This document shows positions 1 to 64,000 of a DNA stretch of 64,000 bases, piece after piece. The notes under the pieces are model-generated. The model was given only the letters and a program-made list of their open reading frames with translations, did no database searches and was not told where the DNA came from. The position numbers were made by a program, and so were the translations under genes. Where the stretch lies: NCBI GenBank assembly GCA_041649495.1, contig JBAZMZ010000003.1:6602-70601 (forward strand). Direction: 5' to 3'. The DNA is from Minisyncoccota bacterium (GTDB lineage Bacteria; Patescibacteriota; Minisyncoccia; Phycocordibacterales; XYD1-FULL-46-19). How positions within the stretch are numbered: position 1 is the first letter of the stretch; the number at the start of each line of letters is the position of its first letter.

Positions 1-332
1 GGTGAGCAATTCGGATCGCCACCTTGGATCATGAAGTCTTTAATGACCCGATGAAAATTGAGGCCGTCATAATAACCGGCTTGAGCTAATTTCACAAAAT
101 TGGCGACGGTGTTGGGGGCGTCGTTGGTATAAGTTTCAAATTGAATTTCGCCGAGCGAAGTGTCTAAAGTGATGATAGGTGACATAATTTTATTTGCTTG
201 TCCCGAGCTTGTCGCGGGGAGTGAATTAGGTTGAGTAATAGGAGGATTTGAACGACTGGCGCCCCAACCGATAATAATAAGAGCAATAACAATCACGACT
301 AAAATGAGACTAATCAAAGTTTTGTTGGACAT
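1..332 (-). CDS. peptidyl-prolyl cis-trans isomerase, cyclophilin type (gene 3' end outside window)
   Basis: Reverse strand translates [13 protein letters not shown](TM)...[47 protein letters not shown], the cyclophilin signature; N-terminal membrane anchor; start codon is the complement of cat at 330-332. Confidence 0.7.
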
Positions 333-382
333 GAAAAAATTGATTAATTGATAATTATAAAAAAGTATAGCAGAATAGGTCA

Positions 383-1387
383 ATGATTGGCAAAAAACCT
401 CCTAATCAGCTAAAGCAGGAGATTGCTTGGCTAAAACGGGAGAAGTATGGCTTGGGAGAAGTCCAACTTCAAGTGAGCCCGAAGTTGGACTTCGCGCAAG
501 CTAGACAATTTAAAAAAGACCTCGAACGGCTCAACGATGGTGAGCCGTTAGATTATGTCATCGGCTGGCGAGATTTTTTGGGTTGTCGGATTGACCTTTC
601 GGCCAAACCGCTCATCCCGCGCGCCGAAACCGAATTTTGGGTCGAGCAGGCGATTAAAGAGCTCGGCGAAATGGGCGAGGCGGTTAGACGAGATCGTTTT
701 TTGTGTAACGAAATGGGATCTCGCAAAACTAAAACCGGAGTACGAAATCATTTCAACTTCGCGAAACCGAACAAAGCTACTTGCGAAGTCGCATTTAGTT
801 CCACAAAAAACGACTTCTCACGACCGCTTCGAGTCCTTGACCTCTTTGCTGGCTCGGGTTGCATCGGTCTCGCGGTGCTCAAACATTGTCCTAATGCTCA
901 CGTGACCTTCGGTGAAAAAGATCCCAAACTTTGCGCGCAAATTAAGAAAAATCTCAAACTGAATCAAATTCCCGCTAGTCGCGCCAAAGTCAGTCAAACC
1001 AACCTATTTAAGCCTTATTTATCGAAGTTCGACTTCGATACCTTACAAAAAGGTGGAAAACTTGATCGGTTTGATGTTGTCTTGGCCAATCCGCCTTATG
1101 TCCCAACCAGAAAGAGTAAAGTGCAAAAATCAGTTAAAGATTGGGAACCAAAAGAAGCACTTTTTGCTGGCAATGATGGTTTGGTTATCATCAAAAAATT
1201 TCTGAAGCAAGCCAGGCTGCATCTTGAGTCAGCCTGCCCTGAGCGTAGTCGAAGGGGTAAAATTTATCTCGAATTTGGCTATGGGCAAAAATTGGCTATC
1301 ACCAAATTACTTAAGCAATTCGGCTATTCAAACTGGCAATTTCACCAAGATCAATTCGGCAAATGGCGCTGGGTAGTGGTAGAATAA
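383..1387 (+). CDS. prmC: release-factor glutamine N5-methyltransferase PrmC/HemK, carrying in-frame repeat inserts
   Basis: [17 protein letters not shown]-binding motif and NPPY catalytic motif ([10 protein letters not shown]); about 45 extra residues sit between the N-domain and the SAM motif and contain palindromic repeats. Confidence 0.8.
458..493. repeat. 36-bp palindromic mini-element GAAGTCCAACTTC-AAGTGAGCCC-GAAGTTGGACTTC, in-frame in prmC
   Basis: Perfect 13-bp inverted arms around a 10-bp spacer; the same architecture recurs at 15604, 18204, 11818 and 41015. Confidence 0.85.
785..817. repeat. 33-bp palindromic mini-element GAAGTCGCATTTAGTTCCACAAAAAACGACTTC, in-frame in prmC
   Basis: Related to GAAGTCGGACTTAGTTACACAAAGTACGACTTC at 9618 and 11751. 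Confidence 0.75.
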
Positions 1388-1395
1388 GTAAAACC

Positions 1396-1998
1396 ATGTT
1401 TAAAAATAAAAATTGGCAAAATCGTTGGATAAACAAAAATCGCTGGCCCGAGAGCCTGTTTGCTAAACGGGTTTGGCTATTTCTCAAAAATAAGAAGGTC
1501 AAAACTCTGCTTGATCTCGGTTGTGGCGGTGGTCGCGATTCGCAGTATTTTTCTCGCCGAGGGCTTAAAGTTGTGGCTCTTGACATCCTTCGGAGTGAGG
1601 ATCAACAAGAAAAATTAAAACAAAATAATATTCCCTTTGTCAAAAGCGACATTAGGAAGCTTAAACTTAAGGGCAATTCTTTTGATGTCATTTATGCCCA
1701 TCTTAGCCTCCACTATTTTAATAATAAAACGACCGACAAAGTTTTTAGTAATTTACACAAAATTCTTAAGCCGGGCGGTTATCTTTTTATAAAATGCAAA
1801 TCGGTTAATGACCCGCTCTATGGCAAAGGCAAGAAAATAGAAGAGAATTTTTACGAAGAAGAACATTTGCGCCACTTCTTTTCTAAAGATTATATGAGAG
1901 AAAAATTAAAGAACTTTAAGATTATCAAGATTACTCAAACCAGCACCTTTAAACGTCCCAGCAAAGCTTCATTTATTGAAGCTTTTGCTCAAAAATAA
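1396..1998 (+). CDS. class I SAM-dependent methyltransferase
   Basis: LLDLGCGGGRDSQYFSRRGLKVVALDI (motif I), FDVIYAHLSLHYF, LKPGGYLFI; ATG at 1396 avoids overlap with prmC. Confidence 0.7.
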   Translation: MFKNKNWQNRWINKNRWPESLFAKRVWLFLKNKKVKTLLDLGCGGGRDSQYFSRRGLKVVALDILRSEDQQEKLKQNNIPFVKSDIRKLKLKGNSFDVIYAHLSLHYFNNKTTDKVFSNLHKILKPGGYLFIKCKSVNDPLYGKGKKIEENFYEEEHLRHFFSKDYMREKLKNFKIIKITQTSTFKRPSKASFIEAFAQK

Positions 1999-1999
1999 A

Positions 2000-3274
2000 A
2001 TGAAAAAAACAGAAAACAATTACGATGTTATCGTTATCGGGGGCGGACCGTCAGGGATGATGGCGGCGGGGGGGGCTGGAGAGCGGGGCAAGAAAGTTTT
2101 GTTGTTGGAGAAAAATGAACGGCTTGGCGACAAGCTCAAGGCAACCGGTGGTGGGCGATGCAATATTACCAACGCCGAGGAGGACAAGGAGGCTCTACTT
2201 CGTCATTATGGTCAGGCCAAAGATTTTCTCCAATCGCCTTTTTCTCAATTTGGTGTCAAAGATACTTTTGCTTTTTTTGAAAACCAAGGACTGCCCTTGG
2301 TGGTTGAGGCACGGAAGCGCGCTTTCCCGGCGACGCAAAAAGCGGGGGATGTTTTTCGAGTTCTTGAGAAATTTATGCGAACTGGCAAAGTTGCCATCAA
2401 AACTGGTGCCCAAGTTGTTAAGTTAATTAAAGATAATGATCAAAAAGTCACTGGGGTGATTCTGGCCAATCACGAGAAGTGTTTTGCCTCCAATTTTATC
2501 TTCGCCACTGGCGGTCTCTCTCATCCCGAACTGGGCGCAACGGGTGATGGCTTCGCGTGGCTTAAGTCGCTGGGCCACACCGTCAAAGAATCTTCGCCCG
2601 ATATTGTGCCCCTCGCGGTTAAAGAAAAATGGGTGAAGGATCTCTCGGGCGTGTCGCTTTCGTTTATGAAAATTACTTTTTTTCTGGACGGCGTGAAAAA
2701 GTTTTCGAAAAAAGGCAAAATTCTTTTTACGCACTTTGGTTTGTCAGGGCCACTTATCTTAAATTCGGCCCGCGAAGTAAAATATTTGATTCAAACTGGA
2801 GGCATAGTCACAGCGCAAATTGACACTTGTCCCGACACCGATATTGGCTCGCTTGAGAAGCAAGTGATTAAAATTTTGGATCAAAACAAAAATAAAAGTT
2901 TGAAAAATGTTCTGCCCGAAATTGCCCCTGACGGTCTGGCTCCCGCTCTGATTAATTTACTAACTAAAAAAACCTGGCCGGTCAGGCTAGATTTAGCTAA
3001 AAAAGTTCACAGCCTCACCAAAGAAGAGCGTCGTGTGATTGTCGATTTGCTCAAAGCTCTCCCCCTCACTATCACTGGTCTCATGGGCTTCGATCGAGCG
3101 GTGGTCTCGGATGGGGGAGTTGATTTGGCTGAAATTGATACCCGCGCCATGCGTTCGCGTCTCCACCCTAATATCTATGTCACGGGCGATCTTCTCAATA
3201 TCTCTCGCCCCTCCGGTGGCTTCTCCCTCCAACTCTGCTGGACGACGGGATATGTCGCGGGGAAGAGTGTGTGA
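2000..3274 (+). CDS. HI0933/BaiN-family NAD(P)/FAD-dependent flavoprotein
   Basis: N-terminal YDVIVIGGGPSGMMAAG dinucleotide-binding motif followed by KATGGGRCNITN, typical of the HI0933-like family; internal ATG at 2000 taken as start. Confidence 0.75.
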   Translation: MKKTENNYDVIVIGGGPSGMMAAGGAGERGKKVLLLEKNERLGDKLKATGGGRCNITNAEEDKEALLRHYGQAKDFLQSPFSQFGVKDTFAFFENQGLPLVVEARKRAFPATQKAGDVFRVLEKFMRTGKVAIKTGAQVVKLIKDNDQKVTGVILANHEKCFASNFIFATGGLSHPELGATGDGFAWLKSLGHTVKESSPDIVPLAVKEKWVKDLSGVSLSFMKITFFLDGVKKFSKKGKILFTHFGLSGPLILNSAREVKYLIQTGGIVTAQIDTCPDTDIGSLEKQVIKILDQNKNKSLKNVLPEIAPDGLAPALINLLTKKTWPVRLDLAKKVHSLTKEERRVIVDLLKALPLTITGLMGFDRAVVSDGGVDLAEIDTRAMRSRLHPNIYVTGDLLNISRPSGGFSLQLCWTTGYVAGKSV

Positions 3275-3286
3275 TAAAATATAATT

Positions 3287-3787
3287 ATGAAAATAGAGAA
3301 TAAATTGCACCTCTGGGGTGAAGTTTTTGATATTTTGTATGAGGATCTCGATGATTTTTCCGTTTTGCCTCGTGAATTATGCACTCAAGTCTATGGAGTT
3401 TGTTTTTGCGACGACAAATTAGTAATTGGTTTCGGCGGGAAGAAAAATGGTTGGGGTTTAATCGGGGGAACGATTGAGCCGACTGAAACCTTCGACGAAA
3501 CGCTTAAACGAGAAATTATCGAAGAGTCAAATATGGAAGTGATAAAGTGGTTGCCGATTGGTTATCAAAAGATTACCGATAAAAATGGACAGGTTAAGTA
3601 TCAGTTAAGAACAGCTTGTCTCGTCCGTAAACTCGGAGAGTTTTTAAGCGATCCTGCTGGCAGTATTAAGGAGGTAAAATTAATTAATCCGGCTACTTAT
3701 AAAGAATATTTTGACTGGGGTGAGATTGGTGACAGAATCATAAATCGCGCCTTAGAATTAAAGATTAAATTAGAAGATGGTATTTAA
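3287..3787 (+). CDS. NUDIX hydrolase
   Basis: Nudix box GGTIEPTETFDETLKREIIEESNMEV (GX5EX7REUXEEXGU). Confidence 0.75.
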   Translation: MKIENKLHLWGEVFDILYEDLDDFSVLPRELCTQVYGVCFCDDKLVIGFGGKKNGWGLIGGTIEPTETFDETLKREIIEESNMEVIKWLPIGYQKITDKNGQVKYQLRTACLVRKLGEFLSDPAGSIKEVKLINPATYKEYFDWGEIGDRIINRALELKIKLEDGI

Positions 3788-3808
3788 ATCATCGTTAGAA
3801 AAAAATAA

Positions 3809-4305
3809 ATGCCAGAACATAAATTAAAAATTCATTCTTATCAAAAAAGTTTTCCGGCCCAATTTGCAAAAATTAAAGCGAAGCTGTCAGAGGTTTTGCC
3901 CGTGTCGGCCGAGATTGAACATATTGGCAGTACGTCTGTCCCCGGTTTGGGCGGTAAGGGCATTATCGATATCTTGATTGCTTTACCAAATTGGCATCAA
4001 GAAAAAGAGATTATTGCGAATTTACAAAAATTGGGTTACGCGCATCTTCACCCGCGTAAGAGGGGTCATATTTTTTTAAGTCCGGTCGCTGAGACAAAAA
4101 AAGGGCGATCCCCATCTTCATATAGTTTTGAAAAAGAGTGCTGGCCACAGGGGTCTATTAAAATTTCGTGATCAATTATGTTGTCGGTCGAAACTTTTAA
4201 AAGAATATCAAGAATTAAAAAATAGATTAACTAAAGAAAACAAAAATCGTACCGAATACGGCAGGCTTAAAGCTGATTTTATTAAAAAAGTGATTAAAAA
4301 ATAAA
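3809..4305 (+). pseudogene. GrpB-family (UPF0157) nucleotidyltransferase-like protein, frameshifted
   Basis: The N-terminal part (IEHIGSTSVPGLGGKGIIDILI) is in one frame to 4171; the typical GrpB C-terminus (KFRDQLCCRSKLLKEYQELKNRLTKENKNRTEYGRLKADFIKKVIKK) continues in another frame over 4160-4305. Confidence 0.5.
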
Positions 4306-4663
4306 GGCTGGGCGTGCGAGGGAAATTTGTGATAAGATAAAATTATGGAAAATTTATCTCAAAGTCAATTCGAGTCGTTTCTTGGTCAGAAAGTAAAAAT
4401 CAAAATTGATCGAGCTTTAGGTACCAACCACCCCAAGCACTGACGACGAAATTCGCCAAGCCACCAATTTTCAAGAGCAATTTTTTAAATCGGTTATAAT
4501 CAGAACCCCTCTTTGATTTTTTGAGTAAATCTGTTATAATTTGATCGGGTGTTGTTTCTTTACAATCAATCACTATCGTCACTGGGATTTGTCATTGAAT
4601 CTCAAAAAGAAAACTACTTTGGCGACGGCGAGCCAAGAGTTATTATGTCGAAAGTTAGATAAG

Positions 4664-4903
4664 ATGAAATTCTATCGAATTAAAATCTATTGCGCCAATT
4701 GTCACACCCATTTGTACGATTATGACAAAGATATGGTGGGGCATTTGATCAAGTGCTACAAGGAACGAATTGTGACTGATTACACCAAGGGCGATTTAAC
4801 TTGTCCCAATTGTGGCGAAGTTTTTGCGCGTGAGGCAATGTATCACGGGATGCTAGCCAATAAGATTATCCAAGGCAAGGTCTACCACAAGGGGCATTGC
4901 TAA
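4664..4903 (+). CDS. small zinc-ribbon protein (CxxC..CxxC), hypothetical
   Basis: MKFYRIKIYCANCHTHL...LTCPNCGEVF; two CxxC pairs; TGTTATAAT box upstream at 4532-4540. Confidence 0.45.
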   Translation: MKFYRIKIYCANCHTHLYDYDKDMVGHLIKCYKERIVTDYTKGDLTCPNCGEVFAREAMYHGMLANKIIQGKVYHKGHC

Positions 4904-4954
4904 AGTTATCCCCTTCAAAGCTAGCTAAAAACGGACAAATCGGTTAAAATATAA

Positions 4955-5232
4955 TTGGTTGTTCTTTTGGTTAGGAATCGAAGCACGTAGGAAGGTGTGG
5001 CCTTCAAGTTTTTCAATCGTTTCCCCTGGAAACGATTCCCCACAAACACCACATTCCTCCTACTCATCTTCTATTCCCAACACCCGCTCACCACCGCCCT
5101 CCTTCCATTTTCGGAAGTCGAGGGCGGTTTTCTTGACAGGTCTGCCCCGTCGCCCATTGTTGTGGCGGAGGGTAGCGGAGTCCGTTTCCCCGCGCGCCTG
5201 GTTTGAGACTAGACGCGCGGGGCTTTTTTTTT
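4955..5232 (+). ncRNA. GC-rich structured intergenic element ending in an intrinsic terminator; candidate small RNA, identity unknown
   Basis: Nested hairpins ATCGTTTCCCCTGGAAACGAT and CCGCCCTCCTTCC..GGAAGTCGAGGGCGG, then CCCCGCGCGCC..GGCGCGCGGGG followed by a T9 run at 5187-5232; no coherent ORF. Confidence 0.3.
5187..5232 (+). terminator. rho-independent terminator
   Basis: CCCCGCGCGCC-loop-GCGCGCGGGG stem followed by TTTTTTTTT. Confidence 0.7.
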
Positions 5233-5267
5233 GTGCAAAATAAGTGATTTAGTAGTAAAATACGAGT

Positions 5268-6044
5268 ATGAAAAAAATAATTATCGTAATCCTTGCTCTT
5301 GTTGTTGTTAGTATTATTGGAATCGGATTTTATTGGTCGCGACAATCAAAGGTAATTCCGGCTGGTGGGGTGATTAATGCGGTCACTTTTAATTGCCAAG
5401 ACGAAAAAGCGATTGACGCCATCTTTTTCAAGAATCGAGTTGAGCTAACTTTGAATGATGGGCGCCATTGGCTTTTAAATCAGACGATTTCGGCCTCAGG
5501 CGCGCGCTATGCGAATGAGGATGAGAGTTTCGTCTTTTGGAACAAGGGTGACACCGCTTTTATTACTGAAAACGGGGTAACGACTTTTGCTAATTGTGTT
5601 TTGGCCGAGAACAATCAAACTGGCATCGCCGAACAGTATTTTAGTCAAAATTTTAAAAAGTTTGTTGACAATAAAACTGGTATCACCTTCGAATATCCTG
5701 ACCAACTTTTGACCAAATATATTTCGGCGGTTAATTGGCCACCGAAGGCTCAAGATCTTAATAAACCTTTTGCTTGTGTCGAAACGGCGAAGCAGATAAT
5801 TAACGGCCAAGATTATTGTGTGACGAAGACGAGCGAGGGGGCAGTGGGCAGTATTTATACAACTTATACTTATGCTTTCCCTTATAATAATACAACCCTA
5901 ACTCTCAATTTTACCTTGCGTCTAGTGCAATGTGGCAATTATGATGACCCCAAGAAGAGCGAGTGCGAGCAAGAGCGAACAATTTTCAATCCCGACAACG
6001 CTCTCGACCAAATCGCTCAAAGCTTAACTTTTCAAATTCAATAA
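5268..6044 (+). CDS. membrane-anchored protein with an MliC-like (lysozyme-inhibitor fold) domain
   Basis: N-terminal TM/signal; FNCQDEK...ISASGARYANEDESFVFWNKGDTAF...FANC, with the SGARY motif and bracketing Cys pair typical of MliC. Confidence 0.5.
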   Translation: MKKIIIVILALVVVSIIGIGFYWSRQSKVIPAGGVINAVTFNCQDEKAIDAIFFKNRVELTLNDGRHWLLNQTISASGARYANEDESFVFWNKGDTAFITENGVTTFANCVLAENNQTGIAEQYFSQNFKKFVDNKTGITFEYPDQLLTKYISAVNWPPKAQDLNKPFACVETAKQIINGQDYCVTKTSEGAVGSIYTTYTYAFPYNNTTLTLNFTLRLVQCGNYDDPKKSECEQERTIFNPDNALDQIAQSLTFQIQ

Positions 6045-6391
6045 TTAGCCAATTAGACAATTAGAATAAATTTATGATGGGAAAAGAAAAAATAGAAATT
6101 AACCCAGGAGAAAAGTACCAGAAGGAGCGACAGATATGGAATCGGCCTTGTTTTGGGCTACCCACATGGATGAACCTTGCGGGGTCGAAGTTGAATCAGG
6201 GAAGGTCAATCTCCGGGATTTTTATCTGCGCGAAGCTCAAGAGGCGCTTGGTCAGATTGTTGAGCCCGACGCCCGACGATTTTTAGAATTGGAAATTAAA
6301 CGACATCAAGAAGCCCATTAACGATTCCAAGGACTACCCTTGGAAAAAATAAAAAATTTGTAAAAGATGGGATTCGTGCTATACTGGGAGT

Positions 6392-6628
6392 GTGAAGAAT
6401 AACTACAAGAAAGAACAAGAGGTTAATTTTGTGGGGATGACGCTAGGAGAATTTATTGATTACTATAATGAAAACACGCCCGCGGCCATGCCTCGAGCAA
6501 CCAAAAACGCGCTTAAAGAATTTCAGACTTCTCACGCCAACATTTTTGACGAAAGTGGCCTCTGGACTATCGACAAACATCGTCGGCGCGTGATGGATTG
6601 GCTCTCCTCGTATCACGCCGAAGCTTAA
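6392..6628 (+). CDS. hypothetical small protein (GTG start)
   Basis: 78-aa ORF preceded by TGCTATACT and a GGGAG RBS; no recognisable domain. Confidence 0.3.
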   Translation: MKNNYKKEQEVNFVGMTLGEFIDYYNENTPAAMPRATKNALKEFQTSHANIFDESGLWTIDKHRRRVMDWLSSYHAEA

Positions 6629-6799
6629 TTTATTTAACTATGAAAAATACCGGCAAAGTGGGCAATAAAAAGGGGGCACCGAAATTTCGGACGCCATCAA
6701 CTTTTATGGCTAATCAGAGTTTAAAAAACAATTTTAAAGTTCAGAATAACTTCAAAAGTCGTCCAACCAAGGTCTTCAATCGCGGGAAATAAGTTAGTT

Positions 6800-7100
6800 C
6801 TAAAACTTTTTAGGCAAAAAGAAAAGCCAAGCTTGTCTTGTCTCATCGAAACCCCGGGGGATAAGGCTCTTTGAGATCGCTTGGCTTTCTGAGAGCCTGT
6901 CTTCTGTGAGGCAGAAGGAAAGGCTCTCTTTCGGGGGGAAGAACAAAAAGAAGGAAGCGAGCGGGGCGTGGATTGCCGCGGGCGAAGCGGGTGAGGCTTA
7001 CTTTTTCTGACACCCTGCCCACTTCCAACTCAAAGAATGTTTAATCTGCTTGGAAGTCTATCAGATTCCCCCAGAATATGCAAGTTTTGTCTATTTTTAT
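6800..7100. other. GC-rich structured intergenic region upstream of ppsA (leader, sRNA or convergent terminators)
   Basis: Long hairpins AAAGCCAAGC..GCTTGGCTTT and GAGAGCCTGTCTTCTG-TGAG-GCAGAAGGAAAGGCTCTC; overlapping ORFs on both strands have no protein character. Confidence 0.3.
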
Positions 7101-7122
7101 TAATCCTGTATAATTAACAGAT

Positions 7123-9555
7123 ATGGAAAAATCTAAAGAATTTATTATTTGGTTCAAGGATCTCGCTATCTCGGATATCCCCCTCGTCGGTGGCAAAAAC
7201 GCGGCGTTGGGTGAGATGTTTAATAATTTAGTGCAAATGGGAGTCAATGTGCCCAACGGTTTTGCCATTACGGCCTACGCCTATTCATATTTTCTTGAGA
7301 AAACGGGTTTGAAAAATAAAATTAAAGAAGTTCTCACCGATCTCGATACCCACAATATTCTTGATTTGCAAAAGCGAGGGCACAAGGTGCGTGAGTTGAT
7401 TATTAACGAAGAATTGCCCGAAGAATTGCGCGTTGAGATTATCTCGGCCTATCAAAAATTGAGTTCGAGTTATCATGCTAAAAATGTGGATGTCGCCGTG
7501 CGTTCCTCGGCCACGGCCGAAGATTTGCCGGGGGCCTCGTTTGCCGGTCAACAAGAAACTTTCCTCAATATCAATAGCGAGAAGGAATTAATGCTGGCCG
7601 TGCGCAAATGTATGGCCTCACTCTTCACCAATCGCGCCATTTCTTATCGCTTTGATAAAGGCTTCTCGATGTTTGATGTTTTGTTGTCGGTGGGGGTGCA
7701 AAAGATGGTGCGGAGTGACTTGGGCTCGTCGGGGGTGATGTTCTCAATTGATACCGAAACCGGTTTTGATAAAGTCGTCATCATCAATGCTTCTTATGGT
7801 TTGGGTGAGATGGTGGTCTTGGGTCGGGTAACACCCGACGAATACACGGTTTTCAAACCATCGCTCGAGCGTGGTTATCACTCAATTTTGTCAAAGACGC
7901 TTGGTCAGAAGGATGTTAAATTAATTTATGACAAGAAGGGGACAAAGCCGGTTAAAGTGTCGGTGGCCGACTTTAATAAATTTGCGTTAACCGATGACGA
8001 AATTACCAAATTGGCGGTTTGGGGAATGACGATCGAGAAATATTTTTCGAACAAACATAATCGCTATCAACCGATGGATATGGAGTGGGCTAAGGATGGC
8101 AAAACTGGCGAACTTTATATTGTTCAAGCTCGACCTGAGACGATTCATGCTGGCACCGACAAAAATGTTTACTCCGAATATGTTTTAGGCAAAAAAAGTA
8201 AAGAAATTCTTCGGGGCACCGCGATTGGCGCCAAGATTGCGTCAGGCCGAGTGCGAATTATTCGCGATGCCAAACAGATGAGCACTTTCAAGAAGGGTGA
8301 AATTTTGGTGACCGAAATTACCGATCCCGACTGGGAACCGATTATGAAGATTGCCTCGGCCATTATTACCGAGAAGGGCGGGCGCACTAGTCACGCGGCG
8401 ATTGTCTCGCGCGAGTTGGGCGTGCCGTGCATTGTGGGCACCGGTCAGGCCACAAAAAAATTAAAAAATAATCAATTGATTACCGTCGATTGTTCCTCGG
8501 GCAAAGATGGTATTGCTTATGAAGGTAAACTTGAATTTGAGGTCAAAGAGCATCATTTGGATCGCTTGCCCAAGACGCGAACGAAGGTGATGGTTAATAT
8601 TGGTTCACCCGAAGATGCTCGGCGCAATTTTCATTTGCCCACGGCGGGGGTGGGCCTGGGTCGGCTGGAATTTATCATCAGCTCGTATATTAAAGTTCAC
8701 CCTAATGCCCTTTTGAATTACAAAGAATTGCAAAGGAGTAAGGACCCGCGCGCCAAGAAGGCGGTGGCCTCAATCAACGAATTAGCTAAGGAATACAAAA
8801 ACAAAACTGATTATTATGTCGGCGAATTAGCCGAGGGCGTGTCGTTAATTGCGGCCGCTTTTTATCCTCACGATGTGATTATCCGTTTTTCGGATTTCAA
8901 AACCAACGAGTATCGCACGCTAATTGGCGGTGATTTGTATGAGCCGGAGGAGGAAAACCCGATGATTGGTTGGCGGGGCGCCTCGCGTTATTATGATCCC
9001 AAATTCCGCAAAGCGTTTGCGTTGGAGTGCAAGGCGCTCTACAAAGTGCGTCAGGAAATGGGCTTTGCCAATATTATCCCGATGATTCCTTTTTGCCGGA
9101 CCGTTGAGGAGGCTAAACAAGTGGTGGCGATTATGGAGGAGGCTGGTCTCGATCGCCAAGCGGATTCGTCACTCAAAATTTATGTGATGTGCGAAATTCC
9201 GTCGAATGTGACGGAGGCCGAAGAATTTCTCGAAATTTTTGACGGGATGTCGATTGGCTCGAATGATTTAACGCAATTAACGCTTGGCCTCGATCGTGAT
9301 TCGAATTTAATCAGCCATATTGCCAACGAGAATCATCCGTCGGTGAAAAAATTAATCGAAGTAGCGATTAGCGCTTGTCGACGAAATCACAAATACATCG
9401 GCATTTGCGGTCAGGCGCCGTCTGATTATCCCGAATATGCCGAGTTCTTGGTCAAAAATGGCATTGAGAGCATTTCGCTTAATCCTGATACTGTGATTAA
9501 AACTCTGCCTATTATCGAAGAAGCGGAGAAAAAATATCCAGCGCCTAATGCTTAA
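7123..9555 (+). CDS. ppsA: phosphoenolpyruvate synthase (pyruvate, water dikinase)
   Basis: N-terminal ATP-grasp (LVGGKNAALGEM), phosphohistidine mobile domain GGRTSHAAIVSRELGVPCIVG, C-terminal PEP-utilising domain; 810 aa. Confidence 0.9.
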   Translation: MEKSKEFIIWFKDLAISDIPLVGGKNAALGEMFNNLVQMGVNVPNGFAITAYAYSYFLEKTGLKNKIKEVLTDLDTHNILDLQKRGHKVRELIINEELPEELRVEIISAYQKLSSSYHAKNVDVAVRSSATAEDLPGASFAGQQETFLNINSEKELMLAVRKCMASLFTNRAISYRFDKGFSMFDVLLSVGVQKMVRSDLGSSGVMFSIDTETGFDKVVIINASYGLGEMVVLGRVTPDEYTVFKPSLERGYHSILSKTLGQKDVKLIYDKKGTKPVKVSVADFNKFALTDDEITKLAVWGMTIEKYFSNKHNRYQPMDMEWAKDGKTGELYIVQARPETIHAGTDKNVYSEYVLGKKSKEILRGTAIGAKIASGRVRIIRDAKQMSTFKKGEILVTEITDPDWEPIMKIASAIITEKGGRTSHAAIVSRELGVPCIVGTGQATKKLKNNQLITVDCSSGKDGIAYEGKLEFEVKEHHLDRLPKTRTKVMVNIGSPEDARRNFHLPTAGVGLGRLEFIISSYIKVHPNALLNYKELQRSKDPRAKKAVASINELAKEYKNKTDYYVGELAEGVSLIAAAFYPHDVIIRFSDFKTNEYRTLIGGDLYEPEEENPMIGWRGASRYYDPKFRKAFALECKALYKVRQEMGFANIIPMIPFCRTVEEAKQVVAIMEEAGLDRQADSSLKIYVMCEIPSNVTEAEEFLEIFDGMSIGSNDLTQLTLGLDRDSNLISHIANENHPSVKKLIEVAISACRRNHKYIGICGQAPSDYPEYAEFLVKNGIESISLNPDTVIKTLPIIEEAEKKYPAPNA

Positions 9556-9558
9556 AAG

Positions 9559-10665
9559 ATGAAAACTTTATTTTTTGAATTAGAAAATTGGGAACGAGAG
9601 TTTATCGAAGCAAGTTCAAAGTCGGACTTAGTTACACAAAGTACGACTTCTAACTTGCCGACCGAACCAGAAGTCGTATCTCGCGTAGCCAGATCCGACT
9701 TCGAGTTCGTTGAAGGAGTTTTGGCTGAGGAGACGATTGCCAAATTAACCGACGAGCAAAAAGAGGCCGAGATTATTTCTATTTTTGTGGATTCGGTGAT
9801 AAATGCGAAAGTTTTAGAGAGCTTCCCGAATTTAAAAATGATTGCGACGCGGTCAACTGGTTATGACCATATTGAACTTGAAGCTTGTCGAGCCAAGGGA
9901 ATAATGGTAGCCAATGTGCCAAGCTATGGCGAAGAAACGGTGGCTGAATATGCTTTTGCTTTAATGCTCACCTTGTCGCGCAAAATTTTTGAGAGTTATG
10001 ACCGGATTAAAGAAACGGGGAGTTTTGACCTTACTGGGATGCGTGGTTTTGATTTGAATGGCAAAACCTTGGGAGTGATTGGCACGGGCAAAATCGGCAA
10101 GAATGTCATTGAAATTGCCAATGGCTTCAACATGAAGGTGATTGCCTATGACAAATTCCCCGATGAAGCTTATCGGCAAAAAATGGGTTATGAGTATCTC
10201 TCGTTTGATGAAGTGCTGGCCCAGTCTGACATTTTGACGCTTCATGTGCCTTTTTTGCCCGAAAATGAACATTTGATTAATGCCGAAACCATCGCCAAGA
10301 TGAAAAAAGGCGTTTATTTAATCAACACCGCGCGCGGAGCTTTAGTTGACACGGATGCTTTGCTTAAAGCTCTCCAATCTGGGCAAATTGCTGGTGCTGG
10401 TCTAGATGTGCTGGAAGAAGAGGGGGTCATTAAAGATGAATTAAATTTTCTCACTCGTCTCTCGTCAGGGCAAGCCAGTGCTCATCAAAATGGTCATAAT
10501 TTTAAAACGATTTTAGAGAACCACGTCTTGGTCGATCTGCCGAATGTTGTGATCACGCCCCACAACGCTTTCAATACTTGGGAAGCGCTCAAACGAATTC
10601 TTAATACCACGCTTGAAAATATCAAAAGCTTCTCCGCCGGCATCCCCCAAAATTTGGTGAAATAA
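9559..10665 (+). CDS. D-isomer-specific 2-hydroxyacid dehydrogenase, carrying in-frame repeat inserts near the N-terminus
   Basis: GVIGTGKIGKNV NAD-binding motif, catalytic-domain signature (R..E..H context); N-terminal region 9617-9704 consists of two palindromic mini-elements. Confidence 0.8.
   Translation: MKTLFFELENWEREFIEASSKSDLVTQSTTSNLPTEPEVVSRVARSDFEFVEGVLAEETIAKLTDEQKEAEIISIFVDSVINAKVLESFPNLKMIATRSTGYDHIELEACRAKGIMVANVPSYGEETVAEYAFALMLTLSRKIFESYDRIKETGSFDLTGMRGFDLNGKTLGVIGTGKIGKNVIEIANGFNMKVIAYDKFPDEAYRQKMGYEYLSFDEVLAQSDILTLHVPFLPENEHLINAETIAKMKKGVYLINTARGALVDTDALLKALQSGQIAGAGLDVLEEEGVIKDELNFLTRLSSGQASAHQNGHNFKTILENHVLVDLPNVVITPHNAFNTWEALKRILNTTLENIKSFSAGIPQNLVK
9618..9704. repeat. 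two adjacent palindromic mini-elements in-frame in the dehydrogenase gene
   Basis: AAGTCGGACTTAGTTACACAAAGTACGACTTC, then GAAGTCGTATCTCGCGTAGCCAGATCCGACTTCGA; the latter recurs at 61565 and 63965. Confidence 0.8.
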
Positions 10666-10774
10666 TTTGGGAGCCGAACTCCCAAACTTGCTTGGCAGGC
10701 AAGGGTGTTTGGGTGTATAATAATAGGTAGAGTGTTCACTAGCTTGCCCCCTAGGAAGGGCGTAGGAGTTTGTT

Positions 10775-10963
10775 ATGCATGTCCTCGATTTAACACATCT
10801 CTTGGTTGCGCGGGCTTTCGGTCTAGAGGAGGCACGGAAGCGTCGCTTAAAAAGACGTCTCGATGGTCTCCAGGACCAGGAGAAGCTCAATGATGCCCTC
10901 AACCGTCAACGGGAGTGGCAGTCTTACGCCGAAAAGACTGCTTTTGACGACGATCGCGATTGA
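10775..10963 (+). CDS. hypothetical small protein
   Basis: 62-aa ORF with a good RBS (TAGGAG) in a relatively GC-rich spacer, followed by hairpin CCCGCCCC..GGGCGGG plus T-rich tail. Confidence 0.3.
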   Translation: MHVLDLTHLLVARAFGLEEARKRRLKRRLDGLQDQEKLNDALNRQREWQSYAEKTAFDDDRD

Positions 10964-11085
10964 CGACCCGCCCCGATTTGCGTTGCAGAAGCCACGCCGA
11001 TCGAGGGCGGGCTTTCTGTTTATGAAAGAAATAAAATTCCGCCCTAAATTTTATAAAAATCAAGAATTTTGCTAGCATTAAGCTC

Positions 11086-12423
11086 GTGAGCGATTTTAGT
11101 TTTAAAATTGAGAAGAAGATGAAGACTGGCCTCGGGCGGGCTGGGGTGATTCACACGGCGCATGGCGATATTGAAACGCCAGCTTTTGTGACGGTGGGTA
11201 CCAAGGCGACGGTTAAAGCGCTGACGCCAGAAATGGTTAATAGTTTGGGTGCATCCGTAGTTTTGGCTAATACTTATCATCTCTATTTGGAACCCGGCGA
11301 TGAATTGGTGAAAAAGGCGGGCGGACTTCATCGTTTTATGAATTATGATGGGCCAATGATGACCGACTCGGGCGGGTTTCAAGTTTTTTCGCTTGGGGCA
11401 GCGTTCGGCGAAGGGGGAATTAGTAAGCTGATAAATGGCTTAACATCGGAAGTCGAACTTCGGAACATTAGTAAAATGGGGATAAATGGAGAGGGTGTTG
11501 CTAAACTAGCTAAGATTGATGAGGATGGCGTCACTTTCAAATCAGTGATTGATGGGTCGGAACATCGCTTCACACCCGAGCGCTCGATGCAAATCCAGCA
11601 TAATCTGGGCGCTGATATTATTTTTGCGTTTGATGAATGCACTTCGCCCTTGGCCGATTATGATTATCAGAAAGAGGCGATGGCGCGAACGCATCGTTGG
11701 GCGGAACGGTCGTTAAAAGAGCATCAAAGACTGATTCGCGAGGCAAATTCGAAGTCGGACTTAGTTACACAAAGTACGACTTCGAATCACCCCTCGCTCG
11801 ACGAGTCGGGTGAGCCCGAAGTCCAACTTCTGGGCACCTCGAAGTTGGACTTCAAGCCGACTACTCGACGATCCACTCTCCCGGCTTTGTTCGGTATTGT
11901 TCAGGGGGGTCGGCATCAGGATTTACGCGAAGAAAGTGCACGAATGATTGGGGCGATGGACTTTGCTGGGTTTGGTATTGGCGGGTCGTTTAATAAAGAA
12001 GATATGGGCACGGCCGTTGGTTGGGTCAGTGAAATTTTGCCGGAAGATAAGCCCAGACATTTGCTTGGGATTGGTGAGCCGGCGGATATTATTGAAGGCA
12101 TCAAGAATGGCGCCGATACTTTTGATTGTGTGACACCGACGCGGATGGCGCGCAATGGGACTTTGATGGTTAAAAATGGCAGGTTAAATATTCTTAACGC
12201 TCAATATCGCGAAGATTTGGGTCCAATTGAAAAAGGTTGTGGTTGCTATGTTTGCCAACTTAACTCTGACGGTACCGCCAAATATTCACGCGCTTATCTC
12301 GCCCACCTCTTTCGCGCCAAAGAAATCTTGGCTTCGACTCTGGCTTCGATTCATAACCTCTATTTCTTGATTCATTTGACCAAGCAGATTCGCCAAGACA
12401 TTTTAGCTGAAAAATTTAAATAA
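11086..12423 (+). CDS. tgt: queuine tRNA-ribosyltransferase with a ~45-aa in-frame repeat insert
   Basis: LGRAGVIHTAHGDIETPAFVTVGTKATVKALTPE, LANTYHLYLEPG, FGIVQGG, zinc site CGCYVC; region 11745-11880 (SKSDLVTQSTTSNHPSLDESGEPEVQLLGTSKLDFKPTTRR) is built from two mini-elements. Confidence 0.85.
   Translation: MSDFSFKIEKKMKTGLGRAGVIHTAHGDIETPAFVTVGTKATVKALTPEMVNSLGASVVLANTYHLYLEPGDELVKKAGGLHRFMNYDGPMMTDSGGFQVFSLGAAFGEGGISKLINGLTSEVELRNISKMGINGEGVAKLAKIDEDGVTFKSVIDGSEHRFTPERSMQIQHNLGADIIFAFDECTSPLADYDYQKEAMARTHRWAERSLKEHQRLIREANSKSDLVTQSTTSNHPSLDESGEPEVQLLGTSKLDFKPTTRRSTLPALFGIVQGGRHQDLREESARMIGAMDFAGFGIGGSFNKEDMGTAVGWVSEILPEDKPRHLLGIGEPADIIEGIKNGADTFDCVTPTRMARNGTLMVKNGRLNILNAQYREDLGPIEKGCGCYVCQLNSDGTAKYSRAYLAHLFRAKEILASTLASIHNLYFLIHLTKQIRQDILAEKFK
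11750..11853. repeat. tandem palindromic mini-elements in-frame in tgt
   Basis: CGAAGTCGGACTTAGTTACACAAAGTACGACTTCG at 11750-11784 and GAAGTCCAACTTCTGGGCACCTCGAAGTTGGACTTC at 11818-11853. Confidence 0.85.
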
Positions 12424-12424
12424 A

Positions 12425-14434
12425 ATGAACAAAAAAATATTCAACTTAAAATCAAAATTTGCTCCAGCCGGGGATCAGCCTAAGGCAATTAAGACGTTGG
12501 TCGCGGGGTTGAAGAAGGGTCGAGAACATCAGACCTTATTAGGCGTGACTGGTTCAGGCAAGACCTTTGCTATGGCTAATGTAATTGCCGAATACAATAA
12601 ACCAACTTTAGTCATTGCCCACAATAAAACGTTGGCGGCTCAACTGGCGCAAGAATACCGCGATTTTTTCCCCGATCACGCGGTGCATTATTTTGTCTCT
12701 TATTACGATTACTATCAGCCCGAGGCCTATATTGCTCACTCCGATACTTATATTGAGAAGGATGCAAGTATTAATGAGGAGATTGAGCGATTAAGACATG
12801 CCTCAACCCAAGCGTTATTGACGAGGTCGGATGTAATTATCGTCGCCTCGGTCTCGTGTATTTATGGCCTCGGTTCACCCGAGGAATATGCCAAGAGTTT
12901 TGTCAGATTGTTGGTGGGCGATAAATATACTCGCCAAGAAATAATTGAGAAATTGATTAGTGTTTATTATGAACGCACTAATGCTGATCTTACCCCGGGC
13001 ACTTTTCGCGCCATCGGTAACTCGGTGGAGATTATGCCACCGGGCGAAAGGGAGATTGTAAACTTAAAAATGGCGGGCGACTCGATTAGCCAGATTCTAA
13101 TTATTGACGCTATTTCGCGCCAGATAATTAATGAGCCAAACGAGACTTATCTTTACCCCGCCAAACATTTTATTACGACCGATAAGGAACGCGATCGGGC
13201 GATTGCTTCGATCCAGGCCGAGCTTGAAGAGAGATTGAAAGAGCTAAATAAAGAGGGCAAATTGCTTGAAGCCGAGAGATTAAAGCGTCGCACTAATTAT
13301 GATCTCGCGATGATCAAAGAGATTGGTTATTGTAATGGGATTGAGAATTACTCGCGTCATTTGTCGGGCCGAAAAAAGGGGGAAGCGCCCGCGACGCTCT
13401 TAGACTATTTTCCTCATCAGGCCAATGGCTCGGCCGACTTTTTGACAATTATTGATGAATCTCATGTGGCCGTGCCTCAAATTCGTGGGATGTTTGCTGG
13501 TGACGAGAGTCGCAAAAAGAATTTGGTGGCATACGGTTTTCGGCTTCCCTCCGCGCTTGATAATCGCCCTTTACGCTTCCCGGAATTTGAAGAACGGGTT
13601 GGACCGGTAATTTATACGAGCGCGACGCCGGGGGAATATGAATTGGAAAAAAGTGGCAAGAAAGGGGTTGTTGAACAAATTATTCGTCCGACCGGTTTGA
13701 TTGATCCAGAGATTGAGGTGAGGCCTATTCTTAATAACCAAATAAAAGACTTTATTAAAGAAGCCCAAAAAGAAATTAAAAATGGTCATCGCGTCATCGC
13801 GACCACCTTAACCAAGAAGATGGCCGAGGATTTGGCCGAGTTTTTGAAAAAGGAGGGGGTGAAGTCTGAATATCTACATAGTGAAGTGAAGACGATGGAG
13901 CGGATCAAAATTTTGACGGATTTTCGTCGCGGGGTTTTTGATTGTCTGGCTGGCGTTAACTTATTGCGCGAAGGTTTGGATTTGCCCGAAGTTTCGTTTA
14001 TCGGGATTTTGGATGCCGACAAAGAAGGCTTTTTGCGTTCGGAGGTCTCGCTGATTCAAACTATTGGTCGCGCGGCCCGCAATTTGGCCGGCCGAGTGAT
14101 CCTTTACGCCGATGTCATGACGGGTTCGATGCAGAAGGCGATTGATGAAACTAATCGTCGGCGAGCTATCCAATTGGCTTATAACAAGAAGCACCACATC
14201 ACGCCGGTTTCGATTACCAAAAAGATTCATGATATCACCGATTCGTTGGCGGGTGAGCGTCATAAAGCAGTGGCCAATTTGTTAGCGATCGAAATGCCCG
14301 GTCTCGATCGGAAGGGTTTGAGGAAATTAATCAAAGAAAAAAACAAACAAATGACCGAAGCCGTCAAAAATCTCGACTTCGAAACCGCGGCCATTTTAAG
14401 GGATGAGATTCGCGAATTGGAGAAAAATCGATAA
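12425..14434 (+). CDS. uvrB: excinuclease ABC subunit B
   Basis: GVTGSGKTFAMANVI Walker A, helicase motifs, C-terminal UVR domain (ILRDEIRELEKN). Confidence 0.9.
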   Translation: MNKKIFNLKSKFAPAGDQPKAIKTLVAGLKKGREHQTLLGVTGSGKTFAMANVIAEYNKPTLVIAHNKTLAAQLAQEYRDFFPDHAVHYFVSYYDYYQPEAYIAHSDTYIEKDASINEEIERLRHASTQALLTRSDVIIVASVSCIYGLGSPEEYAKSFVRLLVGDKYTRQEIIEKLISVYYERTNADLTPGTFRAIGNSVEIMPPGEREIVNLKMAGDSISQILIIDAISRQIINEPNETYLYPAKHFITTDKERDRAIASIQAELEERLKELNKEGKLLEAERLKRRTNYDLAMIKEIGYCNGIENYSRHLSGRKKGEAPATLLDYFPHQANGSADFLTIIDESHVAVPQIRGMFAGDESRKKNLVAYGFRLPSALDNRPLRFPEFEERVGPVIYTSATPGEYELEKSGKKGVVEQIIRPTGLIDPEIEVRPILNNQIKDFIKEAQKEIKNGHRVIATTLTKKMAEDLAEFLKKEGVKSEYLHSEVKTMERIKILTDFRRGVFDCLAGVNLLREGLDLPEVSFIGILDADKEGFLRSEVSLIQTIGRAARNLAGRVILYADVMTGSMQKAIDETNRRRAIQLAYNKKHHITPVSITKKIHDITDSLAGERHKAVANLLAIEMPGLDRKGLRKLIKEKNKQMTEAVKNLDFETAAILRDEIRELEKNR

Positions 14435-14452
14435 TAGCTTTATAATCTAAAC

Positions 14453-15013
14453 ATGAAATTAATTATTCTAAGAGGCCTGCTCGGTTCGGGGAAAACAGAA
14501 TTAGCCAATAAATTAGCTGCCGATCTGGGCGCTGAGGTCTTGCATATTGATAATTTTAAAACTCAAATCCGAAAGGATTTCCCTGGCCAATATTCTTGGA
14601 CAGAGATTAAAGCAAAAGCCTATGACTCAGCCCTTGAATATTTAGCAAAGGCCGAAACTAACGAAGTACCAGTACTTGTTTGTGAGGAGCTACTACAAGA
14701 CAAGGCTTTTGTCCGTCGACTTATCGACTTTTGTCAGGAAAAGGGGGTTGAGACAAGCTGGTTTAGGGTTGAGAGAAGTTTAGAAAAACTTTTGGAGTTA
14801 GAGCAAACGCCAGAGAGGGCCAAGAGGCCCGTTCATAATTCGAAGGAAGATTTTGAGAACTTGGATAGAGAAATTAGGGAAATTGTCATCCCTGACGAAA
14901 AAATAATTGATAATAATGGTAGTTTAAGCGAAGCCTTGTTGGAAATAGAAAATTTGTTGGGAGGAGAAAATCTGTCCCGAGAGTTATCGATTGAAACCCA
15001 AAAAATTAGGTAA
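14453..15013 (+). CDS. P-loop NTPase / predicted kinase (AAA_33-like)
   Basis: MKLIILRGLLGSGKTELANKLA Walker A at the N-terminus; TTTATAAT 6 nt upstream of the ATG. Confidence 0.5.
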   Translation: MKLIILRGLLGSGKTELANKLAADLGAEVLHIDNFKTQIRKDFPGQYSWTEIKAKAYDSALEYLAKAETNEVPVLVCEELLQDKAFVRRLIDFCQEKGVETSWFRVERSLEKLLELEQTPERAKRPVHNSKEDFENLDREIREIVIPDEKIIDNNGSLSEALLEIENLLGGENLSRELSIETQKIR

Positions 15014-15156
15014 TTCTAAATTGACAAATTTGTGAAATAGGCAAAAATTAAACCCTGTGTTATAATCACCCCATCACCCTATGGGCCAACCAGAGGGCCA
15101 TTAATGGTGCGATGCCAATTTACGAAGGCATGTTAATGATACGAATATATTAAAAA

Positions 15157-17817
15157 ATGGAAGAACATAAAATCAAAATTAAGGGGGCGCGAACGCATAA
15201 CCTTAAAAATATTAATTTAGAAATACCGCGCAATAAGCTAGTGGTTTTTACGGGTTTGTCGGGGTCGGGGAAATCAAGCCTGGCGTTTGATACGATTTTT
15301 GCCGAGGGTCAAAGACGCTATGTCGAATCCTTGTCGGCTTACGCGCGACAATTTTTGAAGCAATTGCCTAAGCCTGACGTGGACGAAATTTCGGGTTTGT
15401 CGCCAGCGATTTCGATTGATCAAAAATCTCGTTCGCATAACCCACGCTCAACGGTGGCCACGATTACCGAAATTTATGATTATTTGCGCGTGCTTTATGC
15501 CCGCATTGGTCAACCCCATTGTCCGGTTTGTGGCACGCGGATTGAGAAATTGTCGCACGAGGAAATTGTGAATTTTGTGAAAGCTAAGATGGATGAGGCT
15601 ACCGAAGTTGGACTTCGGGCTCATCGAAGTCCAACTTCTTCCGCCTTAGCCGCCTCTGTTACTTTACTTGCGCCGGTTGTGAGGGGCCGAAAAGGCGAGT
15701 ATTATCAATTGCTTTATGATTTAATCGAAAAAGGTTACTCCGAAGTTTTGATTGATGGCAAAAAGCACAAATTGCGCGAACGAATCATTCTGACTAAAAC
15801 CAAAAAGCACGATATCGATGTGGTAATCGATGAGATACCTTTAGCGGACTTTAATCAAAAGGTCACCAAGAACTCCCCTTTAAAAACTTCTCAAGGGAAG
15901 TCCTTGGCGACGATTGTGGCTTCAGCTAAATCTGACTCGGCTAATGAAAGATTGACTGAAGGGGTTGAGCGAGCGCTTAAAGAAGCCGATGGTTTGGTTA
16001 AAATTGTTATCAATGGCGAGATCTCTTTGTTGTCTTCAAAATTCGCTTGCCCCAACGACGGCTTCTCCTTCCCCGAAATTGAACCACGTCTTTTTTCGTT
16101 CAACTCGCCTTATGGCGCTTGCCCAGAGTGTCACGGTTTGGGCACCAAACATATGTGGGGCAATGAGATTTGCGAGGTTTGCCAAGGCGCGCGTTTGCGA
16201 CCGGAGGCCTTGCAGGTTAAAATCCCTTCGGCCAGCTCAGGGCAAGCTCTTAACATTGTCGAGACAGTTAACCTGTCAATTGGCGAAGCCAAAAAACTTT
16301 TCGAGACACTTAAACTTACGCCGAAAGAAAAAGCGATCTCCGAAGTTTTATTAAAAGAAATTGGCGCGCGATTAAAATTCTTAAATGATGTTGGCTTAGA
16401 TTATGTTGAGTTAAGCCGACGAGCCGACACGCTTAGTGGTGGTGAGGCTCAACGAATTCGTCTTGCTTCGCAACTTGGTTCGCGTTTGGTGGGCACGCTC
16501 TATGTGCTTGATGAACCAACAATTGGTTTGCACGCGCGTGACAATGATAAATTGATTAAGACCTTACTCGAGTTGCGTGATTTGGGCAACTCTATTGTGG
16601 TGGTTGAGCACGACGAGGACACGATTTTCGCTTCGGATTATTTAGTTGATATTGGACCTGGCGCCGGTGTGCATGGTGGGCATATTGTAGTGGCTGACGA
16701 GACTGACAAACTTTTAACCTCCAAGAAAAATGATTATCACTCACTAACCGTCGATTATCTGCGGGGTGATCTTGAAATCCCCGTACCGGAAAATCGGCGG
16801 ATTAAAGATAAGGGGACGATCAAAATTCGCGGTGGCAATATCTTTAATATCAAAAATCTCAATGTTGATATCCCTTTGGGGAGATTGGTGGCAATTACGG
16901 GCGTTTCGGGTTCGGGCAAATCGTCATTGATTTATGAAATTTTACACAAAAATTTACAGGGTCGGCTTGAACGACGTTATCGCACTAACGAGCTCTTTAA
17001 TTGTCACGAGTTTAGCGGGAGCGAATATTTAAGCCGAGTGGTAATGATTGACCAGTCACCAATTGGTCGCACCCCACGTTCGAATCCGGCCACTTATACT
17101 GGGGCCTTTACCTTTATTCGCGAATTATTGGCGGAGACGGCGCTGGCCCGAGCTCGGGGTTGGAAGGCGTCCCGCTTCTCCTTCAACGTGGCGGGGGGTC
17201 GGTGTGAGGCTTGTCAGGGCAATGGCGAAGTCGCGGTCGAAATGCATTTTTTGCCAACCATCTATGTCCCCTGCGATATTTGTCACGGAACAAGGTATGA
17301 AAAAGATACGCTTGAGGTGCAGTACAAGAAAAAAAATATCAGTCAGATTTTGCACCTGACGGTGGAAGAGGCGCTCGAATTTTTTAATGACATTCCCGCC
17401 ATTCATGATCGATTAAAAACGCTTAATGAAGTGGGGCTTGGCTATTTAGAATTAGGTCAATCGGCTACCGATTTGTCTGGGGGTGAAGCGCAACGGGTTA
17501 AGATTTCATCCGAACTTTATCGTCCTCATACTGAACGGACCTTGTATATATTAGATGAGCCGACTATTGGTCTCCATTACGAAGATGTTAAAAAGTTAAA
17601 TGAGATTTTGCAAAAATTAGTGGAGAAGGGGAATACGGTGGTGGTCATTGAGCATAATATGGAGGTAATTAAATGTGCCGATTATATTATTGATTTGGGG
17701 CCCGAAGGTGGGCTCGGTGGTGGAAATTTGGTGGCCAAGGGCACACCCGAAGAAGTGGCTTACGCGCCCGGGTCTCACACCGCCAAATATTTGAAGAGAG
17801 CCTTGCGGAAAAAATAA
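15157..17817 (+). CDS. uvrA: excinuclease ABC subunit A, with in-frame repeat inserts
   Basis: Two ABC ATPase modules ([14 protein letters not shown]; [11 protein letters not shown]; LSGGEAQR twice) and Zn-finger Cys clusters; inserts at 15604-15638 and 16227-16247. Confidence 0.9.
15604..15638. repeat. palindromic mini-element GAAGTTGGACTTC-GGGCTCATC-GAAGTCCAACTTC, in-frame in uvrA
   Basis: Same arms as the prmC copy at 458-493, in reversed order. Confidence 0.85.
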
Positions 17818-17821
17818 AAAA

Positions 17822-19207
17822 ATGAAGTCTCAAGACTTAAAAAAATACAAATTACCTGATTTGCCAGGGGTCTATTTTTTTCAACGGGATCGAGAAATTC
17901 TTTATGTTGGCAAAGCCACTTCACTCAAAGATCGCGTGAAGAGTTATTTTGCGGGTGATTTGGGAGAGACGAGAGGCCCCAAGATTACCCAGATGCTTAC
18001 TCTCGCCAATAAAATAAAGTGGCAAGAGACCGATTCTGTTCTCGAGGCTTTATTGTTGGAGACTGAATTAATTAAAAAGCATCAACCAGTTTATAATACC
18101 CGAGAAAAAGACGACAAGAGTTATTGGTTTGTTATTATCACCGATGAAGATTTTCCTCGGGTTCTCCCGATCCGTGGTCGTGAGCTAGAAGGGCGAGCTT
18201 TGGGAAGTCGTACTTCAAGTGAGCCCGAAGTCCGACTTCAAAAAACGAAGCCCGAATTTGTTTTTGGGCCATTTCCTTATGGTGGGGAATTGAAAGAGGC
18301 TCTTAAAATAATTAGGAAAATTTTTCCGTATCGAGACAAATGCTTGCCTTGCGTCGCTTCAGCGAAGCAGGGTGTGCCTTGTCGGTTGAGAGGTGAGTCC
18401 TCAAGTGAGCCCGAGGTCTCTCCTCGTAACCGATGCCGACCTTGCTTCAACCGGCAAATTGGTCTTTGCCCTGGTGTTTGCACGGGTGAAATTTCAAAAA
18501 TTAATTATCGAAAAATTGTGCGAAATATTGAGTTGCTTTTTAGGGGTAAGAAAAAAGAGATAGTAAAAAAATTAGAGCAAGAGATGAAGTCGCTGGCGAA
18601 AAAACGAGAATTTGAGAAAGCGAGTGAGGTGAGAGATCAAATTTTCGCCCTGAATCATATTCGAGATGTGTCTTTATTAAAAAAGAGAAGTTCGATTGGG
18701 CGAGATCGTCCAATAAGCCCTTACTCAATCCGTCTTGAGGCCTATGACATCGCTCATTTGGCGGGGACAAATACGACGGGGGCAATGGTGGTGTGGCAAA
18801 ATGGCGAATTAGATAAGCATGAATATAAAAAATTTAAATTAAGGGGGGTCAAAGCTGGCTCGCCTGACGATCTGGCTAATCTTCACGAGATTTTGGAACG
18901 ACGCTTTAATCACCCTGAGTGGCCTCAACCAGATATTATTGTGGTGGATGGCAATCAGGTGCAGGTTGAGGTGGCAAAAAAAGTAATTAAGAGTCAGGTG
19001 CGAAAAATGACTTCGGGCTCACCTGAAGTCGCGTTTCGCACCCCACAAGTCATTGCCGTGACTAAAGATGATAAACATCGAGCCTCAAGATTAATTGGCG
19101 ATCCGGCCATCATCCGCGATTATCGTCAGGCCATTATTGAGGTTAATGCTGAGGCTCATCGTTTTGCACTGGCCTACCATAGAAAATTACGCCGGCGATT
19201 GGTATAA
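17822..19207 (+). CDS. uvrC: excinuclease ABC subunit C, short form (GIY-YIG, UVR and RNase H-like domains; no C-terminal HhH), with two in-frame repeat inserts
   Basis: GIY-YIG N-terminus (LPGVYFFQRDREILYVGKATSLKDRVKSY), UVR motif, endoV/RNaseH-like region (EAYDIAHLAGTNTTGAMVV..DIIVVDGNQVQV); only 461 aa; inserts at 18204-18239 and 18389-18427. Confidence 0.8.
   Translation: MKSQDLKKYKLPDLPGVYFFQRDREILYVGKATSLKDRVKSYFAGDLGETRGPKITQMLTLANKIKWQETDSVLEALLLETELIKKHQPVYNTREKDDKSYWFVIITDEDFPRVLPIRGRELEGRALGSRTSSEPEVRLQKTKPEFVFGPFPYGGELKEALKIIRKIFPYRDKCLPCVASAKQGVPCRLRGESSSEPEVSPRNRCRPCFNRQIGLCPGVCTGEISKINYRKIVRNIELLFRGKKKEIVKKLEQEMKSLAKKREFEKASEVRDQIFALNHIRDVSLLKKRSSIGRDRPISPYSIRLEAYDIAHLAGTNTTGAMVVWQNGELDKHEYKKFKLRGVKAGSPDDLANLHEILERRFNHPEWPQPDIIVVDGNQVQVEVAKKVIKSQVRKMTSGSPEVAFRTPQVIAVTKDDKHRASRLIGDPAIIRDYRQAIIEVNAEAHRFALAYHRKLRRRLV
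18204..18239. repeat. palindromic mini-element with AAGTGAGCCC spacer, in-frame in uvrC
   Basis: GAAGTCGTACTTC-AAGTGAGCCC-GAAGTCCGACTTC. Confidence 0.8.
18389..18427. repeat. variant mini-element GAGGTGAGTCCTC-AAGTGAGCCC-GAGGTCTCTCCTCG, in-frame in uvrC
   Basis: Identical 39-bp copy in leuS at 41068-41106. Confidence 0.8.
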
Positions 19208-19214
19208 TAAAGGG

Positions 19215-20213
19215 GTGTTAATTCTTGATCCGTTTTTGAATTTTTCGTTTATTAATTATCCGAGTTTTTGGGTGATTTTGCTGGTCTTTTTTATCGCCGT
19301 GTTTTATCTTGGGCGTTTTTGGCAGAGTCGCGAAAGTCGTTTGCAATTATTGATCGACGAAGCGAATCTTAAGACTCAACAAATTCAAGAATTAGAGAAA
19401 GTTAATCGAGAACTCGAAGTTAAAAATCGTGAACTTTATTCGAAAGAGCTTGGTTTAACTTTAGCTAACAAGAAACTGCAAACACTGGAGGAAGCCAAAT
19501 CCAAGTTTATTTCGGTGACCACTCATCAACTCCGCACCCCTTTGGCCGCGATTAAATGGACACTTGACATGACGGCCAAGGGGCAATTAGGGCCAGTCAA
19601 TGACGATCAGAAGAAATTTTTGCTTCAAGGGTTAACTAGTACCAATCGGGTGATTTCCATCGTTAACGATTTGCTTAAAGTGGACTCAATTGACGCTGAC
19701 CAAGCTGATTATAATTTTGCTCCGACTGATTTGGTTAAATTGATTTCTAATTTAATTTTCGAATTTAATAGCCAAGCGGCGCTTAAAAAGATTAACTTTG
19801 TTTTTCTTAAGCCGCAAACAGCCGTCCCACTAGTCGAGATTGATGCCGATAAAATTCGAATGGTTGTTGAAAATCTTATTAATAACGCCGTCAAATATAC
19901 ACCCGAAAATGGTCAGGTAACGGTCAAAATTTCGGACGAGCAACTTAACCGGGCTGAAGGATCTCTAGTGGTCAGCGTGACCGACTCGGGGATTGGCATC
20001 CCGGCCAGCGAAACTGACAAAATTTTTCATAAATTCTTTCGCGCTTCAAACGCAATCAAGGCCGAGCCAGATGGTTCTGGTTTAGGCTTATTTATTGCTC
20101 GAGACATTATTGAGAAGCACGGGGGAGCGATTTGGTTTGAAAATCAGTCAGGGTCGGGTCCACAAGGCACGGTTTTCTCTTTCACTTTACCTTTACATCA
20201 AAAAAAAGTATAA
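19215..20213 (+). CDS. sensor histidine kinase (start uncertain)
   Basis: TM segment, coiled coil, HisKA H-box FISVTTHQLRTPLAAI, HATPase_c N/G boxes (NLINNAVKYT, DSGIGIP, GSGLGL); GTG at 19215 is the first plausible start after the uvrC stop. Confidence 0.7.
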   Translation: MLILDPFLNFSFINYPSFWVILLVFFIAVFYLGRFWQSRESRLQLLIDEANLKTQQIQELEKVNRELEVKNRELYSKELGLTLANKKLQTLEEAKSKFISVTTHQLRTPLAAIKWTLDMTAKGQLGPVNDDQKKFLLQGLTSTNRVISIVNDLLKVDSIDADQADYNFAPTDLVKLISNLIFEFNSQAALKKINFVFLKPQTAVPLVEIDADKIRMVVENLINNAVKYTPENGQVTVKISDEQLNRAEGSLVVSVTDSGIGIPASETDKIFHKFFRASNAIKAEPDGSGLGLFIARDIIEKHGGAIWFENQSGSGPQGTVFSFTLPLHQKKV

Positions 20214-20273
20214 TCGAGACAGGTAGTAAGTAATAAGTAGTAAGTGAAAAATTAATAGTTTTAATAAAAAATT

Positions 20274-20654
20274 ATGGACAACACAGAACCAAAGAAAATT
20301 TTAATTGTCGAGGATGACGAGTTTTTGCGCTCGTTGAATGCCAAACGCTTAGAAACAGAGGGCTTCAAGGTCTCGGTGGCGGTGGACGGCCAGAGTGCGC
20401 TCGACCTGATTCCGAAAGAATTACCCGACCTCATTTTTCTCGATTTATTATTGCCGGGCGTTGACGGTTTTGAGGTGTTAAAAAAGATTAAGGCCGATGA
20501 AAAAACCAAAGCGATCCCGGTGATTGTTTTCTCCAATTTAGGTCAAAAAGAGGATATTGAGAAGGCCCATAATCTTGGCGCGCAGGATTTTCTCGTTAAA
20601 GCCAATTTTACTCTTGATGACGTCGTGCTTAAGATTAAAGAGGTTTTAAAATAA
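20274..20654 (+). CDS. single-domain response regulator (CheY-like receiver)
   Basis: KILIVEDDEFLR...DLIFLDLLLPGVDGFEVLKKIK...IPVIVFSN; phospho-acceptor Asp context. Confidence 0.85.
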   Translation: MDNTEPKKILIVEDDEFLRSLNAKRLETEGFKVSVAVDGQSALDLIPKELPDLIFLDLLLPGVDGFEVLKKIKADEKTKAIPVIVFSNLGQKEDIEKAHNLGAQDFLVKANFTLDDVVLKIKEVLK

Positions 20655-20707
20655 AACATGCGATGCTAATCTGTGAATACATGCGAATCTACGAATAACA
20701 AATAGGT

Positions 20708-21694
20708 ATGATTAAGGTGGGAATTTTACGTGGCGGGGTAGGGCACGAATATGAAGTGTCGCTCAAAACGGGCGCCAATGTGCTCAAAAACTTGCCGAGC
20801 GACAAATATCAGCCGGTCGACATGCTCTTATCGCGGGATGGCACTTGGCATGTCAACGGTTTGCCAGTCTCACCAGAACGCGCCGTGCGCAGTGTTGATG
20901 TCATTTTTAACGCTCTTCATGGCGAATTTGGCGAGGATGGTCAAGTTCAACAGATTTTGGACCTTTTACAGACCCCTTATACTGGTTCAGGCACGGTGGC
21001 CTCGGCTTTGGGGATGGATAAACCGCGGGCTAAGGAAATTTTCAAAAAAGCCGGATTAAAAGTGCCAAATGGGGTGGTTTTAAAGCGAGGAGATCAGACC
21101 CTTCGACAAGACTCAGGGCAAGCAGAAACCGAAGCAGTGGCGTACGATGCCTTTCAGAAAATTTCACCGCCGTGGATTATCAAGCCAGCCGGCAGTGGCT
21201 CCTCGGTTGGTCTTTATTTAGCACGCACTTTTCCTGAATTGGTTCAGGCGATTGAAAGTTGTTTCAAATTTAGCGATGCCGTTTTAGTTGAAGAATATAT
21301 TCGCGGTAAAGAGGCGACTTGCGGGGTAGTTGATAGCCTGCGCGGACAAGATTATTATTCACTTTTGCCCATCGAAATCGTCACCCCCGATAACAAAAAT
21401 CTTTTTGATTATGAGGCTAAATATACTGGCATTACGTCCGAAATTTGTCCCGGTCGTTTTACTAAAGACGAAAAAAAGGAACTCGAGAGTCTCTCGGCCC
21501 AAATTCACCGAGCTCTTGGCCTGCGTCATTACTCTCGCTCCGACTTTATCTTATCGCCAAGGGGCATTTATGTGCTCGAAGTCAATACTTTGCCCGGTTT
21601 GACCGAAGAATCGCTCATCCCTAAATCTCTGCGGGCTAGCGGTATCCCTTACGGCCAATTTTTGGACCATATTGTCACTTTGGCCTTAAATTAA
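20708..21694 (+). CDS. ddl: D-alanine--D-alanine ligase
   Basis: KVGILRGGVGHEYEVSLKTGANV N-terminal domain and ATP-grasp C-terminus (EEYIRGKEATCGV, EVNTLPGLT). Confidence 0.85.
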   Translation: MIKVGILRGGVGHEYEVSLKTGANVLKNLPSDKYQPVDMLLSRDGTWHVNGLPVSPERAVRSVDVIFNALHGEFGEDGQVQQILDLLQTPYTGSGTVASALGMDKPRAKEIFKKAGLKVPNGVVLKRGDQTLRQDSGQAETEAVAYDAFQKISPPWIIKPAGSGSSVGLYLARTFPELVQAIESCFKFSDAVLVEEYIRGKEATCGVVDSLRGQDYYSLLPIEIVTPDNKNLFDYEAKYTGITSEICPGRFTKDEKKELESLSAQIHRALGLRHYSRSDFILSPRGIYVLEVNTLPGLTEESLIPKSLRASGIPYGQFLDHIVTLALN

Positions 21695-21794
21695 GGTAAA
21701 AACGGGTTATCCACTTTTTTGTAGGCTTTGGTGGTTTTTGATAAAAAGGCATTTTTGCTAGTAATTAGAGTAATTACTAGTTTTATTTTTAATT

Positions 21795-23189
21795 ATGAAT
21801 AAAAAGATTCTTACCTTTTTGTTATTATTAGCCCCCGTTGTAACTCTGGCTTCACCAACGGCCACCTTGGACGTTTATACGATTGATAATTTAATTATTT
21901 CTCCCAAAGATACTTCTGGTCTTTTTGCGACGACCTCTAGCATTGACTTGGGTTTTTCGGACCCAGTTTCGGTCAATTTAGATATTCTTGATTCGCTCGG
22001 TTCTCAAGTTAAACATATCTATAACAACTCAAGTGTGACGAATCCTGATCCCAAAATTTGGTACGGGAAAGATAATGGCAGTAATTTTGTCGCTGACGGG
22101 ACCTATACGGTTCAAGTCGTTTATTCTGACGCTGGTGGGGTAGCGACCAATACCTCCGAAACTATTATCGTTGATAATGATGTTCCGATTGTGGGAGCGA
22201 TAACAATTACTCCGAGCTATGTGTCTGGCCCAACCACTTATATTGCTACCACCTCAAGCTTTAGTGTGCCGGTTGATGACGAAGGAACTGGAGTTCGAGA
22301 TTGCAATTTTGGCTATGATAATGGCTCGGTTAAATATTGGCTTACGACGATCACTCCGACGGCTGGTTATTGCGTTTTTGACGATGTTGATACTTCTGAT
22401 CAGACAATGACGAGAATTGTTGCTCAAGCTTACGATAACGCTTTGCACTCTCAAGGCACCGAGTTGGCTGTGGTGGTTGATGTTGAGGCTCCAGTCATTA
22501 CTCTGGTTGGTGATTCAACCGTTAATCTCGAGGTTGGGACTTCTTATACTGACGCTGGGGCCACGGCCAATGACAGTGTCGAGGGAGATTTAACTTCTCA
22601 AATTGTTTCGGCTGGAACAGTTGATACTTCAACCGTTGGCACTTATGCAATAACTTATAACGTCACTGATAGTTTGGGTAATATCGCTACCGAAGTGACT
22701 AGAACCGTAAATGTTGTCCTGACTCCAACCTCAACTCCACCCCCAAGTTCTGGTAGTCACAGCTCTGGTTATGTTCTCGGTTGGGGACCAAATGGGCCGA
22801 TTAATCCGGTTTTGGGGCAAGTGTTGGGCACTTCGACGAGCCGAGCTCTAGGTGCTTCAACGAGCAAAGCACCAGGGGTAACTCGTGAAAGAAAATTGCT
22901 CATTATTCAGAAAAGATTGAATTTCTTGCGTCGAGACTTCTTAACTTTGAGGCGCCAACAATTACAAAAACTCTCAAAACAATTACAGACTCTCCAACAG
23001 CAACTAGATAATCTTAAAAATCCGAAGGCGGAAGTGAAGGCTAAAGCTAAACCAGTGGCGACTCAAGCCGTTACTATTGAAGGACCAGCCGGAATAGGAG
23101 AAGTTATCACTCCGGTTGACGAAACAGAGTCAACGGCGACCACCACGGCTCCAGTGACGCCGACCAAACCTTGGTGGAAATTCTGGTAG
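21795..23189 (+). CDS. secreted surface protein with Ig-like (DUF5011-type) domain, Pro-rich linker and coiled-coil tail
   Basis: Signal peptide; VEAPVITLVGDSTVNLEVGTSYTDAGATANDSVEGDLTSQIV..GTYAITYNVTDSLGN typical of DUF5011/Ig-like; TPTSTPPPSSG linker; Q/L-rich heptads. Confidence 0.5.
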   Translation: MNKKILTFLLLLAPVVTLASPTATLDVYTIDNLIISPKDTSGLFATTSSIDLGFSDPVSVNLDILDSLGSQVKHIYNNSSVTNPDPKIWYGKDNGSNFVADGTYTVQVVYSDAGGVATNTSETIIVDNDVPIVGAITITPSYVSGPTTYIATTSSFSVPVDDEGTGVRDCNFGYDNGSVKYWLTTITPTAGYCVFDDVDTSDQTMTRIVAQAYDNALHSQGTELAVVVDVEAPVITLVGDSTVNLEVGTSYTDAGATANDSVEGDLTSQIVSAGTVDTSTVGTYAITYNVTDSLGNIATEVTRTVNVVLTPTSTPPPSSGSHSSGYVLGWGPNGPINPVLGQVLGTSTSRALGASTSKAPGVTRERKLLIIQKRLNFLRRDFLTLRRQQLQKLSKQLQTLQQQLDNLKNPKAEVKAKAKPVATQAVTIEGPAGIGEVITPVDETESTATTTAPVTPTKPWWKFW

Positions 23190-23194
23190 AAAAT

Positions 23195-23450
23195 TATTGA
23201 GGTAAAATATTAAGAGCGAGAGCCCGCGTTATGTCAAATGTGACACCGCAAGGCCCCCGCTCTTCTTGGAGGGAATACCGTCCTTCCCCGGACATGTTGC
23301 TGGTAGCTTGCCGACCACTAGCAGGAAGGAGATGGGGAAGGACAGTTCCGCTTTCTAGTCTAGCAAGCCCCTTTTTATTGTCAAGCTCAGAGAGGGCGAA
23401 TGGAGATGAGGAACATCTTGCACGTTGATAATCTCCTTGGTACAATTAAA
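23195..23450. other. GC-rich structured intergenic region (candidate ncRNA, unidentified)
   Basis: 11/12-bp helix CCGTCCTTCCCC..GGGGAAGGACAG encloses an inner hairpin; overlapping ORFs on both strands lack protein character. Confidence 0.25.
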
Positions 23451-23452
23451 CA

Positions 23453-24130
23453 ATGAGATCGAATTTTGCCCTCCTGAAACCCCAAGCCCTTTCTCTTCGG
23501 AAACAAGGGAAAAGCTACGGGGAAATTAGACAGATTTTGAAATCCCCAATACCTAAGAGCACCTTGTCATATTGGTGTAAAAATCTTCCTCTATCAAAAA
23601 CTCAACAGGTTAAGATTGAAATTTTAGCGAAAAAAGGGTCAAAAAAGGGGTTAGCTTTGGCCTGGATTGCTAATGACGTCAAAAAGAAAGAACGGCTAAA
23701 AGAAGTAAGGAGTCAAATTTCTCATTTGCCTGATAAACTGAAAGATAAAAATGTCGCCAAAATTGCTCTCGCCATGCTTTATCTTGGCGAGGGATCCAAG
23801 AACCAGAGTTCTCTAGTATTTGGAAATTCTAATCCATTTGTGATATCCTTATTTTTGAAACTATTAAGGTTTTGTTATCCCCTAAATGAGCAAAAGTTTC
23901 GATGCACGGTTCAGTGTCGTGCTGATCAGAACGTTAAAAATCTAGGAATGTTTTGGTCTAAGGTTACTGGAATATCTAATCAGCTCTTTTATAAACCCCA
24001 GATAGACAAAAGAACTATTGGATTAAAAACCAAAAAAGTTGATTATCAAGGTGTTTGCCGAATTGATTATTTTTCAGCAGACATTTTTACAGAGTTAATG
24101 CAGATTATAGATTTAATATGTAGAAAATAA
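23453..24130 (+). CDS. hypothetical protein with N-terminal HTH and a LAGLIDADG-like motif (possible homing-endonuclease-like)
   Basis: KSYGEIRQILKSPIPKSTLSYWCKNL (HTH); IALAMLYLGEGSKNQSSLVFGNSN resembles a single LAGLIDADG motif; lies immediately upstream of tRNA-Ala. Confidence 0.3.
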   Translation: MRSNFALLKPQALSLRKQGKSYGEIRQILKSPIPKSTLSYWCKNLPLSKTQQVKIEILAKKGSKKGLALAWIANDVKKKERLKEVRSQISHLPDKLKDKNVAKIALAMLYLGEGSKNQSSLVFGNSNPFVISLFLKLLRFCYPLNEQKFRCTVQCRADQNVKNLGMFWSKVTGISNQLFYKPQIDKRTIGLKTKKVDYQGVCRIDYFSADIFTELMQIIDLICRK

Positions 24131-24206
24131 GGGCTTGTAGCTCAGCTGGTAGAGCACTGCTATGGCATAGCAGGGGTCAGGGGTTCGAGCCCCCTCAAGT
24201 CCACCA
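24131..24206 (+). tRNA. tRNA-Ala (anticodon GGC), CCA encoded
   Basis: Cloverleaf GGGCTTG-TA-GCTC-AGCTGGTA-GAGC-A-CTGCT-ATGGCAT-AGCAG-GGGTC-AGGGG-TTCGAGC-CCCCT-CAAGTCC-A-CCA; G3:U70 Ala identity pair. Confidence 0.85.
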
Positions 24207-24214
24207 TTCCGAAT

Positions 24215-24328
24215 TTGTTAAAGAAGTTGCGAACAAAACTTGGTCTTTCTCAAGATGATTTTGCTCGCAAGGCGGATGTTCCCTATACAACGCTTACCAA
24301 TGTTAATATTGAGGAATTGATAAAATAA
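24215..24328 (+). pseudogene. truncated XRE-family HTH gene fragment directly abutting the tRNA 3' end
   Basis: Translates LLKKLRTKLGLSQDDFARKADVPYTTLTNVNIEELIK*; helix 1 and the start codon are missing because the frame runs into the tRNA 9 nt upstream. Confidence 0.35.
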
Positions 24329-24331
24329 TTT

Positions 24332-25318
24332 ATGAACACTTATTCCATTACAGTATCAAACCTAACAAAGAAATTTTCTTTCTCCGCAAGAAACGCTTCT
24401 TCAGGTTGGTTAAAAAATTTGTTTTCGCCAGAGACTAAAGAAATTGTGGCGGTTAATGATATTTCTTTTTCGGTCAAACACGGCGAACGCATAGCTTTCA
24501 TCGGTCCAAACGGGGCGGGTAAATCTACTACGATTAAAATGCTTACAGGCATACTTTTTCCAACCTCGGGTAAAGTAAATATTCTTGGTTTTGACCCGAC
24601 AAAAGACCGAAAGAAACTTGCTTACCAAATCGGTACGGTTTTTGGTCAGCGTTCGCAACTTTTGCCTAATCTACCTCTAACGGATTCACTCGAATTTTTT
24701 GGAGTAATGTATGATATGCCCGAAAAAGAAATCAAAAGAAGAATTGCTGAACTTGTAGAACTTTTTGATCTCGGCTCATTTATTACCCAACCAGTCCGTA
24801 AGCTTTCGCTCGGTCAGCGTATGCGAGCAGAAGTTGCTGCTTCCTTAATTCATAAACCAAAAATCATACTTCTCGATGAGCCGACAATCGGGCTTGATGT
24901 TGTCGCAAAAAAATCTCTTCGCGATTTGTTGCTCAAAATAAACAAGGATAAAAATACTACAATATTTTTGACTTCTCACGATGTCGGAGATATCGAATCT
25001 CTATGCGACAGAACAATTGTTATCAATCACGGAACAATTATCAAAGATTTACCTACGCAAGATTTGGCAAAAACTTTTGTTTATGAAAAATATATTGATC
25101 TTGTCGCATTAAGCAATTTTAATAATTTTCCTGAACTTCCAGAAGGTATTCGATATTCCTCGAAAGATAAAAATAAAATTACTGTCGTTGTTGATATTAA
25201 CAAAATCAATGTTCAAGAATCTTTGAAAAAATTGCTTGATTTGTTTGAAGTCGAGGATATTGATGTGTATAACGCTGACCTCGAAACAGTAATCAGGCAT
25301 ATTTATGAAAGAGATTAG
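24332..25318 (+). CDS. ABC transporter ATP-binding protein (ABC-2 type exporter ATPase)
   Basis: Walker A GPNGAGKSTTIKML, signature LSLGQRMRAEVA, Walker [13 protein letters not shown]. Confidence 0.85.
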   Translation: MNTYSITVSNLTKKFSFSARNASSGWLKNLFSPETKEIVAVNDISFSVKHGERIAFIGPNGAGKSTTIKMLTGILFPTSGKVNILGFDPTKDRKKLAYQIGTVFGQRSQLLPNLPLTDSLEFFGVMYDMPEKEIKRRIAELVELFDLGSFITQPVRKLSLGQRMRAEVAASLIHKPKIILLDEPTIGLDVVAKKSLRDLLLKINKDKNTTIFLTSHDVGDIESLCDRTIVINHGTIIKDLPTQDLAKTFVYEKYIDLVALSNFNNFPELPEGIRYSSKDKNKITVVVDINKINVQESLKKLLDLFEVEDIDVYNADLETVIRHIYERD

Positions 25319-26104
25319 ACTAACAACTAAAATACTAAAAACGCTCGTCAAAGATCGGATTCAATATCCCGATAGACTATTTGTTGATACTATCGGCGTT
25401 ATCGCACGATGTGGAATACTTTTGATTTTATATTGGTATGTTTTCAAGTTAAATAATGGAGTTATAAACGGCACAACATTTCTTTTTGCTGCGTGGAGTA
25501 TTTTTTTCTATTTCTCATTTTCAGTATTGAGATTGCGTGATATTTCTAGAGAAATTATGAAAGATATCCAAACTGGAAATGTTGAAGTGTTATTTAGTAA
25601 ACCGATTTCTTATCTATCGTATCGAATGTGGTGGCAGGTTGGCTCTGGCATATATTCTTTTGTTGTTATAACACTATTGACGGTAGTCGCTTTGATTTTT
25701 ATTATTGGTCTTCCGCCAACAATGACAATTGGTATTTTTATTCCGACATTAATTTTAACTTTTCTTTGCGGAGCAATACTTTCACTTTTTTATATACGAT
25801 CGTTGGTCTTTTGTCTTTTTGGATAGAGGACATAAACCCAGTGTTTTGGATTGTAGATAAAGCAGTTATGATTCTTGGTGGTTCATATCTTCCTGTTGCA
25901 TTATTTCCAGCGTTCATGTTTAAGATTGCTTTATGGAGTCCCTTTGGAGCTTCACAGTTTGTAACGCATACAGTTTACGAAACTTGGCAGGCAAATTGGT
26001 ATCAACTTCTTGGTATTCAATTATTTTGGATTGTTTTACTTGGATTGATCGTTTATTTTATGTTTGAAAAAGCAAAGCAAAAAGTCTCTGTAAACGGAGG
26101 ATAA
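25305..26104 (+). pseudogene. ABC-2 family permease, frameshifted in a T6 run (or programmed frameshift)
   Basis: Two overlapping ORFs (25305-25826 and 25628-26104) read as one multi-TM permease if a +/-1 shift occurs at CTTTCACTTTTTTATATACG (~25785). Confidence 0.5.
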
Positions 26105-26108
26105 TTTT

Positions 26109-26903
26109 ATGATGAAAGAATTATATTTTGCGTTATACGCAATAAAAAAGAATATCCAAAGCAGTGCGGAACTTCGCACAAGTTTTTTGATGAATATTTT
26201 TGGAATGGCTGTAAATAATACTGCTTTTATAATTTTATGGGGATTTTTTGTAAAATCGGTTGGAGTTATTGGGGGTTGGACAGTCGCCGACATAATAGGT
26301 TTGCAAGGCTTCGTTGCTCTCTGTTTTGGTATTGTATTTTCTACGGCAGCTGGAATCAGAAAACTTGCCGATTATACAGCTTCTGGATCATTTGATCGAT
26401 TTATGCTTTCGCCAAAAAATCTGCTTGTCAGAATTGCAACATCATCATTCGGTGTTTCAGCTCTCGGTGATATAGTTTTTGGAATTGTATGTTTGGGTAT
26501 TTTTGCTTTTCTAATCCATGCAACAATTTACCAAATTCTATTGATAATATTACTTGTTATTATTTCAACGATTGTATTTTTAGCGGCAGCGATAGCGATT
26601 TATTCAACAAGTTTTTACTTTACGGACTCAAGTTCCGTAACGGGCAGTCTTTTTGAATTATTTTTAACCCCCTCACTATTTCACGGGGGTGCTTTTCAAG
26701 GAGTAATGAGGTTTATTTTTACATTTGCAATTCCGTCACTTTTGATTGGTGCTTTGCCAGTTGAAATAGTGAGGGATATTTCTTTAGGGAAACTTTTATT
26801 GGTTGGCGTTCTCGCTATATTTTGGTTTGTCGTTTCAATCAATATATTTAACCGAGCAGTTAAGAAATATGAAAGTTCAAATTTTATGACTTTTGGGAAT
26901 TAA
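26109..26903 (+). CDS. ABC-2 family transporter permease
   Basis: Six predicted TM helices, ABC-2-like topology, co-oriented with the ATPase at 24332. Confidence 0.7.
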   Translation: MMKELYFALYAIKKNIQSSAELRTSFLMNIFGMAVNNTAFIILWGFFVKSVGVIGGWTVADIIGLQGFVALCFGIVFSTAAGIRKLADYTASGSFDRFMLSPKNLLVRIATSSFGVSALGDIVFGIVCLGIFAFLIHATIYQILLIILLVIISTIVFLAAAIAIYSTSFYFTDSSSVTGSLFELFLTPSLFHGGAFQGVMRFIFTFAIPSLLIGALPVEIVRDISLGKLLLVGVLAIFWFVVSINIFNRAVKKYESSNFMTFGN

Positions 26904-27054
26904 TAGCCACCGAATTTCCGAAAACCCCCAGTCCGAAACCCGTCCGCATTCCTCCCCAGACCCCTCCTCCTCCGCTTGCGAAATCCGAAGAGATTAGTCA
27001 GTATCAGGATTTTGTTCGTAAAAAGTTCGGACTTTGTTAATGACACACCACCCG

Positions 27055-27077
27055 ATTGAAGATTTGTTCAAAAAATA
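27055..27077. repeat. 23-bp direct repeat ATTGAAGATTTGTTCAAAAAATA (copy 1)
   Basis: Identical copy at 27710-27732; the two bracket the minus-strand GlcG-like gene. Confidence 0.8.
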
Positions 27078-27149
27078 ATAACGATTGAAAACAACAATCC
27101 TGCCCCGCGACGACAACGGAATTGTTGCCTATCGGGGGCGGGGTTCGCC

Positions 27150-27650
27150 TTAAACAGAGATGAGTTGGTTTTCGCTGTGAGATGCGATTGCTTCAGCTGT
27201 CGACCCAGACAACATCCCAAGTTTGAAAGCCGCATTGACGAGGATGGCCTCGTCGGCCTTTTCGGTCAAGCCTGAGAAGCTGATGATGAAATCTTTCGTT
27301 CGGATGGCCCCTCCACACAGTTCTCTCTCGACCTCTCGTGTTTGCCAACTGCTCAGATGGTTCTGGTGAGCCATCAAACGTAAGGCTTTCTCCTGACACA
27401 AGTTGAAGTACTTGGCCTCTTTGCCAATAGTTGGGCCACCGACCCTAATCACAAGGATCGGTACAAGTTTGTCTTGGTCCGGCGAGTCGCGAAACACACA
27501 AAGATACCCGCCAAAGCGCTGATCCCCTTGGGAGAGCCGACGATTGCAATTCGTAATCTCTCTCAGTAACTCGGTGACCAGATCAAACAATAATTTTCTC
27601 AATGGTTCATCCTCCTGTCGCGGGAGCTGTATCCAAGTACTTTCTAGCAT
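27150..27650 (-). CDS. GlcG/DUF336 (HbpS-like) family protein, high-GC, flanked by 23-bp direct repeats
   Basis: LCGGAIRTKDFIISFSGLTEKADEAILVNAAFKLG resembles the DUF336 GGA..G.I.VSG...DE motif; GC clearly above neighbours; sits between ATTGAAGATTTGTTCAAAAAATA copies at 27055 and 27710. Confidence 0.4.
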   Translation of the reverse strand: MLESTWIQLPRQEDEPLRKLLFDLVTELLREITNCNRRLSQGDQRFGGYLCVFRDSPDQDKLVPILVIRVGGPTIGKEAKYFNLCQEKALRLMAHQNHLSSWQTREVERELCGGAIRTKDFIISFSGLTEKADEAILVNAAFKLGMLSGSTAEAIASHSENQLISV

Positions 27651-27709
27651 AAAAGAGAAAATCTGTAAACCTTTTTGTAATGAAATAACGCTAACCCCCT
27701 CTTTCCATT

Positions 27710-27732
27710 ATTGAAGATTTGTTCAAAAAATA
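27710..27732. repeat. 23-bp direct repeat ATTGAAGATTTGTTCAAAAAATA (copy 2)
   Basis: See copy 1. Confidence 0.8.
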
Positions 27733-27752
27733 GTAGTATTGGCTAACCTAAG

Positions 27753-27989
27753 ATGTTTACCGTTTATGTTCTAAAAGATATTTCTGGTAAACTTTATAAA
27801 GGGATGACCAATAATCTTGAACGAAGATTAAAAGAACATCGTTCTGGTCATACAATTACCACGAGCAAGATGAAGGAATTTTCAGTTGTATATACTGAAA
27901 ATTATGATAATTTTGCCGAAGCGAGGGAAAAGGAGGTATATTTAAAAAGCGCCGCGGGTAGGAGATTTTTGAAGGATAAGATTAATTAA
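27753..27989 (+). CDS. GIY-YIG nuclease-superfamily small protein (YhbQ/UPF0213-like)
   Basis: MFTVYVLKDISGKLYKGMTNNLERRLKEH..R..E..LK, the GIY-YIG core. Confidence 0.7.
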   Translation: MFTVYVLKDISGKLYKGMTNNLERRLKEHRSGHTITTSKMKEFSVVYTENYDNFAEAREKEVYLKSAAGRRFLKDKIN

Positions 27990-27994
27990 TAAAT

Positions 27995-28067
27995 GGGCCC
28001 TTAGCTTAGTTGGTAGAGCGCCTGCTTTGCAAGCAGGAGGTCAGGAGTTCGAATCTCCTAGGGTCCA
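27995..28067 (+). tRNA. tRNA-Ala (anticodon UGC)
   Basis: GGGCCCT-TA-GCTT-AGTTGGTA-GAGC-G-CCTGC-TTTGCAA-GCAGG-AGGTC-AGGAG-TTCGAAT-CTCCT-AGGGTCC-A; G3:U70; no encoded CCA. Confidence 0.85.
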
Positions 28068-28069
28068 CT

Positions 28070-28297
28070 ATGTTAAAAGAATTTTTTGTAAAAAAACAAT
28101 TGAAAGCACTTGGGGTTAATGACTCGCAATTAGAAGCGATGATGAAGGTGGTTAAGGCCAACCCGGGCTTATTCCAAAAACTTGGTCAAGAAATCGAAAC
28201 TAAAGTTAGTCAAGATAAAATGGGCTACCAAGAAGCGACTCTGGCCGTGACGCAAAAATATCAAAAAGAATTAGCTCAGATTTTCGGGCAGAAATAA
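28070..28297 (+). CDS. hypothetical small protein
   Basis: 75-aa ORF from the ATG right after the tRNA (MLKEFFVKKQ...); the 5' extension of ORF 28010 overlaps the tRNA and is rejected. Confidence 0.35.
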   Translation: MLKEFFVKKQLKALGVNDSQLEAMMKVVKANPGLFQKLGQEIETKVSQDKMGYQEATLAVTQKYQKELAQIFGQK

Positions 28298-28369
28298 ACC
28301 ATTACTTTACACAATTACATTATCCACCGTTAAGTTGTAAACTAGCTGGTGTTATGATATCCTTATATT

Positions 28370-29104
28370 ATGACGACTTGGCTACAAAATAAGCGCAAAT
28401 TATCAGGCCTTTCCCAGACCGAAGTGGCCAAAAGTTTGGGAATTTCTCGGCCCACTTATAATAAGCTCGAACAAGGGATAGCTAAATCGACTGAGCAACA
28501 AAAAGCTATTTTAGCCCAGCTTTTGAGTGTCTCCGGGAACACTTTTGAAAAAAATAGCGAGGAGAAGGAAATTAAAACTGACACGGTTTATATTAGGGAA
28601 GTTCCTAAGGAGAATGTCGCTAAATTTAAGCAGGTCTTACTTTATATCGTTGGCAAAGTTGGCAGTCGTCCCAATATCGGCCAGACGGCGCTTTATAAAT
28701 TACTCTATTTTATTGATTTTGATTATTACGAGAAATACCAAAAGTTTTTAGTTGGAGCCACTTATCTTAGGAACACTCACGGCCCAAGTCCTGTTTCGTT
28801 TGCTAAAATTGTTCGAGAATTAGAAAATGAAGGCGAATTGGTTGAGGTGACTAATAAATATTTTGGTTATGATCAGAAGAAATATTTAATAACCTCTGAG
28901 CCAGAAGTTACGTCTCTTTCGGCCCGAGAACTTAAACATATTGACGACGAGTTAGAACGCTTAGCTTCAAAAAGTGCCAGGGAGCTTTCTAACCTTTCTC
29001 ATGTCGACACTCCTTGGCGAGTCGCCAAAGAAAAAGGAGTTTTGAATTATCGGCATGTTTTTTATCGACCGGATGAGACTTCGGTAGCCATCGCTGATGA
29101 ATAA
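28370..29104 (+). CDS. XRE-family HTH fused to DUF4065 (Panacea/SocA-like) domain; putative antitoxin
   Basis: N-terminal LSGLSQTEVAKSLGISRPTYNKLEQG (HTH_XRE); C-terminal ALYKLLYFIDFDYYEKYQKFLVGATYLRNTHGPSPV characteristic of DUF4065. Confidence 0.65.
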   Translation: MTTWLQNKRKLSGLSQTEVAKSLGISRPTYNKLEQGIAKSTEQQKAILAQLLSVSGNTFEKNSEEKEIKTDTVYIREVPKENVAKFKQVLLYIVGKVGSRPNIGQTALYKLLYFIDFDYYEKYQKFLVGATYLRNTHGPSPVSFAKIVRELENEGELVEVTNKYFGYDQKKYLITSEPEVTSLSARELKHIDDELERLASKSARELSNLSHVDTPWRVAKEKGVLNYRHVFYRPDETSVAIADE

Positions 29105-29435
29105 GTTTTCCTGCTTACCAGAGTTTGAAAAAGAGCTAAAGAAGCTGTCTAAGAAATATTCTAGTCTGGCTCAAGATGTTGAAGATATTAAGCCCATTCT
29201 TTTGGCTTCGCCGACCGGGATTGGGAAAAACTTTACCATCATTAACATCACTAAAAGGGTTAAAATTGTAAAAGTGCGAATCCAGTGTGAATCGCTTCGG
29301 TCTCGGACAATTAGACTAATCTATGCTTGTCATGAAGATAAAATTGAGTTTATCTTCATCGAACTCTATTTTAAGGGCGATAAGGCAAATGAAGACAAAA
29401 ATCGAGTTAGTCAATATCTAAAAACGGTGGTATAG
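29097..29435 (+). CDS. RelE/ParE-superfamily toxin-like protein; putative TA partner
   Basis: KVRIQCESLRSRTIRLIYACHEDKIEFIFIELYFKGDK fits the RelE core (K.R....YR.IY.......V.F......K); 8-nt overlap with the upstream gene. Confidence 0.5.
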   Translation: MNKFSCLPEFEKELKKLSKKYSSLAQDVEDIKPILLASPTGIGKNFTIINITKRVKIVKVRIQCESLRSRTIRLIYACHEDKIEFIFIELYFKGDKANEDKNRVSQYLKTVV

Positions 29436-29463
29436 TCTGGTAAAATCTGCTATATTTTAGAGC

Positions 29464-30546
29464 ATGAGTTTAAGTATTGGCATTGTGGGGTTACCAAACG
29501 TCGGGAAATCGACGTTGTTTAACGCGTTGACGCAAAAAGGGGTGCCGGCGGAGAATTATCCGTTTTGCACGATTGATCCAGCGGTCGGGATTGTGGCCGT
29601 GCCGGACGAACGAGTGGATATTTTGGCCGATTTTTCGCAGTCAGCGAAAAAAATTCCGGCGGCGATTGAATTCGTAGATATCGCCGGCTTGGTTAAGGGT
29701 GCCTCGGCGGGCGAAGGTTTAGGTAATCAATTTCTCTCGCATATTCGCGAGGTGGACGCGATTGCGGAAGTGGTGCGCGTTTACGAAGATTCTAATATTA
29801 CTCATGTTTCAAGTAAAATAGACCCGATTGATGATATTGAGACGATTAATCTCGAATTGATTTTGGCGGACGAGCAAACCGTGAGTAAACGCTTGGCGAA
29901 TTTAGCGCATGATGTTAAGCGGGGAGACAAAATTGCTCTGGCCGAAGAAGCGGTTTTACAAAAAGTTGAAGCCGTTTTGAAACGAGGGCAAATGGCGAAT
30001 TCTGTTTCTCTAATCAAAGAAGAGGAAGAGATTTTGAAAGGGATGCATCTTTTGTCGGCCAAGCCGATTTTGTATGTTTTAAACGCCAAAAATTCACTGA
30101 GAGGCGAGGCCTCTCAGTGGCCAGTCATTGAATATTTGGCGAAACTGGGGGCGAATCATGTGGTGGTTGACGCGAAAATTGAAGGGGAATTGTCCGAATT
30201 GGAAAAAGCGGATAAGGAAGTTTTCAAAAAAGAATTAGGGGTTGAGGATGATGGGATTAATGATTTGATTAAAGAGAGTTACCAGATGCTGGGCTTAATG
30301 ACTTTTCTGACAACCGGCGCCGACGAAACGCGGGCTTGGACGATTAAAAAAGATTCGACCGCGCCGGTAGCGGGCACCGCTATCCATACGGACTTTTTCG
30401 ATAAATTTATTAAAGCGGAAGTCATAAATTGGCAAGATCTGGTCAAAGCCGGCTCTTATGGTCTCGCCCGCGAAAAAGGTTTGGTGCGGACTGAAGGCAA
30501 GGACTACCTCGTCAAAGACGGTGATGTCATTGAATTCAAGATATGA
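29464..30546 (+). CDS. ychF: ribosome-binding ATPase YchF
   Basis: IGIVGLPNVGKSTLFNALT G1 motif, TGS domain at the C-terminus (YLVKDGDVIEFK). Confidence 0.9.
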   Translation: MSLSIGIVGLPNVGKSTLFNALTQKGVPAENYPFCTIDPAVGIVAVPDERVDILADFSQSAKKIPAAIEFVDIAGLVKGASAGEGLGNQFLSHIREVDAIAEVVRVYEDSNITHVSSKIDPIDDIETINLELILADEQTVSKRLANLAHDVKRGDKIALAEEAVLQKVEAVLKRGQMANSVSLIKEEEEILKGMHLLSAKPILYVLNAKNSLRGEASQWPVIEYLAKLGANHVVVDAKIEGELSELEKADKEVFKKELGVEDDGINDLIKESYQMLGLMTFLTTGADETRAWTIKKDSTAPVAGTAIHTDFFDKFIKAEVINWQDLVKAGSYGLAREKGLVRTEGKDYLVKDGDVIEFKI

Positions 30547-30621
30547 TATTATAAAGTAGAAATGGGGATGCCTGCCCGTCCATAGCTTTAGCGAAGGAGG
30601 GTGATAGAATTTAAGATATAA

Positions 30622-31878
30622 GTGAATTCAAAATCTAAAATAATTTTTGGACTAGCGACTCTGACCCTGATTATCTGTTTGGGTCTACGTTTTTCTAGTC
30701 AAATTAATCAAGAGTTATTAGCTGTTGAACGGGCCAGCCATCAATTGGCCACGGTAATCTTAACGCATAGTTTCAAATCAGTGGGCGATCTTAAGACTCG
30801 CTATGATTTGGCTCTCGCTAATCCCGCCAATAAAAAAGTGCGCGTTTTGATTGTGCCTGGCCATGAACCCAATTATGGGGGCGCCGAATACGGTAATTTG
30901 AAAGAGCGAGTCTTGGTCGAGCAATTAGCCCAAGATCTTAAACGGTTTTTACAAAACAACCCGCATTTTGAAGTTTTTGTGACGCGCGATAGCCAAACTT
31001 GGAGTCCTGATCTAGCTAATTATTTTCAAAACCATTGGGCCGAGATTGTTGAGTGGCGCCAAGCTTCGCGCAACGAGACGAATCAATTGATTGCCCTGGG
31101 CAGCATGCCTCCACTCCAGGCTCAAGTTTCTCATTCTCGAGCCAAAGCTGATGTCGCCACTCGGCTTTGGGGTATTACCAAATGGGCCAATGAAAATAAT
31201 ATTGATGTGACGATTCATCTTCATCTTAACGACTACGCCCGTCCCGCGACAGGTCAACCGGGCCGATACTCTGGTTTGGCAATTTATGTGCCAACCAGCC
31301 AATACGGTAATAGTCCAACAACCAAAGCGGTGGCACAAAATATTTTTAATCGATTAGCCAAATATAATTCGGTGAGTGACTTGTCGGGCGAACGAACTGG
31401 TTTGGTCGAAGAACCCGACCTGATTGCTATTGGCGCTAAAAATTCTTCGAACGCGGCCAGTTTATTGATTGAATATGGTTACATCTACGAACCACAATTT
31501 ACTAATCCGCAACTTCGCGAGTTAGCGCTCAAAGATTTGGCCTATCAAACCTATCTTGGTTTGCAAGATTTTTTTGAGCCCAATAGCGCTGTGAGATTAA
31601 CCAAAACTGATGATACCTTACTCTTACCTCACGACTGGCAACCAACAAAAAGCGGTAATGAGACGCCCACGAAAGATATTTTTGCGCTTCAGACAGCCTT
31701 GATGCTTGAGGGCGAATATCCGCCGGCCGGGAAAAATAAAAATGATTGTCCGCGCACTGGCGTTTTGGGCCCTTGTACTAAGTCAGCCTTGCTCGCTTTC
31801 CAAACTAAAAAGGGGATTAATGGCGAAAATGGTTTAGTTGGGGAAAAAACCCTGACAGTTTTGAAACAATTATATTAA
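30622..31878 (+). CDS. N-acetylmuramoyl-L-alanine amidase (Amidase_3) with C-terminal peptidoglycan-binding domain
   Basis: VLIVPGHEPNYGGAEYGNLKERV..FVTRD..IHLHLND (Amidase_3-like); C-terminal GVLGPCTKSALLAFQTKKGI..GLVGEKTL (PG_binding_1); N-terminal TM. Confidence 0.6.
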   Translation: MNSKSKIIFGLATLTLIICLGLRFSSQINQELLAVERASHQLATVILTHSFKSVGDLKTRYDLALANPANKKVRVLIVPGHEPNYGGAEYGNLKERVLVEQLAQDLKRFLQNNPHFEVFVTRDSQTWSPDLANYFQNHWAEIVEWRQASRNETNQLIALGSMPPLQAQVSHSRAKADVATRLWGITKWANENNIDVTIHLHLNDYARPATGQPGRYSGLAIYVPTSQYGNSPTTKAVAQNIFNRLAKYNSVSDLSGERTGLVEEPDLIAIGAKNSSNAASLLIEYGYIYEPQFTNPQLRELALKDLAYQTYLGLQDFFEPNSAVRLTKTDDTLLLPHDWQPTKSGNETPTKDIFALQTALMLEGEYPPAGKNKNDCPRTGVLGPCTKSALLAFQTKKGINGENGLVGEKTLTVLKQLY

Positions 31879-31920
31879 GTTTACCGAAAAGCTAAAATGT
31901 GTTAAGCTAGGACTACTTTT

Positions 31921-33465
31921 ATGTTAAAAAAACTCGTTATTAAAGCGAAGCAATATTGGCTAATTACAATCATCGTGGCGATTGCTTGTTTGGGAGCAAT
32001 CTATTTTTTCGGTTTTAGGGGTAACAATTATCAGCCAGAAATTTTGACCGTCCAACCAGCTGATTTTACGCAAACCGTTTCCGTCTCGGGCAAAGTCGTG
32101 CCAGCGGAAAGCGCTGAGCTTGGCTTCAATCAAAGTGGTAAGGTGACAGCTATTAACGCTACCGTCGGACAAAAGGTTGGAGCTGGCCAAATTATTGCTC
32201 AAATCGACTCTCGAAGCGCCGTTTTAGATTTACAGAACGCTGAAGTGGCTCTGGCCAAACTAATTAAGCCGGCCGACAAATTGGAGGTGGTTCAAGCCGA
32301 AAATGCTCTGGCCTTGGCCCTTGATACTAAAAACAAAGCTTATAGCGACAGCTTCAATGCGCTGGACGCCACTTTTTTAGATTTACCAGTCGTAATGACG
32401 GGCTTAGACACCTTGTTTAATAATTATAATGTTTCTACTTATTTCTCAAACGAATCGTCTCTAAGCAATACGGCCAGGGGTTATCGCCAAACCGCTTCAA
32501 CCGCTTATTATCGTGCCCTTACCGCTTATGAAAAAAATCGAGCGGATTATCGTGGTCTCGGGCTGGCCTCAGCCAGTTCGACTGTCCAAGCCCTAGTGAG
32601 TGAGACTTACCAAACAACTAAATTAATCGCTCAGGCGCTCAAAGAAACGAACACTGCCCTGTCTTTTATTATTGACCAAATTGATATTCAAAATCGAACA
32701 GCAATCATGACCACCGATATTGCCAATATCGACACTTGGTCAAATAGTGTTAATTCCCAGGTTGAGAGTCTTAATTTGATCGCTGATACCATCAATAACG
32801 CCGATCGCGAAATTGCCGACAAACAAGAAGCGCTAACCAAATTACGAGATGGCGCTGACGCCCTTGATATCAAAACCCAAGAATTAGTGGTGGAGCAAAA
32901 ACAAACGGCGCTTAACGATTATTATGTGCGGGCCCCTTTTGCTGGACTCGTGACTCGATTGGATATTAAGGTGGGCGAACAAGTTACGGCCGGCCAAGCC
33001 GAGATCTCAATGATTAATTCGGGCCTCTTCCAAATTGAGAGCTTCGTCCCCGAAATTAATATTGCCGGCCTCGCCGTCGGCAACCCGGCCGAGGTAACCC
33101 TTGACGCTTACGGCGCCGACACCCCCTTCTTGGCCAAAATTATTTCGATTGATCCAGCCGAAACCATCCACGACGGTGTTTCCACTTATAAAGTCAAATT
33201 GCAATTTTCGGCGATTGATTCGCGTATTAAGTCAGGGATGACCGCCAATCTCTTGATCACCTCATTTGAAAAGCCTAATGTCTTGGCCGTCCCCGCTGGC
33301 GCCATCTTCACTCAAGCGGGACAGAAATTTGTTAAAGTAATGACCCAAAATCAGCCAACAGATCGAGTTGTCACAACCGGCAAAATTGGCATCTTGGGTC
33401 AAACCGAGATCTTAAGTGGGCTTAATTCGAGCGATCAAGTGATTCTTAACCCGCAAGTAAATTAA
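31921..33465 (+). CDS. HlyD-family periplasmic adaptor (membrane fusion protein)
   Basis: N-terminal TM, biotinyl/lipoyl-like hairpins (GQIIAQIDSRSAVLDLQNAEVALA; YYVRAPFAGLVTRLDIKVGEQV), long coiled coil, beta-barrel tail. Confidence 0.7.
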   Translation: MLKKLVIKAKQYWLITIIVAIACLGAIYFFGFRGNNYQPEILTVQPADFTQTVSVSGKVVPAESAELGFNQSGKVTAINATVGQKVGAGQIIAQIDSRSAVLDLQNAEVALAKLIKPADKLEVVQAENALALALDTKNKAYSDSFNALDATFLDLPVVMTGLDTLFNNYNVSTYFSNESSLSNTARGYRQTASTAYYRALTAYEKNRADYRGLGLASASSTVQALVSETYQTTKLIAQALKETNTALSFIIDQIDIQNRTAIMTTDIANIDTWSNSVNSQVESLNLIADTINNADREIADKQEALTKLRDGADALDIKTQELVVEQKQTALNDYYVRAPFAGLVTRLDIKVGEQVTAGQAEISMINSGLFQIESFVPEINIAGLAVGNPAEVTLDAYGADTPFLAKIISIDPAETIHDGVSTYKVKLQFSAIDSRIKSGMTANLLITSFEKPNVLAVPAGAIFTQAGQKFVKVMTQNQPTDRVVTTGKIGILGQTEILSGLNSSDQVILNPQVN

Positions 33466-33466
33466 C

Positions 33467-34723
33467 ATGTTTTCGATGCTCAATTATCGAATTGGTTTAT
33501 TTCTGGCCAAGCGGCAAATCCGGCGTTCCAGTCTTTGGACAAACGTGCTGATTATCTCGGTGATGGTGCTTACTTTTCTTAACCTAGTTGTCGTCTCGGG
33601 CATTCTGGTGGGGTTAATTCAGGGTGCGGTTGACGCCGTTCGTCTTCATTACACCAGCGACATCATTATTTCGGTGCCCAACAATAAAACTTATATCGAA
33701 AATAGCCCGGCCGTAATCGCCGTTTTGAACCAAGAACCGCGGATCCAATCTTTCAGTGCCCGCTACTTAAGTGGGGGAACGATTGAGGCTAATTATAAGG
33801 AGCAACGCAAAGACACTGACAAAGCGAACACGGCCTCGGCCGGAGTGGCGGGGATTGATCCCCAAGCCGAAGATCGCGTCACGGGTTTGTCAAAATTTAT
33901 TGTTGAGGGCGATTATCTAGCGCCAGGCGATTATGATCAAGTGCTCATTGGCGCTTATCTGACAAAAAAATATTTACCTATCGACAGCCCCGGTTTTGCC
34001 GCCTTAGATAATATCGCGCCCGGCACCAAGATTCGCCTAACTCTGGGTAATATTCAACGCGAAGTGACGATTAAGGGCATCATCAAGAGTAAGGTGGACG
34101 AAATTAATATGCGTGTGTTTATGACTGACGCGCAATTGCGTAGTTTGACGGGTCGGAGCGATTATAACGTCAACGAAATTGCCATTAGATTAAAACCGGG
34201 AGTCGATCCAAACACGGTTCGTGACGCATTAATCGGACAAGGGATTAGTCGGGTGGCTAAGGTCCAGACTTATGCCGACGCCGAACCCAAATTTATTAAG
34301 GATATGATTGACACTTTCGCTTTGCTCGGCAATTTAATCAGTTCGATTGGTTTGGTCGTGGCCTCGATTACCATTTTCATCGTCATTTTTATCAATGCTA
34401 TCACCCGGCGAAAATTTATTGGTATCTTGAAGGGGATTGGCATTTCAGGCGAGGCGATTGAGATTTCTTATATCTTCCAATCTTTTTTCTATGCTCTGAC
34501 TGGTTCAATTATCGGAATAATTACTGTCTATGCAGTGCTCGAGCCTCTGATTACCGCTCACCCAATTAATTTCCCCTTCAGTGATGGCATTTTGGTGGCT
34601 CCTCTTCTCTCAACCTTGATGAGAATGAGCCTTTTGATTATTGCCACCATTTTTGCCGGTTATATTCCAGCCCGAATGATTGTTCGCAAGAATACTCTCG
34701 ATTCAATTTTGGGGCGAAATTAA
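33467..34723 (+). CDS. ABC transporter permease, FtsX/MacB-like
   Basis: N-terminal TM, large periplasmic domain, C-terminal FtsX 3-TM bundle (FIGILKGIGISGEAI..). Confidence 0.75.
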   Translation: MFSMLNYRIGLFLAKRQIRRSSLWTNVLIISVMVLTFLNLVVVSGILVGLIQGAVDAVRLHYTSDIIISVPNNKTYIENSPAVIAVLNQEPRIQSFSARYLSGGTIEANYKEQRKDTDKANTASAGVAGIDPQAEDRVTGLSKFIVEGDYLAPGDYDQVLIGAYLTKKYLPIDSPGFAALDNIAPGTKIRLTLGNIQREVTIKGIIKSKVDEINMRVFMTDAQLRSLTGRSDYNVNEIAIRLKPGVDPNTVRDALIGQGISRVAKVQTYADAEPKFIKDMIDTFALLGNLISSIGLVVASITIFIVIFINAITRRKFIGILKGIGISGEAIEISYIFQSFFYALTGSIIGIITVYAVLEPLITAHPINFPFSDGILVAPLLSTLMRMSLLIIATIFAGYIPARMIVRKNTLDSILGRN

Positions 34724-34732
34724 AATAAAAAT

Positions 34733-35407
34733 ATGATTGAAACTAAAAATTTAAAAAGATCCTTCATTGATGGCGAAGTGGAGACGCCCGTGCTTAAAGG
34801 TGTTGACCTCAAAATCGAAACTGGCGAGTTTGTCGCGATTATGGGTCGTTCGGGCGCAGGCAAAAGCACCTTAATGTATCAAATGAGCCTCCTCGACGAA
34901 CCCAGCTCGGGCGAAATAATTATCGACGGTCAAAATACTCACTTAATGTCACCCGTGCAAAAAACTAAATTTCGACTTGAAAAATTAGGTTATGTTTTTC
35001 AAGATTACGCTTTAATTCCCGAATTAACGGCAGTCGAAAATGTTGTTTTGCCCTTATTAATGAACGGGGTAAACAAAAAAGAGACTTATAAGATAGCCGG
35101 CGAGTCACTGGTCAAAGTGGGATTAGAAAAACATCTCCACCAATTACCCAGCCAACTCTCGGGCGGAGAACAGCAACGCGCCAGTATTGCTCGAGCGATT
35201 GCTCATCAACCAAATATTTTATTCGCCGATGAGCCAACGGCCAACTTAGACAACGAATCGTCGCGAACAATTATGAAAATTTTTACCGATTTGCATCGTG
35301 ATGGCCAAACCATCATCATGGTCACGCACGAAGAAGAATATGGTCGTCTAGCCGAAAAAATCGTTCGGATCGATGATGGCCGAATTATTGGAATTGAAAA
35401 AGATTAA
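34733..35407 (+). CDS. ABC transporter ATP-binding protein (MacB/LolD-like)
   Basis: GRSGAGKSTLMYQM, LSGGEQQRASIARAIA, ILFADEPTANLD. Confidence 0.85.
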   Translation: MIETKNLKRSFIDGEVETPVLKGVDLKIETGEFVAIMGRSGAGKSTLMYQMSLLDEPSSGEIIIDGQNTHLMSPVQKTKFRLEKLGYVFQDYALIPELTAVENVVLPLLMNGVNKKETYKIAGESLVKVGLEKHLHQLPSQLSGGEQQRASIARAIAHQPNILFADEPTANLDNESSRTIMKIFTDLHRDGQTIIMVTHEEEYGRLAEKIVRIDDGRIIGIEKD

Positions 35408-35433
35408 AACATTATTAATTAATTATAAAAAAT

Positions 35434-35988
35434 ATGAACAATAAACATATCTTGAAGTGGGCGCTAATTATCGGGATAATTATCGTCCTTAATTTATTCT
35501 TTCATTTCGCGACCAGCTTAGTTTATAAAGCGCCGAAATTTGAGAATTTTTGTCAAAACAAACAGGTTAATATCCAACCAAGCACCCAAGAAACCTGCCT
35601 CAAAATGGGCGGGGCGTGGAACGAGGGACCAATGGGTAAACCCGTCCCGGCCGCCATTGATGTTGAGGGCCGAACCGTGCCCGCGTCAGCCAATTCTTAT
35701 TGCGACACTCAATTTACTTGTCAAAAAGATTTCGAAACGGCCAATAATCTCTACCGGCGAAATGTTTTTGTGGTGATGGTTGTGCTCGGCCTGCTCTCAC
35801 TCTTGCTCGGTTTCGCTTTAGCGACCAATGAAGTGATTTCCCTCGGTTTATCTTACGGCGGAATTTTGTCCTTCATTATCGCCTCAATTCAATACTGGTC
35901 AGCGATGGATGATTACTTGCGCGTCATCATCCTCGGCCTAGCCCTCGCTGTTCTGATCTATCTCGGTTACAAAAAGTTTAAAGATTAA
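35434..35988 (+). CDS. hypothetical membrane protein
   Basis: N-terminal TM, Cys-rich extracytoplasmic segment, three C-terminal TM helices. Confidence 0.4.
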   Translation: MNNKHILKWALIIGIIIVLNLFFHFATSLVYKAPKFENFCQNKQVNIQPSTQETCLKMGGAWNEGPMGKPVPAAIDVEGRTVPASANSYCDTQFTCQKDFETANNLYRRNVFVVMVVLGLLSLLLGFALATNEVISLGLSYGGILSFIIASIQYWSAMDDYLRVIILGLALAVLIYLGYKKFKD

Positions 35989-36039
35989 AAACAAAAGAGT
36001 CTCTCCTCCGATTTTGAACCGATAACTTACCAGTCAAAA

Positions 36040-37077
36040 TCAAAAAAGAAACTCGTTTTCGTCATTGGTATTTTCCTCGGCCGAAGGAAGTGACAAGGTC
36101 AATTGCAAATTTGCCCTCTTTCGGTCCTCTCTCGCTTTCACCGCCTCCGAAGCCAAAATCTCGACCACCAGATAGCCCTTCTCCGGCCTGGTGTGGTCGA
36201 CTTTTAGCTGGATCGGACCAAGGCGCTTTCTGGCTCCGAGGTAAGCTTGTTGAGCGAGTGTCTCCTCTGGCGTAGCCGAGAGGTCCCAATCAACCAGTCG
36301 GGCAAGGTGGTAAATGTGCGGATTGTTCAAGCCGTGAGGCAAGAACTTAAACGTTTCGACCAAGAGATGATGGGGTAAGGAATTTCTAGCCAAAACCTCA
36401 ACCAACGGTCGAACTTGGGATAGCTGGCACCAACGGTTAAACGAATAACCGTTATGCCGGTAAGGCGCCAGACACAGGGCGATAAACCGCGCGAGCCCGA
36501 TCATTTGACGTTGCCGCTGCCGACTCACGTTAATCTCGGCCCAATAAGCATCGGCAATCAACGCCTGATCTTGGAGCGAGAAGCTGAAATGAACTCCTTT
36601 CTCCCACCAACGATAAGCACTTGAGCGGTCCAATTGGCCAACCCGACGAACATAATAAGCTCGCGGGCTCAATAACTTTGTCTGTCCGCCCGACTTCCAA
36701 CCGCTGATTTTCTGGTCAGCCAGTTGCTGAAGTGTTGCGAACAACCTGGGAGCAATCAGCAAGTATTGCTCTTCTGTTAGAGCAAAGTACTTGTGTCTTT
36801 GGGCAATCCACCCTCGCTCGGAGCTGTAAGCTGGACGATACGGTCGCGTTCGGCCAATGCCAATCTCGGCGAGCAAAACCTCTGGCTGATGAGTCACTCG
36901 GTCCCCAAGCGGTTTCTGCCCTTCGCCAATGATGGCGATGACATTTAACTCGGCCCGAGGATTAACCTTCTCCACGACCACCTCGTTGGGCGTTAGACGC
37001 CAGACGAAAGCGGCCTTTTCTCGAACCGCCCTTAAGTTTTCGGCCACAATGGCTGGCGAAAATCTTGGCTTTATCAT
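36040..37077 (-). CDS. hypothetical protein, high-GC island gene 1
   Basis: 345-aa ORF at ~55% GC versus ~40% flanking DNA; no motif recognised by eye; opposite strand to all neighbours. Confidence 0.5.
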   Translation of the reverse strand: MIKPRFSPAIVAENLRAVREKAAFVWRLTPNEVVVEKVNPRAELNVIAIIGEGQKPLGDRVTHQPEVLLAEIGIGRTRPYRPAYSSERGWIAQRHKYFALTEEQYLLIAPRLFATLQQLADQKISGWKSGGQTKLLSPRAYYVRRVGQLDRSSAYRWWEKGVHFSFSLQDQALIADAYWAEINVSRQRQRQMIGLARFIALCLAPYRHNGYSFNRWCQLSQVRPLVEVLARNSLPHHLLVETFKFLPHGLNNPHIYHLARLVDWDLSATPEETLAQQAYLGARKRLGPIQLKVDHTRPEKGYLVVEILASEAVKAREDRKRANLQLTLSLPSAEENTNDENEFLF

Positions 37078-37195
37078 TGCACTTCACCTCCTCTCCATTC
37101 TTCCAGTTAAGGGAAAATATCCCTGACAAGGTTCACCTGTTCAATCTGGCCTCATCTTAGGATTATCTCGGAAGTAAAGCAAGGGAAAAAGAAAA

Positions 37196-37226
37196 GGACG
37201 TCGGGGCTTTGGGCCGAACGACGTCC
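37196..37226. terminator. palindromic hairpin GGACGTCGGGGCTTTGGGCCGAACGACGTCC between the two island genes
   Basis: Perfect 9-bp stem immediately 3' of the stop of the 37228-38337 gene. Confidence 0.4.
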
Positions 37227-37227
37227 G

Positions 37228-38337
37228 TTAGAACAAGCAATCGGTTCTCGGGATTGGACAATCTACCCGTTCGATCCTGGCAAGTTGCCCGTACCCGTAA
37301 TAAGGGGAAGACGGGGCAATAAAACGACAGAATTTCTCGACCGGACAATGATGGCAAGGGTCGTCATAATTGGCTGGCCAGAGCGACGGATGCTCTTTTA
37401 GCGCTTGAGGCAGAGCGATCGGCTCGCCGACTCGTTGCCGAGTTTCTTTTCGGCCCCGAGTCCGATTCTGGAACTGATTAGCGCATCGCTCTCGAGACAA
37501 GACCCAAAGAGCCGGGTTAATTTGCCTAGTCTCGAAGCCGTTCAAAACCATGAACCACTGTGACCAACGCGCAATCGCGTCCGTGATATTCGAACCGATG
37601 CGGGTCATTTCAATCTCGTGCCAAGCCAGAAATTCAGGCTTAGTGACCTCACACGGGCGCATCTTCTTGAGAGTCACCACTCCCGTTCCTTGAAGCACGC
37701 GCAAAGCATGGAAGTCCACCGGGATGGGAGTAGGGAAGTCGGGCAAAATCTGATATTGTTGGAGAAAAATCACGAACAACGAAAAGATCTTCCGCCGAAT
37801 ACCGATTAACCCCTCTCCCTTAGACCCTTGCCGGTTCACTCGAGCAAAAGCTTGCTCAAATTCGAACACCCCATCAAAAACTCGCAGGATATTACCGTCC
37901 CAACGATTGACAAGGTAATTCGCATTGGCAATCCAAGCCCGAGCGTGTTCCTCGTCCTGATAGCCCATCACTCCTGTTCCCTTTTGGCCAGTCCCGTTAC
38001 CGCCCAAAAGTTGTTGAGTTGCTTCACGAAAGGCGCCGAGAATCTTCTCGACCGTCCACCCGCGAGCAACTTGTCGAGGGTCAAACAAGTCGGGATGACG
38101 CTCGAACAATGAGTGGAACCAACGAAAAGGATCGTCCGAGTTCACTGGTCCTCGCATCAAAAGTGAGGCAAAGATCAGGTAATTCGCTCTCGCGACCGGC
38201 TCGTCGGGCATCGGATAGCGATCTTGAGGATAAACCACTTCGGCGAAAACGCCTTCCTTACCTGCTATCGCTCGAGTCAGGGCCGTAAATACCTCAAACG
38301 CACGGCCCTCGTTTAATGTCACTGGGGATTCTTTCAT
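37228..38337 (-). CDS. HhH-GPD-superfamily DNA-glycosylase-like protein with C-terminal Cys cluster, high-GC island gene 2
   Basis: LIGIRRKIFSLFVIFL then PVDFHALRVLQGTGVV resemble the HhH motif plus Gly/Pro-rich loop and catalytic Asp of EndoIII/MutY-like enzymes; C-terminal CHHCPVEKFC (C-x2-C-x5-C) resembles a truncated FeS cluster loop; ~55% GC. Confidence 0.45.
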   Translation of the reverse strand: MKESPVTLNEGRAFEVFTALTRAIAGKEGVFAEVVYPQDRYPMPDEPVARANYLIFASLLMRGPVNSDDPFRWFHSLFERHPDLFDPRQVARGWTVEKILGAFREATQQLLGGNGTGQKGTGVMGYQDEEHARAWIANANYLVNRWDGNILRVFDGVFEFEQAFARVNRQGSKGEGLIGIRRKIFSLFVIFLQQYQILPDFPTPIPVDFHALRVLQGTGVVTLKKMRPCEVTKPEFLAWHEIEMTRIGSNITDAIARWSQWFMVLNGFETRQINPALWVLSRERCANQFQNRTRGRKETRQRVGEPIALPQALKEHPSLWPANYDDPCHHCPVEKFCRFIAPSSPYYGYGQLARIERVDCPIPRTDCLF

Positions 38338-38472
38338 TGAGGGCCACCTTTCTGCCAGAACTGCTTAACGGTTCGATTAAAAATGTTCAGACTCTGTTTC
38401 CAATCTTATTACTAACAGAGATTAGGAGCTTTGCCAAATTGAATTATTTAGGTTTCGTGTTAAAGTATTAGC

Positions 38473-41400
38473 ATGGGAAAAAAATCTAAGGGGAGCAAAT
38501 ACGATCATTTAAAAATAGAGTCTAAATGGCAACGTGAGTGGAGTCGTTCCAAAACTTATCAAACTACCGAAACGACCGGTTCGACAAGCTCACGGCAAGA
38601 ATCTAAACCCAAAGCTTATGTTTTAGATATGTTCCCGTATCCGTCGGGGGAGGGTTTGCATGTCGGCCACCCCAAGGGTTATATCGCCACGGATGTTTAT
38701 TCGCGCTTTAAACGAATGAGTGGTTTTAATGTCTTGCACCCCATGGGTTGGGATGCTTTTGGTTTACCGGCCGAGAATTATGCGATTAAAAATAAAATTA
38801 ATCCGGCCGTGGCGGTGAAGAAGAATATCAAACATTTTAAATCACAGATGGAAAAGATTGGGCTCGATTATGATTGGTCTCGCGAAATCAACACCACCGA
38901 CCCCAAATATTACAAATGGACCCAATGGATTTTCTTACAATTGTTCAAGCGGGGATTGGCTTACCAATCGAATGAGCCGATTAATTGGTGCCCGTCTTGT
39001 CAAACTGGTTTAGCCAATGAAGATTTGGAGACCCGTTCGACAAGCTCAGGGCAAGCGGCCGTCTGTGAGCGTTGTGGTTCGCTCGTGATCAAAAAACCGA
39101 TCCGCCAATGGGTGCTCAAAATTACTAATTACGCTGAACGGTTATTGACTGATTTGGACGGCTTAAATTGGCCCGAATCAATCAAAGAATCACAAAGAAA
39201 TTGGATTGGCCGAAGCGAAGGGGCTGAAATTGATTTTCCCCTTCAAACTGGACCCCTTAAGTTTGTCATCCTGCACGGATGGAAAAGTAATAGCCGGCGT
39301 TGTTTTATTCCCTGGCTCAAGCGCGAGCTCGAAGAACGAGGCCACGAAGTAGTCGCCTTGGATCTTCCTCATCCCGTCGTGCCCAATATTGCAGAGCAAG
39401 TTGATTACGTTTTATCTAAAGTGACGTTTGACGCCAACACCATAATTATCGCTCATTCACTGGGCTCAATCGCGGCTTATCGAATTCTCGAAAAATTAAA
39501 AACGCCCATCAAGAAATTAGTCATTGTCGCTGGCTTAATTGAGCCAAAATTTCGAGACAAGGCCCGACCCGAAGCCAAATATCTCTTAAGTTGGAAATTT
39601 AATTTGGCTAAAATTAAAAAGAATGCTGGCCAAATTGTCATTCTTGAAGATCAAAATGACAATATTATCCCCAAAGGCGAATCACGGGTGATCCAACAAG
39701 CCTTAGGGGGCGAGGTTTACCAACTCGAAGCCCAAACGGCTCACTTCTGCGGGTCCGTTGAGCCGTTAGTCCTAGGGCATAGCCTAGACCGAGTCAAGAT
39801 CTTCACCACCCGCGCCGACACCCTTTTTGGTGCCACTTATTTAGTCCTCGCGCCAGAACATAAATTGATTTCTCAATTAAAAAAAGAAATTAGCAATTGG
39901 GTTGAGGTCACAAAATATATTAAACAAGCAGAAAAAAGAACCGAGATCGAGAGATCGACTGAAGGCCGAGAAAAAACAGGGGTCAAACTCGAAGGCGTGA
40001 GAGCGATTAATCCGATCAATAATGAAGAAATCCCAATTTTTATTGCCGATTATGTCTTACCTGGTTATGGCACGGGCGCAATTATGGCCGTACCGGCCCA
40101 CGACGAACGCGACCATCAATTTGCCAAGAAATTTGATTTGCCAATTGTGCCGGTAATTATCAAGGATTTGCCGACCACTCTTGATCATGTCGCCGAGGCT
40201 TATACTGGTTCAGGAAAAATGGTTAACTCCGGCCGATGGAATGGCCTTGATAATGAGCAAGTGGTCGATCCAATGATTAAATTTGTCCGCGGGAAAAAAG
40301 TGATTCGCTACAAATTACGCGATTGGGTTTTTTCACGCCAACGTTATTGGGGCGAACCGATTCCAATTGTCCACTGTGCTAAGTGTGGTCCAATGCCTGT
40401 GCCCGAAAAAGATTTGCCGGTCAAATTGCCGGCAGTTAAAAGTTACGCCCCCACCGGCACCGGCGAATCGCCTCTGGCCAACATTAAAAGCTGGGTCAAT
40501 ACCAAATGTCCGGCTTGTGGCGGGCCAGCCCAACGCGAGACCAATACCATGCCCCAATGGGCGGGTTCGTCTTGGTATTATTTGCGCTATATCGACCCTA
40601 AGAACGACAAGGCTCTCGCTGATCCTAAGAAATTAAATTATTGGTCACCAGTCGATATGTATGTGGGAGGCACCGAGCATGCGACTCGTCACTTAATCTA
40701 CGCGCGATTTTGGCATAAGTTTTTGCAGGATATCGGCATCGTCAAAAATTCCGAGCCATTTGCCCAACTTAAAAATCAAGGTTTAATTTCTGGTTCTGAT
40801 GGGAGGAAGATGAGCAAGCGTTGGGGTAATGTCATTAACCCCGACGATATTATTAAGAGTCATGGCGCCGATACCTTGCGGGTTTATGAGATGTTTATGG
40901 GTCCGTTTGAACAAGGAGTGTCGTGGAGCACCGACAACCTAATGGGCGCGCGCCGTTTTGTGGAGAAAATTTGGCGGTTGAACGGGAAAGTCGTTCCCGA
41001 GGCTAAGGTTGTGCGAAGTACGACTTCGGGCTCACTTGAAGTCGGACTTCTCACGACTGAATCAGCTTCCGAGGTGAGTCCTCAAGTGAGCCCGAGGTCT
41101 CTCCTCGGAAACAATGACTTCCTTTTGCACAAAACCATCAAACAAGTGACCGACGATATCAATCGCTTCAATTTTAACACCGCGATTTCGGCCTTAATGA
41201 TTCTCGCCAACGATTGGGACAAACTCAAGCAAATTTCAATCACTGATTTCAAAATCTTGCTTAAATTATTGGCCCCGTTGGCCCCACATTTGAGCGAAGA
41301 ATTATGGCATAATTTGGGCGAGAAAAAATCAATTCATCTCTCAACCTGGCCCGTGGCCGATCCACAAAAATTGATAACGAAAGAGGTCAAAATCGTGGTC

Positions 41401-41568
41401 CAAATTAACGGCAAGGTCCGCGCAACCCTCGATTTGCCCGTCGGCCAGATTGAGGAAGAAGTCATTAATCTCGCCTTAGCCAACCCGATGGTACAAAAAT
41501 GGTTACCCGCTGGTCAATACAAAAAAACTATATTTATCAAGGATAAATTACTCAACTTTGTGTTATAA
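38473..41568 (+). CDS. leuS: leucine--tRNA ligase with an inserted YdeN/RBBP9-type alpha/beta-hydrolase domain and several in-frame repeat inserts
   Basis: HVGHPKGY (HIGH), KMSKRWGN (KMSKS), editing-domain and anticodon-binding regions; 1031 aa; hydrolase domain at 39241-39780; repeats at 38580, 39036 and 41015-41106. Confidence 0.9.
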   Translation: MGKKSKGSKYDHLKIESKWQREWSRSKTYQTTETTGSTSSRQESKPKAYVLDMFPYPSGEGLHVGHPKGYIATDVYSRFKRMSGFNVLHPMGWDAFGLPAENYAIKNKINPAVAVKKNIKHFKSQMEKIGLDYDWSREINTTDPKYYKWTQWIFLQLFKRGLAYQSNEPINWCPSCQTGLANEDLETRSTSSGQAAVCERCGSLVIKKPIRQWVLKITNYAERLLTDLDGLNWPESIKESQRNWIGRSEGAEIDFPLQTGPLKFVILHGWKSNSRRCFIPWLKRELEERGHEVVALDLPHPVVPNIAEQVDYVLSKVTFDANTIIIAHSLGSIAAYRILEKLKTPIKKLVIVAGLIEPKFRDKARPEAKYLLSWKFNLAKIKKNAGQIVILEDQNDNIIPKGESRVIQQALGGEVYQLEAQTAHFCGSVEPLVLGHSLDRVKIFTTRADTLFGATYLVLAPEHKLISQLKKEISNWVEVTKYIKQAEKRTEIERSTEGREKTGVKLEGVRAINPINNEEIPIFIADYVLPGYGTGAIMAVPAHDERDHQFAKKFDLPIVPVIIKDLPTTLDHVAEAYTGSGKMVNSGRWNGLDNEQVVDPMIKFVRGKKVIRYKLRDWVFSRQRYWGEPIPIVHCAKCGPMPVPEKDLPVKLPAVKSYAPTGTGESPLANIKSWVNTKCPACGGPAQRETNTMPQWAGSSWYYLRYIDPKNDKALADPKKLNYWSPVDMYVGGTEHATRHLIYARFWHKFLQDIGIVKNSEPFAQLKNQGLISGSDGRKMSKRWGNVINPDDIIKSHGADTLRVYEMFMGPFEQGVSWSTDNLMGARRFVEKIWRLNGKVVPEAKVVRSTTSGSLEVGLLTTESASEVSPQVSPRSLLGNNDFLLHKTIKQVTDDINRFNFNTAISALMILANDWDKLKQISITDFKILLKLLAPLAPHLSEELWHNLGEKKSIHLSTWPVADPQKLITKEVKIVVQINGKVRATLDLPVGQIEEEVINLALANPMVQKWLPAGQYKKTIFIKDKLLNFVL
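39241..39780 (+). other. inserted serine-hydrolase (YdeN/RBBP9, PF06821-like) domain within leuS
   Basis: LKFVILHGWKSNSRRCFIPWLKRELEERGHEVVALDLPHPVVP...IIIAHSLGSIAAYRILEK...VIVAGLIEP...IVILEDQNDNIIP...VYQLEAQTAHF parallels B. subtilis YdeN (IIHGY..HWFPWLKK..LVAHSLG..VSGF..VIASKDDQIVP..LYEV..GHF), including the GxSxG nucleophile and Asp/His positions. Confidence 0.7.
41015..41106. repeat. two mini-elements in-frame near the leuS C-terminal region
   Basis: GAAGTACGACTTC-GGGCTCACTT-GAAGTCGGACTTC (spacer is the reverse complement of AAGTGAGCCC) then GAGGTGAGTCCTCAAGTGAGCCCGAGGTCTCTCCTCGG, identical to uvrC 18389. Confidence 0.85.
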
Positions 41569-41616
41569 TTGTCCACAGTTGACTTTATGAGCATTTAGTG
41601 ATAGAAATAAGAGTAT

Positions 41617-42642
41617 ATGAATATCAAAGTTAAGGACATCACTAAGCACTTACTCGAGGAGTTACCAAAAAGAAGTCAGGATATTTTGACCAAACGTTAT
41701 GGTTTGGGCAAGGTCGTTAAGCGTGAGACTTTAGAGGGTATCGGCCAAGAATACAAAATCACGCGCGAACGAGTTCGCCAGATAGAGGCTTTTGCTCTGA
41801 ACTTGATTAGAAAGTCCAAGGCTTATGCCGACAGCCAATCGGCTTTCGATCAACTCAAAAAAACGGTTGACGATTTTGGCGGGATTGTTCACGAGCAAAT
41901 TTTTTTGGATACTCAAGCCAAAGATCGAGCCACTCAAAATCAAATTCATTTTTTGCTTGTCGTTTCTGATGCCTTCACTAAATTACGAGAAGATGACGAC
42001 TTTCATCACCGCTGGACCACGAGCGAAGAACTGGCCACCAAAGTTCATCAATCGCTCAAGAGTCTCTGCACCAATTTTTCTGAAGGTGATTTGGTTTCTG
42101 AACCAGAATTAGTTGAGAGATTCTTGAAAGAATTAAAAGGGATTTCGACTGATCCCAAAGTGGCCGAATTTGCCGAAAAATGGTTACTCTTGAGCAAATC
42201 TTTGGCCAAGAACCCGCTTGGCGAATGGGGTTTGGCTTCCTCGCCCAATATCCGCATGCGCGGAATTCGTGATTATGCCTATTTAGTTTTGCGTAAGGCT
42301 AAGAAACCACTTCATTTTAGCGAAGTAGCTAAAGAAATCCAAAAAACTTTCGGCCGCGAGGCTCATCCCGCCACTTGCCATAACGAATTAATCAAAGACA
42401 ATCGTTTCGTCCTCGTCGGTCGTGGTCTCTACGCTTTAACCGAATGGGGTTATACCAAGGGCACCGTGATTGAGGTCATTCAAAAATTAATCAAAGAAAA
42501 GGGGCCGTTGACTCGCCCCGAAGTTATCGACTTGGTTTCTAAACAACGCCAAGTTAAACTCAACACCATTATCGTCAACCTCCAAAATCCCAAATTCTTT
42601 AAACGAATCGGCGACGGACGTTTTGCGATCGCTAAAGTCTAG
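41617..42642 (+). CDS. DNA-binding protein with sigma-70 region-4-like HTH and C-terminal HARE-HTH domain
   Basis: LEGIGQEYKITRERVRQIEAFAL (sigma70_r4-like); C-terminal HFSEVAKEIQKTFG...NRFVLVGRGLYALTEWGY (HARE-HTH pattern). Confidence 0.45.
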   Translation: MNIKVKDITKHLLEELPKRSQDILTKRYGLGKVVKRETLEGIGQEYKITRERVRQIEAFALNLIRKSKAYADSQSAFDQLKKTVDDFGGIVHEQIFLDTQAKDRATQNQIHFLLVVSDAFTKLREDDDFHHRWTTSEELATKVHQSLKSLCTNFSEGDLVSEPELVERFLKELKGISTDPKVAEFAEKWLLLSKSLAKNPLGEWGLASSPNIRMRGIRDYAYLVLRKAKKPLHFSEVAKEIQKTFGREAHPATCHNELIKDNRFVLVGRGLYALTEWGYTKGTVIEVIQKLIKEKGPLTRPEVIDLVSKQRQVKLNTIIVNLQNPKFFKRIGDGRFAIAKV

Positions 42643-42677
42643 TTTTTTATTTCGATTAGTTTTATAATGAAAGGGCC

Positions 42678-43922
42678 ATGTCTTGGTTAGGGCCTTTCCA
42701 ATTTTTTAATAATATTCTCTGGCAAGCTAAACCGGCGCTTTTTCAGGGTTTAACTTATGCTATTTATGTTTCGCCATTTTTGTTGGCGGTTTTGTTGTGG
42801 CAAACTTATTTAATTTATATTCGATCTAATTATATTAAAAAAGAAGAACGGATTTTGCTGGAAGTGAAGATCCCGAAAGAAATCACTAAGTCACCCCGCG
42901 CGATGGAATTATTGTTAGAAGTCTTTTACCAAACTTATGAGGGAGAATTAATTGATCGTTTTATCAAGGGGAGTATTCGGGGTTGGTTCTCGCTTGAATT
43001 GGTTTCGATTGGGGGCAAAATTAATTTTTATCTTAATATCCCCAAATTTTTCAAAAATGTTGTCGAGGCCCGTATCTATTCGCAATATCCCGAAGTCGAG
43101 ATTTCTGAGGCTGAAGACTACGTCAAGGAAGTGACTTTTGGCCAACCCAATTCGCCCTGGGATATTAAAGGTTGGGAATATAATTTAGACAAAGCCGATG
43201 CTTACCCGATCAAGACTTATATCGACTACGAGATGGAAAAAGATCCAAAAGAAGAATTTAAGATTGACCCCATGACCCCCCTCCTCGAATTTTTATCTTC
43301 CATCAAACCAACCGAGCGAATTTGGATTCAAATTATGATTATGGCCGGCAAAAAGAGATTTGATGAAGTCAAAAAAGGCAAAAAAACTGGTAAAAAGGTT
43401 GACTGGAAGAAGGGGGGCAAAGCCCTCGTCGACGAATTGATGAACCGCAATATTGACGCCAAAGATATGAGTGTTTGGCTCAAGGTTAATCCAACCAGCG
43501 TTGAGCGAGATGTAATTACCGCCATTGAACGCAATTTGGGCAAACTTGGTTTTGATGTGGGGATTCGATCACTTTATGCCGCCACCGAGGGAATTAAGCC
43601 AGCGGTTGGAGTCGGTCTTAATTCCGCTTTTAAACAATTTGGCTCCGACAAACTCAATTCTTTCAAGCCAGCACACCAGACCGGCTTCAATAACCCTTGG
43701 GAAGATCCTTTTGGCTGGCGAACCAGAAGACGCAAAAATGATCATTTTCAATATTATTGTAATCGTTCCTTCTTTTATCCACCCGCCAGCAAAAAACCGA
43801 TTGGTCTAACCACCGAGGAGTTGGCCACGATTTATCATTTTCCGGGTCAGGTCGCAACGACACCAAGTTTGGATCGCATCCCGTCAAAGCGCGGGGAACC
43901 ACCAGCCAATTTGCCAATTTAA
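42678..43922 (+). CDS. hypothetical membrane-anchored protein
   Basis: 414-aa ORF, N-terminal TM; no recognised domain. Confidence 0.4.
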   Translation: MSWLGPFQFFNNILWQAKPALFQGLTYAIYVSPFLLAVLLWQTYLIYIRSNYIKKEERILLEVKIPKEITKSPRAMELLLEVFYQTYEGELIDRFIKGSIRGWFSLELVSIGGKINFYLNIPKFFKNVVEARIYSQYPEVEISEAEDYVKEVTFGQPNSPWDIKGWEYNLDKADAYPIKTYIDYEMEKDPKEEFKIDPMTPLLEFLSSIKPTERIWIQIMIMAGKKRFDEVKKGKKTGKKVDWKKGGKALVDELMNRNIDAKDMSVWLKVNPTSVERDVITAIERNLGKLGFDVGIRSLYAATEGIKPAVGVGLNSAFKQFGSDKLNSFKPAHQTGFNNPWEDPFGWRTRRRKNDHFQYYCNRSFFYPPASKKPIGLTTEELATIYHFPGQVATTPSLDRIPSKRGEPPANLPI

Positions 43923-43931
43923 TTAGCGGTT

Positions 43932-44816
43932 ATGTTTTTAAAACACTGGAAAATTATTCTCTTAGTGACAGTTTTTGTTTTGTTTTTTGTCATCACCATC
44001 AAAACGGTCTTTCCGCCAGCTAATTTTCCGACCAACCCGTTTTATCATGTCGATCGAGGCAAATCAGTGGCCCAAGTCGCAGGGGAACTCAAGGCAAAAA
44101 ATTTTATTCAATCACCCCTAGCTTTTAAAATTTTTGTTCGCTTGCTCGGCGGTGAAAAACGGATGCAAGTCGGCACCTATTTCTTCAAACAGCCCATCTC
44201 GTCAATTAATATCGCTCTAAAATTAACCCATCATTTCTTGGGCGAAAAGCCAATCACGGTCACTATTTACGAAGGAATGACCAATGCGAAGATTGCTAAA
44301 TTATTAGCCCAAAAACTACCCCCAATTAAAGCTGATGATTTTATTGCTCAAGCCAAAAATCTTCAGGGTCGGCTTTTCCCCGACACTTATTTCTTTTCAC
44401 CCTACGATACGGTTGAGGACATTATTTATGAATTAAATCAAAATTTTGACGAGCAAATCGCTAAATTAAAGATTGACGTGGTTTTATCTGGCCAAACTCT
44501 TAATCAAATTTTAGTCATGGCTTCCATTATCGAAGGCGAGGCCAATAAAGATGTTGACCGTCATCTCATTTCCGGCATTCTCTGGAAGCGTTTGTCGATT
44601 GAAATGCCCTTGCAAGTTGACGTGGCCAAAGAAACTTACAAACAGCAAGGTCTGCCAGATGCGCCGATTAATAACCCGGGGTTAGAGGCGATTGAAGCGG
44701 CCATTTATCCCGAGACTTCGGATTATCTTTATTATCTTACTGGTCGCGATGGCCAAATGTATTACGCCGAAGATTTCGCTGGACACAAAAAGAATCGGCG
44801 TCTTTACCTAGATTAG
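43932..44816 (+). CDS. mltG: endolytic murein transglycosylase MltG (YceG family)
   Basis: N-terminal TM then YceG signature (LQVDVAKETYKQQGLPDAPINNPGLEAIEAAIYPETSDYLYYLTGRDGQMYYA). Confidence 0.8.
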   Translation: MFLKHWKIILLVTVFVLFFVITIKTVFPPANFPTNPFYHVDRGKSVAQVAGELKAKNFIQSPLAFKIFVRLLGGEKRMQVGTYFFKQPISSINIALKLTHHFLGEKPITVTIYEGMTNAKIAKLLAQKLPPIKADDFIAQAKNLQGRLFPDTYFFSPYDTVEDIIYELNQNFDEQIAKLKIDVVLSGQTLNQILVMASIIEGEANKDVDRHLISGILWKRLSIEMPLQVDVAKETYKQQGLPDAPINNPGLEAIEAAIYPETSDYLYYLTGRDGQMYYAEDFAGHKKNRRLYLD

Positions 44817-44831
44817 AATTTACGATATAAC

Positions 44832-46067
44832 TTGAGAGTGACTAGGAAGAAAAAACGAGTTTTCGTCGGTATGAGTGGGGGAGTTGATAGCTCGGTTTCG
44901 GCCGCTTTATTAAAAAGGGCCGGTTTTGAGGTAATCGGGGTATTTATTCGAGTCTGGGAGCCCAGTGGTTTTGTTTGTCGCTGGCGTGAAGAGAGGCGAG
45001 AAGCCAGACGAGCCGCCGCTCATTTAGATATTCCACTCTCAACTCTCGATTTAAGTCGTGAATATAAGAAAAGGGTGGTTGATTATTTCATTGCTGAATA
45101 TAAGTCTGGCCGAACCCCCAACCCCGACGTGATGTGCAATAAACATATTAAGTTTGGCGTATTTTATGATTGGGCCATGAAAAATGGCGCGGACTTTGTC
45201 GCCACGGGGCACTACGCACAAATTTGCAACAAATTTGTGCCAAAATTTCAAACCATAAATTCTAAACTCGAAACAAGTATTAAATTCCAAAGTTTAAAAT
45301 TTAAAAAATTAAATATTGTTTCGGATTTAGAAATTAATATTTCGAATTTGCCAAGTTTTTGCCAGAGTAAAGACTTGGCCAAGGATCAAACTTATTTCTT
45401 GTGGAATCTTAAAGCCGAGCAACTTGCCAAAATTCTTTTTCCCGTGGGCCAATACACCAAACCGCAAGTTCGCGCTTTAGCCAAGAAATTTGGCTTGCCC
45501 AATGCTGAGAAAAAAGACAGTCAGGGTTTATGCTTTATCGGTAAAATTGATTTTAAAGATTTTCTCAAGCGGGAAATTTATGGAAAAAGGGGGACTTGCC
45601 CCGAGCGGAGTCGAGGGGGTGTTTTAAACGAGCAGGGAAAAGTAATCGGCCAACATGACGGCGCGATGTTTTTCACTTTAGGCGAACGCCACGGTTTCGA
45701 AATTTTCTCGCAGACATCAGACTCCAAACCCTATTACATCGTCGCTAAAGATATTAAGAAAAACACGCTCACTGTTTCTCCTAATTTTAATCAAGGGCAG
45801 GCCTTGACTTCTGAAGTCAAAATTGAAAAAACTAATTGGATCAACCAGTCAAGCGACCTGGAGGTTAAACCTCTGGGCGCCTCGAGGTTTAACCTCCAAG
45901 CCAGAGTCCGTTACCGTCAACCGCTTCAAGCTTGCCACTTGACGCAGGTCGACAATAAAAAAAGCACCGCTACCATAAGCTTCTCTAAACCACAACTCGC
46001 CGTCTCGGGCCAATCACTGGTCCTCTACGACCAAAATATCTGTCTCGGTGGGGGAATTATTGTTTAA
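44832..46067 (+). CDS. mnmA: tRNA 2-thiouridylase MnmA, with a low-complexity insert and a CPERSRGG repeat
   Basis: PP-loop VGMSGGVDSSVSA, KDQTYFL, catalytic Cys context; ~50-aa AT-rich insert (~45230-45380) before KDQTYFL; repeat at 45597-45619. Confidence 0.85.
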   Translation: MRVTRKKKRVFVGMSGGVDSSVSAALLKRAGFEVIGVFIRVWEPSGFVCRWREERREARRAAAHLDIPLSTLDLSREYKKRVVDYFIAEYKSGRTPNPDVMCNKHIKFGVFYDWAMKNGADFVATGHYAQICNKFVPKFQTINSKLETSIKFQSLKFKKLNIVSDLEINISNLPSFCQSKDLAKDQTYFLWNLKAEQLAKILFPVGQYTKPQVRALAKKFGLPNAEKKDSQGLCFIGKIDFKDFLKREIYGKRGTCPERSRGGVLNEQGKVIGQHDGAMFFTLGERHGFEIFSQTSDSKPYYIVAKDIKKNTLTVSPNFNQGQALTSEVKIEKTNWINQSSDLEVKPLGASRFNLQARVRYRQPLQACHLTQVDNKKSTATISFSKPQLAVSGQSLVLYDQNICLGGGIIV

Positions 46068-46099
46068 AAACAAGTATTTTTCGATATCCAATCTCGTAA

Positions 46100-46425
46100 A
46101 CTGTTTTATTTTTGAAAGTTTTTTGCTAAACTTAATTAGGAGGTGATGTGAAAATGTCAGGCTTAGGTCCAATACCTACCGGGCAACCGGTGGGGGACGA
46201 ACCAGGTCCAGTGCCCGAGACCGACGACTGGCCAGATACTTTGGAGGTCCTAGGCTGCCACCCAGATGGACCCCTGCCAGAGCCAGGGAGAGAACCTGTC
46301 TTCCTGGAACATGATGGGTGTTTCGCCGACCATCAACAACATAAGTGATCCATTGATGGTCGACACCGGGGCTTTCCTGTTGGAAGGCCCCTTAGTGCTT
46401 ATCGTAAAATATGATAGAATAGTTC
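46100..46425. other. GC-rich leader/intergenic region upstream of alaS (possible regulatory RNA; unidentified)
   Basis: ~60% GC block between mnmA and alaS; overlapping ORFs on both strands are Pro/Gly-rich translations of GC-rich DNA. Confidence 0.25.
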
Positions 46426-46429
46426 TACA

Positions 46430-48235
46430 ATGACTTCTGAAGAAATCCGGCAAAAGTTTTTAAAGTTTTTTGAAGAAAGGGGACATCAGGTGATCCCCTC
46501 GGCCTCGCTCGTGCCCAGCGAATATGGCGACAATGGCACCCTCTTCACCACCGCTGGGATGCAACCATTAATTCCCTATTTATTGGGTAAACCACACCCG
46601 GCTGGCCAGAGAATTGTTGATATTCAAAAATGTGTGCGTACCGGCGATATTGACGAGGTGGGCGATAATCGGCACCTCACCTTTTTTGAAATGATGGGCA
46701 ATTGGAGTTTGGGCGATTATTTTAAAAAAGAATCGATCCCGTGGAGCTTCGATTTTTTAACTAATAAAGACTACGGTCTCGGCCTTGATCCGGCTCGTTT
46801 TTATGTGACGGTTTTCGCGGGCACCCCTTCGACAAGCTCAGGGCAAGCTAGTATTCCTCGCGACGAAGAATCAATCAAAATCTGGCAAGAAGTTTTTGCT
46901 AAATATGGCTTATCTAATGATGTCGCGGATAAAGATGGAGTAATAAAAAAAGACACAAGAATTATCCCACTTGGAGTTGACGACAATTTTTGGATTGCCG
47001 GTGCCACTGGGCCGTGTGGCGGTGATACGGAAATTTTTTATGATACCAAACCCAACGATGGCCCCCTTGATGGCAAATTTAGCGAGTTAGTTGATTCTTT
47101 TCGTTTGATTGAGGTCTGGAATAATGTCTTTATGGAGTTTAACAAGACTCCAGATGGTAAATACGAACCATTAGCGACAAAAAATGTCGACACCGGGATG
47201 GGTTTGGAGCGAATTACCGCGGTAATCAACAAATCAAATATTTTTGAAACCGACTTGTTTACCCCAATTATTAGCGAAATCCGGCAACAATCAATCAAGC
47301 TCAGCGAAAAAGGCATACGGATTGTCGCTGACCACGTGCGAACCGCGGTTTTTATGATTGCCGATGACGTCACTCCGTCTAATACCGACCGAGGCTATGT
47401 TCTCCGTCGAGTAATTCGTCGCGCCGTGCGTTATGCTGACCAAATGCAAGCCGATACTGATATTATGCGCCAAGTCGCCGAAGTGGTGATCGAAAAATAT
47501 AAGACAGCTTATCCCGCCCTCGACCAAAATCGCGAAAAAATTTTTGCTGAATTAAGTAAGGAGGAAGAAAAATTTAGAAAAACACTCGCCAACGGTCTCA
47601 AAGAATTTGAAAAAGGTCACGACCCATTTGATCTTTATCAAACCTACGGTTTCCCAATTGAATTGACCGAGGAATTAGCTCAAGAAAAAGGAATTAAAAT
47701 TGATCGCTCTACTTTTGACGAAAAAATGAAGCAACATCAAGAAATTTCCAAAGCTGGTGCGGACCAAAAATTCAAAGGCGGATTAGCAAGCACGGGCGAG
47801 ATGGAAACAAAATATCACACAGCTACGCACTTACTTTTAGCCTCCTTGCGACAAGTTTTGGGACAAGACATCACGCAAAAAGGGAGTAATATAACAACAG
47901 AGCGCTTGCGTTTTGACTTTAATTGGCCCGAAAAACTTTCGCCCGAACAAATTAAAGCGGTTGAAGATTTGGTTAATCAAAAAATTACCGAGAAAATTCC
48001 CGTCGAAAGGCTCGAATTACCCAAAGACGAGGCCAAAAAACTGGTCACCGTTCTTTCTTTTGACGAATCAAAATATGGCGACACGGTTAAGGTTTATAAA
48101 ATTGGTTCTTTCAGCACCGAATTCTGCGGTGGCCCCCATGTCACCAACACTGGCGATCTTGCTTCGACATTTAAAATTTTGAAAGAAGAAGCCATCTCCG
48201 CCGGCGTGAGACGAATTAAAGCAGTGTTGGAATAA
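46430..48235 (+). CDS. alaS: alanine--tRNA ligase, short form (catalytic plus editing domains, no C-Ala domain), with an SSGQA repeat insert
   Basis: Class II AlaRS N-terminus (FTTAGMQPLIPYLLG, NWSLGDYFK), editing-domain HxxxH (HTATHLL) and CGGPHV; 601 aa versus ~870 typical. Confidence 0.85.
   Translation: MTSEEIRQKFLKFFEERGHQVIPSASLVPSEYGDNGTLFTTAGMQPLIPYLLGKPHPAGQRIVDIQKCVRTGDIDEVGDNRHLTFFEMMGNWSLGDYFKKESIPWSFDFLTNKDYGLGLDPARFYVTVFAGTPSTSSGQASIPRDEESIKIWQEVFAKYGLSNDVADKDGVIKKDTRIIPLGVDDNFWIAGATGPCGGDTEIFYDTKPNDGPLDGKFSELVDSFRLIEVWNNVFMEFNKTPDGKYEPLATKNVDTGMGLERITAVINKSNIFETDLFTPIISEIRQQSIKLSEKGIRIVADHVRTAVFMIADDVTPSNTDRGYVLRRVIRRAVRYADQMQADTDIMRQVAEVVIEKYKTAYPALDQNREKIFAELSKEEEKFRKTLANGLKEFEKGHDPFDLYQTYGFPIELTEELAQEKGIKIDRSTFDEKMKQHQEISKAGADQKFKGGLASTGEMETKYHTATHLLLASLRQVLGQDITQKGSNITTERLRFDFNWPEKLSPEQIKAVEDLVNQKITEKIPVERLELPKDEAKKLVTVLSFDESKYGDTVKVYKIGSFSTEFCGGPHVTNTGDLASTFKILKEEAISAGVRRIKAVLE
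48183..48234. repeat. 52-bp direct repeat, copy 1 (native alaS 3' end)
   Basis: AAGAAGAAGCCATCTCCGCCGGCGTGAGACGAATTAAAGCAGTGTTGGAATAA; near-identical copy at 49283-49334 with 4 mismatches. Confidence 0.85.
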
Positions 48236-48239
48236 AAAA

Positions 48240-48509
48240 ATGCCCACTCTTGAAGAATTACAGCTAGAAGTTGAAGAAATAAAGAAGCGCAATGAACGCG
48301 TAGCAGGCGATAAGACGTGGGAAACAAGTTGGACCAGGAAATTTATCGTCCTGATTTTAACTTATATTGTTATTGTTATCTTTTTCTTGTTCGCCAATTT
48401 GCCCGAACCCTTTCTCAACGCGACTGTCCCAGCTCTCGCCTTTGTCCTCTCCACCCTGACCATCCCACTTTTCAAAAAATGGTGGCTAAAGCGATTTTGT
48501 AAAAAATAA
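48240..48509 (+). CDS. hypothetical small membrane protein (inside the alaS-flanked insertion)
   Basis: 89 aa, two TM helices. Confidence 0.35.
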   Translation: MPTLEELQLEVEEIKKRNERVAGDKTWETSWTRKFIVLILTYIVIVIFFLFANLPEPFLNATVPALAFVLSTLTIPLFKKWWLKRFCKK

Positions 48510-48616
48510 CCTCCATGGTAACATCCCTGATCGTCAGGGATGTTACCAGTTGAGACTTTTTCATTTTTCCACTTATTACTTAACACTTAATACTTATTAC
48601 TGTTATAATATCCTCA

Positions 48617-49092
48617 ATGTCCTCTTCTGGTAAAAAAGATGAGAGTAATGAAAGAATTCGTAACCAAGCCATTGAATTTGCTAAGCGTAACAAAAATAAA
48701 GTAGCTAAAGATTTTACCGATTTAAACAAATATCAACCAGATGAAGCGCCGATTGCCGTTTTTATGGCCGGGTCTCCGGGCGCAGGAAAAACAGAATTTT
48801 CGAAAAACCTAATCAATAACCTGAAGTTGCTTGGAGATTTACCCTTGCCAGAGAAATGGCCGAGGGTCGCAATATACCAAAATCTTCATTTATTGAACAA
48901 TTTTTAGGATCTCGAGATACGACAGAAAGGATCTCTAGAGAATTTGGCAACAAAGTGACCATTTTTCTAGTAAAAAAAGACTTTGAGAAAAACACAGTAG
49001 AAGACATCGTAGAGATAGGCGTTAATAAAGCAAAAATTGACGATCATATTGAAAAAAGATATACTAAAGAAGACTTAGAAAAGTATTTATGA
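48617..49092 (+). pseudogene. truncated/frameshifted P-loop protein (zeta-toxin/AAA-like)
   Basis: IAVFMAGSPGAGKTEFSKNL Walker A; the reading frame switches at ~48860-48905 (ORFs 48617-48907 and 48856-49092); the first 7 codons and promoter are duplicated from gene 51038. Confidence 0.4.
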
Positions 49093-49282
49093 AGCTCCTA
49101 AATTTATTTAAAAAACCCGAACAAAATAAAAAAACTGGCAAGTTTGCTGAGTTTTTTCTGTATGCACCAGAAATAGAAAAGAAAAAAGTAATCAGGGCTG
49201 CAGCCCAACGAGCTAATGAGGAACAACGAGAACTAATTGCAAAGTCAGCACACTAACCTCGGCCACTTTTTTCACATCACCA

Positions 49283-49334
49283 AAGAAGAAGCCATCTCCG
49301 CCGGCGTGAGACGAATTAAGGCGATTTTGGAATA
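49283..49334. repeat. 52-bp direct repeat, copy 2 (duplicated alaS 3' end)
   Basis: See 48183-48234. Confidence 0.85.
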
Positions 49335-49421
49335 AATAAGGTCGGATATTATATATAACATCTAAAATAATAGTCTTATCAATCAAACAGAAATTATTAT
49401 TTAATTCTTATTAAAACAACT

Positions 49422-49673
49422 ATGAAAAAACAATATCCCTTAGTTTTAATTTTATTGACGATTCTTATTTTAGGAAGTGCATTTTATTGGTATGAACTCC
49501 GTCCTGCTTCAATAAAAAAGGAATGTTATGGTAAGGCCAATGAAGCTAAAAATAATTTAAATAGCACATACAATGGTCTATTGCAAGACGGTGTGGGCGT
49601 GGCGGAACTAGATTTTGATAAATATTTAAAAGATGAATACGAAAAATGCTTAATGGAGAATGGAATTAAATAA
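49422..49673 (+). CDS. hypothetical small secreted protein
   Basis: 83 aa, N-terminal TM/signal. Confidence 0.35.
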   Translation: MKKQYPLVLILLTILILGSAFYWYELRPASIKKECYGKANEAKNNLNSTYNGLLQDGVGVAELDFDKYLKDEYEKCLMENGIK

Positions 49674-49775
49674 TAATTTTTGCTCTCGTTCCACTACAGC
49701 AAACTCAGTAATTTTTAGGCTAAAAAGAATAAGGGCGAGAAAACTTTATCTAAACCTATTAACTTCTTAACTCAC

Positions 49776-50321
49776 ATGTCAAAAAAGGATAAAAATTGGC
49801 AAAATAACGTTTTTATATACACTATTGTTGGTGTTATTATCCTATTAATAGGAGGATGTATTTCACATAATTTGTGGGAAAATAAAATTGATAAAAATAT
49901 AGAGGAACCAAAAATAAATGTCGAGGATGGTAATCTCGTCGTAGATTCTCCTAATTCTGTGAATGTTGCGGGAAATAATAATGTAGTAAATAAATTGAAT
50001 CTTCCTCCCCCTGAATTTAAGGCGACCATATTATCGCGAACCAAGACATACGAAGAAGGGGCATATCAAACTACTGTACGATTAGACATAATTTCCCGGT
50101 TTCCACTTCAAAGAATAGAGGTCGGTATTATTGATGATAATATTTTATCGATAGACGCTAGAAAAGATTCTGTAATTTCATCAATGCCAATAATGCAACA
50201 AATGCAAAGTGGGCAAGCACTTGTAAGTTTTGAAAATGCTATGGGTTCATATCTTTTAATTATAAAAACAAAAAACCAAGATACCGACCTATTATCAAAA
50301 ATCAAAATAAAATATCAATAG
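49776..50321 (+). CDS. hypothetical membrane-anchored protein
   Basis: 181 aa, N-terminal TM. Confidence 0.35.
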   Translation: MSKKDKNWQNNVFIYTIVGVIILLIGGCISHNLWENKIDKNIEEPKINVEDGNLVVDSPNSVNVAGNNNVVNKLNLPPPEFKATILSRTKTYEEGAYQTTVRLDIISRFPLQRIEVGIIDDNILSIDARKDSVISSMPIMQQMQSGQALVSFENAMGSYLLIIKTKNQDTDLLSKIKIKYQ

Positions 50322-50354
50322 TAGTTTTATCGCTTTTTCAAAAGCTTATCCCCA

Positions 50355-50865
50355 GCTTGTTTCAATAGCGGGTCGGGAGGTTCAACCTCCTCGCGGAAAG
50401 TAAATGTGTTGTAATTTAAATGTTAACCAAAATTTGCGATCGTTGGGAATGGTTAACATTTTTGGGAAAGCTTATCGCCAACTTAATTCTCGTTAACCAA
50501 AAGCTCCGCCGAGGTGATAAAACCTGGCGGAGCGTGAAGACAAACAATCTTGGAGAGAAGGAAGCTAGACGATGTTCCCATATCAACGGTGGCACAACAA
50601 GACCCCTCAGGGATTCCACGGTCCGTGAACCAAACGGGGTAGGCCCTTTTCCCCTCGCGACGATTCCCGTCTTTATCAAAAGTGGGAAAGAGCAATCCCT
50701 CGACAAGGTCTTCGTGGCCAGGTACACGGCTAGCACCAAGGGGAAGATCTCCCCCATACAGAGTTTGGTGGCTCAGAAACAATGACTGAGCCGAGATTCT
50801 TGAACGGACCAGAATATGGTCCACAAGATAACCCCTCCCCGCTATGGCATCTTCTCTCAAACACC
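50355..50865 (+). ncRNA. rnpB: candidate RNase P RNA (bacterial type A-like) with an AT-rich P3 expansion
   Basis: ~510 nt with no coherent ORF; 8-bp closing helix AUAGCGGG(50362)/CCCGCUAU(50852); GGAAAG near the 5' end; CGGUCCGUGAACCAAACGGGGUAGGC resembles the E. coli P15 region CGGCCCGUACUGAACCCGGGUAGGC; 3' UGGUCCACAAGAUAACCCC resembles UGUCCACGACAGAACCCGG (P18/P4 3' strand). Confidence 0.4.
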
Positions 50866-51037
50866 ACTGGATAAACCAGCAAATACCAGGATGTCCAGTC
50901 GACAATTTCGCTCACCTCCTTCCAGCTGTCAGTTAAGAACCCAAAAACAAAAAGAACACTTTTTGAAAAACTAATCCGAGCTTAGCTTTTTAATTTTAGA
51001 TTGTCAATAAAATTATTTCTTTGTTATAATATCCTCA

Positions 51038-52228
51038 ATGTCCTCTTCTAGTAAAAAAGACGAGTCTGAGGTTATTGGGATTATTGATTTGGGTAGCGCG
51101 CAAGTGAGCGGGGCGATTATTAAGTTGCAGAAAGATCGCGAGATTGAAAGTGTTTTGGCGCAAACTGATGAAAAAATCACTTACCAGGAATTGCCGGATT
51201 TCCCTCATTTTTGGGAAAAGACCAAACAGGCGATTCAAACAGTTTTGCGAGAGTTACGAGAGGGAACAAAAAATGTCAACACTGGTCAAAGTGGCAAACC
51301 AGAAAATCAGACAATCCGACTCGAGAAAATTTTCATTTTTTTGTCGTCACCTTTTTTCCAATCGCAAACTAAGGTAATTAAAGTCGATAATCCCACTCCG
51401 ATTAAAATTACTAAGAATTATCTGGCTGACTTAATCAAGCAGGCTGATAGTCAAAACAATTTGGGCGAAAATATCGTTATTCTAGAGGACAAAGTGATGC
51501 AGATCAAATTAGACGGCTATCTCACAACCTGGCCAATTGGCCAGAAGGCTAGGGAAGTGGTTTTGAATCGTTTTTTGAGCTGGGCTAACAAAGATTTATT
51601 GATTAATTTGCGCGATTTACTAAAAGCCGAATACGCCGAGGCCTCCGTCATTTTTAATTCCTTTTCTTTTGCGACTTACGATATTTTTAAAGATTTTTTG
51701 CCAGACAAAGATTTTATCTTGCTCGATACCGGCAACGAGATAACCGATGTTTTAGTTATCAAAGATCATGTTCTGGCGGAGCATTTCTCTTTCCCGAAAG
51801 GCAAAAATTATTTGATCCGCGAAGTCACCAAGGCCTTGGGCACGGTTTTGACCGAAGCCGAAACCTCTTTAACCCTTTACGCCACGGGCCAAGCCAATCC
51901 CCAGCTTAAGGTACGGCTTGAACCAGTCTTAACTCAAATTGCCCAATTTTGGCAAGCTGATTTCAAAAAAACTCTAACCCAAACCATCGAGACCACTTTT
52001 TTACCCGAAACGATTTACTTGATTGGCGACGATCCGACCGATAATATCTTCGCTCAATTTATTGACCAAGCCGATTTGAGCGAAGTGACCTTAAGCAACC
52101 ACAAATTAACAGCTATTTTCGTTGAAAAACTCTTAGCCGACGGCTTAACCCACTTGACGGGCCAAGCCCAACCACTTACCAACAGCTGGTTATTGGCTGA
52201 GGCCCTATTCTGTGCTAAACTAATTTAG
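51038..52228 (+). CDS. actin-like ATPase-fold protein (PilM/FtsA-like), hypothetical
   Basis: VIGIIDLGSAQVSGAII N-terminal phosphate-1-like motif and ILLDTGNEITDVLVIKD phosphate-2-like motif. Confidence 0.4.
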   Translation: MSSSSKKDESEVIGIIDLGSAQVSGAIIKLQKDREIESVLAQTDEKITYQELPDFPHFWEKTKQAIQTVLRELREGTKNVNTGQSGKPENQTIRLEKIFIFLSSPFFQSQTKVIKVDNPTPIKITKNYLADLIKQADSQNNLGENIVILEDKVMQIKLDGYLTTWPIGQKAREVVLNRFLSWANKDLLINLRDLLKAEYAEASVIFNSFSFATYDIFKDFLPDKDFILLDTGNEITDVLVIKDHVLAEHFSFPKGKNYLIREVTKALGTVLTEAETSLTLYATGQANPQLKVRLEPVLTQIAQFWQADFKKTLTQTIETTFLPETIYLIGDDPTDNIFAQFIDQADLSEVTLSNHKLTAIFVEKLLADGLTHLTGQAQPLTNSWLLAEALFCAKLI

Positions 52229-52269
52229 CCATTATTAATCTTTTCACCTTATTAATTTAATTTTTTATT

Positions 52270-53565
52270 ATGTCAGAAATTAAACCCAAAAAAAGTTTGC
52301 GTGATATTTTTCCCGAGAGTAACCATAGCGACAAACAAGACGAGATTGTGACTAATTATTACACCCCCAACTCTACCGGTGGGGGACGAAGTGGGGCCAA
52401 ATTCCAAGGCTGGTCTCTTAAAATTGTCGGTTTGATTGTAATTCTTTTGATTATTGCGGGCATTGGCTATGGCATTAGTACTCGATTTGCCCATGTTGTA
52501 GTTGAAGTTACCCCCAAACAAGGGCGCTTGCTCATCAGTAACGTTTATGAAGCGACCAGGGGCGGTCAGGCTGGTCTCAAATTTGTTTTGGCTTCCAATC
52601 TGCAAGACGAAGCCACGCTTTCCGTTACGACCACCGGCAAGGAGCAGGTTCAAGACAAAGCTCAGGGTCAGATTATCGTTTATAACAATAATAGCACTCA
52701 GGCCCAACCCCTCGTCGCCACGACTCGCTTCCAAACCTCGGCCGGGCTCGTTTACCGCACTCCCGTCGCCATTACTGTCCCGGGAATGACTAAGGATAGC
52801 TCTGGTCAAATGGTTCCTGGTCAAGTTGAGATTACTGTCGTCGCTGACAAAGCTGGTTCTGAATACAATGTTGGGCCAAGCGATTTCACCATCCCCGGTT
52901 TCAAAGGGAGTCCGAAATTTGATAAATTTTACGCCCGATCGAAGACGGCGATGACCGGTGGTTTCATTGGCGAGCGAGGCAAAGTGTCAGAAACAGACAA
53001 AGCCAAAGCCGAAGTGGATTTGAAAAAGCTCCTCACAACCAAAATTACTCAAAAGCTCAAGCCCCAGATCCCCGACGATTATGTGCTTTTTGACGATGCC
53101 ATTATTATGGATTTCACCGAGAGTATTTTGCCTACGACCGACACGCCAGACAAGGCCACTTTCAAAATGACGGTTAACGCCACGGGGATCCTCCTCAACA
53201 AAGGGGAATTGAGCCAATACCTGGCCAAGCAACAGGTTCCCGATTATCAAGACGAGCCGGTCAACATTACCAATTGGTCCCAACTCAAATTTACGCTCCA
53301 AAATAAGGATGATTTGAACCTCGGCAATCTCGAGAAAATTAGCTTCAAGCTTGAGGGTAATGGCCATTTGGTTTGGTCTTTCGACGAAAATAGCCTGAAA
53401 AATAAGCTCCGTTTAGCCACTGACGACAATTATCAAGCCATTTTTGACAAGGATTTTCCCACTATTCAGACCGCCAGCCTCGTCTTCTCGCCACCCTGGA
53501 TTAGGAGTATCCCCACCGACGAGTCGAAAATCGCAATTAAGGTTGAGGTGACAGAATCTCAATAA
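52270..53565 (+). CDS. hypothetical membrane protein
   Basis: 431 aa, single N-terminal TM then a large Thr/Gln-rich extracytoplasmic domain. Confidence 0.35.
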   Translation: MSEIKPKKSLRDIFPESNHSDKQDEIVTNYYTPNSTGGGRSGAKFQGWSLKIVGLIVILLIIAGIGYGISTRFAHVVVEVTPKQGRLLISNVYEATRGGQAGLKFVLASNLQDEATLSVTTTGKEQVQDKAQGQIIVYNNNSTQAQPLVATTRFQTSAGLVYRTPVAITVPGMTKDSSGQMVPGQVEITVVADKAGSEYNVGPSDFTIPGFKGSPKFDKFYARSKTAMTGGFIGERGKVSETDKAKAEVDLKKLLTTKITQKLKPQIPDDYVLFDDAIIMDFTESILPTTDTPDKATFKMTVNATGILLNKGELSQYLAKQQVPDYQDEPVNITNWSQLKFTLQNKDDLNLGNLEKISFKLEGNGHLVWSFDENSLKNKLRLATDDNYQAIFDKDFPTIQTASLVFSPPWIRSIPTDESKIAIKVEVTESQ

Positions 53566-53622
53566 AAGTCTTAAGTGGCTTGACTTGTGACCGATTAATT
53601 TGCTAGGATAAACAGGTCAGAA

Positions 53623-53844
53623 TTGGCAATGGATAAAGTTGAAAAAAAAGAAACGATCAACGGTGTAGTAACCGAGGCTTTGCCTAATGCCCAATTTCGA
53701 GTCAATATCGGCGAAGGAGGAGAAGTGCTGGCTTATTTAGCTGGCCGAATGCGCCTTCATCGCATCCGTGTCCTAGTGGGTGACAAAGTAGAGCTCGTCC
53801 TTGACGACTACGGCGGTCGAGGTCGGATCACTCGGCGTTCCTAA
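53623..53844 (+). CDS. infA: translation initiation factor IF-1
   Basis: S1-like fold sequence GVVTEALPNAQFRVNIGEGGEVLAYLAGRMRLHRIRVLVGDKVELVLDDY. Confidence 0.85.
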   Translation: MAMDKVEKKETINGVVTEALPNAQFRVNIGEGGEVLAYLAGRMRLHRIRVLVGDKVELVLDDYGGRGRITRRS

Positions 53845-53859
53845 GTTAGAAAATTTTTT

Positions 53860-53976
53860 ATGAAAATCAGATCAACCATCAAAAAAAGATGCGCTAAATG
53901 CAAAATGGTCAAACGCCGAGGCCATCTTTATATTATTTGCCCCAGTAAACCCCGCCACAAGCAAAAACAAGCTTAA
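53860..53976 (+). CDS. rpmJ: 50S ribosomal protein L36
   Basis: MKIRSTIKKRCAKCKMVKRRGHLYIICPSKPRHKQKQA (38 aa, C-x2-C..C..H zinc ribbon); too short for the supplied ORF track. Confidence 0.8.
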   Translation: MKIRSTIKKRCAKCKMVKRRGHLYIICPSKPRHKQKQA

Positions 53977-53982
53977 ATCGTT

Positions 53983-54363
53983 ATGCGTATTGCCGGTATC
54001 AACATCCCCGATAATAAACGTCTCGAATACGCCCTAACGGCGATTTATGGTATTGGTTTGGTGCGTGCTCGCCGAATTTTGGCCGAAGCTAAGGTCGCCG
54101 TTGACAAACGCGGACCCGACGTAACCGCCGAAGAAGAAAATCGCATCCGTAAAGTTGTTGACAGCTACAAGATTGAGGGCGACTTAAAACGTGAAATCTC
54201 GGGCAATATCAAACGACTTAAAGATATCAAGAGTTATCGTGGCTCCCGCCATGCGCGTGGTTTACCTAGTCGAGGTCAACGAACCAAGACTAATTCGCGA
54301 ACACGTCGGGGCAACGTCCGCAAGACCATAGGTTCAGGTAAGCGCAAGGTAGATAAAAAATAG
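53983..54363 (+). CDS. rpsM: 30S ribosomal protein S13
   Basis: MRIAGINIPDNKRLEYALTAIYGIGLVRARRIL. Confidence 0.9.
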   Translation: MRIAGINIPDNKRLEYALTAIYGIGLVRARRILAEAKVAVDKRGPDVTAEEENRIRKVVDSYKIEGDLKREISGNIKRLKDIKSYRGSRHARGLPSRGQRTKTNSRTRRGNVRKTIGSGKRKVDKK

Positions 54364-54387
54364 TATTTAGTATTTTGTATATAGCAT

Positions 54388-54816
54388 ATGGGAAAGAAAA
54401 GAATTATCAAAAAATCAGGCCAAACATCAACCGGCAAAACCGCAGGGAGTTCTCGCGTACCCAAGAAAAAGTTGGAACGAGCGATTTTGCATATCGAGGC
54501 CACCTACAATAACACCAAATTGAATTTAACTGATCCCGAAGGTGGTTCGCTGGTCTGGTCTTCGAGCGGATCGCTTGGCTATTCCGGCTCCAAGAAGGGG
54601 ACACCATTTGCCGCCGGCAAGGTGGGCGACTTGATTGCTGACAAAGCCATCAGTATGGGGGTTAAAGATATTGAGGTGATAATTCGAGGGGTTGGTGCTG
54701 GTCGTGAGGGCGCGATGCGCGCGGTCGCGGCCAAAGGCCTTAATATTGCCTCGATTAAAGATCGAACCCCGGTTCCGTTTAATGGCCCCAAGGCGCCTAA
54801 GCCAAGACGAGTCTAA
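54388..54816 (+). CDS. rpsK: 30S ribosomal protein S11
   Basis: HIEATYNNTKLNLTDPEGGSLVWSSSGSLGYSGSKKGTPFAA. Confidence 0.9.
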   Translation: MGKKRIIKKSGQTSTGKTAGSSRVPKKKLERAILHIEATYNNTKLNLTDPEGGSLVWSSSGSLGYSGSKKGTPFAAGKVGDLIADKAISMGVKDIEVIIRGVGAGREGAMRAVAAKGLNIASIKDRTPVPFNGPKAPKPRRV

Positions 54817-54825
54817 AAAAATATT

Positions 54826-55440
54826 ATGAAACTAGGACCAAAATTTAAAATTTGTCGACGGGTAGGTGATCGCGTGTTTGGTAAATGCCAAGGCACTAAA
54901 TTTACCGTCTCTGGGACCGAAGCGGTTCGTCGTGGTGGCAAACATCCCAAGCGTCAACCGTCCGAATACGCGATGCAACTTTTGGAGAAACAAAAAGCTC
55001 GTTATACTTATGGTTTAACCGAGCGACAATTCGGCAATTATGCCCGCGCCGTCCGTCTCAAACATGGAGGCGACCACGTCACGTTATTGTTCAAAAAACT
55101 TGAGTCTCGTTTAGACAACATTGTTTATCGTCTGGGTTTGACCAATTCCCGCCAAGCTTCCCGTCAAGCCGTCGCCCATGGCCATTTCTTGGTCAATGGT
55201 CGCAAAGTTCGAGTCCCTTCGATTTTATTGAAAACCGGCGACAAGATTGCGATTCGACCGGCCAGTCAAAACAAAGGTATTTTTGCCAATCTCGGCGAAA
55301 AAATTCAGGGCCATCAAACCCCTGAATGGCTATCGTTTGATGTCGAAACCTTAACCGGCCTCGTCAAGGGCGAACCGGTCAAAGGTCAAAGCGATGCCAC
55401 CATCGATTTTAGTTCCATTTTGGAATTTTATAGTCGTTAA
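54826..55440 (+). CDS. rpsD: 30S ribosomal protein S4
   Basis: LESRLDNIVYRLGLTNSRQASRQAVAHGHFLVNGRKV (S4 domain). Confidence 0.9.
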   Translation: MKLGPKFKICRRVGDRVFGKCQGTKFTVSGTEAVRRGGKHPKRQPSEYAMQLLEKQKARYTYGLTERQFGNYARAVRLKHGGDHVTLLFKKLESRLDNIVYRLGLTNSRQASRQAVAHGHFLVNGRKVRVPSILLKTGDKIAIRPASQNKGIFANLGEKIQGHQTPEWLSFDVETLTGLVKGEPVKGQSDATIDFSSILEFYSR

Positions 55441-55494
55441 AAAGTTTATCCATATTACCAATAGGTCATTTAGTTTGAATAAACAATAAATATT

Positions 55495-56454
55495 ATGATA
55501 GATTTCAACATCATCTTCCCATCCAAGCCTCGCATTGTTAGCGAATCCGCCGAGGGCGGTATTTACGAGATCGAGGGTCTCTACCCTGGCTATGGTCACA
55601 CCTTGGGTAATTCTTTGCGCCGAATTATCTTATCGTCTTTGCCGGGTTGGGCGATCACCTCAATCAAAATCGACGGGGTTAATCATGAGTTTTCCTCAAT
55701 TGCTGGCGTTAAAGAGGACATGATCAATGTTATTTTAAATCTAAAAAAAGTCCGTTTCAACGTCGTCGGTGACGAAAGCCAAGTAATTAAATTCCATTTC
55801 AAGGGTGGCAAGGAGGCCACCGCCAAGGATCTCGAGGTCCCCGGCCAAGTTGAAGTTATTAATCCTGAACAATATATTGCTAATGTCTCCGACAAAAGTG
55901 CTTCGCTCGACGGAGAACTAACAATTGAAAAAGGGATCGGTTATATTCCCAGCGAAACCCTCAAGAAAGACAAGGTGGAGATTGGTTCAATCGTTTTAGA
56001 TGCCGCCTTCACCCCAATCAAGAAAGCTAATTACGAGGTTGAAAATATGCGCGTTGGCAATCGAACTGATTTCAACAAATTGATTCTTCATATCGAAACT
56101 GATGGCACCATTTCGCCCCACGAAGCGTTAGAAAAGAGTATTTACATTATGATTGAACAACTCAAGGCGATTGTTGGCTTCAAAGAAGAGGCGGTTGAAG
56201 AAATCAAAACCAAAGACGATAAAAAAGTGACCGAAACCGACAAAGAAGAGGAGGCCGACATTTTGAAAACCAAGATTGAGGACCTCGGACTCTCGGTTCG
56301 CACCCAAAAAGCCCTTACTAATGCCGGCGTTCGAACCGTCGGGGGCCTCGGTCGTAAGAAGGAGGCCGATGTTAAAGAAATTGAAGGTTTGGGCGATAAA
56401 GGTTTACAAGAAATCAAAAAAGTGTTAGAAGAGTATGGTCTAACCCTAAAATAA
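55495..56454 (+). CDS. rpoA: DNA-directed RNA polymerase subunit alpha
   Basis: [44 protein letters not shown] and C-terminal HhH domain ([19 protein letters not shown]). Confidence 0.9.
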   Translation: [319 protein letters not shown]

Positions 56455-56460
56455 GTTATT

Positions 56461-56814
56461 ATGCGTCACCAAGTTAAAGGCCGAAAATTCAATCGTGTTA
56501 AGAAGGTTCGCACCGCTTTAGTGCGTTCTTTGGCGAGTAGCTTAATTTTACGCGAGAAGATCAGGACCACTGAGCCCAAAGCCAAAGAAATTCGACCTTA
56601 CGTTGAAAAATTGGTGACCAAAGCCAAGAAAGACACCCTGACCAATCGTCGTAATGTGATCGAGAAAATCGGCCAGAACAAAGAAGTTATCACTAAATTG
56701 TTCGGCGAATTAGGCCCTCGTTTTGAGAAAAAGGCTGGCGGTTATACCCGAATTACTAAACTTGGTCGACGAATTAGCGATGGGAGCGCCATGGCGGTAA
56801 TTGAATTTATTTAG
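56461..56814 (+). CDS. rplQ: 50S ribosomal protein L17
   Basis: MRHQVKGRKFNRVKKVRTALVRSLASSLILREKIRTTEPKAKE. Confidence 0.9.
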   Translation: MRHQVKGRKFNRVKKVRTALVRSLASSLILREKIRTTEPKAKEIRPYVEKLVTKAKKDTLTNRRNVIEKIGQNKEVITKLFGELGPRFEKKAGGYTRITKLGRRISDGSAMAVIEFI

Positions 56815-56851
56815 CCGATGCGAATTTACGAATAATGCGAATGATACGAAT

Positions 56852-57217
56852 ATGAAAAAAGAAGTAGAGAAAAAAGAATACACCATAGATGCCACTGGCA
56901 AAGCGCTGGGGAGGGTCGCGACGGAAGCGGCCAATCTTTTGCGGGGCAAAAATACGACCTCGTTTGTTAAAAATCTTGCACCCAAAGTGACAGTCAAGAT
57001 TACCAACGCGAGCAAATTAGATGTGACCCAAAAGAAAATGCGCGAGAAGATTTATACTCATTATACTGGCCATCCAGGTGGCTTACGAAAGACCTCCTTA
57101 ACTCGAATGGTTGAAAACAAGGGTTGGGCCGAACCAATCAAAAAAGCCGTTTTTGGCATGTTGCCCGCTAATCGTCTGCGTGCCGTAATTATAAAAAACT
57201 TAATCATTACTGATTAG
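56852..57217 (+). CDS. rplM: 50S ribosomal protein L13
   Basis: KEYTIDATGKALGRVATEAANLLRGK...GHPGGL; ATG at 56852 avoids overlap with rplQ. Confidence 0.85.
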   Translation: MKKEVEKKEYTIDATGKALGRVATEAANLLRGKNTTSFVKNLAPKVTVKITNASKLDVTQKKMREKIYTHYTGHPGGLRKTSLTRMVENKGWAEPIKKAVFGMLPANRLRAVIIKNLIITD

Positions 57218-57244
57218 CGCAATCCGAATCCACAAATAAAAAAT

Positions 57245-57655
57245 ATGCCAACTAAAGAAAACAAGGAGAAATACTATGAGGGAGTGGGCCGACGCAAAAC
57301 GGCGACCGCGCGGGTTCGAATTACTCCGGCGAACAAAGACAGTTTTGAAATCAACGACCAAAAGCTCGAGGCCTATTTCCCAACTATCGAAATGCGCGAA
57401 CGAGTCAAAAAAGCGTTAGCCAAAATTGGTGAACATGGCACTTTTGCCGTTACGGTTAAGTCCAACGGTGGGGGAATTAGTGGCCAAACCGATGCGGTAA
57501 TTATGGGCCTCGGCCGAGCCATCATCGCTCATAAGCCAGAAACTAAGCCGGAGATGAAGAAGGAGGGGATGACTACCCGCGACGACCGCGCCAAAGAACG
57601 TCGCAAATTCGGCCTCAAAAAAGCCCGCAAATCTCCACAGTGGAGCAAACGTTAA
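57245..57655 (+). CDS. rpsI: 30S ribosomal protein S9
   Basis: YEGVGRRKTATARVRI...GGGISGQTDAVIMGLGRAI...ERRKFGLKKARKSPQWSKR. Confidence 0.9.
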   Translation: MPTKENKEKYYEGVGRRKTATARVRITPANKDSFEINDQKLEAYFPTIEMRERVKKALAKIGEHGTFAVTVKSNGGGISGQTDAVIMGLGRAIIAHKPETKPEMKKEGMTTRDDRAKERRKFGLKKARKSPQWSKR

Positions 57656-57699
57656 ACCCGAATTTCCCCAAAAAACTCTTCCGCAAAAATCTCCAAACT

Positions 57700-57949
57700 C
57701 TTGGGGGTTTTTGCTTTTTATCCAATCTATGCAATAATACTGTTAGACAACTCCTGCTTTCTGCCTCAAGTCTTCGGACAGAAACCCACCTTTTTGTGGG
57801 TAGGTTGGGCGAGAAAAGGGCCCCTTTGTGGATGCCCCCCTCGCCACAGGCGGATCGTATTCCACGTCCCGTTTCTGCACGATTCGCGCCGGGGATGTAA
57901 AAAAGGGAGTTGTTTAGGGGGTGTGCCGTTCGCGGCCCCCCGTTTTTTT
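57700..57949 (+). ncRNA. GC-rich ~250-nt intergenic element ending in an intrinsic terminator; candidate sRNA (SRP/6S-type not confirmed) or IS-proximal structure
   Basis: ~55% GC block between rpsI and the transposon; hairpins CCCACCTTTTTGTGGG and GGGGGTGTGCCGTTCGCGGCCCCCC followed by T7 at 57916-57949; no ORF with protein character. Confidence 0.3.
57916..57949 (+). terminator. rho-independent terminator
   Basis: GGGGGTGTGCCG-TTCG-CGGCCCCCC then GTTTTTTT. Confidence 0.6.
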
Positions 57950-57988
57950 ATCCCCAGCAAACCACACTTACCCCCACATTACCAATGT

Positions 57989-58860
57989 ATCGAAGTCGAA
58001 CTTCGGAAGTATGGTAAAAAGTGGATAATTAGAAAAAGTCTTAAGATCTATTATCAAACCCGAGGCTATTCAAACGACAAATGGCCAAGATCCGAAAAGT
58101 CTAAATCTTTTAACCACCTTATCAAATCTTCTTCTGAAAAATCAATGTCAAAACTTGGAAGAAATTCTTTGTTGAGAGTCTTAGAATAATAATTTTGGCC
58201 ACAATAATCAGCCAAGCTGGACCATCGATAACTTAGCAGAAAGTGAGCTGCTCGTTCCCAATCAGAAATCTCCCTTTCCTTCCAATTACTTTCTATCAAA
58301 TCCAAAGGATTAAAATGGATATAAAAAGGCAAATAAGTTAAATATTCCTCATCTTCGATCAACACCGATTTAAATTTACCCTGAAAAAGCGGGCCCACAC
58401 GCTCATGTTTGATATTAAAATAATTAGTATAGCCAGTGCCCATTTTTCGCATGAATTCCGTTAAACCATTTTCAACCAAGGGTCGGACAATCAGATGGAA
58501 ATGGTTAGGCATCATAACAAAAGCCAAAATATCAACCATGCGATCTCGATTGTCTTTATCCTCCAAACGAGTTTGTCCACAAACACGGCTATTCTCAACT
58601 GGTCTAGCATCGTTATACAAAAAAAGACTGTCGGCAAAACGAGAGCGATCAACATTATCAACAAAAATATCCCTTTTTTCCACCCCTCGGTTGAAGACAT
58701 GAAAAATGCCACCAAAATCAGTTTCCTCCATTTTAACCTCCATATGACCTATATAATGTCTTGAAATACTATCGAAGTCGAACTTCGGAAGTATGGTAAA
58801 AAGTGGATAAGTCAGCAAAAAGACTAAAAAACCCTTATTTATCGGAAGTCGAACTTCGAT
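57989..58860 (-). mobile_element. IS200/IS605-family-like element (tnpA only) bounded by same-orientation subterminal hairpins
   Basis: 40-bp direct copies ATCGAAGTCGAACTTCGGAAGTATGGTAAAAAGTGGATAA at 57989-58028 and 58771-58810, plus a third hairpin CGGAAGTCGAACTTCGAT at 58843-58860; the interior encodes a Y1 HUH transposase; hairpin core matches the genome-wide GAAGTC..GACTTC mini-elements. Confidence 0.6.
58066..58743 (-). CDS. tnpA: Y1 (HUH) tyrosine transposase, IS200-like / REP-associated (RAYT-like)
   Basis: HUH motif MMPNHFHLIV and Tyr region GTGYTNYFNIKHERVGPLFQGKF (Y..Q); start taken at MEVKMEETDF because the upstream in-frame codons are the terminal hairpin itself. Confidence 0.65.
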   Translation of the reverse strand: MEVKMEETDFGGIFHVFNRGVEKRDIFVDNVDRSRFADSLFLYNDARPVENSRVCGQTRLEDKDNRDRMVDILAFVMMPNHFHLIVRPLVENGLTEFMRKMGTGYTNYFNIKHERVGPLFQGKFKSVLIEDEEYLTYLPFYIHFNPLDLIESNWKEREISDWERAAHFLLSYRWSSLADYCGQNYYSKTLNKEFLPSFDIDFSEEDLIRWLKDLDFSDLGHLSFE

Positions 58861-58896
58861 ATTGCAAGGTAAAATTATGGTGGTATAATAACCACC

Positions 58897-59460
58897 ATGG
58901 ACAAAAAATCTGACGTTGACATTGAATTTGAGGAGAATACTGAAGATCGAGCGCCAGAAGGGGCAGATTTGGCCGAAAAATTGAAGAGATTAAGAGCTGA
59001 GGTCAAAACCTGCCACACTGAACGCGCCGAATATCTAGCTGGCTGGCAGAGAGCCAAGGCGGACTATCTGAACCTTAAAAAAGAGCAGGAGGAGAATCGC
59101 CACGAGATTGGCCGTTGGGCTAAGGAAGGGGTACTAACTGACCTTTTCATCATCGCCGACAGTTTCGAAATGGCTTTTGGCAACAAAGAGGCTTGGGAGC
59201 AGGCACCAGAGAATTGGCGCAAAGGCATTGAGTACATCTACAATCAACTCCAAACCATTTTCCGCGATCACGGTGTCGAAGAGATCAGTCCGAAGATTGG
59301 TGACAAATTTAATCACGCCGAGCAAGAACCAATTGGCACGGTCCCAACCGAAAGCGAAGCTGAAGATGACGAGATTGCCGAGGTAATTAAAAAAGGTTAC
59401 AAATTGCACGGCAAGATCGTAAGACCAGCTAGTGTTAGGGTAAAACACTTCTCAAAATAA
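58897..59460 (+). CDS. grpE: nucleotide exchange factor GrpE
   Basis: Coiled-coil region (LKRLRAEV..RAEYLAGWQRAKADYLNLKKEQEE) and GrpE beta-domain (EVIKKGYKLHGKIVRPASVRV). Confidence 0.85.
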   Translation: MDKKSDVDIEFEENTEDRAPEGADLAEKLKRLRAEVKTCHTERAEYLAGWQRAKADYLNLKKEQEENRHEIGRWAKEGVLTDLFIIADSFEMAFGNKEAWEQAPENWRKGIEYIYNQLQTIFRDHGVEEISPKIGDKFNHAEQEPIGTVPTESEAEDDEIAEVIKKGYKLHGKIVRPASVRVKHFSK

Positions 59461-59589
59461 ATTCGAAATTACAAACACTAAATCCAAAACAAATATTAAA
59501 TATGAAATCGCAAATTATAAACGAAAAGTTTCAAATTTGAAAATTTGTTTAGAGTTTAGAAATTATTATTTATAATTTAAATTAATATT

Positions 59590-61536
59590 ATGGCAAAAAT
59601 TTTAGGCATTGATTTAGGCACAACGAACTCGGCGATGGCCGTGGTTGAGGGCGGTTCACCCCGAATTGTCGAAAATGTGGAGGGGATGCGGACGACGCCC
59701 TCAATTGTCGCGGTCTCCAAAGCTGGTGAGCGATTAGTGGGTCAATTGGCCAAGCGCCAAGCGATTACCAACCCGAAAAATACCATCTCGGGCGTGAAGC
59801 GCTTGATGGGCCATAAATTTAACGACCCGAATATTCAAAAAGATAAGGGGCTCGTGTCGTTCGCAATGGAGCAATCGGCTGATGGTGGCGTACAAGTGAA
59901 GATGGGCGACAAATCATTAAGACCAGAAGAAGTTTCGTCCCAAATTTTACAAAAATTAAAGCATGACGCCGAGGCCAAGTTGGGTGAAAAAATTGACGAA
60001 GCGGTCATCACTGTGCCGGCCTACTTCGACGACTCACAACGCAAGGCGACAAAAGACGCGGGCGAAATTGCCGGCTTCAAGGTGCGACGCATCATCAACG
60101 AGCCAACGGCCGCCGCTCTCGCCTATGGTCTCGACAAAAAGAAAGATGAGAAAATTGTGGTGTACGACTTTGGTGGCGGAACTTTCGACGTTTCGGTGCT
60201 CGAAATTATCGGTGGCGAAGAAGAGCAAAGCATCTCCGTTAAATCCACCGACGGCGACTCGCATATGGGCGGTGAAGATATTGATCAAAAAATCATTAAG
60301 TGGATTGGCGACGAATTTAAAAAGCAAACCGGCCTTGATATTACCCACGACGAGCTTGCTCTCCAACGCTTGAAGGAGGCCGCCGAAAAAGCCAAACATG
60401 AACTCTCGACGATGAATCAAACCGAGATTAATATTCCGTTTATCAGCTCCGATGCCTCGGGCCCCGTCCATCTCAATATGAGTATGACTCGCGCCACACT
60501 CGAAGATTTGGCTCGTGAGTTTATTGACCGTTCAATCGAAATTACCAAACGCGCCATGACCGCTTCTGGTTTCGGCATGAACGAAATTAACGAGATTATT
60601 ATGGTGGGCGGTCAGACCCGCATGCCCGCTATCCATGACGCCGTGAAAAACCTGTTTGGCAAAGAACCTAATCACACCATTAACCCTGACGAGGTGGTGG
60701 CCATCGGGGCCGCGATTCAAGGTGGAATTTTCCAAGGTGATGTGAAGGATGTGCTCTTGCTCGATGTCACTCCGCTCTCGCTCGGCATTGAAACGATGGG
60801 TGGCGTCGCGACTAAAATTATTGAGCGCAATACGACTATCCCAACCTCCCGTTCGCAAATCTTCTCGACCGCGGCGGACAATCAAACCTCCGTCGAAATT
60901 CATATTGTTCAAGGCGAACGCGAGCTCGTGGCTGATAACAAAACGCTTGGACGCTTTATCCTCGATGGCATCCCGCCCTCACCGCGAGGCTTACCGCAAG
61001 TGGAAGTGACTTTTGACCTTGACGCCAACGGCATTCTCTCGGTCAAGGCCAAAGACAAGGCGACCAACAAAGAGCAATCAATTCGCATTGAGGCCAAAAC
61101 CAGCTTGAGCAAAGAGGACATCGAGAAGATGAAAAAAGATGCCGAACTTCACGCCGAAGAGGATAAAAAGAAACGCGAAGTAATTGACACCCGCAACATG
61201 GCCGACCAATTGATTTACACGGCCGAAAAAAGTTTGAAAGACGCCGACGGTGTACCCGAAGGCGAAAAGAAAATTCCTGAAGAGATTAAAAGGGGAGTGG
61301 AAGATAAAATTACCGCTTTGAAAGGTGTCAAAGATGGTGAGGATATCGAAGCGATCAAAACTGCCACCTCCGCCCTCTCGACCGAAATGTCAAAAATTGG
61401 TGAAGCGATGATGAAAAATGCTAACCCCGCCGATGGCGCTAATCCCAATCCCGCCTCCGCTGACGCTCCGGCGGGCGACAACCCCTCCGACACCTCCACC
61501 GGCGAAGGCAACGTCCGCGACGCGGAAACAAAGTAG
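59590..61536 (+). CDS. dnaK: molecular chaperone DnaK (Hsp70)
   Basis: [36 protein letters not shown]; 648 aa. Confidence 0.95.
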
Positions 61537-61564
61537 CTTTTAGGTTTTAGCTGGTAGCTTGTAG

Positions 61565-61599
61565 GTTTAGAAGTCGTATCTCGCGTAGCCAGATCCGAC
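61565..61599. repeat. palindromic mini-element GAAGTCGTATCTCGCGTAGCCAGATCCGACTTCGA, intergenic copy 3' of dnaK
   Basis: Identical to the in-frame copy at 9670-9704. Confidence 0.85.
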
Positions 61600-61698
61600 T
61601 TCGAAACCGGCTCATTAAAAAAATTGAATAGGAAAACCCGCCGGCGATGAACGTCAACGGATAATCCGTTTTCGTCTCGCGCGACGGGTTGTTATGAG

Positions 61699-62130
61699 TC
61701 ACACGTCCCAAACGTCCGTCTCCTCGCCCAAGTACTTGCCTTCGGCAACACGAGGACGGCCAAGGAAGAGGGTGAGGAAATCGGCCAAGAATTCGCGGTC
61801 GCTCGTCCTCATGTCCAACAAGAGCTTGGACTTGGCCGAACCGGCATCAGCGTGGCCACGAGTCAGCCTCCCAAACTCCCGCCCTTCCCAAACACGGAGT
61901 TCGAAAAGTGGCAAGTTGTGATCGCGATCAAAGTCGATCGCTTCACGGGGGAGAGTAACGGTTACCTCCCGAGATTCTTTTCGCAAAAGGTCAATGAAAC
62001 GACCAAGCGAACCACCATTATACTCCCGAATGCGACTATCCATGGAACATCTCCTTTTCAATGACCACCGGCCTAAGACGGGATCGTTACTATCTGCTTC
62101 TAGTATAGCATACCCATATTTTTTTGTCAA
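61699..62130 (-). CDS. hypothetical protein on the opposite strand between dnaK and dnaJ (higher GC)
   Basis: 143-aa ORF, ~55% GC, no recognised motif; interrupts the normally contiguous dnaK-dnaJ pair and is flanked by a mini-element. Confidence 0.3.
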   Translation of the reverse strand: MTKKYGYAILEADSNDPVLGRWSLKRRCSMDSRIREYNGGSLGRFIDLLRKESREVTVTLPREAIDFDRDHNLPLFELRVWEGREFGRLTRGHADAGSAKSKLLLDMRTSDREFLADFLTLFLGRPRVAEGKYLGEETDVWDV

Positions 62131-62318
62131 CCCACATCTTGTCCCTCTCTAAAAACGTAGTATAATGGCAAAGAAAGCACGAAATCTTAAATCCGAAATT
62201 CTAAACAAATCCCAATACTTAAATTCCAAAAAATAAACGGGTTTGTTTGAGGTTTATGATTTAGATTTTGGAATTTGTTTCGAATTTAGTGCTTATAATT
62301 TAGAATTTTAGAAAATTT

Positions 62319-63467
62319 ATGTCCAAAGACTATTACAAAACCCTAGGCGTGGAGAAGAAAGCCTCGAAGGAGGAGGTCAAGAAGGCCTTTCATAAACTTG
62401 CTCACAAATATCACCCCGACAAGCAAGGCGGTGATGAGCAAAAGTTTAAGGAAATCAACGAGGCCTATCAAATTCTCTCAGATGATAATAAGCGCGCGCA
62501 ATATGATCAATTTGGGAGTGGTGCTTTTAATGGTGCAGGTCCGGGACCGGGTGCTGGTGGGTTTGGAGGACAGGGGGGCTGGGGTGGCTTTGATTTTAGT
62601 GGCTTTCAAAATGGTGGAGGTTTTTCCGCCCAAGGCGGACCAGCCTCGGGCTGGGAATTCGACTTAGGCGATATTTTCGGCGACTTTTTTGGTGGACAAG
62701 GCCGAGGGCAAACACAAGCCAGGCGCGGGCGCGACATCTCCGTTGACATTCAAATCAGTTTTAAAGAAGCCGTTTTTGGCACCGAGCGAAATATTTTGAT
62801 CACCAAGGTTAGCCAATGCGAGAGTTGTCATGGCAGTGGCGCCGAAGCCGGTTCGCAAATGAAGAAATGCCCTACTTGTGGTGGTAAGGGCAAAGTCAAC
62901 GAAACTCGTCGTTCAATTTTTGGCGTTTTCCAATCTTCTAGAATTTGCGATACCTGTCTTGGCCGAGGCGAAGTGCCCGAGAAAAAATGCCCAACCTGCA
63001 AGGGCGCTGGCGTTTTAAACAAACAAGAAAGTATTAAGGTCACAATCCCATCCGGTCTTGATAATGGCGAGATGATCCGTCTGACTGGTCAAGGTGAAGC
63101 CACCCCGGGTGGCCAAAACGGCGATTTGTATGTAAAAATCCATGTTGAGAAAGATATCAATTTCAAACGCGTCGGCAACGACCTCACGACCGAGCTGAAA
63201 GTCAAATTGACTGATGCCATTTTAGGAGGCGAAAAACAGCTCGAGACCCTCGATGGCCCCCTGACCCTCAAAATACCGTCTGGCCTCGCCTACGGCGAAA
63301 TTTTGCGCGTCAAGGGCAAAGGGGTGCCTATCGGTTCGACTTCGCTCACCACAAGCCACCATGGCCGTCGGGGAGACCTTCTCGTTCGCGTCACTTTCCC
63401 CACTCCTGCCAAACTCTCCCGTTCCGCCAAAAAGGCGATCGAAGACTTACGCGAAGAGGGGATATAA
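62319..63467 (+). CDS. dnaJ: molecular chaperone DnaJ
   Basis: J domain DYYKTLGV..HKLAHKYHPDK, Gly/Phe-rich region, four CxxCxGxG zinc-finger repeats. Confidence 0.9.
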   Translation: MSKDYYKTLGVEKKASKEEVKKAFHKLAHKYHPDKQGGDEQKFKEINEAYQILSDDNKRAQYDQFGSGAFNGAGPGPGAGGFGGQGGWGGFDFSGFQNGGGFSAQGGPASGWEFDLGDIFGDFFGGQGRGQTQARRGRDISVDIQISFKEAVFGTERNILITKVSQCESCHGSGAEAGSQMKKCPTCGGKGKVNETRRSIFGVFQSSRICDTCLGRGEVPEKKCPTCKGAGVLNKQESIKVTIPSGLDNGEMIRLTGQGEATPGGQNGDLYVKIHVEKDINFKRVGNDLTTELKVKLTDAILGGEKQLETLDGPLTLKIPSGLAYGEILRVKGKGVPIGSTSLTTSHHGRRGDLLVRVTFPTPAKLSRSAKKAIEDLREEGI

Positions 63468-63485
63468 TCGCTAAAAACCCTTATT

Positions 63486-63530
63486 GTGCGATATCCAATC
63501 TCGCACAGTATGGTAAAAAGGGGATAAGTT
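63486..63530. repeat. solo IS-end-like sequence (GTGCGATATCCAATCTCGCAC hairpin plus AGTATGGTAAAAAGGGGATAAGTT)
   Basis: Tail matches the transposon ends at 58005 and 58787; TCGATATCCAATCTCG also occurs at 46081 after mnmA. Confidence 0.6.
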
Positions 63531-63545
63531 AAAAATATTATCAAA

Positions 63546-64000
63546 TGGAAACTTGGATTAAAGTGCGGAACAAAATTATCTCGTGGAAATATCGGTGGAT
63601 TTTGAAACCGATTTTGTTTAAGTTTGATCCGGAAAATGTGCATAATTGGTTTATCGAGATTGGCAAATTTTTGGGGAAATTTAGAGCGACTAATTGGCTA
63701 ACGAAAATTTGCTTTGACTATGAGAATCCAACTCTTGAGCAAGAAATTTTAGGCATCAAATTTAAAAATCCAATTGGGCTCGCGGCCGGCTTCGACAAAA
63801 ACGCCGAGATGATTGATATTATGCCAGCGGTCGGGTTTGGGTTTACCGAAGTGGGATCCGTGACTGGGCGAGCGTGTGAGGGGAACGCGCGACCGCGACT
63901 TTGGCGTCTGCCAAAGTCGCGGGGTTTAATTGTTTATTATGGGCTGAAGAATAATGGGGCGGAGGAAGTCGTACTTCACGTAGCCAAGTCCGACTTCCGA
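63546..64000 (+). CDS. pyrD: dihydroorotate dehydrogenase (N-terminal part; continues beyond window) with an in-frame mini-element at the window edge
   Basis: LGIKFKNPIGLAAGFDKNAE, GFGFTEVGSVT, RPRLWRL; the last 36 bp (GAAGTCGTACTTCACGTAGCCAAGTCCGACTTCCGA) are a mini-element read in-frame. Confidence 0.7.

Follow-up and report, generated by a model that had tools for sequence, protein, structure and literature searches.

A short repeat inserted in frame on either strand adds residues to housekeeping proteins of a Paceibacterota bacterium

The window, by which we mean the whole stretch of 64,000 nucleotides analyzed here, contains eight copies of a short repeat, whereas shuffled versions contained none. 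The repeat has the consensus 5'-GCTTGCC CTGAGCTTGTCGAAGG GGT-3' and occurs on either strand. All eight copies are intragenic and in frame in named genes, leuS holding two of them. The eighth copy, in ddl, was absent from the list in an earlier note on this DNA. The copies are given below, with L121 to L125 denoting the sequenced relatives used for comparison.

196..219, + strand: degenerate copy GCTTGTCCCGAGCTTGTCGCGGGG in the minus-strand PPIase gene, in the segment that links the N-terminal membrane anchor to the cyclophilin domain; ATSSGQA
1233..1257, + strand: copy in the prmC/hemK-like methyltransferase gene, sense strand CCTGAGC...TCGAAGG; ACPERSRRG, +7 aa relative to E. coli HemK
16222..16247, - strand: copy in uvrA; PSASSGQA, +6 aa relative to solved UvrA structures
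21098..21123, - strand: copy in ddl (D-Ala-D-Ala ligase) with a 1-nt internal indel leading to TLRQDSGQA; +24 nt relative to L125
38575..38600, - strand: leuS site 1, in the N-terminal variable loop; GSTSSRQE, +24 nt relative to all five sequenced relatives and +7 aa relative to T. thermophilus LeuRS
39031..39058, - strand: leuS site 2, in the loop of the CxxC...CxxC zinc knuckle; TRSTSSGQAAV replaces DGK, net +24 nt
45592..45619, + strand: copy in mnmA, sense strand CCTGAGC...TCGAAGG; TCPERSRGG, +24 nt relative to L121, L122 and L124
46823..46848, - strand: copy in alaS; TPSTSSGQA, +21 nt relative to L121, L122, L124 and L125

A weak match at 2121-2146 was not counted, since it corresponds to the LGxKLxxxGGGRCN motif native to HI0933-like flavoproteins and aligned without gaps to PDB homologues.

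The earlier note had described two families of in-frame units, unit 1 in the PPIase gene, leuS (twice), uvrA and alaS, and unit 2 in prmC and mnmA. All of these matches were located, and all are in frame. Unit 1 (TTCGACAAGCTCAGGGCAAGC) was found without mismatches at 39036 and 46828 and with two mismatches at 16227 and 38580, but not once in 100 shuffles. The PPIase copy (196-216, minus strand) is degenerate: it carries four mismatches, was seen with looser matching only and reads ATSSGQA in the PPIase frame. Unit 2 matched perfectly at 45597 and with three mismatches at 1235, where 0 matches were expected. With matches extending over 21-26 nt and 0 expected by chance, the proposal that conservation at the nucleotide level exceeds convergence was borne out. 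The separation into two families was not. Comparison within the window revealed that unit 2 is the reverse complement of unit 1 (GCTTGCCCTGAGCTTGTCGAAGGGG versus CCTGCCCTGAGCGTAGTCGAAGGGG), and both units are one repeat of about 26 bases on opposite strands.

Alignment to orthologues demonstrated that the copies are extra sequence. They add six to eight residues (LeuRS +7 and +8, UvrA +6, PrmC +7) and are missing from the PDB orthologues of LeuRS, UvrA and PrmC, in agreement with the suggested in-frame micro-insertions. In codon alignments with syntenic Paceibacterota relatives, five positions (both leuS sites, mnmA, alaS and ddl) were found empty, and filled and empty sites differed by a net 21 or 24 nt. 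Leucyl-tRNA synthetase site 2 was empty in two of the five relatives. Absence from both the PDB orthologues and the relatives also argues against the units being motifs of the host protein families, the finding that had been named as decisive against an insertion. The mnmA gene of L125 carries a different hairpin insert at the site of the window copy. Because L121 to L125 share only about 70% protein identity with the window, the junctions can be placed only approximately; the closest LeuRS relative among 5.8 billion proteins was 73% identical.

At the second leuS site, the insert is present in the window as well as in L121, L122 and L123, and missing from L124 and L125. The insert is common to five LeuRS lineages, which are scattered on a neighbour-joining tree and have identical junctions (TR...xV), while the inserts vary (T or C) at a known polymorphic position of the core. 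Shared junctions in scattered lineages are awkward for simple random insertion. Moreover, third-codon positions inside the element were conserved in 7/7, 7/8 and 7/8 cases compared to about 55% in the flanks, which could reflect constraint at the nucleotide level instead of neutrality.

We then considered folding, orientation and frame of the coding copies. The window copies retain only 4-5 bp of stem and showed no folding advantage over shuffles (z from -1.7 to +2.1); with z-scores near zero, a stable hairpin in these copies was ruled out. For full-length copies elsewhere, the folding energy is about -23 kcal/mol. All window copies (6/6) whose host gene has the TTCGACAAGCTCAGGG strand as sense strand are in the same frame (p about 0.004). 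An independent metagenome sample provided 59 copies in unambiguous long ORFs, belonging to 57 distinct host proteins, and one copy was counted per host. The TTCGACAAGCTCAGGG strand was the sense strand in 50/57 (p about 4e-6), and 31/57 were read in the ST(S/G)SGQ frame (p about 1e-8). Coding copies thus strongly favour one orientation and a Ser/Thr/Gly-rich frame. Loss of the stem together with this bias is consistent with a selfish repeat being retained only at places where translating it does no damage.

The core of the repeat is not private to the window genome but belongs to a hairpin repeat spanning phyla. The 17-nt core CCTGAGCYTGTCGAAGG occurs in Chloroflexota, Proteobacteria, Bacteroidota, Actinomycetota, Cyanobacteria, several lineages of the candidate phyla radiation (CPR) and phage contigs, and the exact 16-mer core was found at at least 120 genome loci in more than 10 phyla. 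It is also present in many independent assemblies and in complete plasmids of cultured isolates, and replicons of cultured Sphingobium and Comamonas carry the element in abundance. Outside the window genome, the core forms the loop and the lowermost stem of a hairpin whose stems covary; this hairpin is usually intergenic and often occurs as inverted doublets. Conserved across phyla are the 11-nt loop and the stem base (CCT-GAGCYTGTCGA-AGG), while the remaining stem is variable yet complementary. Among the matches listed, the base immediately 5' of the core is C in 132/134 distinct copies, and the first flanking pair is paired in 125/134 copies compared to 88.6 in shuffles (CG 68, TA 33, TG 13, GC 10). 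Stem pairing in register was observed in 504/804 cells, as opposed to 289-367 when the partner was slid. Left arms recur among core copies, for example CCGTTCGCC. In the plasmid database PLSDB, 39 of the 40 best places listed had no CDS under the match, the examples read were inverted doublets between genes, and some Sphingobium megaplasmids harbor up to 22 places each. In other CPR lineages, the element lies within long ORFs.

Literature searches with the element as DNA, as RNA and as five peptides returned primer or chance matches only. Among publications retrieved by general searches on CPR, Patescibacteria, REP, REPIN and RAYT, Di Nocera et al. 2013 (PMC3733652) alone was relevant, and element DNA and peptides are absent from its text and supplements. 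The motif is also absent from the RepRanger and Minerva papers. At gathering scores, Rfam detected only two tRNAs in the window. At a permissive E-value, the loci of eight full-length copies matched only AaHKsRNA41, with 26-31 bits compared to a threshold of 97. Judged by these searches of Rfam and the literature, the repeat is undescribed.

REP/REPIN elements are mobilised by RAYT (REP-associated tyrosine) transposases, and REP families are normally species- or genus-specific. The Proteobacterial copies of the present element resemble them in being intergenic, multi-copy, imperfect hairpins that often form inverted doublets, and a short (20-40 nt) imperfect palindrome in many copies, with stems covarying across the 134 listed copies, is a further common feature. 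Unlike REP/REPIN, the element has no GTAG at the ends of the window copies or in the flank consensus of the 134 listed copies, and the core spans phyla and phage contigs. No RAYT or recurrent gene was found within 2.5 kb of the 120 listed copies; a RAYT may lie farther away. While REP sequences are mostly extragenic, a pattern shared by the PLSDB copies, all window copies (8/8) are intragenic. MITEs measure 50-500 bp and possess terminal inverted repeats and target-site duplications. Like MITEs, the window units are non-autonomous repeats able to give coding sequence to host genes, but they comprise only about 26 nt and no flanking direct repeats were detected.

Rickettsia palindromic elements (RPE), reportedly described by Ogata et al. 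in 2000, are said to lie in frame within genes, and RPE-1 exceeds 100 nt. Like the window units, RPE and intragenic REP are short palindrome-derived repeats that lie within housekeeping genes of a reduced genome without breaking the reading frame; each contributes a short peptide, and the host protein is kept. The host classes overlap, since uvrA and tRNA synthetases are among the REP-decorated genes (Di Nocera et al. 2013, PMC3733652). The CGTC-tagged REP class, including dRS3, RPE-4 and RPE-6, is likewise without a known dedicated transposase. In this class, CGTC stays unpaired at the head, the stem of 8-9 bp begins with AT, the loop spans 4-5 nt and the tail is CCA (PMC3733652). In contrast, the loop of the present element has 11 nt, a CCA tail is missing, and a CGTC-like string exists in some variants only, within the stem. 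The window unit is also smaller, with a net 21-24 nt compared to the 20-30 aa added by most intragenic REP dimers and to RPE-1, and has neither the GTAG nor the CGTC and CCA tags. Furthermore, its conserved part is the 11-nt loop and not the stem, and the core is distributed over many phyla instead of one genus. Membership of the window repeat in the RPE is therefore unlikely on grounds of size and tags. The Coxiella QMITEs (PMC5896051) are an example of MITEs inserted in genes.

Taken together, the units are copies of one dispersed repeat, and we consider it probable (roughly 0.7) that they represent the Paceibacterota (CPR) form of the phylum-spanning hairpin, truncated, tolerated and translated into passenger peptides. 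In ordinary bacteria, the element behaves like REP/REPIN, being intergenic, multi-copy and often present as inverted doublets. In the window lineage, near-stemless truncated units are found as additions in loops of essential proteins, with a net gain of 21 or 24 nt. Persistence of a copy would require that the reading frame is kept, that the one frame containing TGA is avoided and that the peptide is tolerated, and such a filter would explain the dominance of the ST(S/G)SGQA reading. The inserted peptides themselves would have no function of their own.

We infer that hairpin-forming DNA spreads actively and so gives rise to the copies. Candidate agents are a single-strand DNA enzyme acting in trans, like those moving REP, or template switching at replication forks. 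Target-site duplications, which the earlier note had proposed to look for, were not seen at the eight window junctions, approximate as these are at about 70% identity of the relatives, and no target consensus was visible there. All-against-all BLAST of 2,324 ORFs within 2.5 kb of the 120 listed copies yielded no recurrent gene or transposase, but generic families only, each in at most five loci. Association with a GIY-YIG nuclease was dismissed after a motif scan of the 120 listed loci and the window found none. More speculatively, the 17-nt core might be the recognition site of a horizontally travelling mobilising activity that seeds the micro-element across phyla and phages, with site-preferring insertion in CPR that would hit the zinc-knuckle loop of LeuRS repeatedly.

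It is unlikely, in our estimation, that the core is instead a functional nucleic-acid signal, a hairpin loop bound by a widely conserved factor (e.g. in mRNA stability, translation pausing or DNA processing) and kept by selection with the peptide being incidental. Such a signal would be in line with an 11-nt loop conserved across phyla while stems covary, with the better conserved third-codon positions inside the leuS site-2 element and with the occupation of one leuS loop in five scattered lineages; the sequence would also permit a tandem G-A/A-G mismatch and a G-C pair closing a 5-nt loop. The window copies, however, are nearly stemless and fold no better than shuffles, and they occur in both orientations relative to the host gene, the dominant one placing pyrimidine-pyrimidine mismatches and not G-A in the mRNA. 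Hosts and positions are unrelated (57 distinct hosts for 59 copies), most relatives have intact genes without copies, and, the two tRNAs of the window aside, neither the window nor the eight full-length loci matched an Rfam family at its threshold. The strong frame bias points to selection on the peptide and not on the RNA.

Slightly less plausible still are immobile copies that reach new sites by short-patch recombination or gene conversion with chance look-alikes, or by lateral exchange of gene segments among CPR bacteria. The leuS site-2 inserts with identical junctions in five scattered lineages and a T/C core polymorphism among them would agree with this, as would the lack of target-site duplications and the sequence AGGGGG, which is found on both sides of the mnmA insert and once in the empty site of L124. 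No microhomology is visible at the other junctions, though, and conversion alone cannot explain the first 24-nt segment at dissimilar sites, nor are the intergenic doublets and arrays of other phyla accounted for. That the segments are ordinary low-complexity linkers, convergent family motifs or assembly artefacts is highly improbable. Although the peptides are Ser/Thr/Gly-rich and linker-like, this reading is refuted by the alignments, in which orthologues lack the segments, and by the both-strand identity, one DNA encoding unrelated peptides; nucleotide identity over 21-26 nt at 0 expected and occurrence in complete plasmids of cultured isolates and many independent assemblies also contradict it.

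The window repeat extends the known REP/RPE phenomenon as a new variant. Selfish DNA within protein-coding genes, so far a matter of Rickettsia and a few Proteobacteria, is extended to the CPR, where essential enzymes (LeuRS, AlaRS, UvrA, MnmA, Ddl and PrmC) carry such inserts, and the inserts are tied to a hairpin repeat with a loop conserved from one bacterial phylum to another. The units lengthen CPR proteins and may mislead homology searches and alignments, giving rise to spurious shared peptide "motifs" such as STSSGQA, RQAQGK, FDKLRAS, PELVEG and LSLSKG. At the same time, the frame bias represents a natural experiment on which insertions of 7-8 residues proteins tolerate. If a horizontally travelling mobilising activity does recognize the core, the element would be a phylum-spanning, protein-decorating selfish DNA, analogous to but far broader than the RPE of Rickettsia.

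The short repeats were recovered by mismatch searches at the positions reported in the earlier note. The 21-nt unit TTCGACAAGCTCAGGGCAAGC, named there for its reading STSSGQA, occurred without mismatch at 39036 and 46828 and with two mismatches at 16227 and 38580; 100 dinucleotide-preserving shuffles yielded 0 matches. The 23-nt unit TGCCCCGAGCGGAGTCGAGGGGG (CPERSRGG) was exact at 45597 and carried three mismatches at 1235, with 0 matches expected. Only looser matching detected the copy in the PPIase gene (196–216; four mismatches), which reads ATSSGQA in the PPIase frame, and it extended the set by a copy at 21098–21123 in a gene assigned by Pfam to D-Ala-D-Ala ligase. A weak match at 2121–2146 was rejected as the native LGxKLxxxGGGRCN motif of HI0933-like flavoproteins, which aligned to PDB homologues without gaps.

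The proposed division into two repeat families did not hold. Read on the opposite strand, the STSSGQA unit is GCTTGCCCTGAGCTTGTCGAAGGGG, and the CPERSRGG unit in prmC is CCTGCCCTGAGCGTAGTCGAAGGGG; this match across strands demonstrates one element in two orientations. Read in six frames, the element is open in five. The TTCGACAAGCTCAGGG strand can be read as STSSGQA, FDKLRAS or RQAQGK and the CCTGAGC...TCGAAGG strand as CPELVEG or LALSLSKG, the third frame of the latter containing a TGA. Six window copies use the TTCGACAAGCTCAGGG strand as sense, all in the STSSGQA frame, and both copies in the opposite orientation are read in the CPExxxG frame.

Comparison with orthologues confirmed that the units are in-frame micro-insertions, extra with respect to solved structures as well as to relatives. 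LeuRS exceeds solved structures by 7 aa at site 1 and by 8 aa at site 2, flanked by the CxxC pairs of the zinc knuckle; UvrA is longer by 6 aa and PrmC, compared with a solved structure, by 7 aa. Judged by its LeuRS homologues, the organism belongs to Candidatus Paceibacterota (Parcubacteria, CPR), and its nearest relative is 73% identical. Codon alignments with five contigs of Paceibacterota relatives (L121–L125), four of them syntenic beyond leuS, revealed turnover of the inserts.

Inserts in codon alignments of the window with relatives (filled, insert present; empty, insert absent)
leuS site 1: +24 nt; filled in the window only
mnmA: +24 nt; filled by the element in the window only
ddl: +24 nt; filled in the window only
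alaS: +21 nt; filled in the window only
leuS site 2: net +24 nt, DGK to TRSTSSGQAAV; filled in the window, L121, L122 and L123, empty in L124 and L125

In L125, mnmA (16420–17526 of that contig) carries an unrelated small hairpin, GGGAGGCTCAACCTCCCC, reading GRLNLPL, in exactly the loop occupied by the element in the window (~45590–45620). As two unrelated inserts were accepted there, this loop evidently tolerates them. Neither the target-site duplications considered in the earlier note nor a common target sequence was visible at the window copies or in the alignments with relatives, whose distance (~70% protein identity) prevents exact definition of the junctions.

A simple selfish-insert model leaves some points at leuS site 2 unaccounted for. 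The insert is carried by the window LeuRS and four homologues (P0002, P0030, P0031 and P0060), which are scattered on a neighbor-joining tree of 71 LeuRS sequences, each with empty-site neighbours, and the junction residues are identical in all five. Scattered carriers with common junctions require that the site gained the insert repeatedly, that the insert was lost precisely in many cases, or that recombination took place. Between the window, L121 and L122, 25 of 27 nt of the element are identical, the sole internal difference being the known T/C polymorphic core position, and third-codon positions match in 7/7, 7/8 and 7/8 codons compared to ~55% in the flanks. Within this small sample, the synonymous conservation suggests constraint at the nucleotide level or homogenisation, or arrival later than the surrounding gene.

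There were at least 120 loci with an exact match to CTGAGCYTGTCGAAGG when each GTDB species was represented by a single genome. The matches listed belong to Chloroflexota, Alpha-, Beta- and Gammaproteobacteria, Bacteroidota, Actinomycetota, Cyanobacteria, Nitrospirota, Planctomycetota, Acidobacteriota and several CPR lineages. By our own arithmetic, chance alone would produce a 16-mer with one two-fold position ~555 times in 596 Gb, so that counts of the core alone prove nothing; the proof is provided by the flanks. Of 134 distinct copies, 132 have C directly 5′ of the core; particular left arms, among them CCGTTCGCC and CCGTTCGTC, return in different phyla, and left and right flanks are mutually complementary. 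At the first flanking pair (CG 68, TA 33, TG 13, GC 10), 125 of 134 copies have complementary bases compared to 88.6 in shuffles, none of 2,000 shuffles scoring as high. Over six flank pairs, 504 of 804 cells paired in register versus 289–367 with the partner slid. Flank pairing and covariation therefore identify the element as a hairpin consisting of a conserved loop and stem base, the core, and a covarying outer stem. Full-length examples have a folding energy of about −23 kcal/mol. The initial interpretation holds in part, as to in-frame micro-insertions, but there is a single family, whose core is common to many phyla.

Inverted doublets were found in intergenic DNA of Methylumidiphilus, Comamonas and Sphingobium. 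In PLSDB, 71 records contain the element, including Sphingobium megaplasmids, some with up to 22 places; among the best 40 places listed, 39 have no CDS underneath in the incomplete PLSDB gene table. The element is also present in viral contigs of IMG/VR, with the flank signature preserved (111 of 130 copies with C before the core). In a Dehalococcoidia MAG (locus L020, 5140–5420), the left half TCCTGAGCTTGTCG is repeated in tandem 3–6 times ahead of a full unit, a pattern resembling replication slippage inside the element. At two further loci (L063, 3267–3474; L073, 3014–3203), sub-threshold Rfam matches to Aggregatibacter sRNA 41 (RF02901; 26–31 bits, threshold 97) overlie or adjoin element copies, and a related repeat may underlie that sRNA family as well.

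The core also lies inside long ORFs in further CPR lineages, namely Staskawiczbacteria, Saccharibacteria, Peribacteraceae, Peregrinibacteria and Shapirobacteria. In metagenome data, 123 copies of the window-type 22-mer TTGCCCTGAGCYTGTCGAAGGG were found, 59 of which lie within an unambiguous long open frame, representing 57 distinct host proteins. Counting one copy per host protein, the ST(S/G)SGQ frame was used in 31 of 57 (p ~1e-8 against equal use of five open frames), followed by RQAQG (14), LSLSKG (6), FDKLRA (5) and CPELVEG (1), and the TTCGACAAGCTCAGGG strand was sense in 50 of 57 (p ~4e-6 against 3:2). The prevailing translation is the most hydrophilic and flexible one, as predicted by a filter for peptide tolerance.

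The best-supported account, in which the agent of spread is what we infer, is that a REP-like non-autonomous hairpin repeat would have seeded truncated units into coding DNA, and that selection would then retain only in-frame, stop-free, benign translations. The results demonstrate directly that the units are insertions, that they turn over between relatives, how broad the family is and how it is built, and that a frame filter acts on coding copies. The conserved loop and the third-codon conservation at leuS site 2 speak to some extent for a functional nucleic-acid signal instead of a selfish insert. However, this explanation is disfavoured by mixed orientations, unrelated host genes, absence of copies from most relatives, and lack of structure in coding copies: window copies retain a stem of only 4–5 bp and fold no better than shuffles (z −1.7 to +2.1). 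No recurrent neighbouring gene was found around the 120 genome copies listed, and a motif scan of these loci and the window yielded no GIY-YIG association.

The window contains other repeats. A second palindromic family with longer units (GAAGTCCAACTTCAAGTGAGCCCGAAGTTGGACTTC and related sequences) likewise sits within genes, among them prmC, uvrA and leuS; its UvrA counterpart is an 18-aa segment missing from solved UvrA structures.

Copies of the GAAGTCCAACTTCAAGTGAGCCCGAAGTTGGACTTC family
458–493
11818–11853
15603–15623
18204–18239
18390–18425
41015–41050
41071–41106

A 41-nt repeat, TATCGAAGTCGAACTTCGGAAGTATGGTAAAAAGTGGATAA, occurs in two identical copies 782 nt apart (57988–58028 and 58770–58810) and in diverged copies at 1020, 11445 and 63487; it comprises a small hairpin and a promoter −10-like stretch, TATGGTAAAA. 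The 3′-terminal 58 nt of alaS (48182–48239) recur 1.1 kb downstream (49282–49339) with 91% identity, both copies ending in ...EEAISAGVRRIKA(V/I)LE-stop and enclosing DNA of low GC content in which a P-loop ORF fragment lies. This arrangement resembles a small element that has integrated at the 3′ end of alaS and restores the gene end. LeuRS (gene 38473–41568) contains ~180 residues (~259–439) directly before the editing domain without counterpart in T. thermophilus LeuRS. LeuRS of Paceibacterota relatives matches alpha/beta-hydrolase and in some cases NUDIX Pfam families. This would represent the fusion of an enzyme domain into a tRNA synthetase.

The element matched no Rfam family when the window and loci with full-length copies were searched, its sequence was not found in the literature searched, and neither its DNA nor any of the five peptides was found in the supplements of Di Nocera et al. 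(PMC3733652). In behaviour, the closest systems are Rickettsia palindromic elements and the intragenic REPs of that study, whose hosts likewise include uvrA and tRNA-synthetase genes and whose CGTC class had no transposase found. In contrast to GTAG-tagged REPs, the element lacks the GTAG head, and in contrast to CGTC-tagged REPs it lacks the CGTC head, the 4–5-nt loop and the CCA tail. In-frame REP-type inserts are an established phenomenon; what appears to be undescribed is the present family, together with its cross-phylum conservation and the load of it that essential genes of CPR bacteria carry.

Follow-up and report, generated by a model that had tools for sequence, protein, structure and literature searches.

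Most descriptions of REP/RAYT systems come from Proteobacteria, and their repeats are defined as extragenic. Intragenic copies are also on record: Di Nocera et al. (2013; PMC3733652) reported REPs, often as dimers, that lie in frame inside open reading frames (ORFs) and contribute ~20 to 30 residues, with uvrA and further repair genes, as well as genes for aminoacyl-tRNA synthetases, among the hosts. Rickettsia palindromic elements (RPEs) have a size of ~150 bp (PMC10969869). A literature search found no paper linking REPIN or RAYT with Patescibacteria.

Here we examine a 64,000-nt stretch of DNA (the window; GCA_041649495.1, contig JBAZMZ010000003.1, positions 6,602 to 70,601) from a Minisyncoccota bacterium, in which an initial annotation had pointed to palindromic mini-elements inserted in frame into housekeeping genes. 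In our assessment, it is likely that these are REP/REPIN-like repeats of a Paceibacteria (Patescibacteria/CPR) genome and that the system is built on a RAYT-like HUH/Y1 tyrosine transposase.

RESULTS

Profile searches of the window yielded 21 confident repeat copies: 9 of type I, 4 of type II, 3 of type III, and 5 single hairpins (Table 1). A family of palindromic elements with GAAGTC..GACTTC arms is real, as first described, and shuffled sequence gives about none. The pattern GAAGTCS-N(5-25)-SGACTTC had 8 exact matches in the window and 0 in 100 shuffles, the 13-nt unit GARGT-NNN-ACYTC occurred 19 times compared with a mean of 0.1 (maximum, 2) over 200 shuffles, and a general hairpin scan of the window returned 26 hairpins versus 4 to 8 in shuffles. 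The type I loop is AAGTGAGCCC, its complement, or TGGGCRCCTC; types II and III have stems in common and differ mainly in the loop, which is AGTTACACA in type II and CGCGTAGCC in type III. The single hairpins (1020-1040, 11445-11465, 57988-58008, 58770-58790, and 58841-58860) conform to GAAGT-YSR-ACTTC. The 13-bp arms of the original description are present, but the palindromes mostly run past them, up to 19 bp or more. An Rfam search of the window returned two tRNA-Ala genes and nothing for the repeats or for 57.7 to 58.0 kb.

Seventeen of the 21 copies lie in frame inside ORFs, in eight conserved genes (prmC, the 2-hydroxyacid dehydrogenase gene, tgt, uvrA, uvrC, leuS, mnmA, and pyrD), and every host frame is open. 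Copies of the type I core from other metagenome contigs are placed similarly (38 of 43 inside ORFs), so that the extragenic location by which REPs are defined does not apply here; all 20 metagenome host ORFs tested were housekeeping genes. The host genes other than mnmA had been listed in the initial annotation, but uvrC carries three copies rather than two, and the list lacked the mnmA copy (45857-45900) as well as the prmC and tgt single hairpins. The elements measure 33 to 48 bp. It had been proposed that each copy is a multiple of 3 in length or is paired; the frames do stay open, but the uvrA copy is 35 nt long, and its frame is restored by adjacent bases in an insert of 42 nt (14 aa) relative to L002, which is missing in that relative and in solved UvrA structures. 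The core of the type III element at 9665-9707 and the copy at 61569-61604 are identical at 36 of 36 positions in unrelated contexts, which we count in favor of recent copying. An assembly artifact was rejected because several metagenome samples yielded the type I core, on 43 contigs independent of one another.

TABLE 1 Repeat copies and the transposase gene in the window
Feature	Location	Strand	Comment
Type I element, prmC	454..497	.	Loop AAGTGAGCCC; encodes 16 residues
Degenerate type II copy, prmC	690..725	.	Inverted partner of 780-822
Type II element, prmC	780..822	.	Encodes 15 residues
Single hairpin TATCGAAGTTCGACTTCGATA, prmC	1020..1040	.	Followed by degenerate GGTGGAAAA tail (repeat family D2)
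Type II element, D-2-hydroxyacid dehydrogenase N terminus	9613..9655	.	SSKSDLVTQSTTSNL
Type III element, D-2-hydroxyacid dehydrogenase	9665..9707	.	EPEVVSRVARSDFEF
Single hairpin plus GGGGATAA tail, tgt	11445..11465	.	First tgt insert (repeat family D2)
Type II element, second tgt insert	11746..11788	.	NSKSDLVTQSTTSNH; fold z, -8.1
Type I variant, second tgt insert (aa 212-261)	11810..11856	.	Loop TGGGCACCTC; preceded by GTGAGCCC half-loop
Type I element, uvrA	15601..15639	.	9-nt loop; element of 35 nt
Type I element, uvrC	18199..18240	.	ALGSRTSSEPEVRLQ
Type I element, uvrC	18386..18429	.	GAGGT/CCTC arms
Type I element, uvrC	18998..19041	.	GTGCGAAA...TTTCGCAC arms; VRKMTSGSPEVAFRT
Type I element, leuS	41010..41055	.	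Encodes 16 residues
Type I element, leuS	41067..41111	.	GAGGT arms
Type I variant, mnmA (tRNA 2-thiouridylase)	45857..45900	.	17-bp stem; loop TGGGCGCCTC
41-nt repeat, 3' side of transposase gene	57988..58028	.	CGAAGT-CGA-ACTTCG hairpin, spacer, then GTGGATAA
RAYT-like HUH/Y1 transposase gene	58066..58734	-	222 aa; HUH motif PNHFHLI, tyrosine motif YIHFNP
Second, identical 41-nt repeat	58770..58810	.	Upstream of transposase gene
Third hairpin, ATCGGAAGTCGAACTTCGAT	58841..58860	.	Adjoins grpE promoter; same place in L126
Type III element, intergenic	61565..61607	.	Directly downstream of dnaK
Type III variant, pyrD	63961..63999	.	AEEVVLHVAKSDFR; pyrD runs past window end

The claim that the copies form extra in-frame segments held up: the inserts are missing from solved Tgt, HemK, UvrA, and UvrC homologues, copies vary in presence and absence in the relatives L002 and L128, and a syntenic relative often also lacks residues at the insert sites. 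In prmC, the copy at 454-497 has a DNA fold of -15.9 kcal/mol (z, -5.9), the copy at 690-725 falls within a 50-aa insert (aa 97 to 146) missing from Escherichia coli HemK, and at the 1020-1040 hairpin there are ~13 aa additional to those of HemK. Z. mobilis Tgt has no equivalent of the first tgt insert (aa 106 to 139); in the Tgt model, pLDDT is below 50 at residues 228 to 262, and the inserts are located in its lowest-confidence segments. The window Tgt is identical to a database protein (P0001), and its ORF starts with GTG. The two leuS copies (41010-41055 and 41067-41111) together add ~28 aa that are missing from L128 LeuRS. The element frequently has the opposite orientation at orthologous sites: the dehydrogenase type III element (9665-9707) and the uvrC element at 18998-19041, where a solved UvrC domain lacks 10 aa, are both inverted in L002, and the uvrC element at 18386-18429 occupies the same site in L002 in the opposite orientation. 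Most of the inspected length differences of more than ~3 residues between the window and L002 coincide with these repeat families. The inserts are apparently read through and would give additional loops in the proteins. An empty target site with a target duplication was sought between the window and L002 at uvrA, uvrC, and the dehydrogenase gene; remnants such as GAAACTTCC in the "empty" sites make the alignments ambiguous, and neither a transposition event nor a target-site signature nor a clean empty site could be established from these alignments.

Covariation was analyzed in 52 distinct copies. In the stems, 84.7% of cells pair, compared with 68% in shuffles, and 16 of 19 stem pairs are altered on both sides in a compensatory manner; the covariation score was 0.441 versus 0.150, none of 500 shuffles reached the observed value, and a register shift abolished the signal. 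The loop is strongly conserved while the stems diverge. A model of two mini-hairpins for type I was rejected, since it shows little covariation in comparison with the long hairpin. A single element yields four unrelated peptides, TSSEPEV (15 cases), TSGSLEV (15), EVxLQVSPKxDF (5), and EVRLRAHLKSDF (3), and is used in two frames and in both orientations; the two TGA-containing frames are never used. Because the same element is read in these different ways and its stems carry compensatory changes, the repeated unit is, on this sequence evidence, the DNA and not the peptide. With up to one mismatch, the loop motif has 13 matches, 7 of them within elements; the other 6 compare with a shuffle expectation of 7. 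A reading of the loop as a free-standing uptake signal was rejected, given that the motif is not enriched outside the hairpins.

The initial annotation also matched the arms to hairpins at a coresident Y1 transposase gene, and three hairpins do bracket a HUH/Y1 gene that is located between rplQ-rplM-rpsI and grpE-dnaK-dnaJ. These single hairpins have the form ATCGAAGT-NNN-ACTTCGAT and lie beside a TTATCCAC motif. Among 27 of the 2,320 homologues that were aligned (alignment A2), the HUH motif (PNHFHLI) and the YIHxNP motif (YIHFNP) do not vary; judging from this alignment, the catalytic motifs are under strong purifying selection. The suggested likeness to REP/RAYT systems is also sustained by the fold. 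When the AlphaFold model was compared with the PDB by Foldseek, the best match was 4er8, E. coli TnpA-REP (E, 2.3e-4; probability, 1.00; target TM, 0.63), and the next matches were the IS608 and ISDra2 TnpA proteins. At the sequence level, the protein scored 40.9 bits (E, 1.7e-10) with NCBIfam NF047646 (REP_Tyr_transpos), below the cutoff of 80, and 21.9 bits with PF01797 (cutoff, 23), and its PDB sequence match to 4er8 had an E value of 0.04; sequence-only PDB searches, with the protein or a profile, do not separate RAYT from IS200/IS605, whereas the fold search does. The RAYT-like protein falls in its own large Patescibacteria clade.

There is one copy of the RAYT-like gene in the 64-kb window; some genomes have two diverged or tandem copies, and many such genes are located on 1- to 2-kb contigs. 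In L126, a protein with 63% identity is encoded at the same syntenic position with the same three flanking hairpins, and this shared locus at such a level of identity suggests vertical inheritance rather than a mobile insertion sequence. The flanking-hairpin layout is also found in L127 and in many of L003 to L082. The hairpins themselves differ from genome to genome; over ≤20 kb per genome, the genome-specific flanking hairpins recur nearby at 14 of 58 loci versus 6.2% of control positions (P = 4e-5), a pattern characteristic of REP/RAYT systems. Many other genomes have a hairpin within the RAYT-like ORF. From inspection of eight loci in other Paceibacteria, RAYT-linked hairpins appear to be more often intergenic, so the strong intragenic bias may be lineage or family specific. 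The hairpins that flank the window transposase gene are without type I to III loops and share with the dispersed elements only the GAAGT-NNN-ACTTC stem; the connection between the two in this genome therefore comprises 13 nt and analogy.

DISCUSSION

The dispersed copies are longer hairpins, with stems of 12 to 19 bp or more that start with GAAGTC and end with GACTTC and with one of a few conserved loops of 9 to 10 nt. If the repeats are indeed of the REP/REPIN type, the analogy of TnpA-REP and the IS200/IS605 transposases suggests that their hairpins are copied in the form of single-stranded DNA and that the RAYT-like protein would catalyze their mobilization. Because the genome is at least 84% coding, most copies would land in genes. 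It can be envisaged that the surviving copies are those whose total length is divisible by three and which occupy, at variable protein regions, the two frames that are stop free in both orientations; they would then be read through as hydrophilic segments of 11 to 16 residues and are presumably nearly neutral. After fixation, copies would be retained across species; recombination or template switching between the arms would invert them where they lie, and they would decay and at times be lost. The strongly conserved loop and the long persistence at orthologous sites could reflect a selected function.

The repeats might instead have spread without the RAYT-like protein, by replication slippage, quasi-palindrome template switching, and gene conversion, with the transposase locus being one more place where they accumulate. 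Such events are favored by the arms, since the 13-nt arms are small palindromes in their own right and are thus direct as well as inverted repeats of each other. The in-place inversion of whole elements at orthologous sites, the pairing that runs into flanks that vary among copies, the lack of a target-site signature in the comparison with L002, and the hairpins inside the RAYT-like ORF of other genomes all fit this explanation. We nevertheless regard it as unlikely: identical copies in unrelated genes, and subfamilies that share one long stem across different genes, require copying between loci; in many genomes, it is specifically the hairpin of that genome that is enriched beside the RAYT-like gene; and the catalytic motifs of the RAYT-like protein are under strong purifying selection.

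A nearly invariant loop combined with covarying stems, and the survival of elements at matching protein positions in genomes with 20 to 35% protein difference, would also be expected of cis-acting sites that are kept because they are useful, whether for binding of nucleoid proteins, gyrase, or other proteins, for DNA uptake, or for RNA processing or stability, and effects of classical REPs on supercoiling, transcription termination, and the stability of mRNA have been reported (PMC3733652). Close relatives, however, differ in the presence or absence of copies, a sequence-specific role of the RNA is disfavored by inversion, which gives the mRNA a different loop, a free-standing uptake signal is disfavored by the near-shuffle frequency of the motif away from hairpins (6 versus 7), and no T run follows the hairpins, so that they are not terminators; we consider this explanation quite improbable. 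The recurrence of similar peptides in many proteins could suggest a functional peptide motif spread by duplication, but the same DNA gives four unrelated peptides from two frames and two orientations, it is better conserved than any peptide, and its compensatory changes keep base pairing rather than residues. This protein-level reading was rejected, as it is effectively refuted by frame usage.

Returning to the REP/REPIN-like reading, we put forward tentatively, as a real possibility, that Paceibacteria at large carry an undescribed REP/RAYT superfamily, with >2,300 RAYT-like proteins, a flanking hairpin associated with TTATCCAC, and often an intra-ORF hairpin, and that, in this lineage if not more widely, dispersed hairpins would be mainly intragenic, would rank among the main causes of variable length in housekeeping proteins, and could flip in place without breaking the frame. 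On the REP/REPIN-like reading itself, the reach of REP/RAYT systems extends to the candidate phyla radiation, with most copies inside essential genes, and the elements offer a concrete DNA-level explanation for many of the loop insertions and differences in length by which housekeeping proteins vary among CPR lineages. The repeats may break metagenome assemblies, as the many RAYT-like genes on 1- to 2-kb contigs suggest, and they inflate marker-protein alignments and yield recurring low-complexity peptides in protein databases. Frame-preserving inversion and the hairpin within the transposase gene offer handles on element recognition and control. The view that an in-frame REP-like system would be unusual was overstated, since intragenic in-frame REPs, including copies in uvrA and aminoacyl-tRNA synthetase genes (PMC3733652), and the Rickettsia RPEs precede it.

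Compared with the REP/REPIN-RAYT systems (E. coli TnpA-REP and BIMEs; Pseudomonas REPINs), the window shares short palindromic repeats in high copy number, an HUH/Y1 protein of the TnpA-REP fold flanked by the same hairpins, a conserved chromosomal position of the transposase gene, doublets of inverted units that form a longer hairpin, and a hairpin sequence that is particular to each genome. It differs in that at least 80% of the copies are intragenic and in frame rather than extragenic, no GTAG/CGTC tag is found, the protein scores below the curated RAYT cutoff and belongs to a separate Patescibacteria clade, the TTATCCAC motif lies beside the flanking hairpins, and the RAYT-like ORF of many genomes contains a hairpin. 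In-frame intragenic copies, often dimers, with uvrA and aminoacyl-tRNA synthetase genes among the hosts, are shared with the GTAG/CGTC-tagged REPs (PMC3733652), but there they are a minority in a mostly intergenic population, and the host organisms are Opitutus, Thauera, Rickettsia, and others, not Patescibacteria. Membership in that tagged superfamily was rejected because the tags are absent from the flanks: in the 20-nt flanks of 52 copies, GTAG occurred in 3 on the left and 3 on the right, and CGTC occurred in 2 and 0, respectively. The IS200/IS605 elements likewise have an HUH/Y1 transposase and subterminal hairpins on both sides, but those elements move as a unit and have multiple identical copies at variable locations, whereas the gene here is single in the window and syntenic between relatives, and the abundant units are hairpins alone. 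The parallel drawn initially with the Rickettsia palindromic elements holds for in-frame palindromic repeats in conserved genes, a reduced genome, and fold-compatible sites; it does not extend to size, sequence, or host, as RPE-1-type elements are ~100 to 150 bp and have no transposase, whereas the repeats here are 33 to 48 bp, unrelated in sequence, and accompanied by a RAYT-like gene in a member of the Patescibacteria. In chloroplast DNA, short inverted repeats repeatedly invert the segment that they enclose at orthologous sites (flip-flop). The repeats described here resemble that process in their inversion at orthologous sites, but they do so inside coding sequence, where the frame is kept, since the same two frames are free of stops whichever way the element is turned.

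RESULTS

Hairpin elements dispersed through the window

A pattern of GAAGTC and GACTTC arms, with at least 14 palindromic copies, had been proposed in the initial annotation; profile searches of the window raised the number of confident copies to 21, and the pattern itself gave 8 exact matches, compared with 0 in 100 shuffled sequences. GARGT-NNN-ACYTC, a unit of 13 nt, is present 19 times where 0.1 would be expected, and a general hairpin scan returned 26 hairpins against 4 to 8 in shuffles. The copies comprise three types, each with its own conserved loop, and single hairpins (table below). Types II and III have common stems and differ in the loop, since their profiles match each other in opposite orientation. 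Folded as single-stranded DNA, the elements have predicted energies of -10 to -16 kcal/mol (z-scores of -5 to -8).

Features of the window (coordinates are window positions)
Feature	Position	Strand	Description
Transposase gene	58066-58734	minus	222 residues; HUH (PNHFHLI) and YIHFNP motifs
Type I elements			9 copies; loop AAGTGAGCCC or its complement; TGGGCRCCTC in two copies
Type II elements			4 copies; loop AGTTACACA
Type III elements			3 copies; loop CGCGTAGCC
Single hairpins			5 copies; GAAGT-YSR-ACTTC
Intragenic copies			prmC 4; D-2-hydroxyacid dehydrogenase 2; tgt 3; uvrA 1; uvrC 3; leuS 2; mnmA 1; pyrD 1
Second repeat family	2121-2146, 16222-16247, 21098-21123, 38575-38600, 39031-39056, 46823-46848		CC(C/G)TTCGACAAGCTCAGGGCAAGC
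Second family, inverted copy	191-219
8-mer TTATCCAC	58021-58028, 58803-58810		resembles a DnaA box
GC-rich region	57735-57955		between rpsI and the transposase gene
LeuRS hydrolase domain	39247-39789		aa 259-439; alpha/beta serine hydrolase, PF06821
uvrA	15157-17817
uvrC	17822-19207		461 aa
Direct repeat pair	48182-48239, 49282-49339		91% identical
Direct repeat pair	48601-48643, 51022-51064		95% identical

Among 52 distinct type I copies, the loop is almost invariant, and the stem is variable yet paired: 84.7% of stem cells are paired, against 68% in shuffles, and both sides have changed at 16 of the 19 stem pairs. None of 500 shuffles reached the covariation score (0.441 versus 0.150), and a register shift abolished the signal. 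Pairing often runs on into flanks that differ from copy to copy; column pair 6/43 of the alignment does not pair in most copies (37 of 52). A reading of type I as two independent mini-hairpins received no support from the covariation. It is possible that the conserved loop has a selected role at the DNA level; no enrichment of the loop motif outside hairpins was found.

Insertion into housekeeping genes

Seventeen copies lie inside eight genes of the window, and every host frame is open; the remaining four are intergenic, with one located downstream of dnaK and the other three around the transposase gene. All of the host genes originally listed were borne out, but the copy numbers had been set too low for uvrC (3, not 2), prmC (4), and tgt (3), and mnmA had been missed. 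Scanning metagenome contigs with a 20-nt core yielded 43 further type I copies from several samples, 38 of them inside ORFs of 60 aa or more. Of the host ORFs, 20 were tested, and every one is a conserved housekeeping gene; the hosts include dus, miaA, EF-G, lepA, polA, enolase, comEC, RNase R, pfkB-family kinases, a class-V aminotransferase, and leuS, among others.

The repeated unit is DNA, not peptide. The metagenome copies of type I use two of the frames, in either orientation, giving the peptides TSSEPEV (15 times), TSGSLEV (15), EVxLQVSPKxDF (5), and EVRLRAHLKSDF (3). The third frame contains TGA in both orientations and was used by none of these copies. Judging from the intact frames, the inserts are probably translated.

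Comparison with homologues and relatives

The inserts are extra segments relative to homologues and are lineage specific, as the initial annotation had expected. The solved Zymomonas Tgt has nothing equivalent to residues 106-139 and 212-261 of the Tgt of the window; Escherichia coli HemK lacks residues 97-146 of PrmC, as well as about 13 residues near 213-226; UvrA residues 148-165 are missing from solved UvrA proteins; and a solved UvrC domain is ten residues shorter at the uvrC copy close to residue 400. In L002, a syntenic relative with proteins 77 to 92% identical to those of the window, the 14-residue UvrA insert is missing, the uvrC and tgt sites hold different inserts, and one insert not in the window is present. 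LeuRS of a second relative, L128, is shorter by about 28 residues at the site of the two leuS copies. Across 26 orthologues, Tgt ranges from 376 to 499 residues; the internal length variation lies nearly all at the two insert sites, where related peptides recur (EVQLQVRPKLDF, EVGLQGSPKSDF, and SKSDLVIQSTTSN), and N-terminal extensions also differ. An AlphaFold model of Tgt (mean pLDDT, 69) falls below 50 in segments that include the two insert regions, 99-140 and 228-262, which hints that the inserts may be exposed and flexible. Neither a clean empty site nor a target signature or transposition intermediate could be defined from the alignments of the window with L002.

At orthologous sites, the element is often in the opposite orientation. 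The type III copy in the dehydrogenase gene and the uvrC copies at 18386 and 18998 are inverted between the window and L002, and flips were also seen at the miaA and dus sites of metagenome contigs. Base-by-base comparison showed that the arm asymmetries at 18998 are inverted as well; therefore, the whole element has flipped. Because the two frames without stop codons are the same in either orientation, inversion never brings one in. Recombination or template switching between the arms is the likely cause of such in-place inversion.

The RAYT-like transposase gene and its flanks

Sequence models matched the transposase protein with scores under their cut-offs. Its AlphaFold model (pLDDT, 79) was closest in the PDB to 4er8, the REP-associated tyrosine transposase of E. 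coli in complex with a REP hairpin; the transposases of IS608 and ISDra2 came next. At least 2,320 proteins belong to the family, the named ones almost all from Patescibacteria, and its catalytic motifs are invariant in an aligned sample.

The suggested match between the element arms and a hairpin of this gene was upheld: three hairpins with the stem GAAGT-CGA-ACTTC bracket it, two of them within identical 41-nt repeats, and these hairpins do not have the loops conserved in the dispersed elements. The same three hairpins occur in a relative, L126, where a 63% identical protein is encoded at the same locus (rplQ-rplM-rpsI, the gene, and grpE); the 41-nt unit downstream of the gene is in the opposite orientation there. 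In more distant genomes, the flank hairpins have other sequences that recur elsewhere in the same locus, for example, TCTCCGGAGGTTGAACCTCCGGAGA, TACAAGGTCCGACCTTGTA, and ATATCGGACATCCGATGTCCGATAT. Flank 12-mers were recurrent at 14 of 58 loci, compared with 6.2% of control positions (p = 4e-5). In eight other Paceibacteria loci inspected, RAYT-linked hairpins look commoner in intergenic sequence than those of the window.

In many Paceibacteria the RAYT-like ORF holds a copy of its own hairpin (L003, 3397; L024, 1506; L030, 10425; L032, 10160; L046, 10135; L127, 5187), which, at least in L127, is in frame in the variable segment between N48 and V67 (peptides such as EVGLP and IEVELQS); the gene of the window has no clear internal copy. 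The 8-mer TTATCCAC also flanks the gene in L006, L026, L032, L043, L126, and other loci. Within 250 nt of RAYT-like genes its density is raised about 8-fold (0.67 versus 0.083 per kb; 17 of 84 loci). The 8-mer may serve the family as a recognition tag; neither a dnaA gene nor a replication origin was noticed near it among the annotated ORFs of the window. The adjacent GC-rich region has predicted structure on both strands (z of -3.6 and -3.1), ends on the plus strand in a GC-rich hairpin with seven T after it, and matched no Rfam family.

Other features of the window

A second, non-hairpin repeat family lies inside an HI0933-like gene, uvrA, ddl, leuS (twice), and alaS, adding 6 to 8 in-frame residues (e.g., STSSGQA) where compared with orthologues. 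Its uvrA copy is missing in L002, as is a similar LSSGQA segment of the dehydrogenase, and the two leuS copies are missing in L128. The hydrolase domain of LeuRS, located between the catalytic core and the editing domain, is likewise fused on an independent contig, L120 (67% identical); in L128 (4001-7060) the hydrolase is a free-standing 185-aa gene, 69% identical, directly upstream of an 817-aa leuS without the insert.

The source of the window is a genome of the Paceibacteria group, within the Patescibacteria (CPR). The closest relatives of its Tgt bear the names Candidatus Vogelbacteria or Paceibacterota, and a 9,988-bp stretch of this sequence, carrying the identical Tgt, is also recorded in JGI 3300014204 (contig Ga0172381_10008547). 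Genes are densely packed, predominantly on the plus strand, and 84% of the window lies within ORFs of at least 100 aa, shorter ones not counted. UvrA lacks a segment matching residues about 305-421 of solved UvrA proteins; the short UvrC has a Pfam match to the RNase H-like endonuclease domain and none beyond, and the start of the next ORF (histidine kinase) overlaps the 3' end of uvrC. The direct repeats at 48-51 kb, where the sequence is AT-rich, have no relation to the hairpin family and may have arisen by local duplication.

DISCUSSION

The anatomy described here is that of a REP/REPIN-RAYT system; however, the repeats that define such systems are extragenic, whereas those of the window are mostly intragenic, and window-type elements lack the GTAG or CGTC tag that marks the described REP superfamilies. 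Our literature search found no report tying RAYTs or REPINs to Patescibacteria. In-frame inserts are known for a minority of copies of the GTAG/CGTC REPs of Opitutus, Thauera, and others, and the hosts of such intragenic REPs include uvrA and aminoacyl-tRNA synthetase genes (PMC3733652; PMC10969869). In-frame palindromic inserts are also known from the Rickettsia palindromic elements (PMC10969869), the parallel drawn in the initial annotation.

Follow-up and report, generated by a model that had tools for sequence, protein, structure and literature searches.

The window, that is, the whole 64-kb stretch of DNA analyzed, carries a leuS gene encoding a bacterial-type leucyl-tRNA synthetase (LeuRS) of 1031 residues (Table 1). 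As the sequence-only reading of this locus had asserted, the open reading frame was continuous, containing no stop codon, N, or frameshift. A profile scan with TIGR00396 (leuS_bact) gave 1014 bits (cutoff 548.4), with the match split into two stretches on either side of an internal insert, the second covering residues 438 to 1031. Class I signatures were present at residues 63 to 66 (HVGH, corresponding to HIGH) and 779 to 783 (KMSKR, corresponding to KMSKS). The full-length structure modeled using AlphaFold2 (pLDDT 89.2, pTM 0.81; residues 850–877 disordered) was matched best by Foldseek to the LeuRS structures of Thermus thermophilus, Escherichia coli, and Neisseria gonorrhoeae (2bte, 4aq7, and 5omw; TMt 0.82–0.85). 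The protein shares its domain order and the TTRxDT and HDxRD motifs with canonical bacterial LeuRS (T. thermophilus 1h3n/2bte and E. coli 4aq7); an editing role of the threonine-rich motif is established in the E. coli and T. thermophilus enzymes. With its HIGH, KMSKS, and CP1 editing motifs and its anticodon-binding domain intact, the window gene is, judged by its sequence, a functional-looking bacterial LeuRS.

Table 1. Features of the leuS locus in window coordinates
Feature	Position	Strand	Basis
Conserved 5′ leader motif of leuS, TTTCGTGTTAAAGTAT, separated from the ATG by 4 nt	38453..38468	+	Single occurrence in the 64-kb window
leuS, bacterial-type LeuRS hosting the insertion	38473..41568	+	ORF listing; continuous 1031 aa
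LeuRS N-terminal catalytic half, up to the β-strand GRSEGAEIDFPLQT entering CP1	38473..39249	+	Pfam tRNA-synt_1, aa 19–245
Inserted YdeN/RBBP9-type α/β serine hydrolase domain, aa 260–439	39250..39789	+	PF06821, YdeN/RBBP9 matches, AlphaFold2 and Foldseek
Oxyanion-hole HG motif, H268-G269	39274..39279	+	Fused copies: H 71/71, G 69/71
Ser329, predicted nucleophile in AHSLG	39457..39459	+	Matches the nucleophile elbow of YdeN and RBBP9 in alignment; Ser in 71/71 fused copies
Asp396, predicted catalytic acid in EDQNDNIIP	39658..39660	+	Aligns with D of YdeN DDQIVP
His424, predicted catalytic histidine in AHF	39742..39744	+	Aligns with YdeN GHF; His invariant (71/71 fused, 72/72 free-standing)
CP1 editing domain proper, after the insert	39790..40281	+	Pfam PF13603, aa 439–603, 200 bits
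Threonine-rich editing motif TTRADT, aa 445–450	39805..39822	+	Sequence; columns ≥90% conserved in a 90-sequence alignment
HDERD editing motif, aa 543–547 (E. coli equivalent HDQRD)	40099..40113	+	Sequence; columns ≥90% conserved in a 90-sequence alignment
LeuRS C-terminal catalytic half, anticodon-binding and C-terminal domains	40282..41565	+	Pfam Anticodon_1, aa 885–992

Alignment with T. thermophilus LeuRS paired residues 220–259 of the window protein with residues 199–238 and residues 440–515 with residues 242–315. Since residues 259 and 440 thus lie opposite Gly-238 and Arg-242, the insert comprises residues 260–439 (nt 39250–39789). The sequence-only reading had placed it at nt 39241–39780, where the chain passes into the CP1 editing domain; the entry site and the size of about 180 residues were borne out, whereas the exact position had to be shifted 9 nt rightward. 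The insert takes the place of a three-residue β-turn at the start of CP1, five residues before TTRADT, so that it sits at the tip of the first β-hairpin of the editing domain. Canonical LeuRS has this turn (T. thermophilus residues 239–241) or a short loop where the window LeuRS has 180 residues, and none of the solved LeuRS structures is known to carry an extra enzymatic domain at the CP1-entry site. Both junctions (PLQT/GPLK and HSLD/RVKI) were in frame, and the GC content of the insert (0.43–0.46) equaled that of the host gene. Repeats flanking the insert were not found above chance, and a promoter/terminator scan at the domain borders gave nothing above shuffled expectation. An intein or mobile element was rejected, as the insert lacked a HINT fold, splice-junction residues (C/S/T at both junctions, terminal HN), flanking repeats, and any shift in GC content.

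The insert was identified as a YdeN/RBBP9-type serine hydrolase by both sequence and predicted structure. In the whole protein, Pfam PF06821 (Ser_hydrolase) matched residues 264–420 with 39 bits, and the excised 180-residue domain scored 44 bits over model positions 1–150 of 172 (gathering cutoff 22 in both cases). Direct sequence matches were obtained with Bacillus subtilis YdeN (1uxo; E = 7.9e-15) and human RBBP9 (2qs9, 7oex, and 9fcr; E about 1e-8). A domain-only AlphaFold2 model (pLDDT 96.1) was superimposed by Foldseek on 1uxo with TM scores of 0.82/0.81 and an rmsd of 2.8 Å over 185 columns, and on RBBP9 with TM scores of 0.81–0.83; the folds ranking after YdeN and RBBP9 gave TMt values of at most 0.55, except for the YdeN-like protein 3bdv. 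The motifs that the sequence-only reading had named all align with YdeN (HG, PWLK, LPxPxxP, AHSLG, the acid D396, and H424-F), and its view of a complete hydrolase of this type within LeuRS was thus upheld.

We then scored conservation among 153 full-length hydrolase domains of this lineage, of which 71 fused and 72 free-standing copies were assessed for the catalytic triad. The acid position was Asp in 45 and Glu in 21 of the 71 fused copies (66/71 acidic), and Asp in 71 of the 72 free-standing ones. The fused copies share merely 32–46% identity overall, yet their serine and histidine are invariant. This invariance, together with retention of the oxyanion HG motif in 69–71 of the 71 fused copies, argues for selection on catalysis. 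The inserted domain is a complete, apparently active hydrolase of the YdeN/RBBP9 family with the predicted triad Ser329-Asp396-His424.

The fusion is not peculiar to the window. An equivalent in-frame fusion at the same site was found in five other assemblies stemming from different metagenome-assembled genome projects (L004 [Ca. Vogelbacteria], L005, L006, L007, and L008), which supports the earlier view of a genuine fusion rather than a neighboring gene. Sequences of such hydrolase–LeuRS fusions, generically named, are already in public databases; the window LeuRS itself had no exact match there. Across dozens of LeuRS clusters from Patescibacteria/Paceibacterota, inserted copies of the hydrolase lineage occupy at least three sites: site A, before CP1 (at least 49 of the 153 full-length domains); site B, the HCxxC/G..PVPE zinc loop after CP1 (11/153); and site C, inside CP1 (1/153). 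LeuRS was by far the commonest host, accounting for about 60 of the 71 fused copies, and rarer hosts of the same lineage were ValRS, AlaRS, Fmt, TsaD, Der, SecA, and UvrA. NUDIX domains, and possibly Ham1-like domains, are likewise inserted in LeuRS of this group. Nearly all matches in a protein search with a hydrolase-domain profile were short free-standing proteins, and most members of the wider YdeN family are free-standing and located away from leuS.

Of 45 hydrolase-bearing sequences screened, 39 had both editing motifs, TTRxDT and HDxRD. Among the remaining six, four are apparently short fragments (165–676 residues) and two (P0018 and P0052) are real exceptions, giving about 39/41. A general rule by which the hydrolase replaces a degenerate CP1 editing site was rejected on this basis.

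Free-standing members of the same sub-lineage usually lie next to leuS. In five of seven cases (P0001, P0005, P0012, P0020, and P0271), the hydrolase gene was directly upstream of leuS, and a further member, P0016, belongs to an operon comprising two hydrolase genes, a YbaK-like deacylase gene, a Ham1-like gene, and a gene for an archaeal-type LeuRS; six of the seven are thus within leuS operons. Three more distant YdeN-like genes were not adjacent to leuS. The LeuRS genes beside free-standing copies were mostly canonical, and only that of L001 was without the T-rich motif. In L001, the closest syntenic contig, the hydrolase is a separate gene adjoining leuS and is 69% identical to the window domain. 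This gene carries a duplicate of the leuS leader and about the first 10 codons of leuS (local alignment score 69, against 28.7 ± 5 for shuffles). The leader motif, putatively a promoter or leader, occurs in exactly two copies in L001, one upstream of leuS and the other upstream of the free-standing hydrolase gene, and is partly conserved in L004. We read L001 as a fission after which the hydrolase retained the putative leuS expression signal. Together, these contexts indicate that the sub-lineage, which belongs to the tiny, uncultured Patescibacteria/Paceibacterota, is tied to leuS in two ways, being usually either fused into surface loops of LeuRS or encoded by a separate gene directly upstream. 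Among related genomes, the fusion is widespread, occupies several sites, and alternates with a free gene upstream of leuS. The occurrence of the hydrolase in these two forms points to an undescribed partnership. The sequence-only reading had suggested trans-editing or deacylation, or else a selfish insertion, as possible roles; the gene neighborhood of the free-standing copies favors a real functional link. Our survey of the openly accessible literature found no account of a hydrolase or NUDIX domain within LeuRS, in keeping with the sequence-only reading, which had considered the fusion undescribed for this enzyme.

YdeN (1uxo, PF06821) was the best match to the window domain in both sequence and fold. 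Both are compact, lidless domains of about 180 residues that have the HG oxyanion motif, the AHSLG elbow, and the Asp and His positions in common, but YdeN is a free-standing protein whereas the window copy is an internal domain of LeuRS. The window sub-lineage also differs from YdeN in the loop that follows strand 5, which is longer and contains a PxFxD motif gapped in most free-standing relatives, and in a conserved C-terminal E-P motif. Human RBBP9 (2qs9; 7oex with bound Phe; 9fcr) belongs to the same Pfam family and shares the fold and the Ser-Asp-His triad at 24% identity; it is a eukaryotic, free-standing protein without a known link to aminoacyl-tRNA synthetases. RBBP9 supplies both characterized activities of the PF06821 family. 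It is an aminopeptidase that requires a free α-amine, takes N-terminal hydrophobic and aromatic residues, and forms an aminoacyl-Ser75 adduct (PMC8866121), and it activates valacyclovir, that is, it hydrolyzes an L-valyl ester prodrug (Shenoy et al. 2020, as cited in PMC7730578). The amine-anchoring Glu108 of RBBP9 has a non-acidic counterpart in the window domain, Ala364; the nearby Asp362 is conserved in 39 of the 71 fused copies. The specificity of RBBP9 for aromatic residues is not transferable to the window domain.

The reading that we favor, with a probability of roughly 0.5, is that the domain is an active aminoacyl-ester or aminoacyl-amide hydrolase coupled to LeuRS that contributes an extra proofreading or clean-up activity. 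The hydrolase would be an active enzyme working together with LeuRS. Since RBBP9 acts as a free-α-amine aminopeptidase and, according to the study cited in PMC7730578, as an L-valyl ester hydrolase, we propose that Ser329 attacks the carbonyl of an α-aminoacyl ester, thioester, anhydride, or amide. The leaving group would then be released to give an aminoacyl-enzyme on Ser329, which water activated by His424/Asp396 would hydrolyze. The preferred role would be additional proofreading or house-cleaning of LeuRS mis-activation products, with mischarged tRNA-Leu, released non-cognate aminoacyl-adenylate, and derived esters and thiolactones as candidate substrates; these candidates are proposed by analogy with RBBP9, a eukaryotic homolog that is only distantly related (about 24% identity). 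The hydrolase would add to an intact CP1 editing site rather than substitute for it. Because different insertion points as well as a stand-alone form are in use, the domain probably needs co-localization or co-expression rather than a fixed CP1 geometry. The modules that are co-inserted or encoded nearby (NUDIX, Ham1, and the YbaK-like deacylase) are all clean-up hydrolases. Several considerations temper this proofreading reading. Some of the LeuRS insertion sites lie away from the editing pocket, so the CP1-adjacent position may be incidental. The CP1 editing motifs are intact, and it is thus not obvious why a second deacylase would be required. The acid that anchors the amine in RBBP9 has no aligned equivalent in the window domain, and the same lineage is also inserted in Der, TsaD, SecA, and UvrA.

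A passenger enzyme is an unlikely alternative. According to this explanation, a predicted active hydrolase whose substrate is unrelated to leucylation has lodged in permissive surface loops of highly expressed essential proteins, or beside such proteins; reduced genomes of Candidate Phyla Radiation (CPR) bacteria that favor fusion and co-expression, and a compact fold that tolerates insertion, could be the causes. The occurrence of the same lineage in Fmt, ValRS, and AlaRS, as well as in Der, TsaD, SecA, and UvrA, whose functions are unrelated to aminoacyl groups, is what a promiscuous passenger would look like. The use of three different sites within LeuRS, the insertion of unrelated hydrolases (NUDIX and possibly Ham1-like) into these same synthetases, and the mostly free-standing state of the broader YdeN family away from leuS are in line with this explanation as well. 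However, repeated return to one partner is not expected of a random passenger, and LeuRS hosts about 60 of the 71 fused copies. Free-standing members of the sub-lineage are found in leuS operons in six of seven cases, one of these operons encoding a YbaK-like deacylase along with an archaeal-type LeuRS, and the hydrolase of L001 kept the putative leuS expression signal after fission, which also argues against a mere passenger.

We regard as improbable an alternative in which the domain supplies amino acids, being an RBBP9-like aminopeptidase that would trim scavenged peptides of Leu or other hydrophobic N-terminal residues and pass these on to the synthetase. CPR bacteria rely on amino-acid scavenging, and such an activity would be useful to these auxotrophs; linkage to LeuRS, and occasionally to ValRS or AlaRS, would be compatible with substrate channeling. 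The N-terminal aminopeptidase activity of RBBP9 toward hydrophobic and aromatic residues (PMC8866121) also agrees with this idea. Conversely, channeling of a freely diffusible amino acid would bring little gain, the fusions with Der, SecA, UvrA, and TsaD do not fit, and co-occurrence with the YbaK-like deacylase, NUDIX, and Ham1 indicates clean-up instead.

Very little weight can be given to a non-catalytic role, in which the domain would be a structural, regulatory, or binding module (for tRNA, the ribosome, or a partner protein) that retains its triad by recent ancestry only. RBBP9 was originally described as a protein-binding factor, and a domain seated on the mobile CP1 could modulate the swivel of CP1 between conformations, but the invariant Ser and His and the near-invariant HG motif in 71 fused copies as divergent as 32–46% identity speak against this. 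An assembly or frameshift artefact that joined a hydrolase gene to leuS was rejected as having a negligible probability: the separate hydrolase gene beside leuS in L001 and a 50-N scaffold gap within the hydrolase domain of L004 could be taken to suggest one, but the window sequence is clean, with in-frame junctions and uniform GC, the same junctions recur in L005–L008 and in dozens of database proteins from independent projects, and both linkers of the insert were modeled by AlphaFold2 with a pLDDT of about 93.

A more specific version of the proofreading reading can be put forward only tentatively. The insert and its siblings upstream of leuS may define a new class of synthetase proofreading factors with an unrelated fold, namely α/β serine hydrolases that would deacylate mischarged tRNA-Leu, or destroy non-cognate aminoacyl-adenylates or thiolactones once released, by way of an aminoacyl-serine intermediate. 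Fused copies would act in cis and separate ones in trans. Synthetase editing is generally taken to rely on a limited, closed repertoire of hydrolytic folds. The cis- and trans-editing factors (YbaK/ProXp/INS, AlaXp, DTD, ThrRS N2, and CP1) have the same role as that proposed for the insert and are fused to the synthetase or encoded nearby, and P0016, a relative of the insert, shares an operon with a YbaK-like gene. Like these factors, the hydrolase is associated genomically or physically with its cognate synthetase, through the LeuRS fusions and through leuS operons in six of seven cases. In contrast, its fold and mechanism are unrelated to theirs. The insert matched only α/β hydrolases and showed no homology to CP1, INS/YbaK/ProXp, AlaX, DTD, or ThrRS N2, and it is predicted to be a Ser-His-Asp acyl-enzyme hydrolase, a mechanism that, to our knowledge, none of the known editing or trans-editing families uses. 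In both sequence and fold, the insert thus falls outside all known editing families and would at most work like an editing factor. We know of no LeuRS-dedicated trans-editing factor; if this more specific proposal is true, the hydrolase would be the first, and the bacterial YdeN family would gain its first physiological role.

The recurrent joining of a hydrolase that appears catalytically intact to LeuRS, or its placement beside leuS, even that of an archaeal-type enzyme, amounts to combined Rosetta-stone and operon evidence for a functional partnership. It provides a testable hypothesis for the orphan bacterial YdeN/RBBP9 family, namely that its members hydrolyze aminoacyl groups with a free α-amine. 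LeuRS of CPR bacteria also serves as a scaffold for several clean-up hydrolases, as this domain and NUDIX are inserted into it and Ham1- and YbaK-like genes lie in a neighboring operon. Should the domain instead be a passenger, an enzyme domain moving from loop to loop among essential translation proteins would still be an informative pattern and an uncommon route to genome compaction. The NCBIfam model NF040702 (isoleucine--tRNA ligase, N-acetyltransferase domain-containing) offers a precedent for a class I synthetase fused to a catalytic accessory domain, although there the accessory domain is a GNAT rather than an α/β hydrolase and the host is IleRS; the window protein scored 71 bits against its cutoff of 1999, matching through the IleRS-like core only.

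The window LeuRS is encoded in a single open frame, with no Ns or frame break in the DNA across the claimed insert region, which bears out the continuous 1031-aa ORF of the sequence-only reading. The GC content of the insert region (0.43–0.47) was the same as that of the remainder of leuS. The protein matched the NCBIfam model for bacterial LeuRS (TIGR00396) at 1014 bits (cutoff 548) in two stretches flanking the claimed insert, and Pfam detected the class I catalytic domain, the editing domain PF13603, and the anticodon-binding domain. The host qualifies as a bacterial LeuRS, with every testable defining feature present, and, since HVGH, KMSKR, TTRADT, and HDERD are all found, looks fully functional at the level of its motifs. 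A full-length model (pLDDT 89.2, pTM 0.81; both linkers at ~93 and the inserted domain at 92–97) superposed on solved bacterial LeuRS structures with a TMt of 0.82–0.85.

Coordinates of features at the window leuS locus and in compared loci (window positions unless stated; aa, window LeuRS residues)
Feature	Position	Strand	Basis or remark
leuS ORF	38473..41568	+	single open frame, 1031 codons
Hydrolase insert	aa 260-439, nt 39250-39789	+	alignment to T. thermophilus LeuRS
PF06821 Ser_hydrolase	aa 264-420	+	Pfam; lies between LeuRS domains
LeuRS editing domain PF13603	aa 439-603	+	Pfam, 200 bits
16-nt leader TTTCRTGTTAAAGTAT (motif TTTCGTGTTAAAGTAT)	38453-38468		ends 4 nt ahead of leuS start codon
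Ser/Thr-rich segment	40999-41100 (aa 843-876)		precedes anticodon-binding domain
Smaller additional S/T-rich segments	aa 31-45, about 187-195
Two adjacent ORFs	36040-38337	-	345 and 369 aa, immediately 5' of leuS
tRNA-Ala(GGC)	24131-24206
tRNA-Ala(UGC)	27995-28068
L001 LeuRS	L001 6607-9060		817 aa
LeuRS with NUDIX in CP1	L007 3194-6745
LeuRS with NUDIX in CP1	L016 4062-6935
P0016 operon	L015 3501-7549 (GCA_020049755.1)		two tandem hydrolases, YbaK/EbsC-like tRNA_edit deacylase, Ham1/RdgB-like gene, archaeal-type LeuRS

The inserted sequence is a member of PF06821, all testable defining features being present. The Pfam check suggested earlier was run and scored 39 bits in the full-length protein and 44 bits on the excised 180 residues (gathering cutoff 22). 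A PDB sequence search with these residues retrieved Bacillus subtilis YdeN (1uxo, E=7.9e-15) and human RBBP9 (2qs9/7oex/9fcr, E~1e-8), and the alignments reproduced each motif that the sequence-only reading had matched to these enzymes. Modelled by itself with AlphaFold2 (pLDDT 96.1), the domain had YdeN as its top structural match (TM 0.82/0.81, rmsd 2.8 Å) and RBBP9 among the top matches (TM 0.81–0.83); the remaining alpha/beta hydrolases scored much lower when target-length normalised. The proposal of a complete YdeN/RBBP9-type hydrolase inside LeuRS thus stands. To map the insertion point, we aligned window residues 220–516 to PDB sequences. Residues 220–259 (ending GRSEGAEIDFPLQT) corresponded to Thermus thermophilus LeuRS 199–238 and residues 440–515 to 242–315; since residues 259 and 440 lie opposite 238 and 242, the insert takes the place of a beta-turn of three residues. 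Its end lies five residues ahead of the T-rich editing motif TTRADT (aa 445–450), that is, at the entry of the CP1 editing domain, as had been claimed.

An exhaustive HMMER search with the domain against 1.84 billion cluster representatives gave 1311 matches. We mapped the long matches listed onto window LeuRS segments and inspected the junctions, finding three hydrolase positions within LeuRS among them: site A, ahead of CP1 (the window arrangement); site B, after CP1 in the zinc-binding loop, between HCxxC and G..PVPE.DLP; and site C, within CP1, following HDQRDFxFAKKYxLP. Among 153 full-length domains, 41 were at site A, eight probably at site A (N-truncated), 11 at site B, and one at site C. 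Both TTRxDT and HDxRD were kept in 39 of the 45 hydrolase-bearing sequences screened, and four of the six exceptions are apparently short fragments (165–676 aa), leaving two real exceptions (~39/41). As a general rule, this retention rules out the hydrolase as a replacement for CP1; judged by these motifs, it is an addition to it.

Several representative-library matches (P0007, P0008, P0013, P0072, and others) begin at or shortly before the hydrolase and run through CP1 and the C-terminal LeuRS half; gene-call truncation or a true split of the LeuRS gene may account for this. In P0013, ~200 additional residues separate the hydrolase from CP1, and among them lies a sequence motif resembling Ham1, for which Pfam gave no significant match. 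Many related LeuRS (those of L007 and L016, P0153, P0017, P0157, and others) carry a NUDIX domain (PF00293, ~160 aa) inside CP1, between window-equivalent CP1 residues 123 and 137, both with and without the serine hydrolase. Pfam detected no NUDIX domain in the window LeuRS; it is present in relatives whose hydrolase domains are 69–74% identical to that of the window.

The lineage is also linked to leuS outside the fusions. The closest database relative of the window domain, P0001 (69% identity), is a free-standing 185-aa protein, and its gene lies 49 nt upstream of leuS on L001, a contig syntenic with the window. The common order is RND, MacB, ABC transporter, ..., leuS, a sigma70_r4/HARE-HTH gene, and a further gene that matches DUF8128 in L001 and has no Pfam match at E≤0.001 in the window. 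Six further free-standing members of this LeuRS-associated sub-lineage were examined: P0005, P0012, P0020, and P0271 are immediately upstream of leuS, P0016 lies in an operon with an archaeal-type LeuRS (NF008957, 657 bits on a partial ORF), and for P0010, on a 3-kb contig, leuS is not adjacent on the visible part. None of three more distant YdeN-like genes (P0274, P0287, and P0311) has leuS nearby. The association is therefore specific to the sub-lineage, and it spans two non-orthologous LeuRS types. The L001 and window LeuRS share 63% identity overall. The L001 CP1 is far more divergent, has YDSIPQT at the TTRxDT position, and keeps HDERD; the L001 enzyme may be editing-impaired, or its CP1 may have been swapped via recombination.

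The L001 hydrolase begins MGNDSTKQKY, its LeuRS MKNNSKASKY, and the window LeuRS MGKKSKGSKY. The 16-nt leader has a single occurrence in the 64-kb window, just 5' of leuS, and exactly two in L001, before leuS and before the hydrolase gene; it is partly conserved in L004. Local alignment of both L001 5' regions scored 69 (shuffles, 28.7 ± 5, maximum 45); a similar duplication was fainter in L016 and absent from L009 and L014. P0001 nests among site-A fused copies (76% identity to P0154, 74% to P0153). Given the shared start, the duplicated leader, and this nesting, the L001 gene is most simply a released copy of the fused domain that retained the leuS start and leader; evidently the hydrolase is worth retaining and co-expressing with LeuRS even once detached. 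The leader core, TGnTAAAGT, looks like an extended -10 element, and its closeness to the ATG would make the mRNA nearly leaderless. A generic promoter scan did not call the motif.

The window LeuRS, itself intact, has an intact Ser-Asp-His hydrolase joined covalently to its CP1. RBBP9 cleaves N-terminal amino acids with a strict need for a free alpha-amine, the aminoacyl group forming an adduct with its catalytic residue (PMC8866121), and is cited as activating the L-valyl ester valacyclovir (Shenoy et al. 2020, cited in PMC7730578). By analogy, the predicted substrate would be an alpha-aminoacyl group in ester, thioester, anhydride, or amide linkage, a chemical class that also includes aminoacyl-tRNA and aminoacyl-AMP. 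RBBP9 Glu108 aligns with Ala364; close to it, Asp362, which belongs to a PxFxD loop specific to the sub-lineage and is conserved in only 39 of 71 fused copies, is a candidate amine anchor. YbaK-like deacylases, NUDIX, and Ham1 are all clean-up hydrolases, and their presence as co-inserted or neighboring enzymes tips the reading towards a role in proofreading or house-cleaning, to which we assign a probability of about 0.5. The insert failed both the fold and the sequence test for any known editing-domain family and so lies outside these families; an action resembling that of an editing factor is accordingly hypothetical and does not classify the domain.

The domain is also embedded in ValRS (P0034), AlaRS (P0074), Fmt (P0122), TsaD (P0039), Der (P0040), SecA (P0045), and UvrA (P0098). 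Most of these copies, Fmt excepted, have LeuRS site-A domains as nearest neighbors (37–46% identity), and the domain is thus able to pass from one host protein to another; P0134, a C-terminal adenylate kinase fusion, groups with the classical free-standing clade instead. ValRS, AlaRS, and Fmt act on aminoacyl-tRNA, and Der, SecA, UvrA, and TsaD handle no aminoacyl groups. Insertion into the latter four is the main evidence for a passenger enzyme unrelated to LeuRS, an unlikely explanation; LeuRS nonetheless holds ~60 of the 71 fused copies. An aminopeptidase supplying the synthetase, in line with the RBBP9 activity, seems slightly less probable still.

In the alignment of 153 domains, we scored the 71 copies that form part of a larger protein. 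They share just 32–46% identity overall with the window domain; Ser329 and His424 were invariant (71/71 each), the HG oxyanion motif was kept (H, 71/71; G, 69/71), and position 396 was acidic in 66 copies (D, 45; E, 21). This pattern indicates that the catalytic machinery is under selection and makes a non-catalytic module very improbable.

We scanned GTDB at one genome per species and detected four loci with 66–80% domain identity (L005–L008; named Candidatus Paceibacterota, one Saccharibacteria). All four join N-terminal LeuRS, hydrolase, and CP1 in a single frame, full length in L007 and L008, and L004, from a Candidatus Vogelbacteria assembly, has the same fusion interrupted solely by a 50-N scaffold gap. 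With clean window DNA and these recurrences, an artefact such as a frameshift or assembly join is a negligible explanation.

Our full-text literature search turned up no account of LeuRS carrying an internal alpha/beta hydrolase or NUDIX domain, in keeping with the earlier impression that the fusion is undescribed. Public annotations read "alpha/beta fold hydrolase, partial", "class I tRNA ligase family protein", and "leucine--tRNA ligase, partial". The GNAT-bearing IleRS model NF040702 is a precedent for an accessory enzyme domain on a class I synthetase. As a synthetase architecture, the hydrolase–LeuRS fusion is robust, widespread, and unexplained, and its functional hypothesis is directly testable.

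The Ser/Thr-rich segment of the window LeuRS was largely disordered in the model (aa 850–877 at pLDDT < 50) and is mostly missing in the L001 orthologue (~29/34 residues). The two tRNA-Ala genes were the only RNA genes in the window, with no rRNA or riboswitch at Rfam gathering thresholds. The minus-strand ORF pair lies in a region otherwise nearly all plus-strand, has a GC content of ~52% (surroundings, ~44%), and gave no Pfam match; since it is absent from L001, it is probably a recently acquired island.
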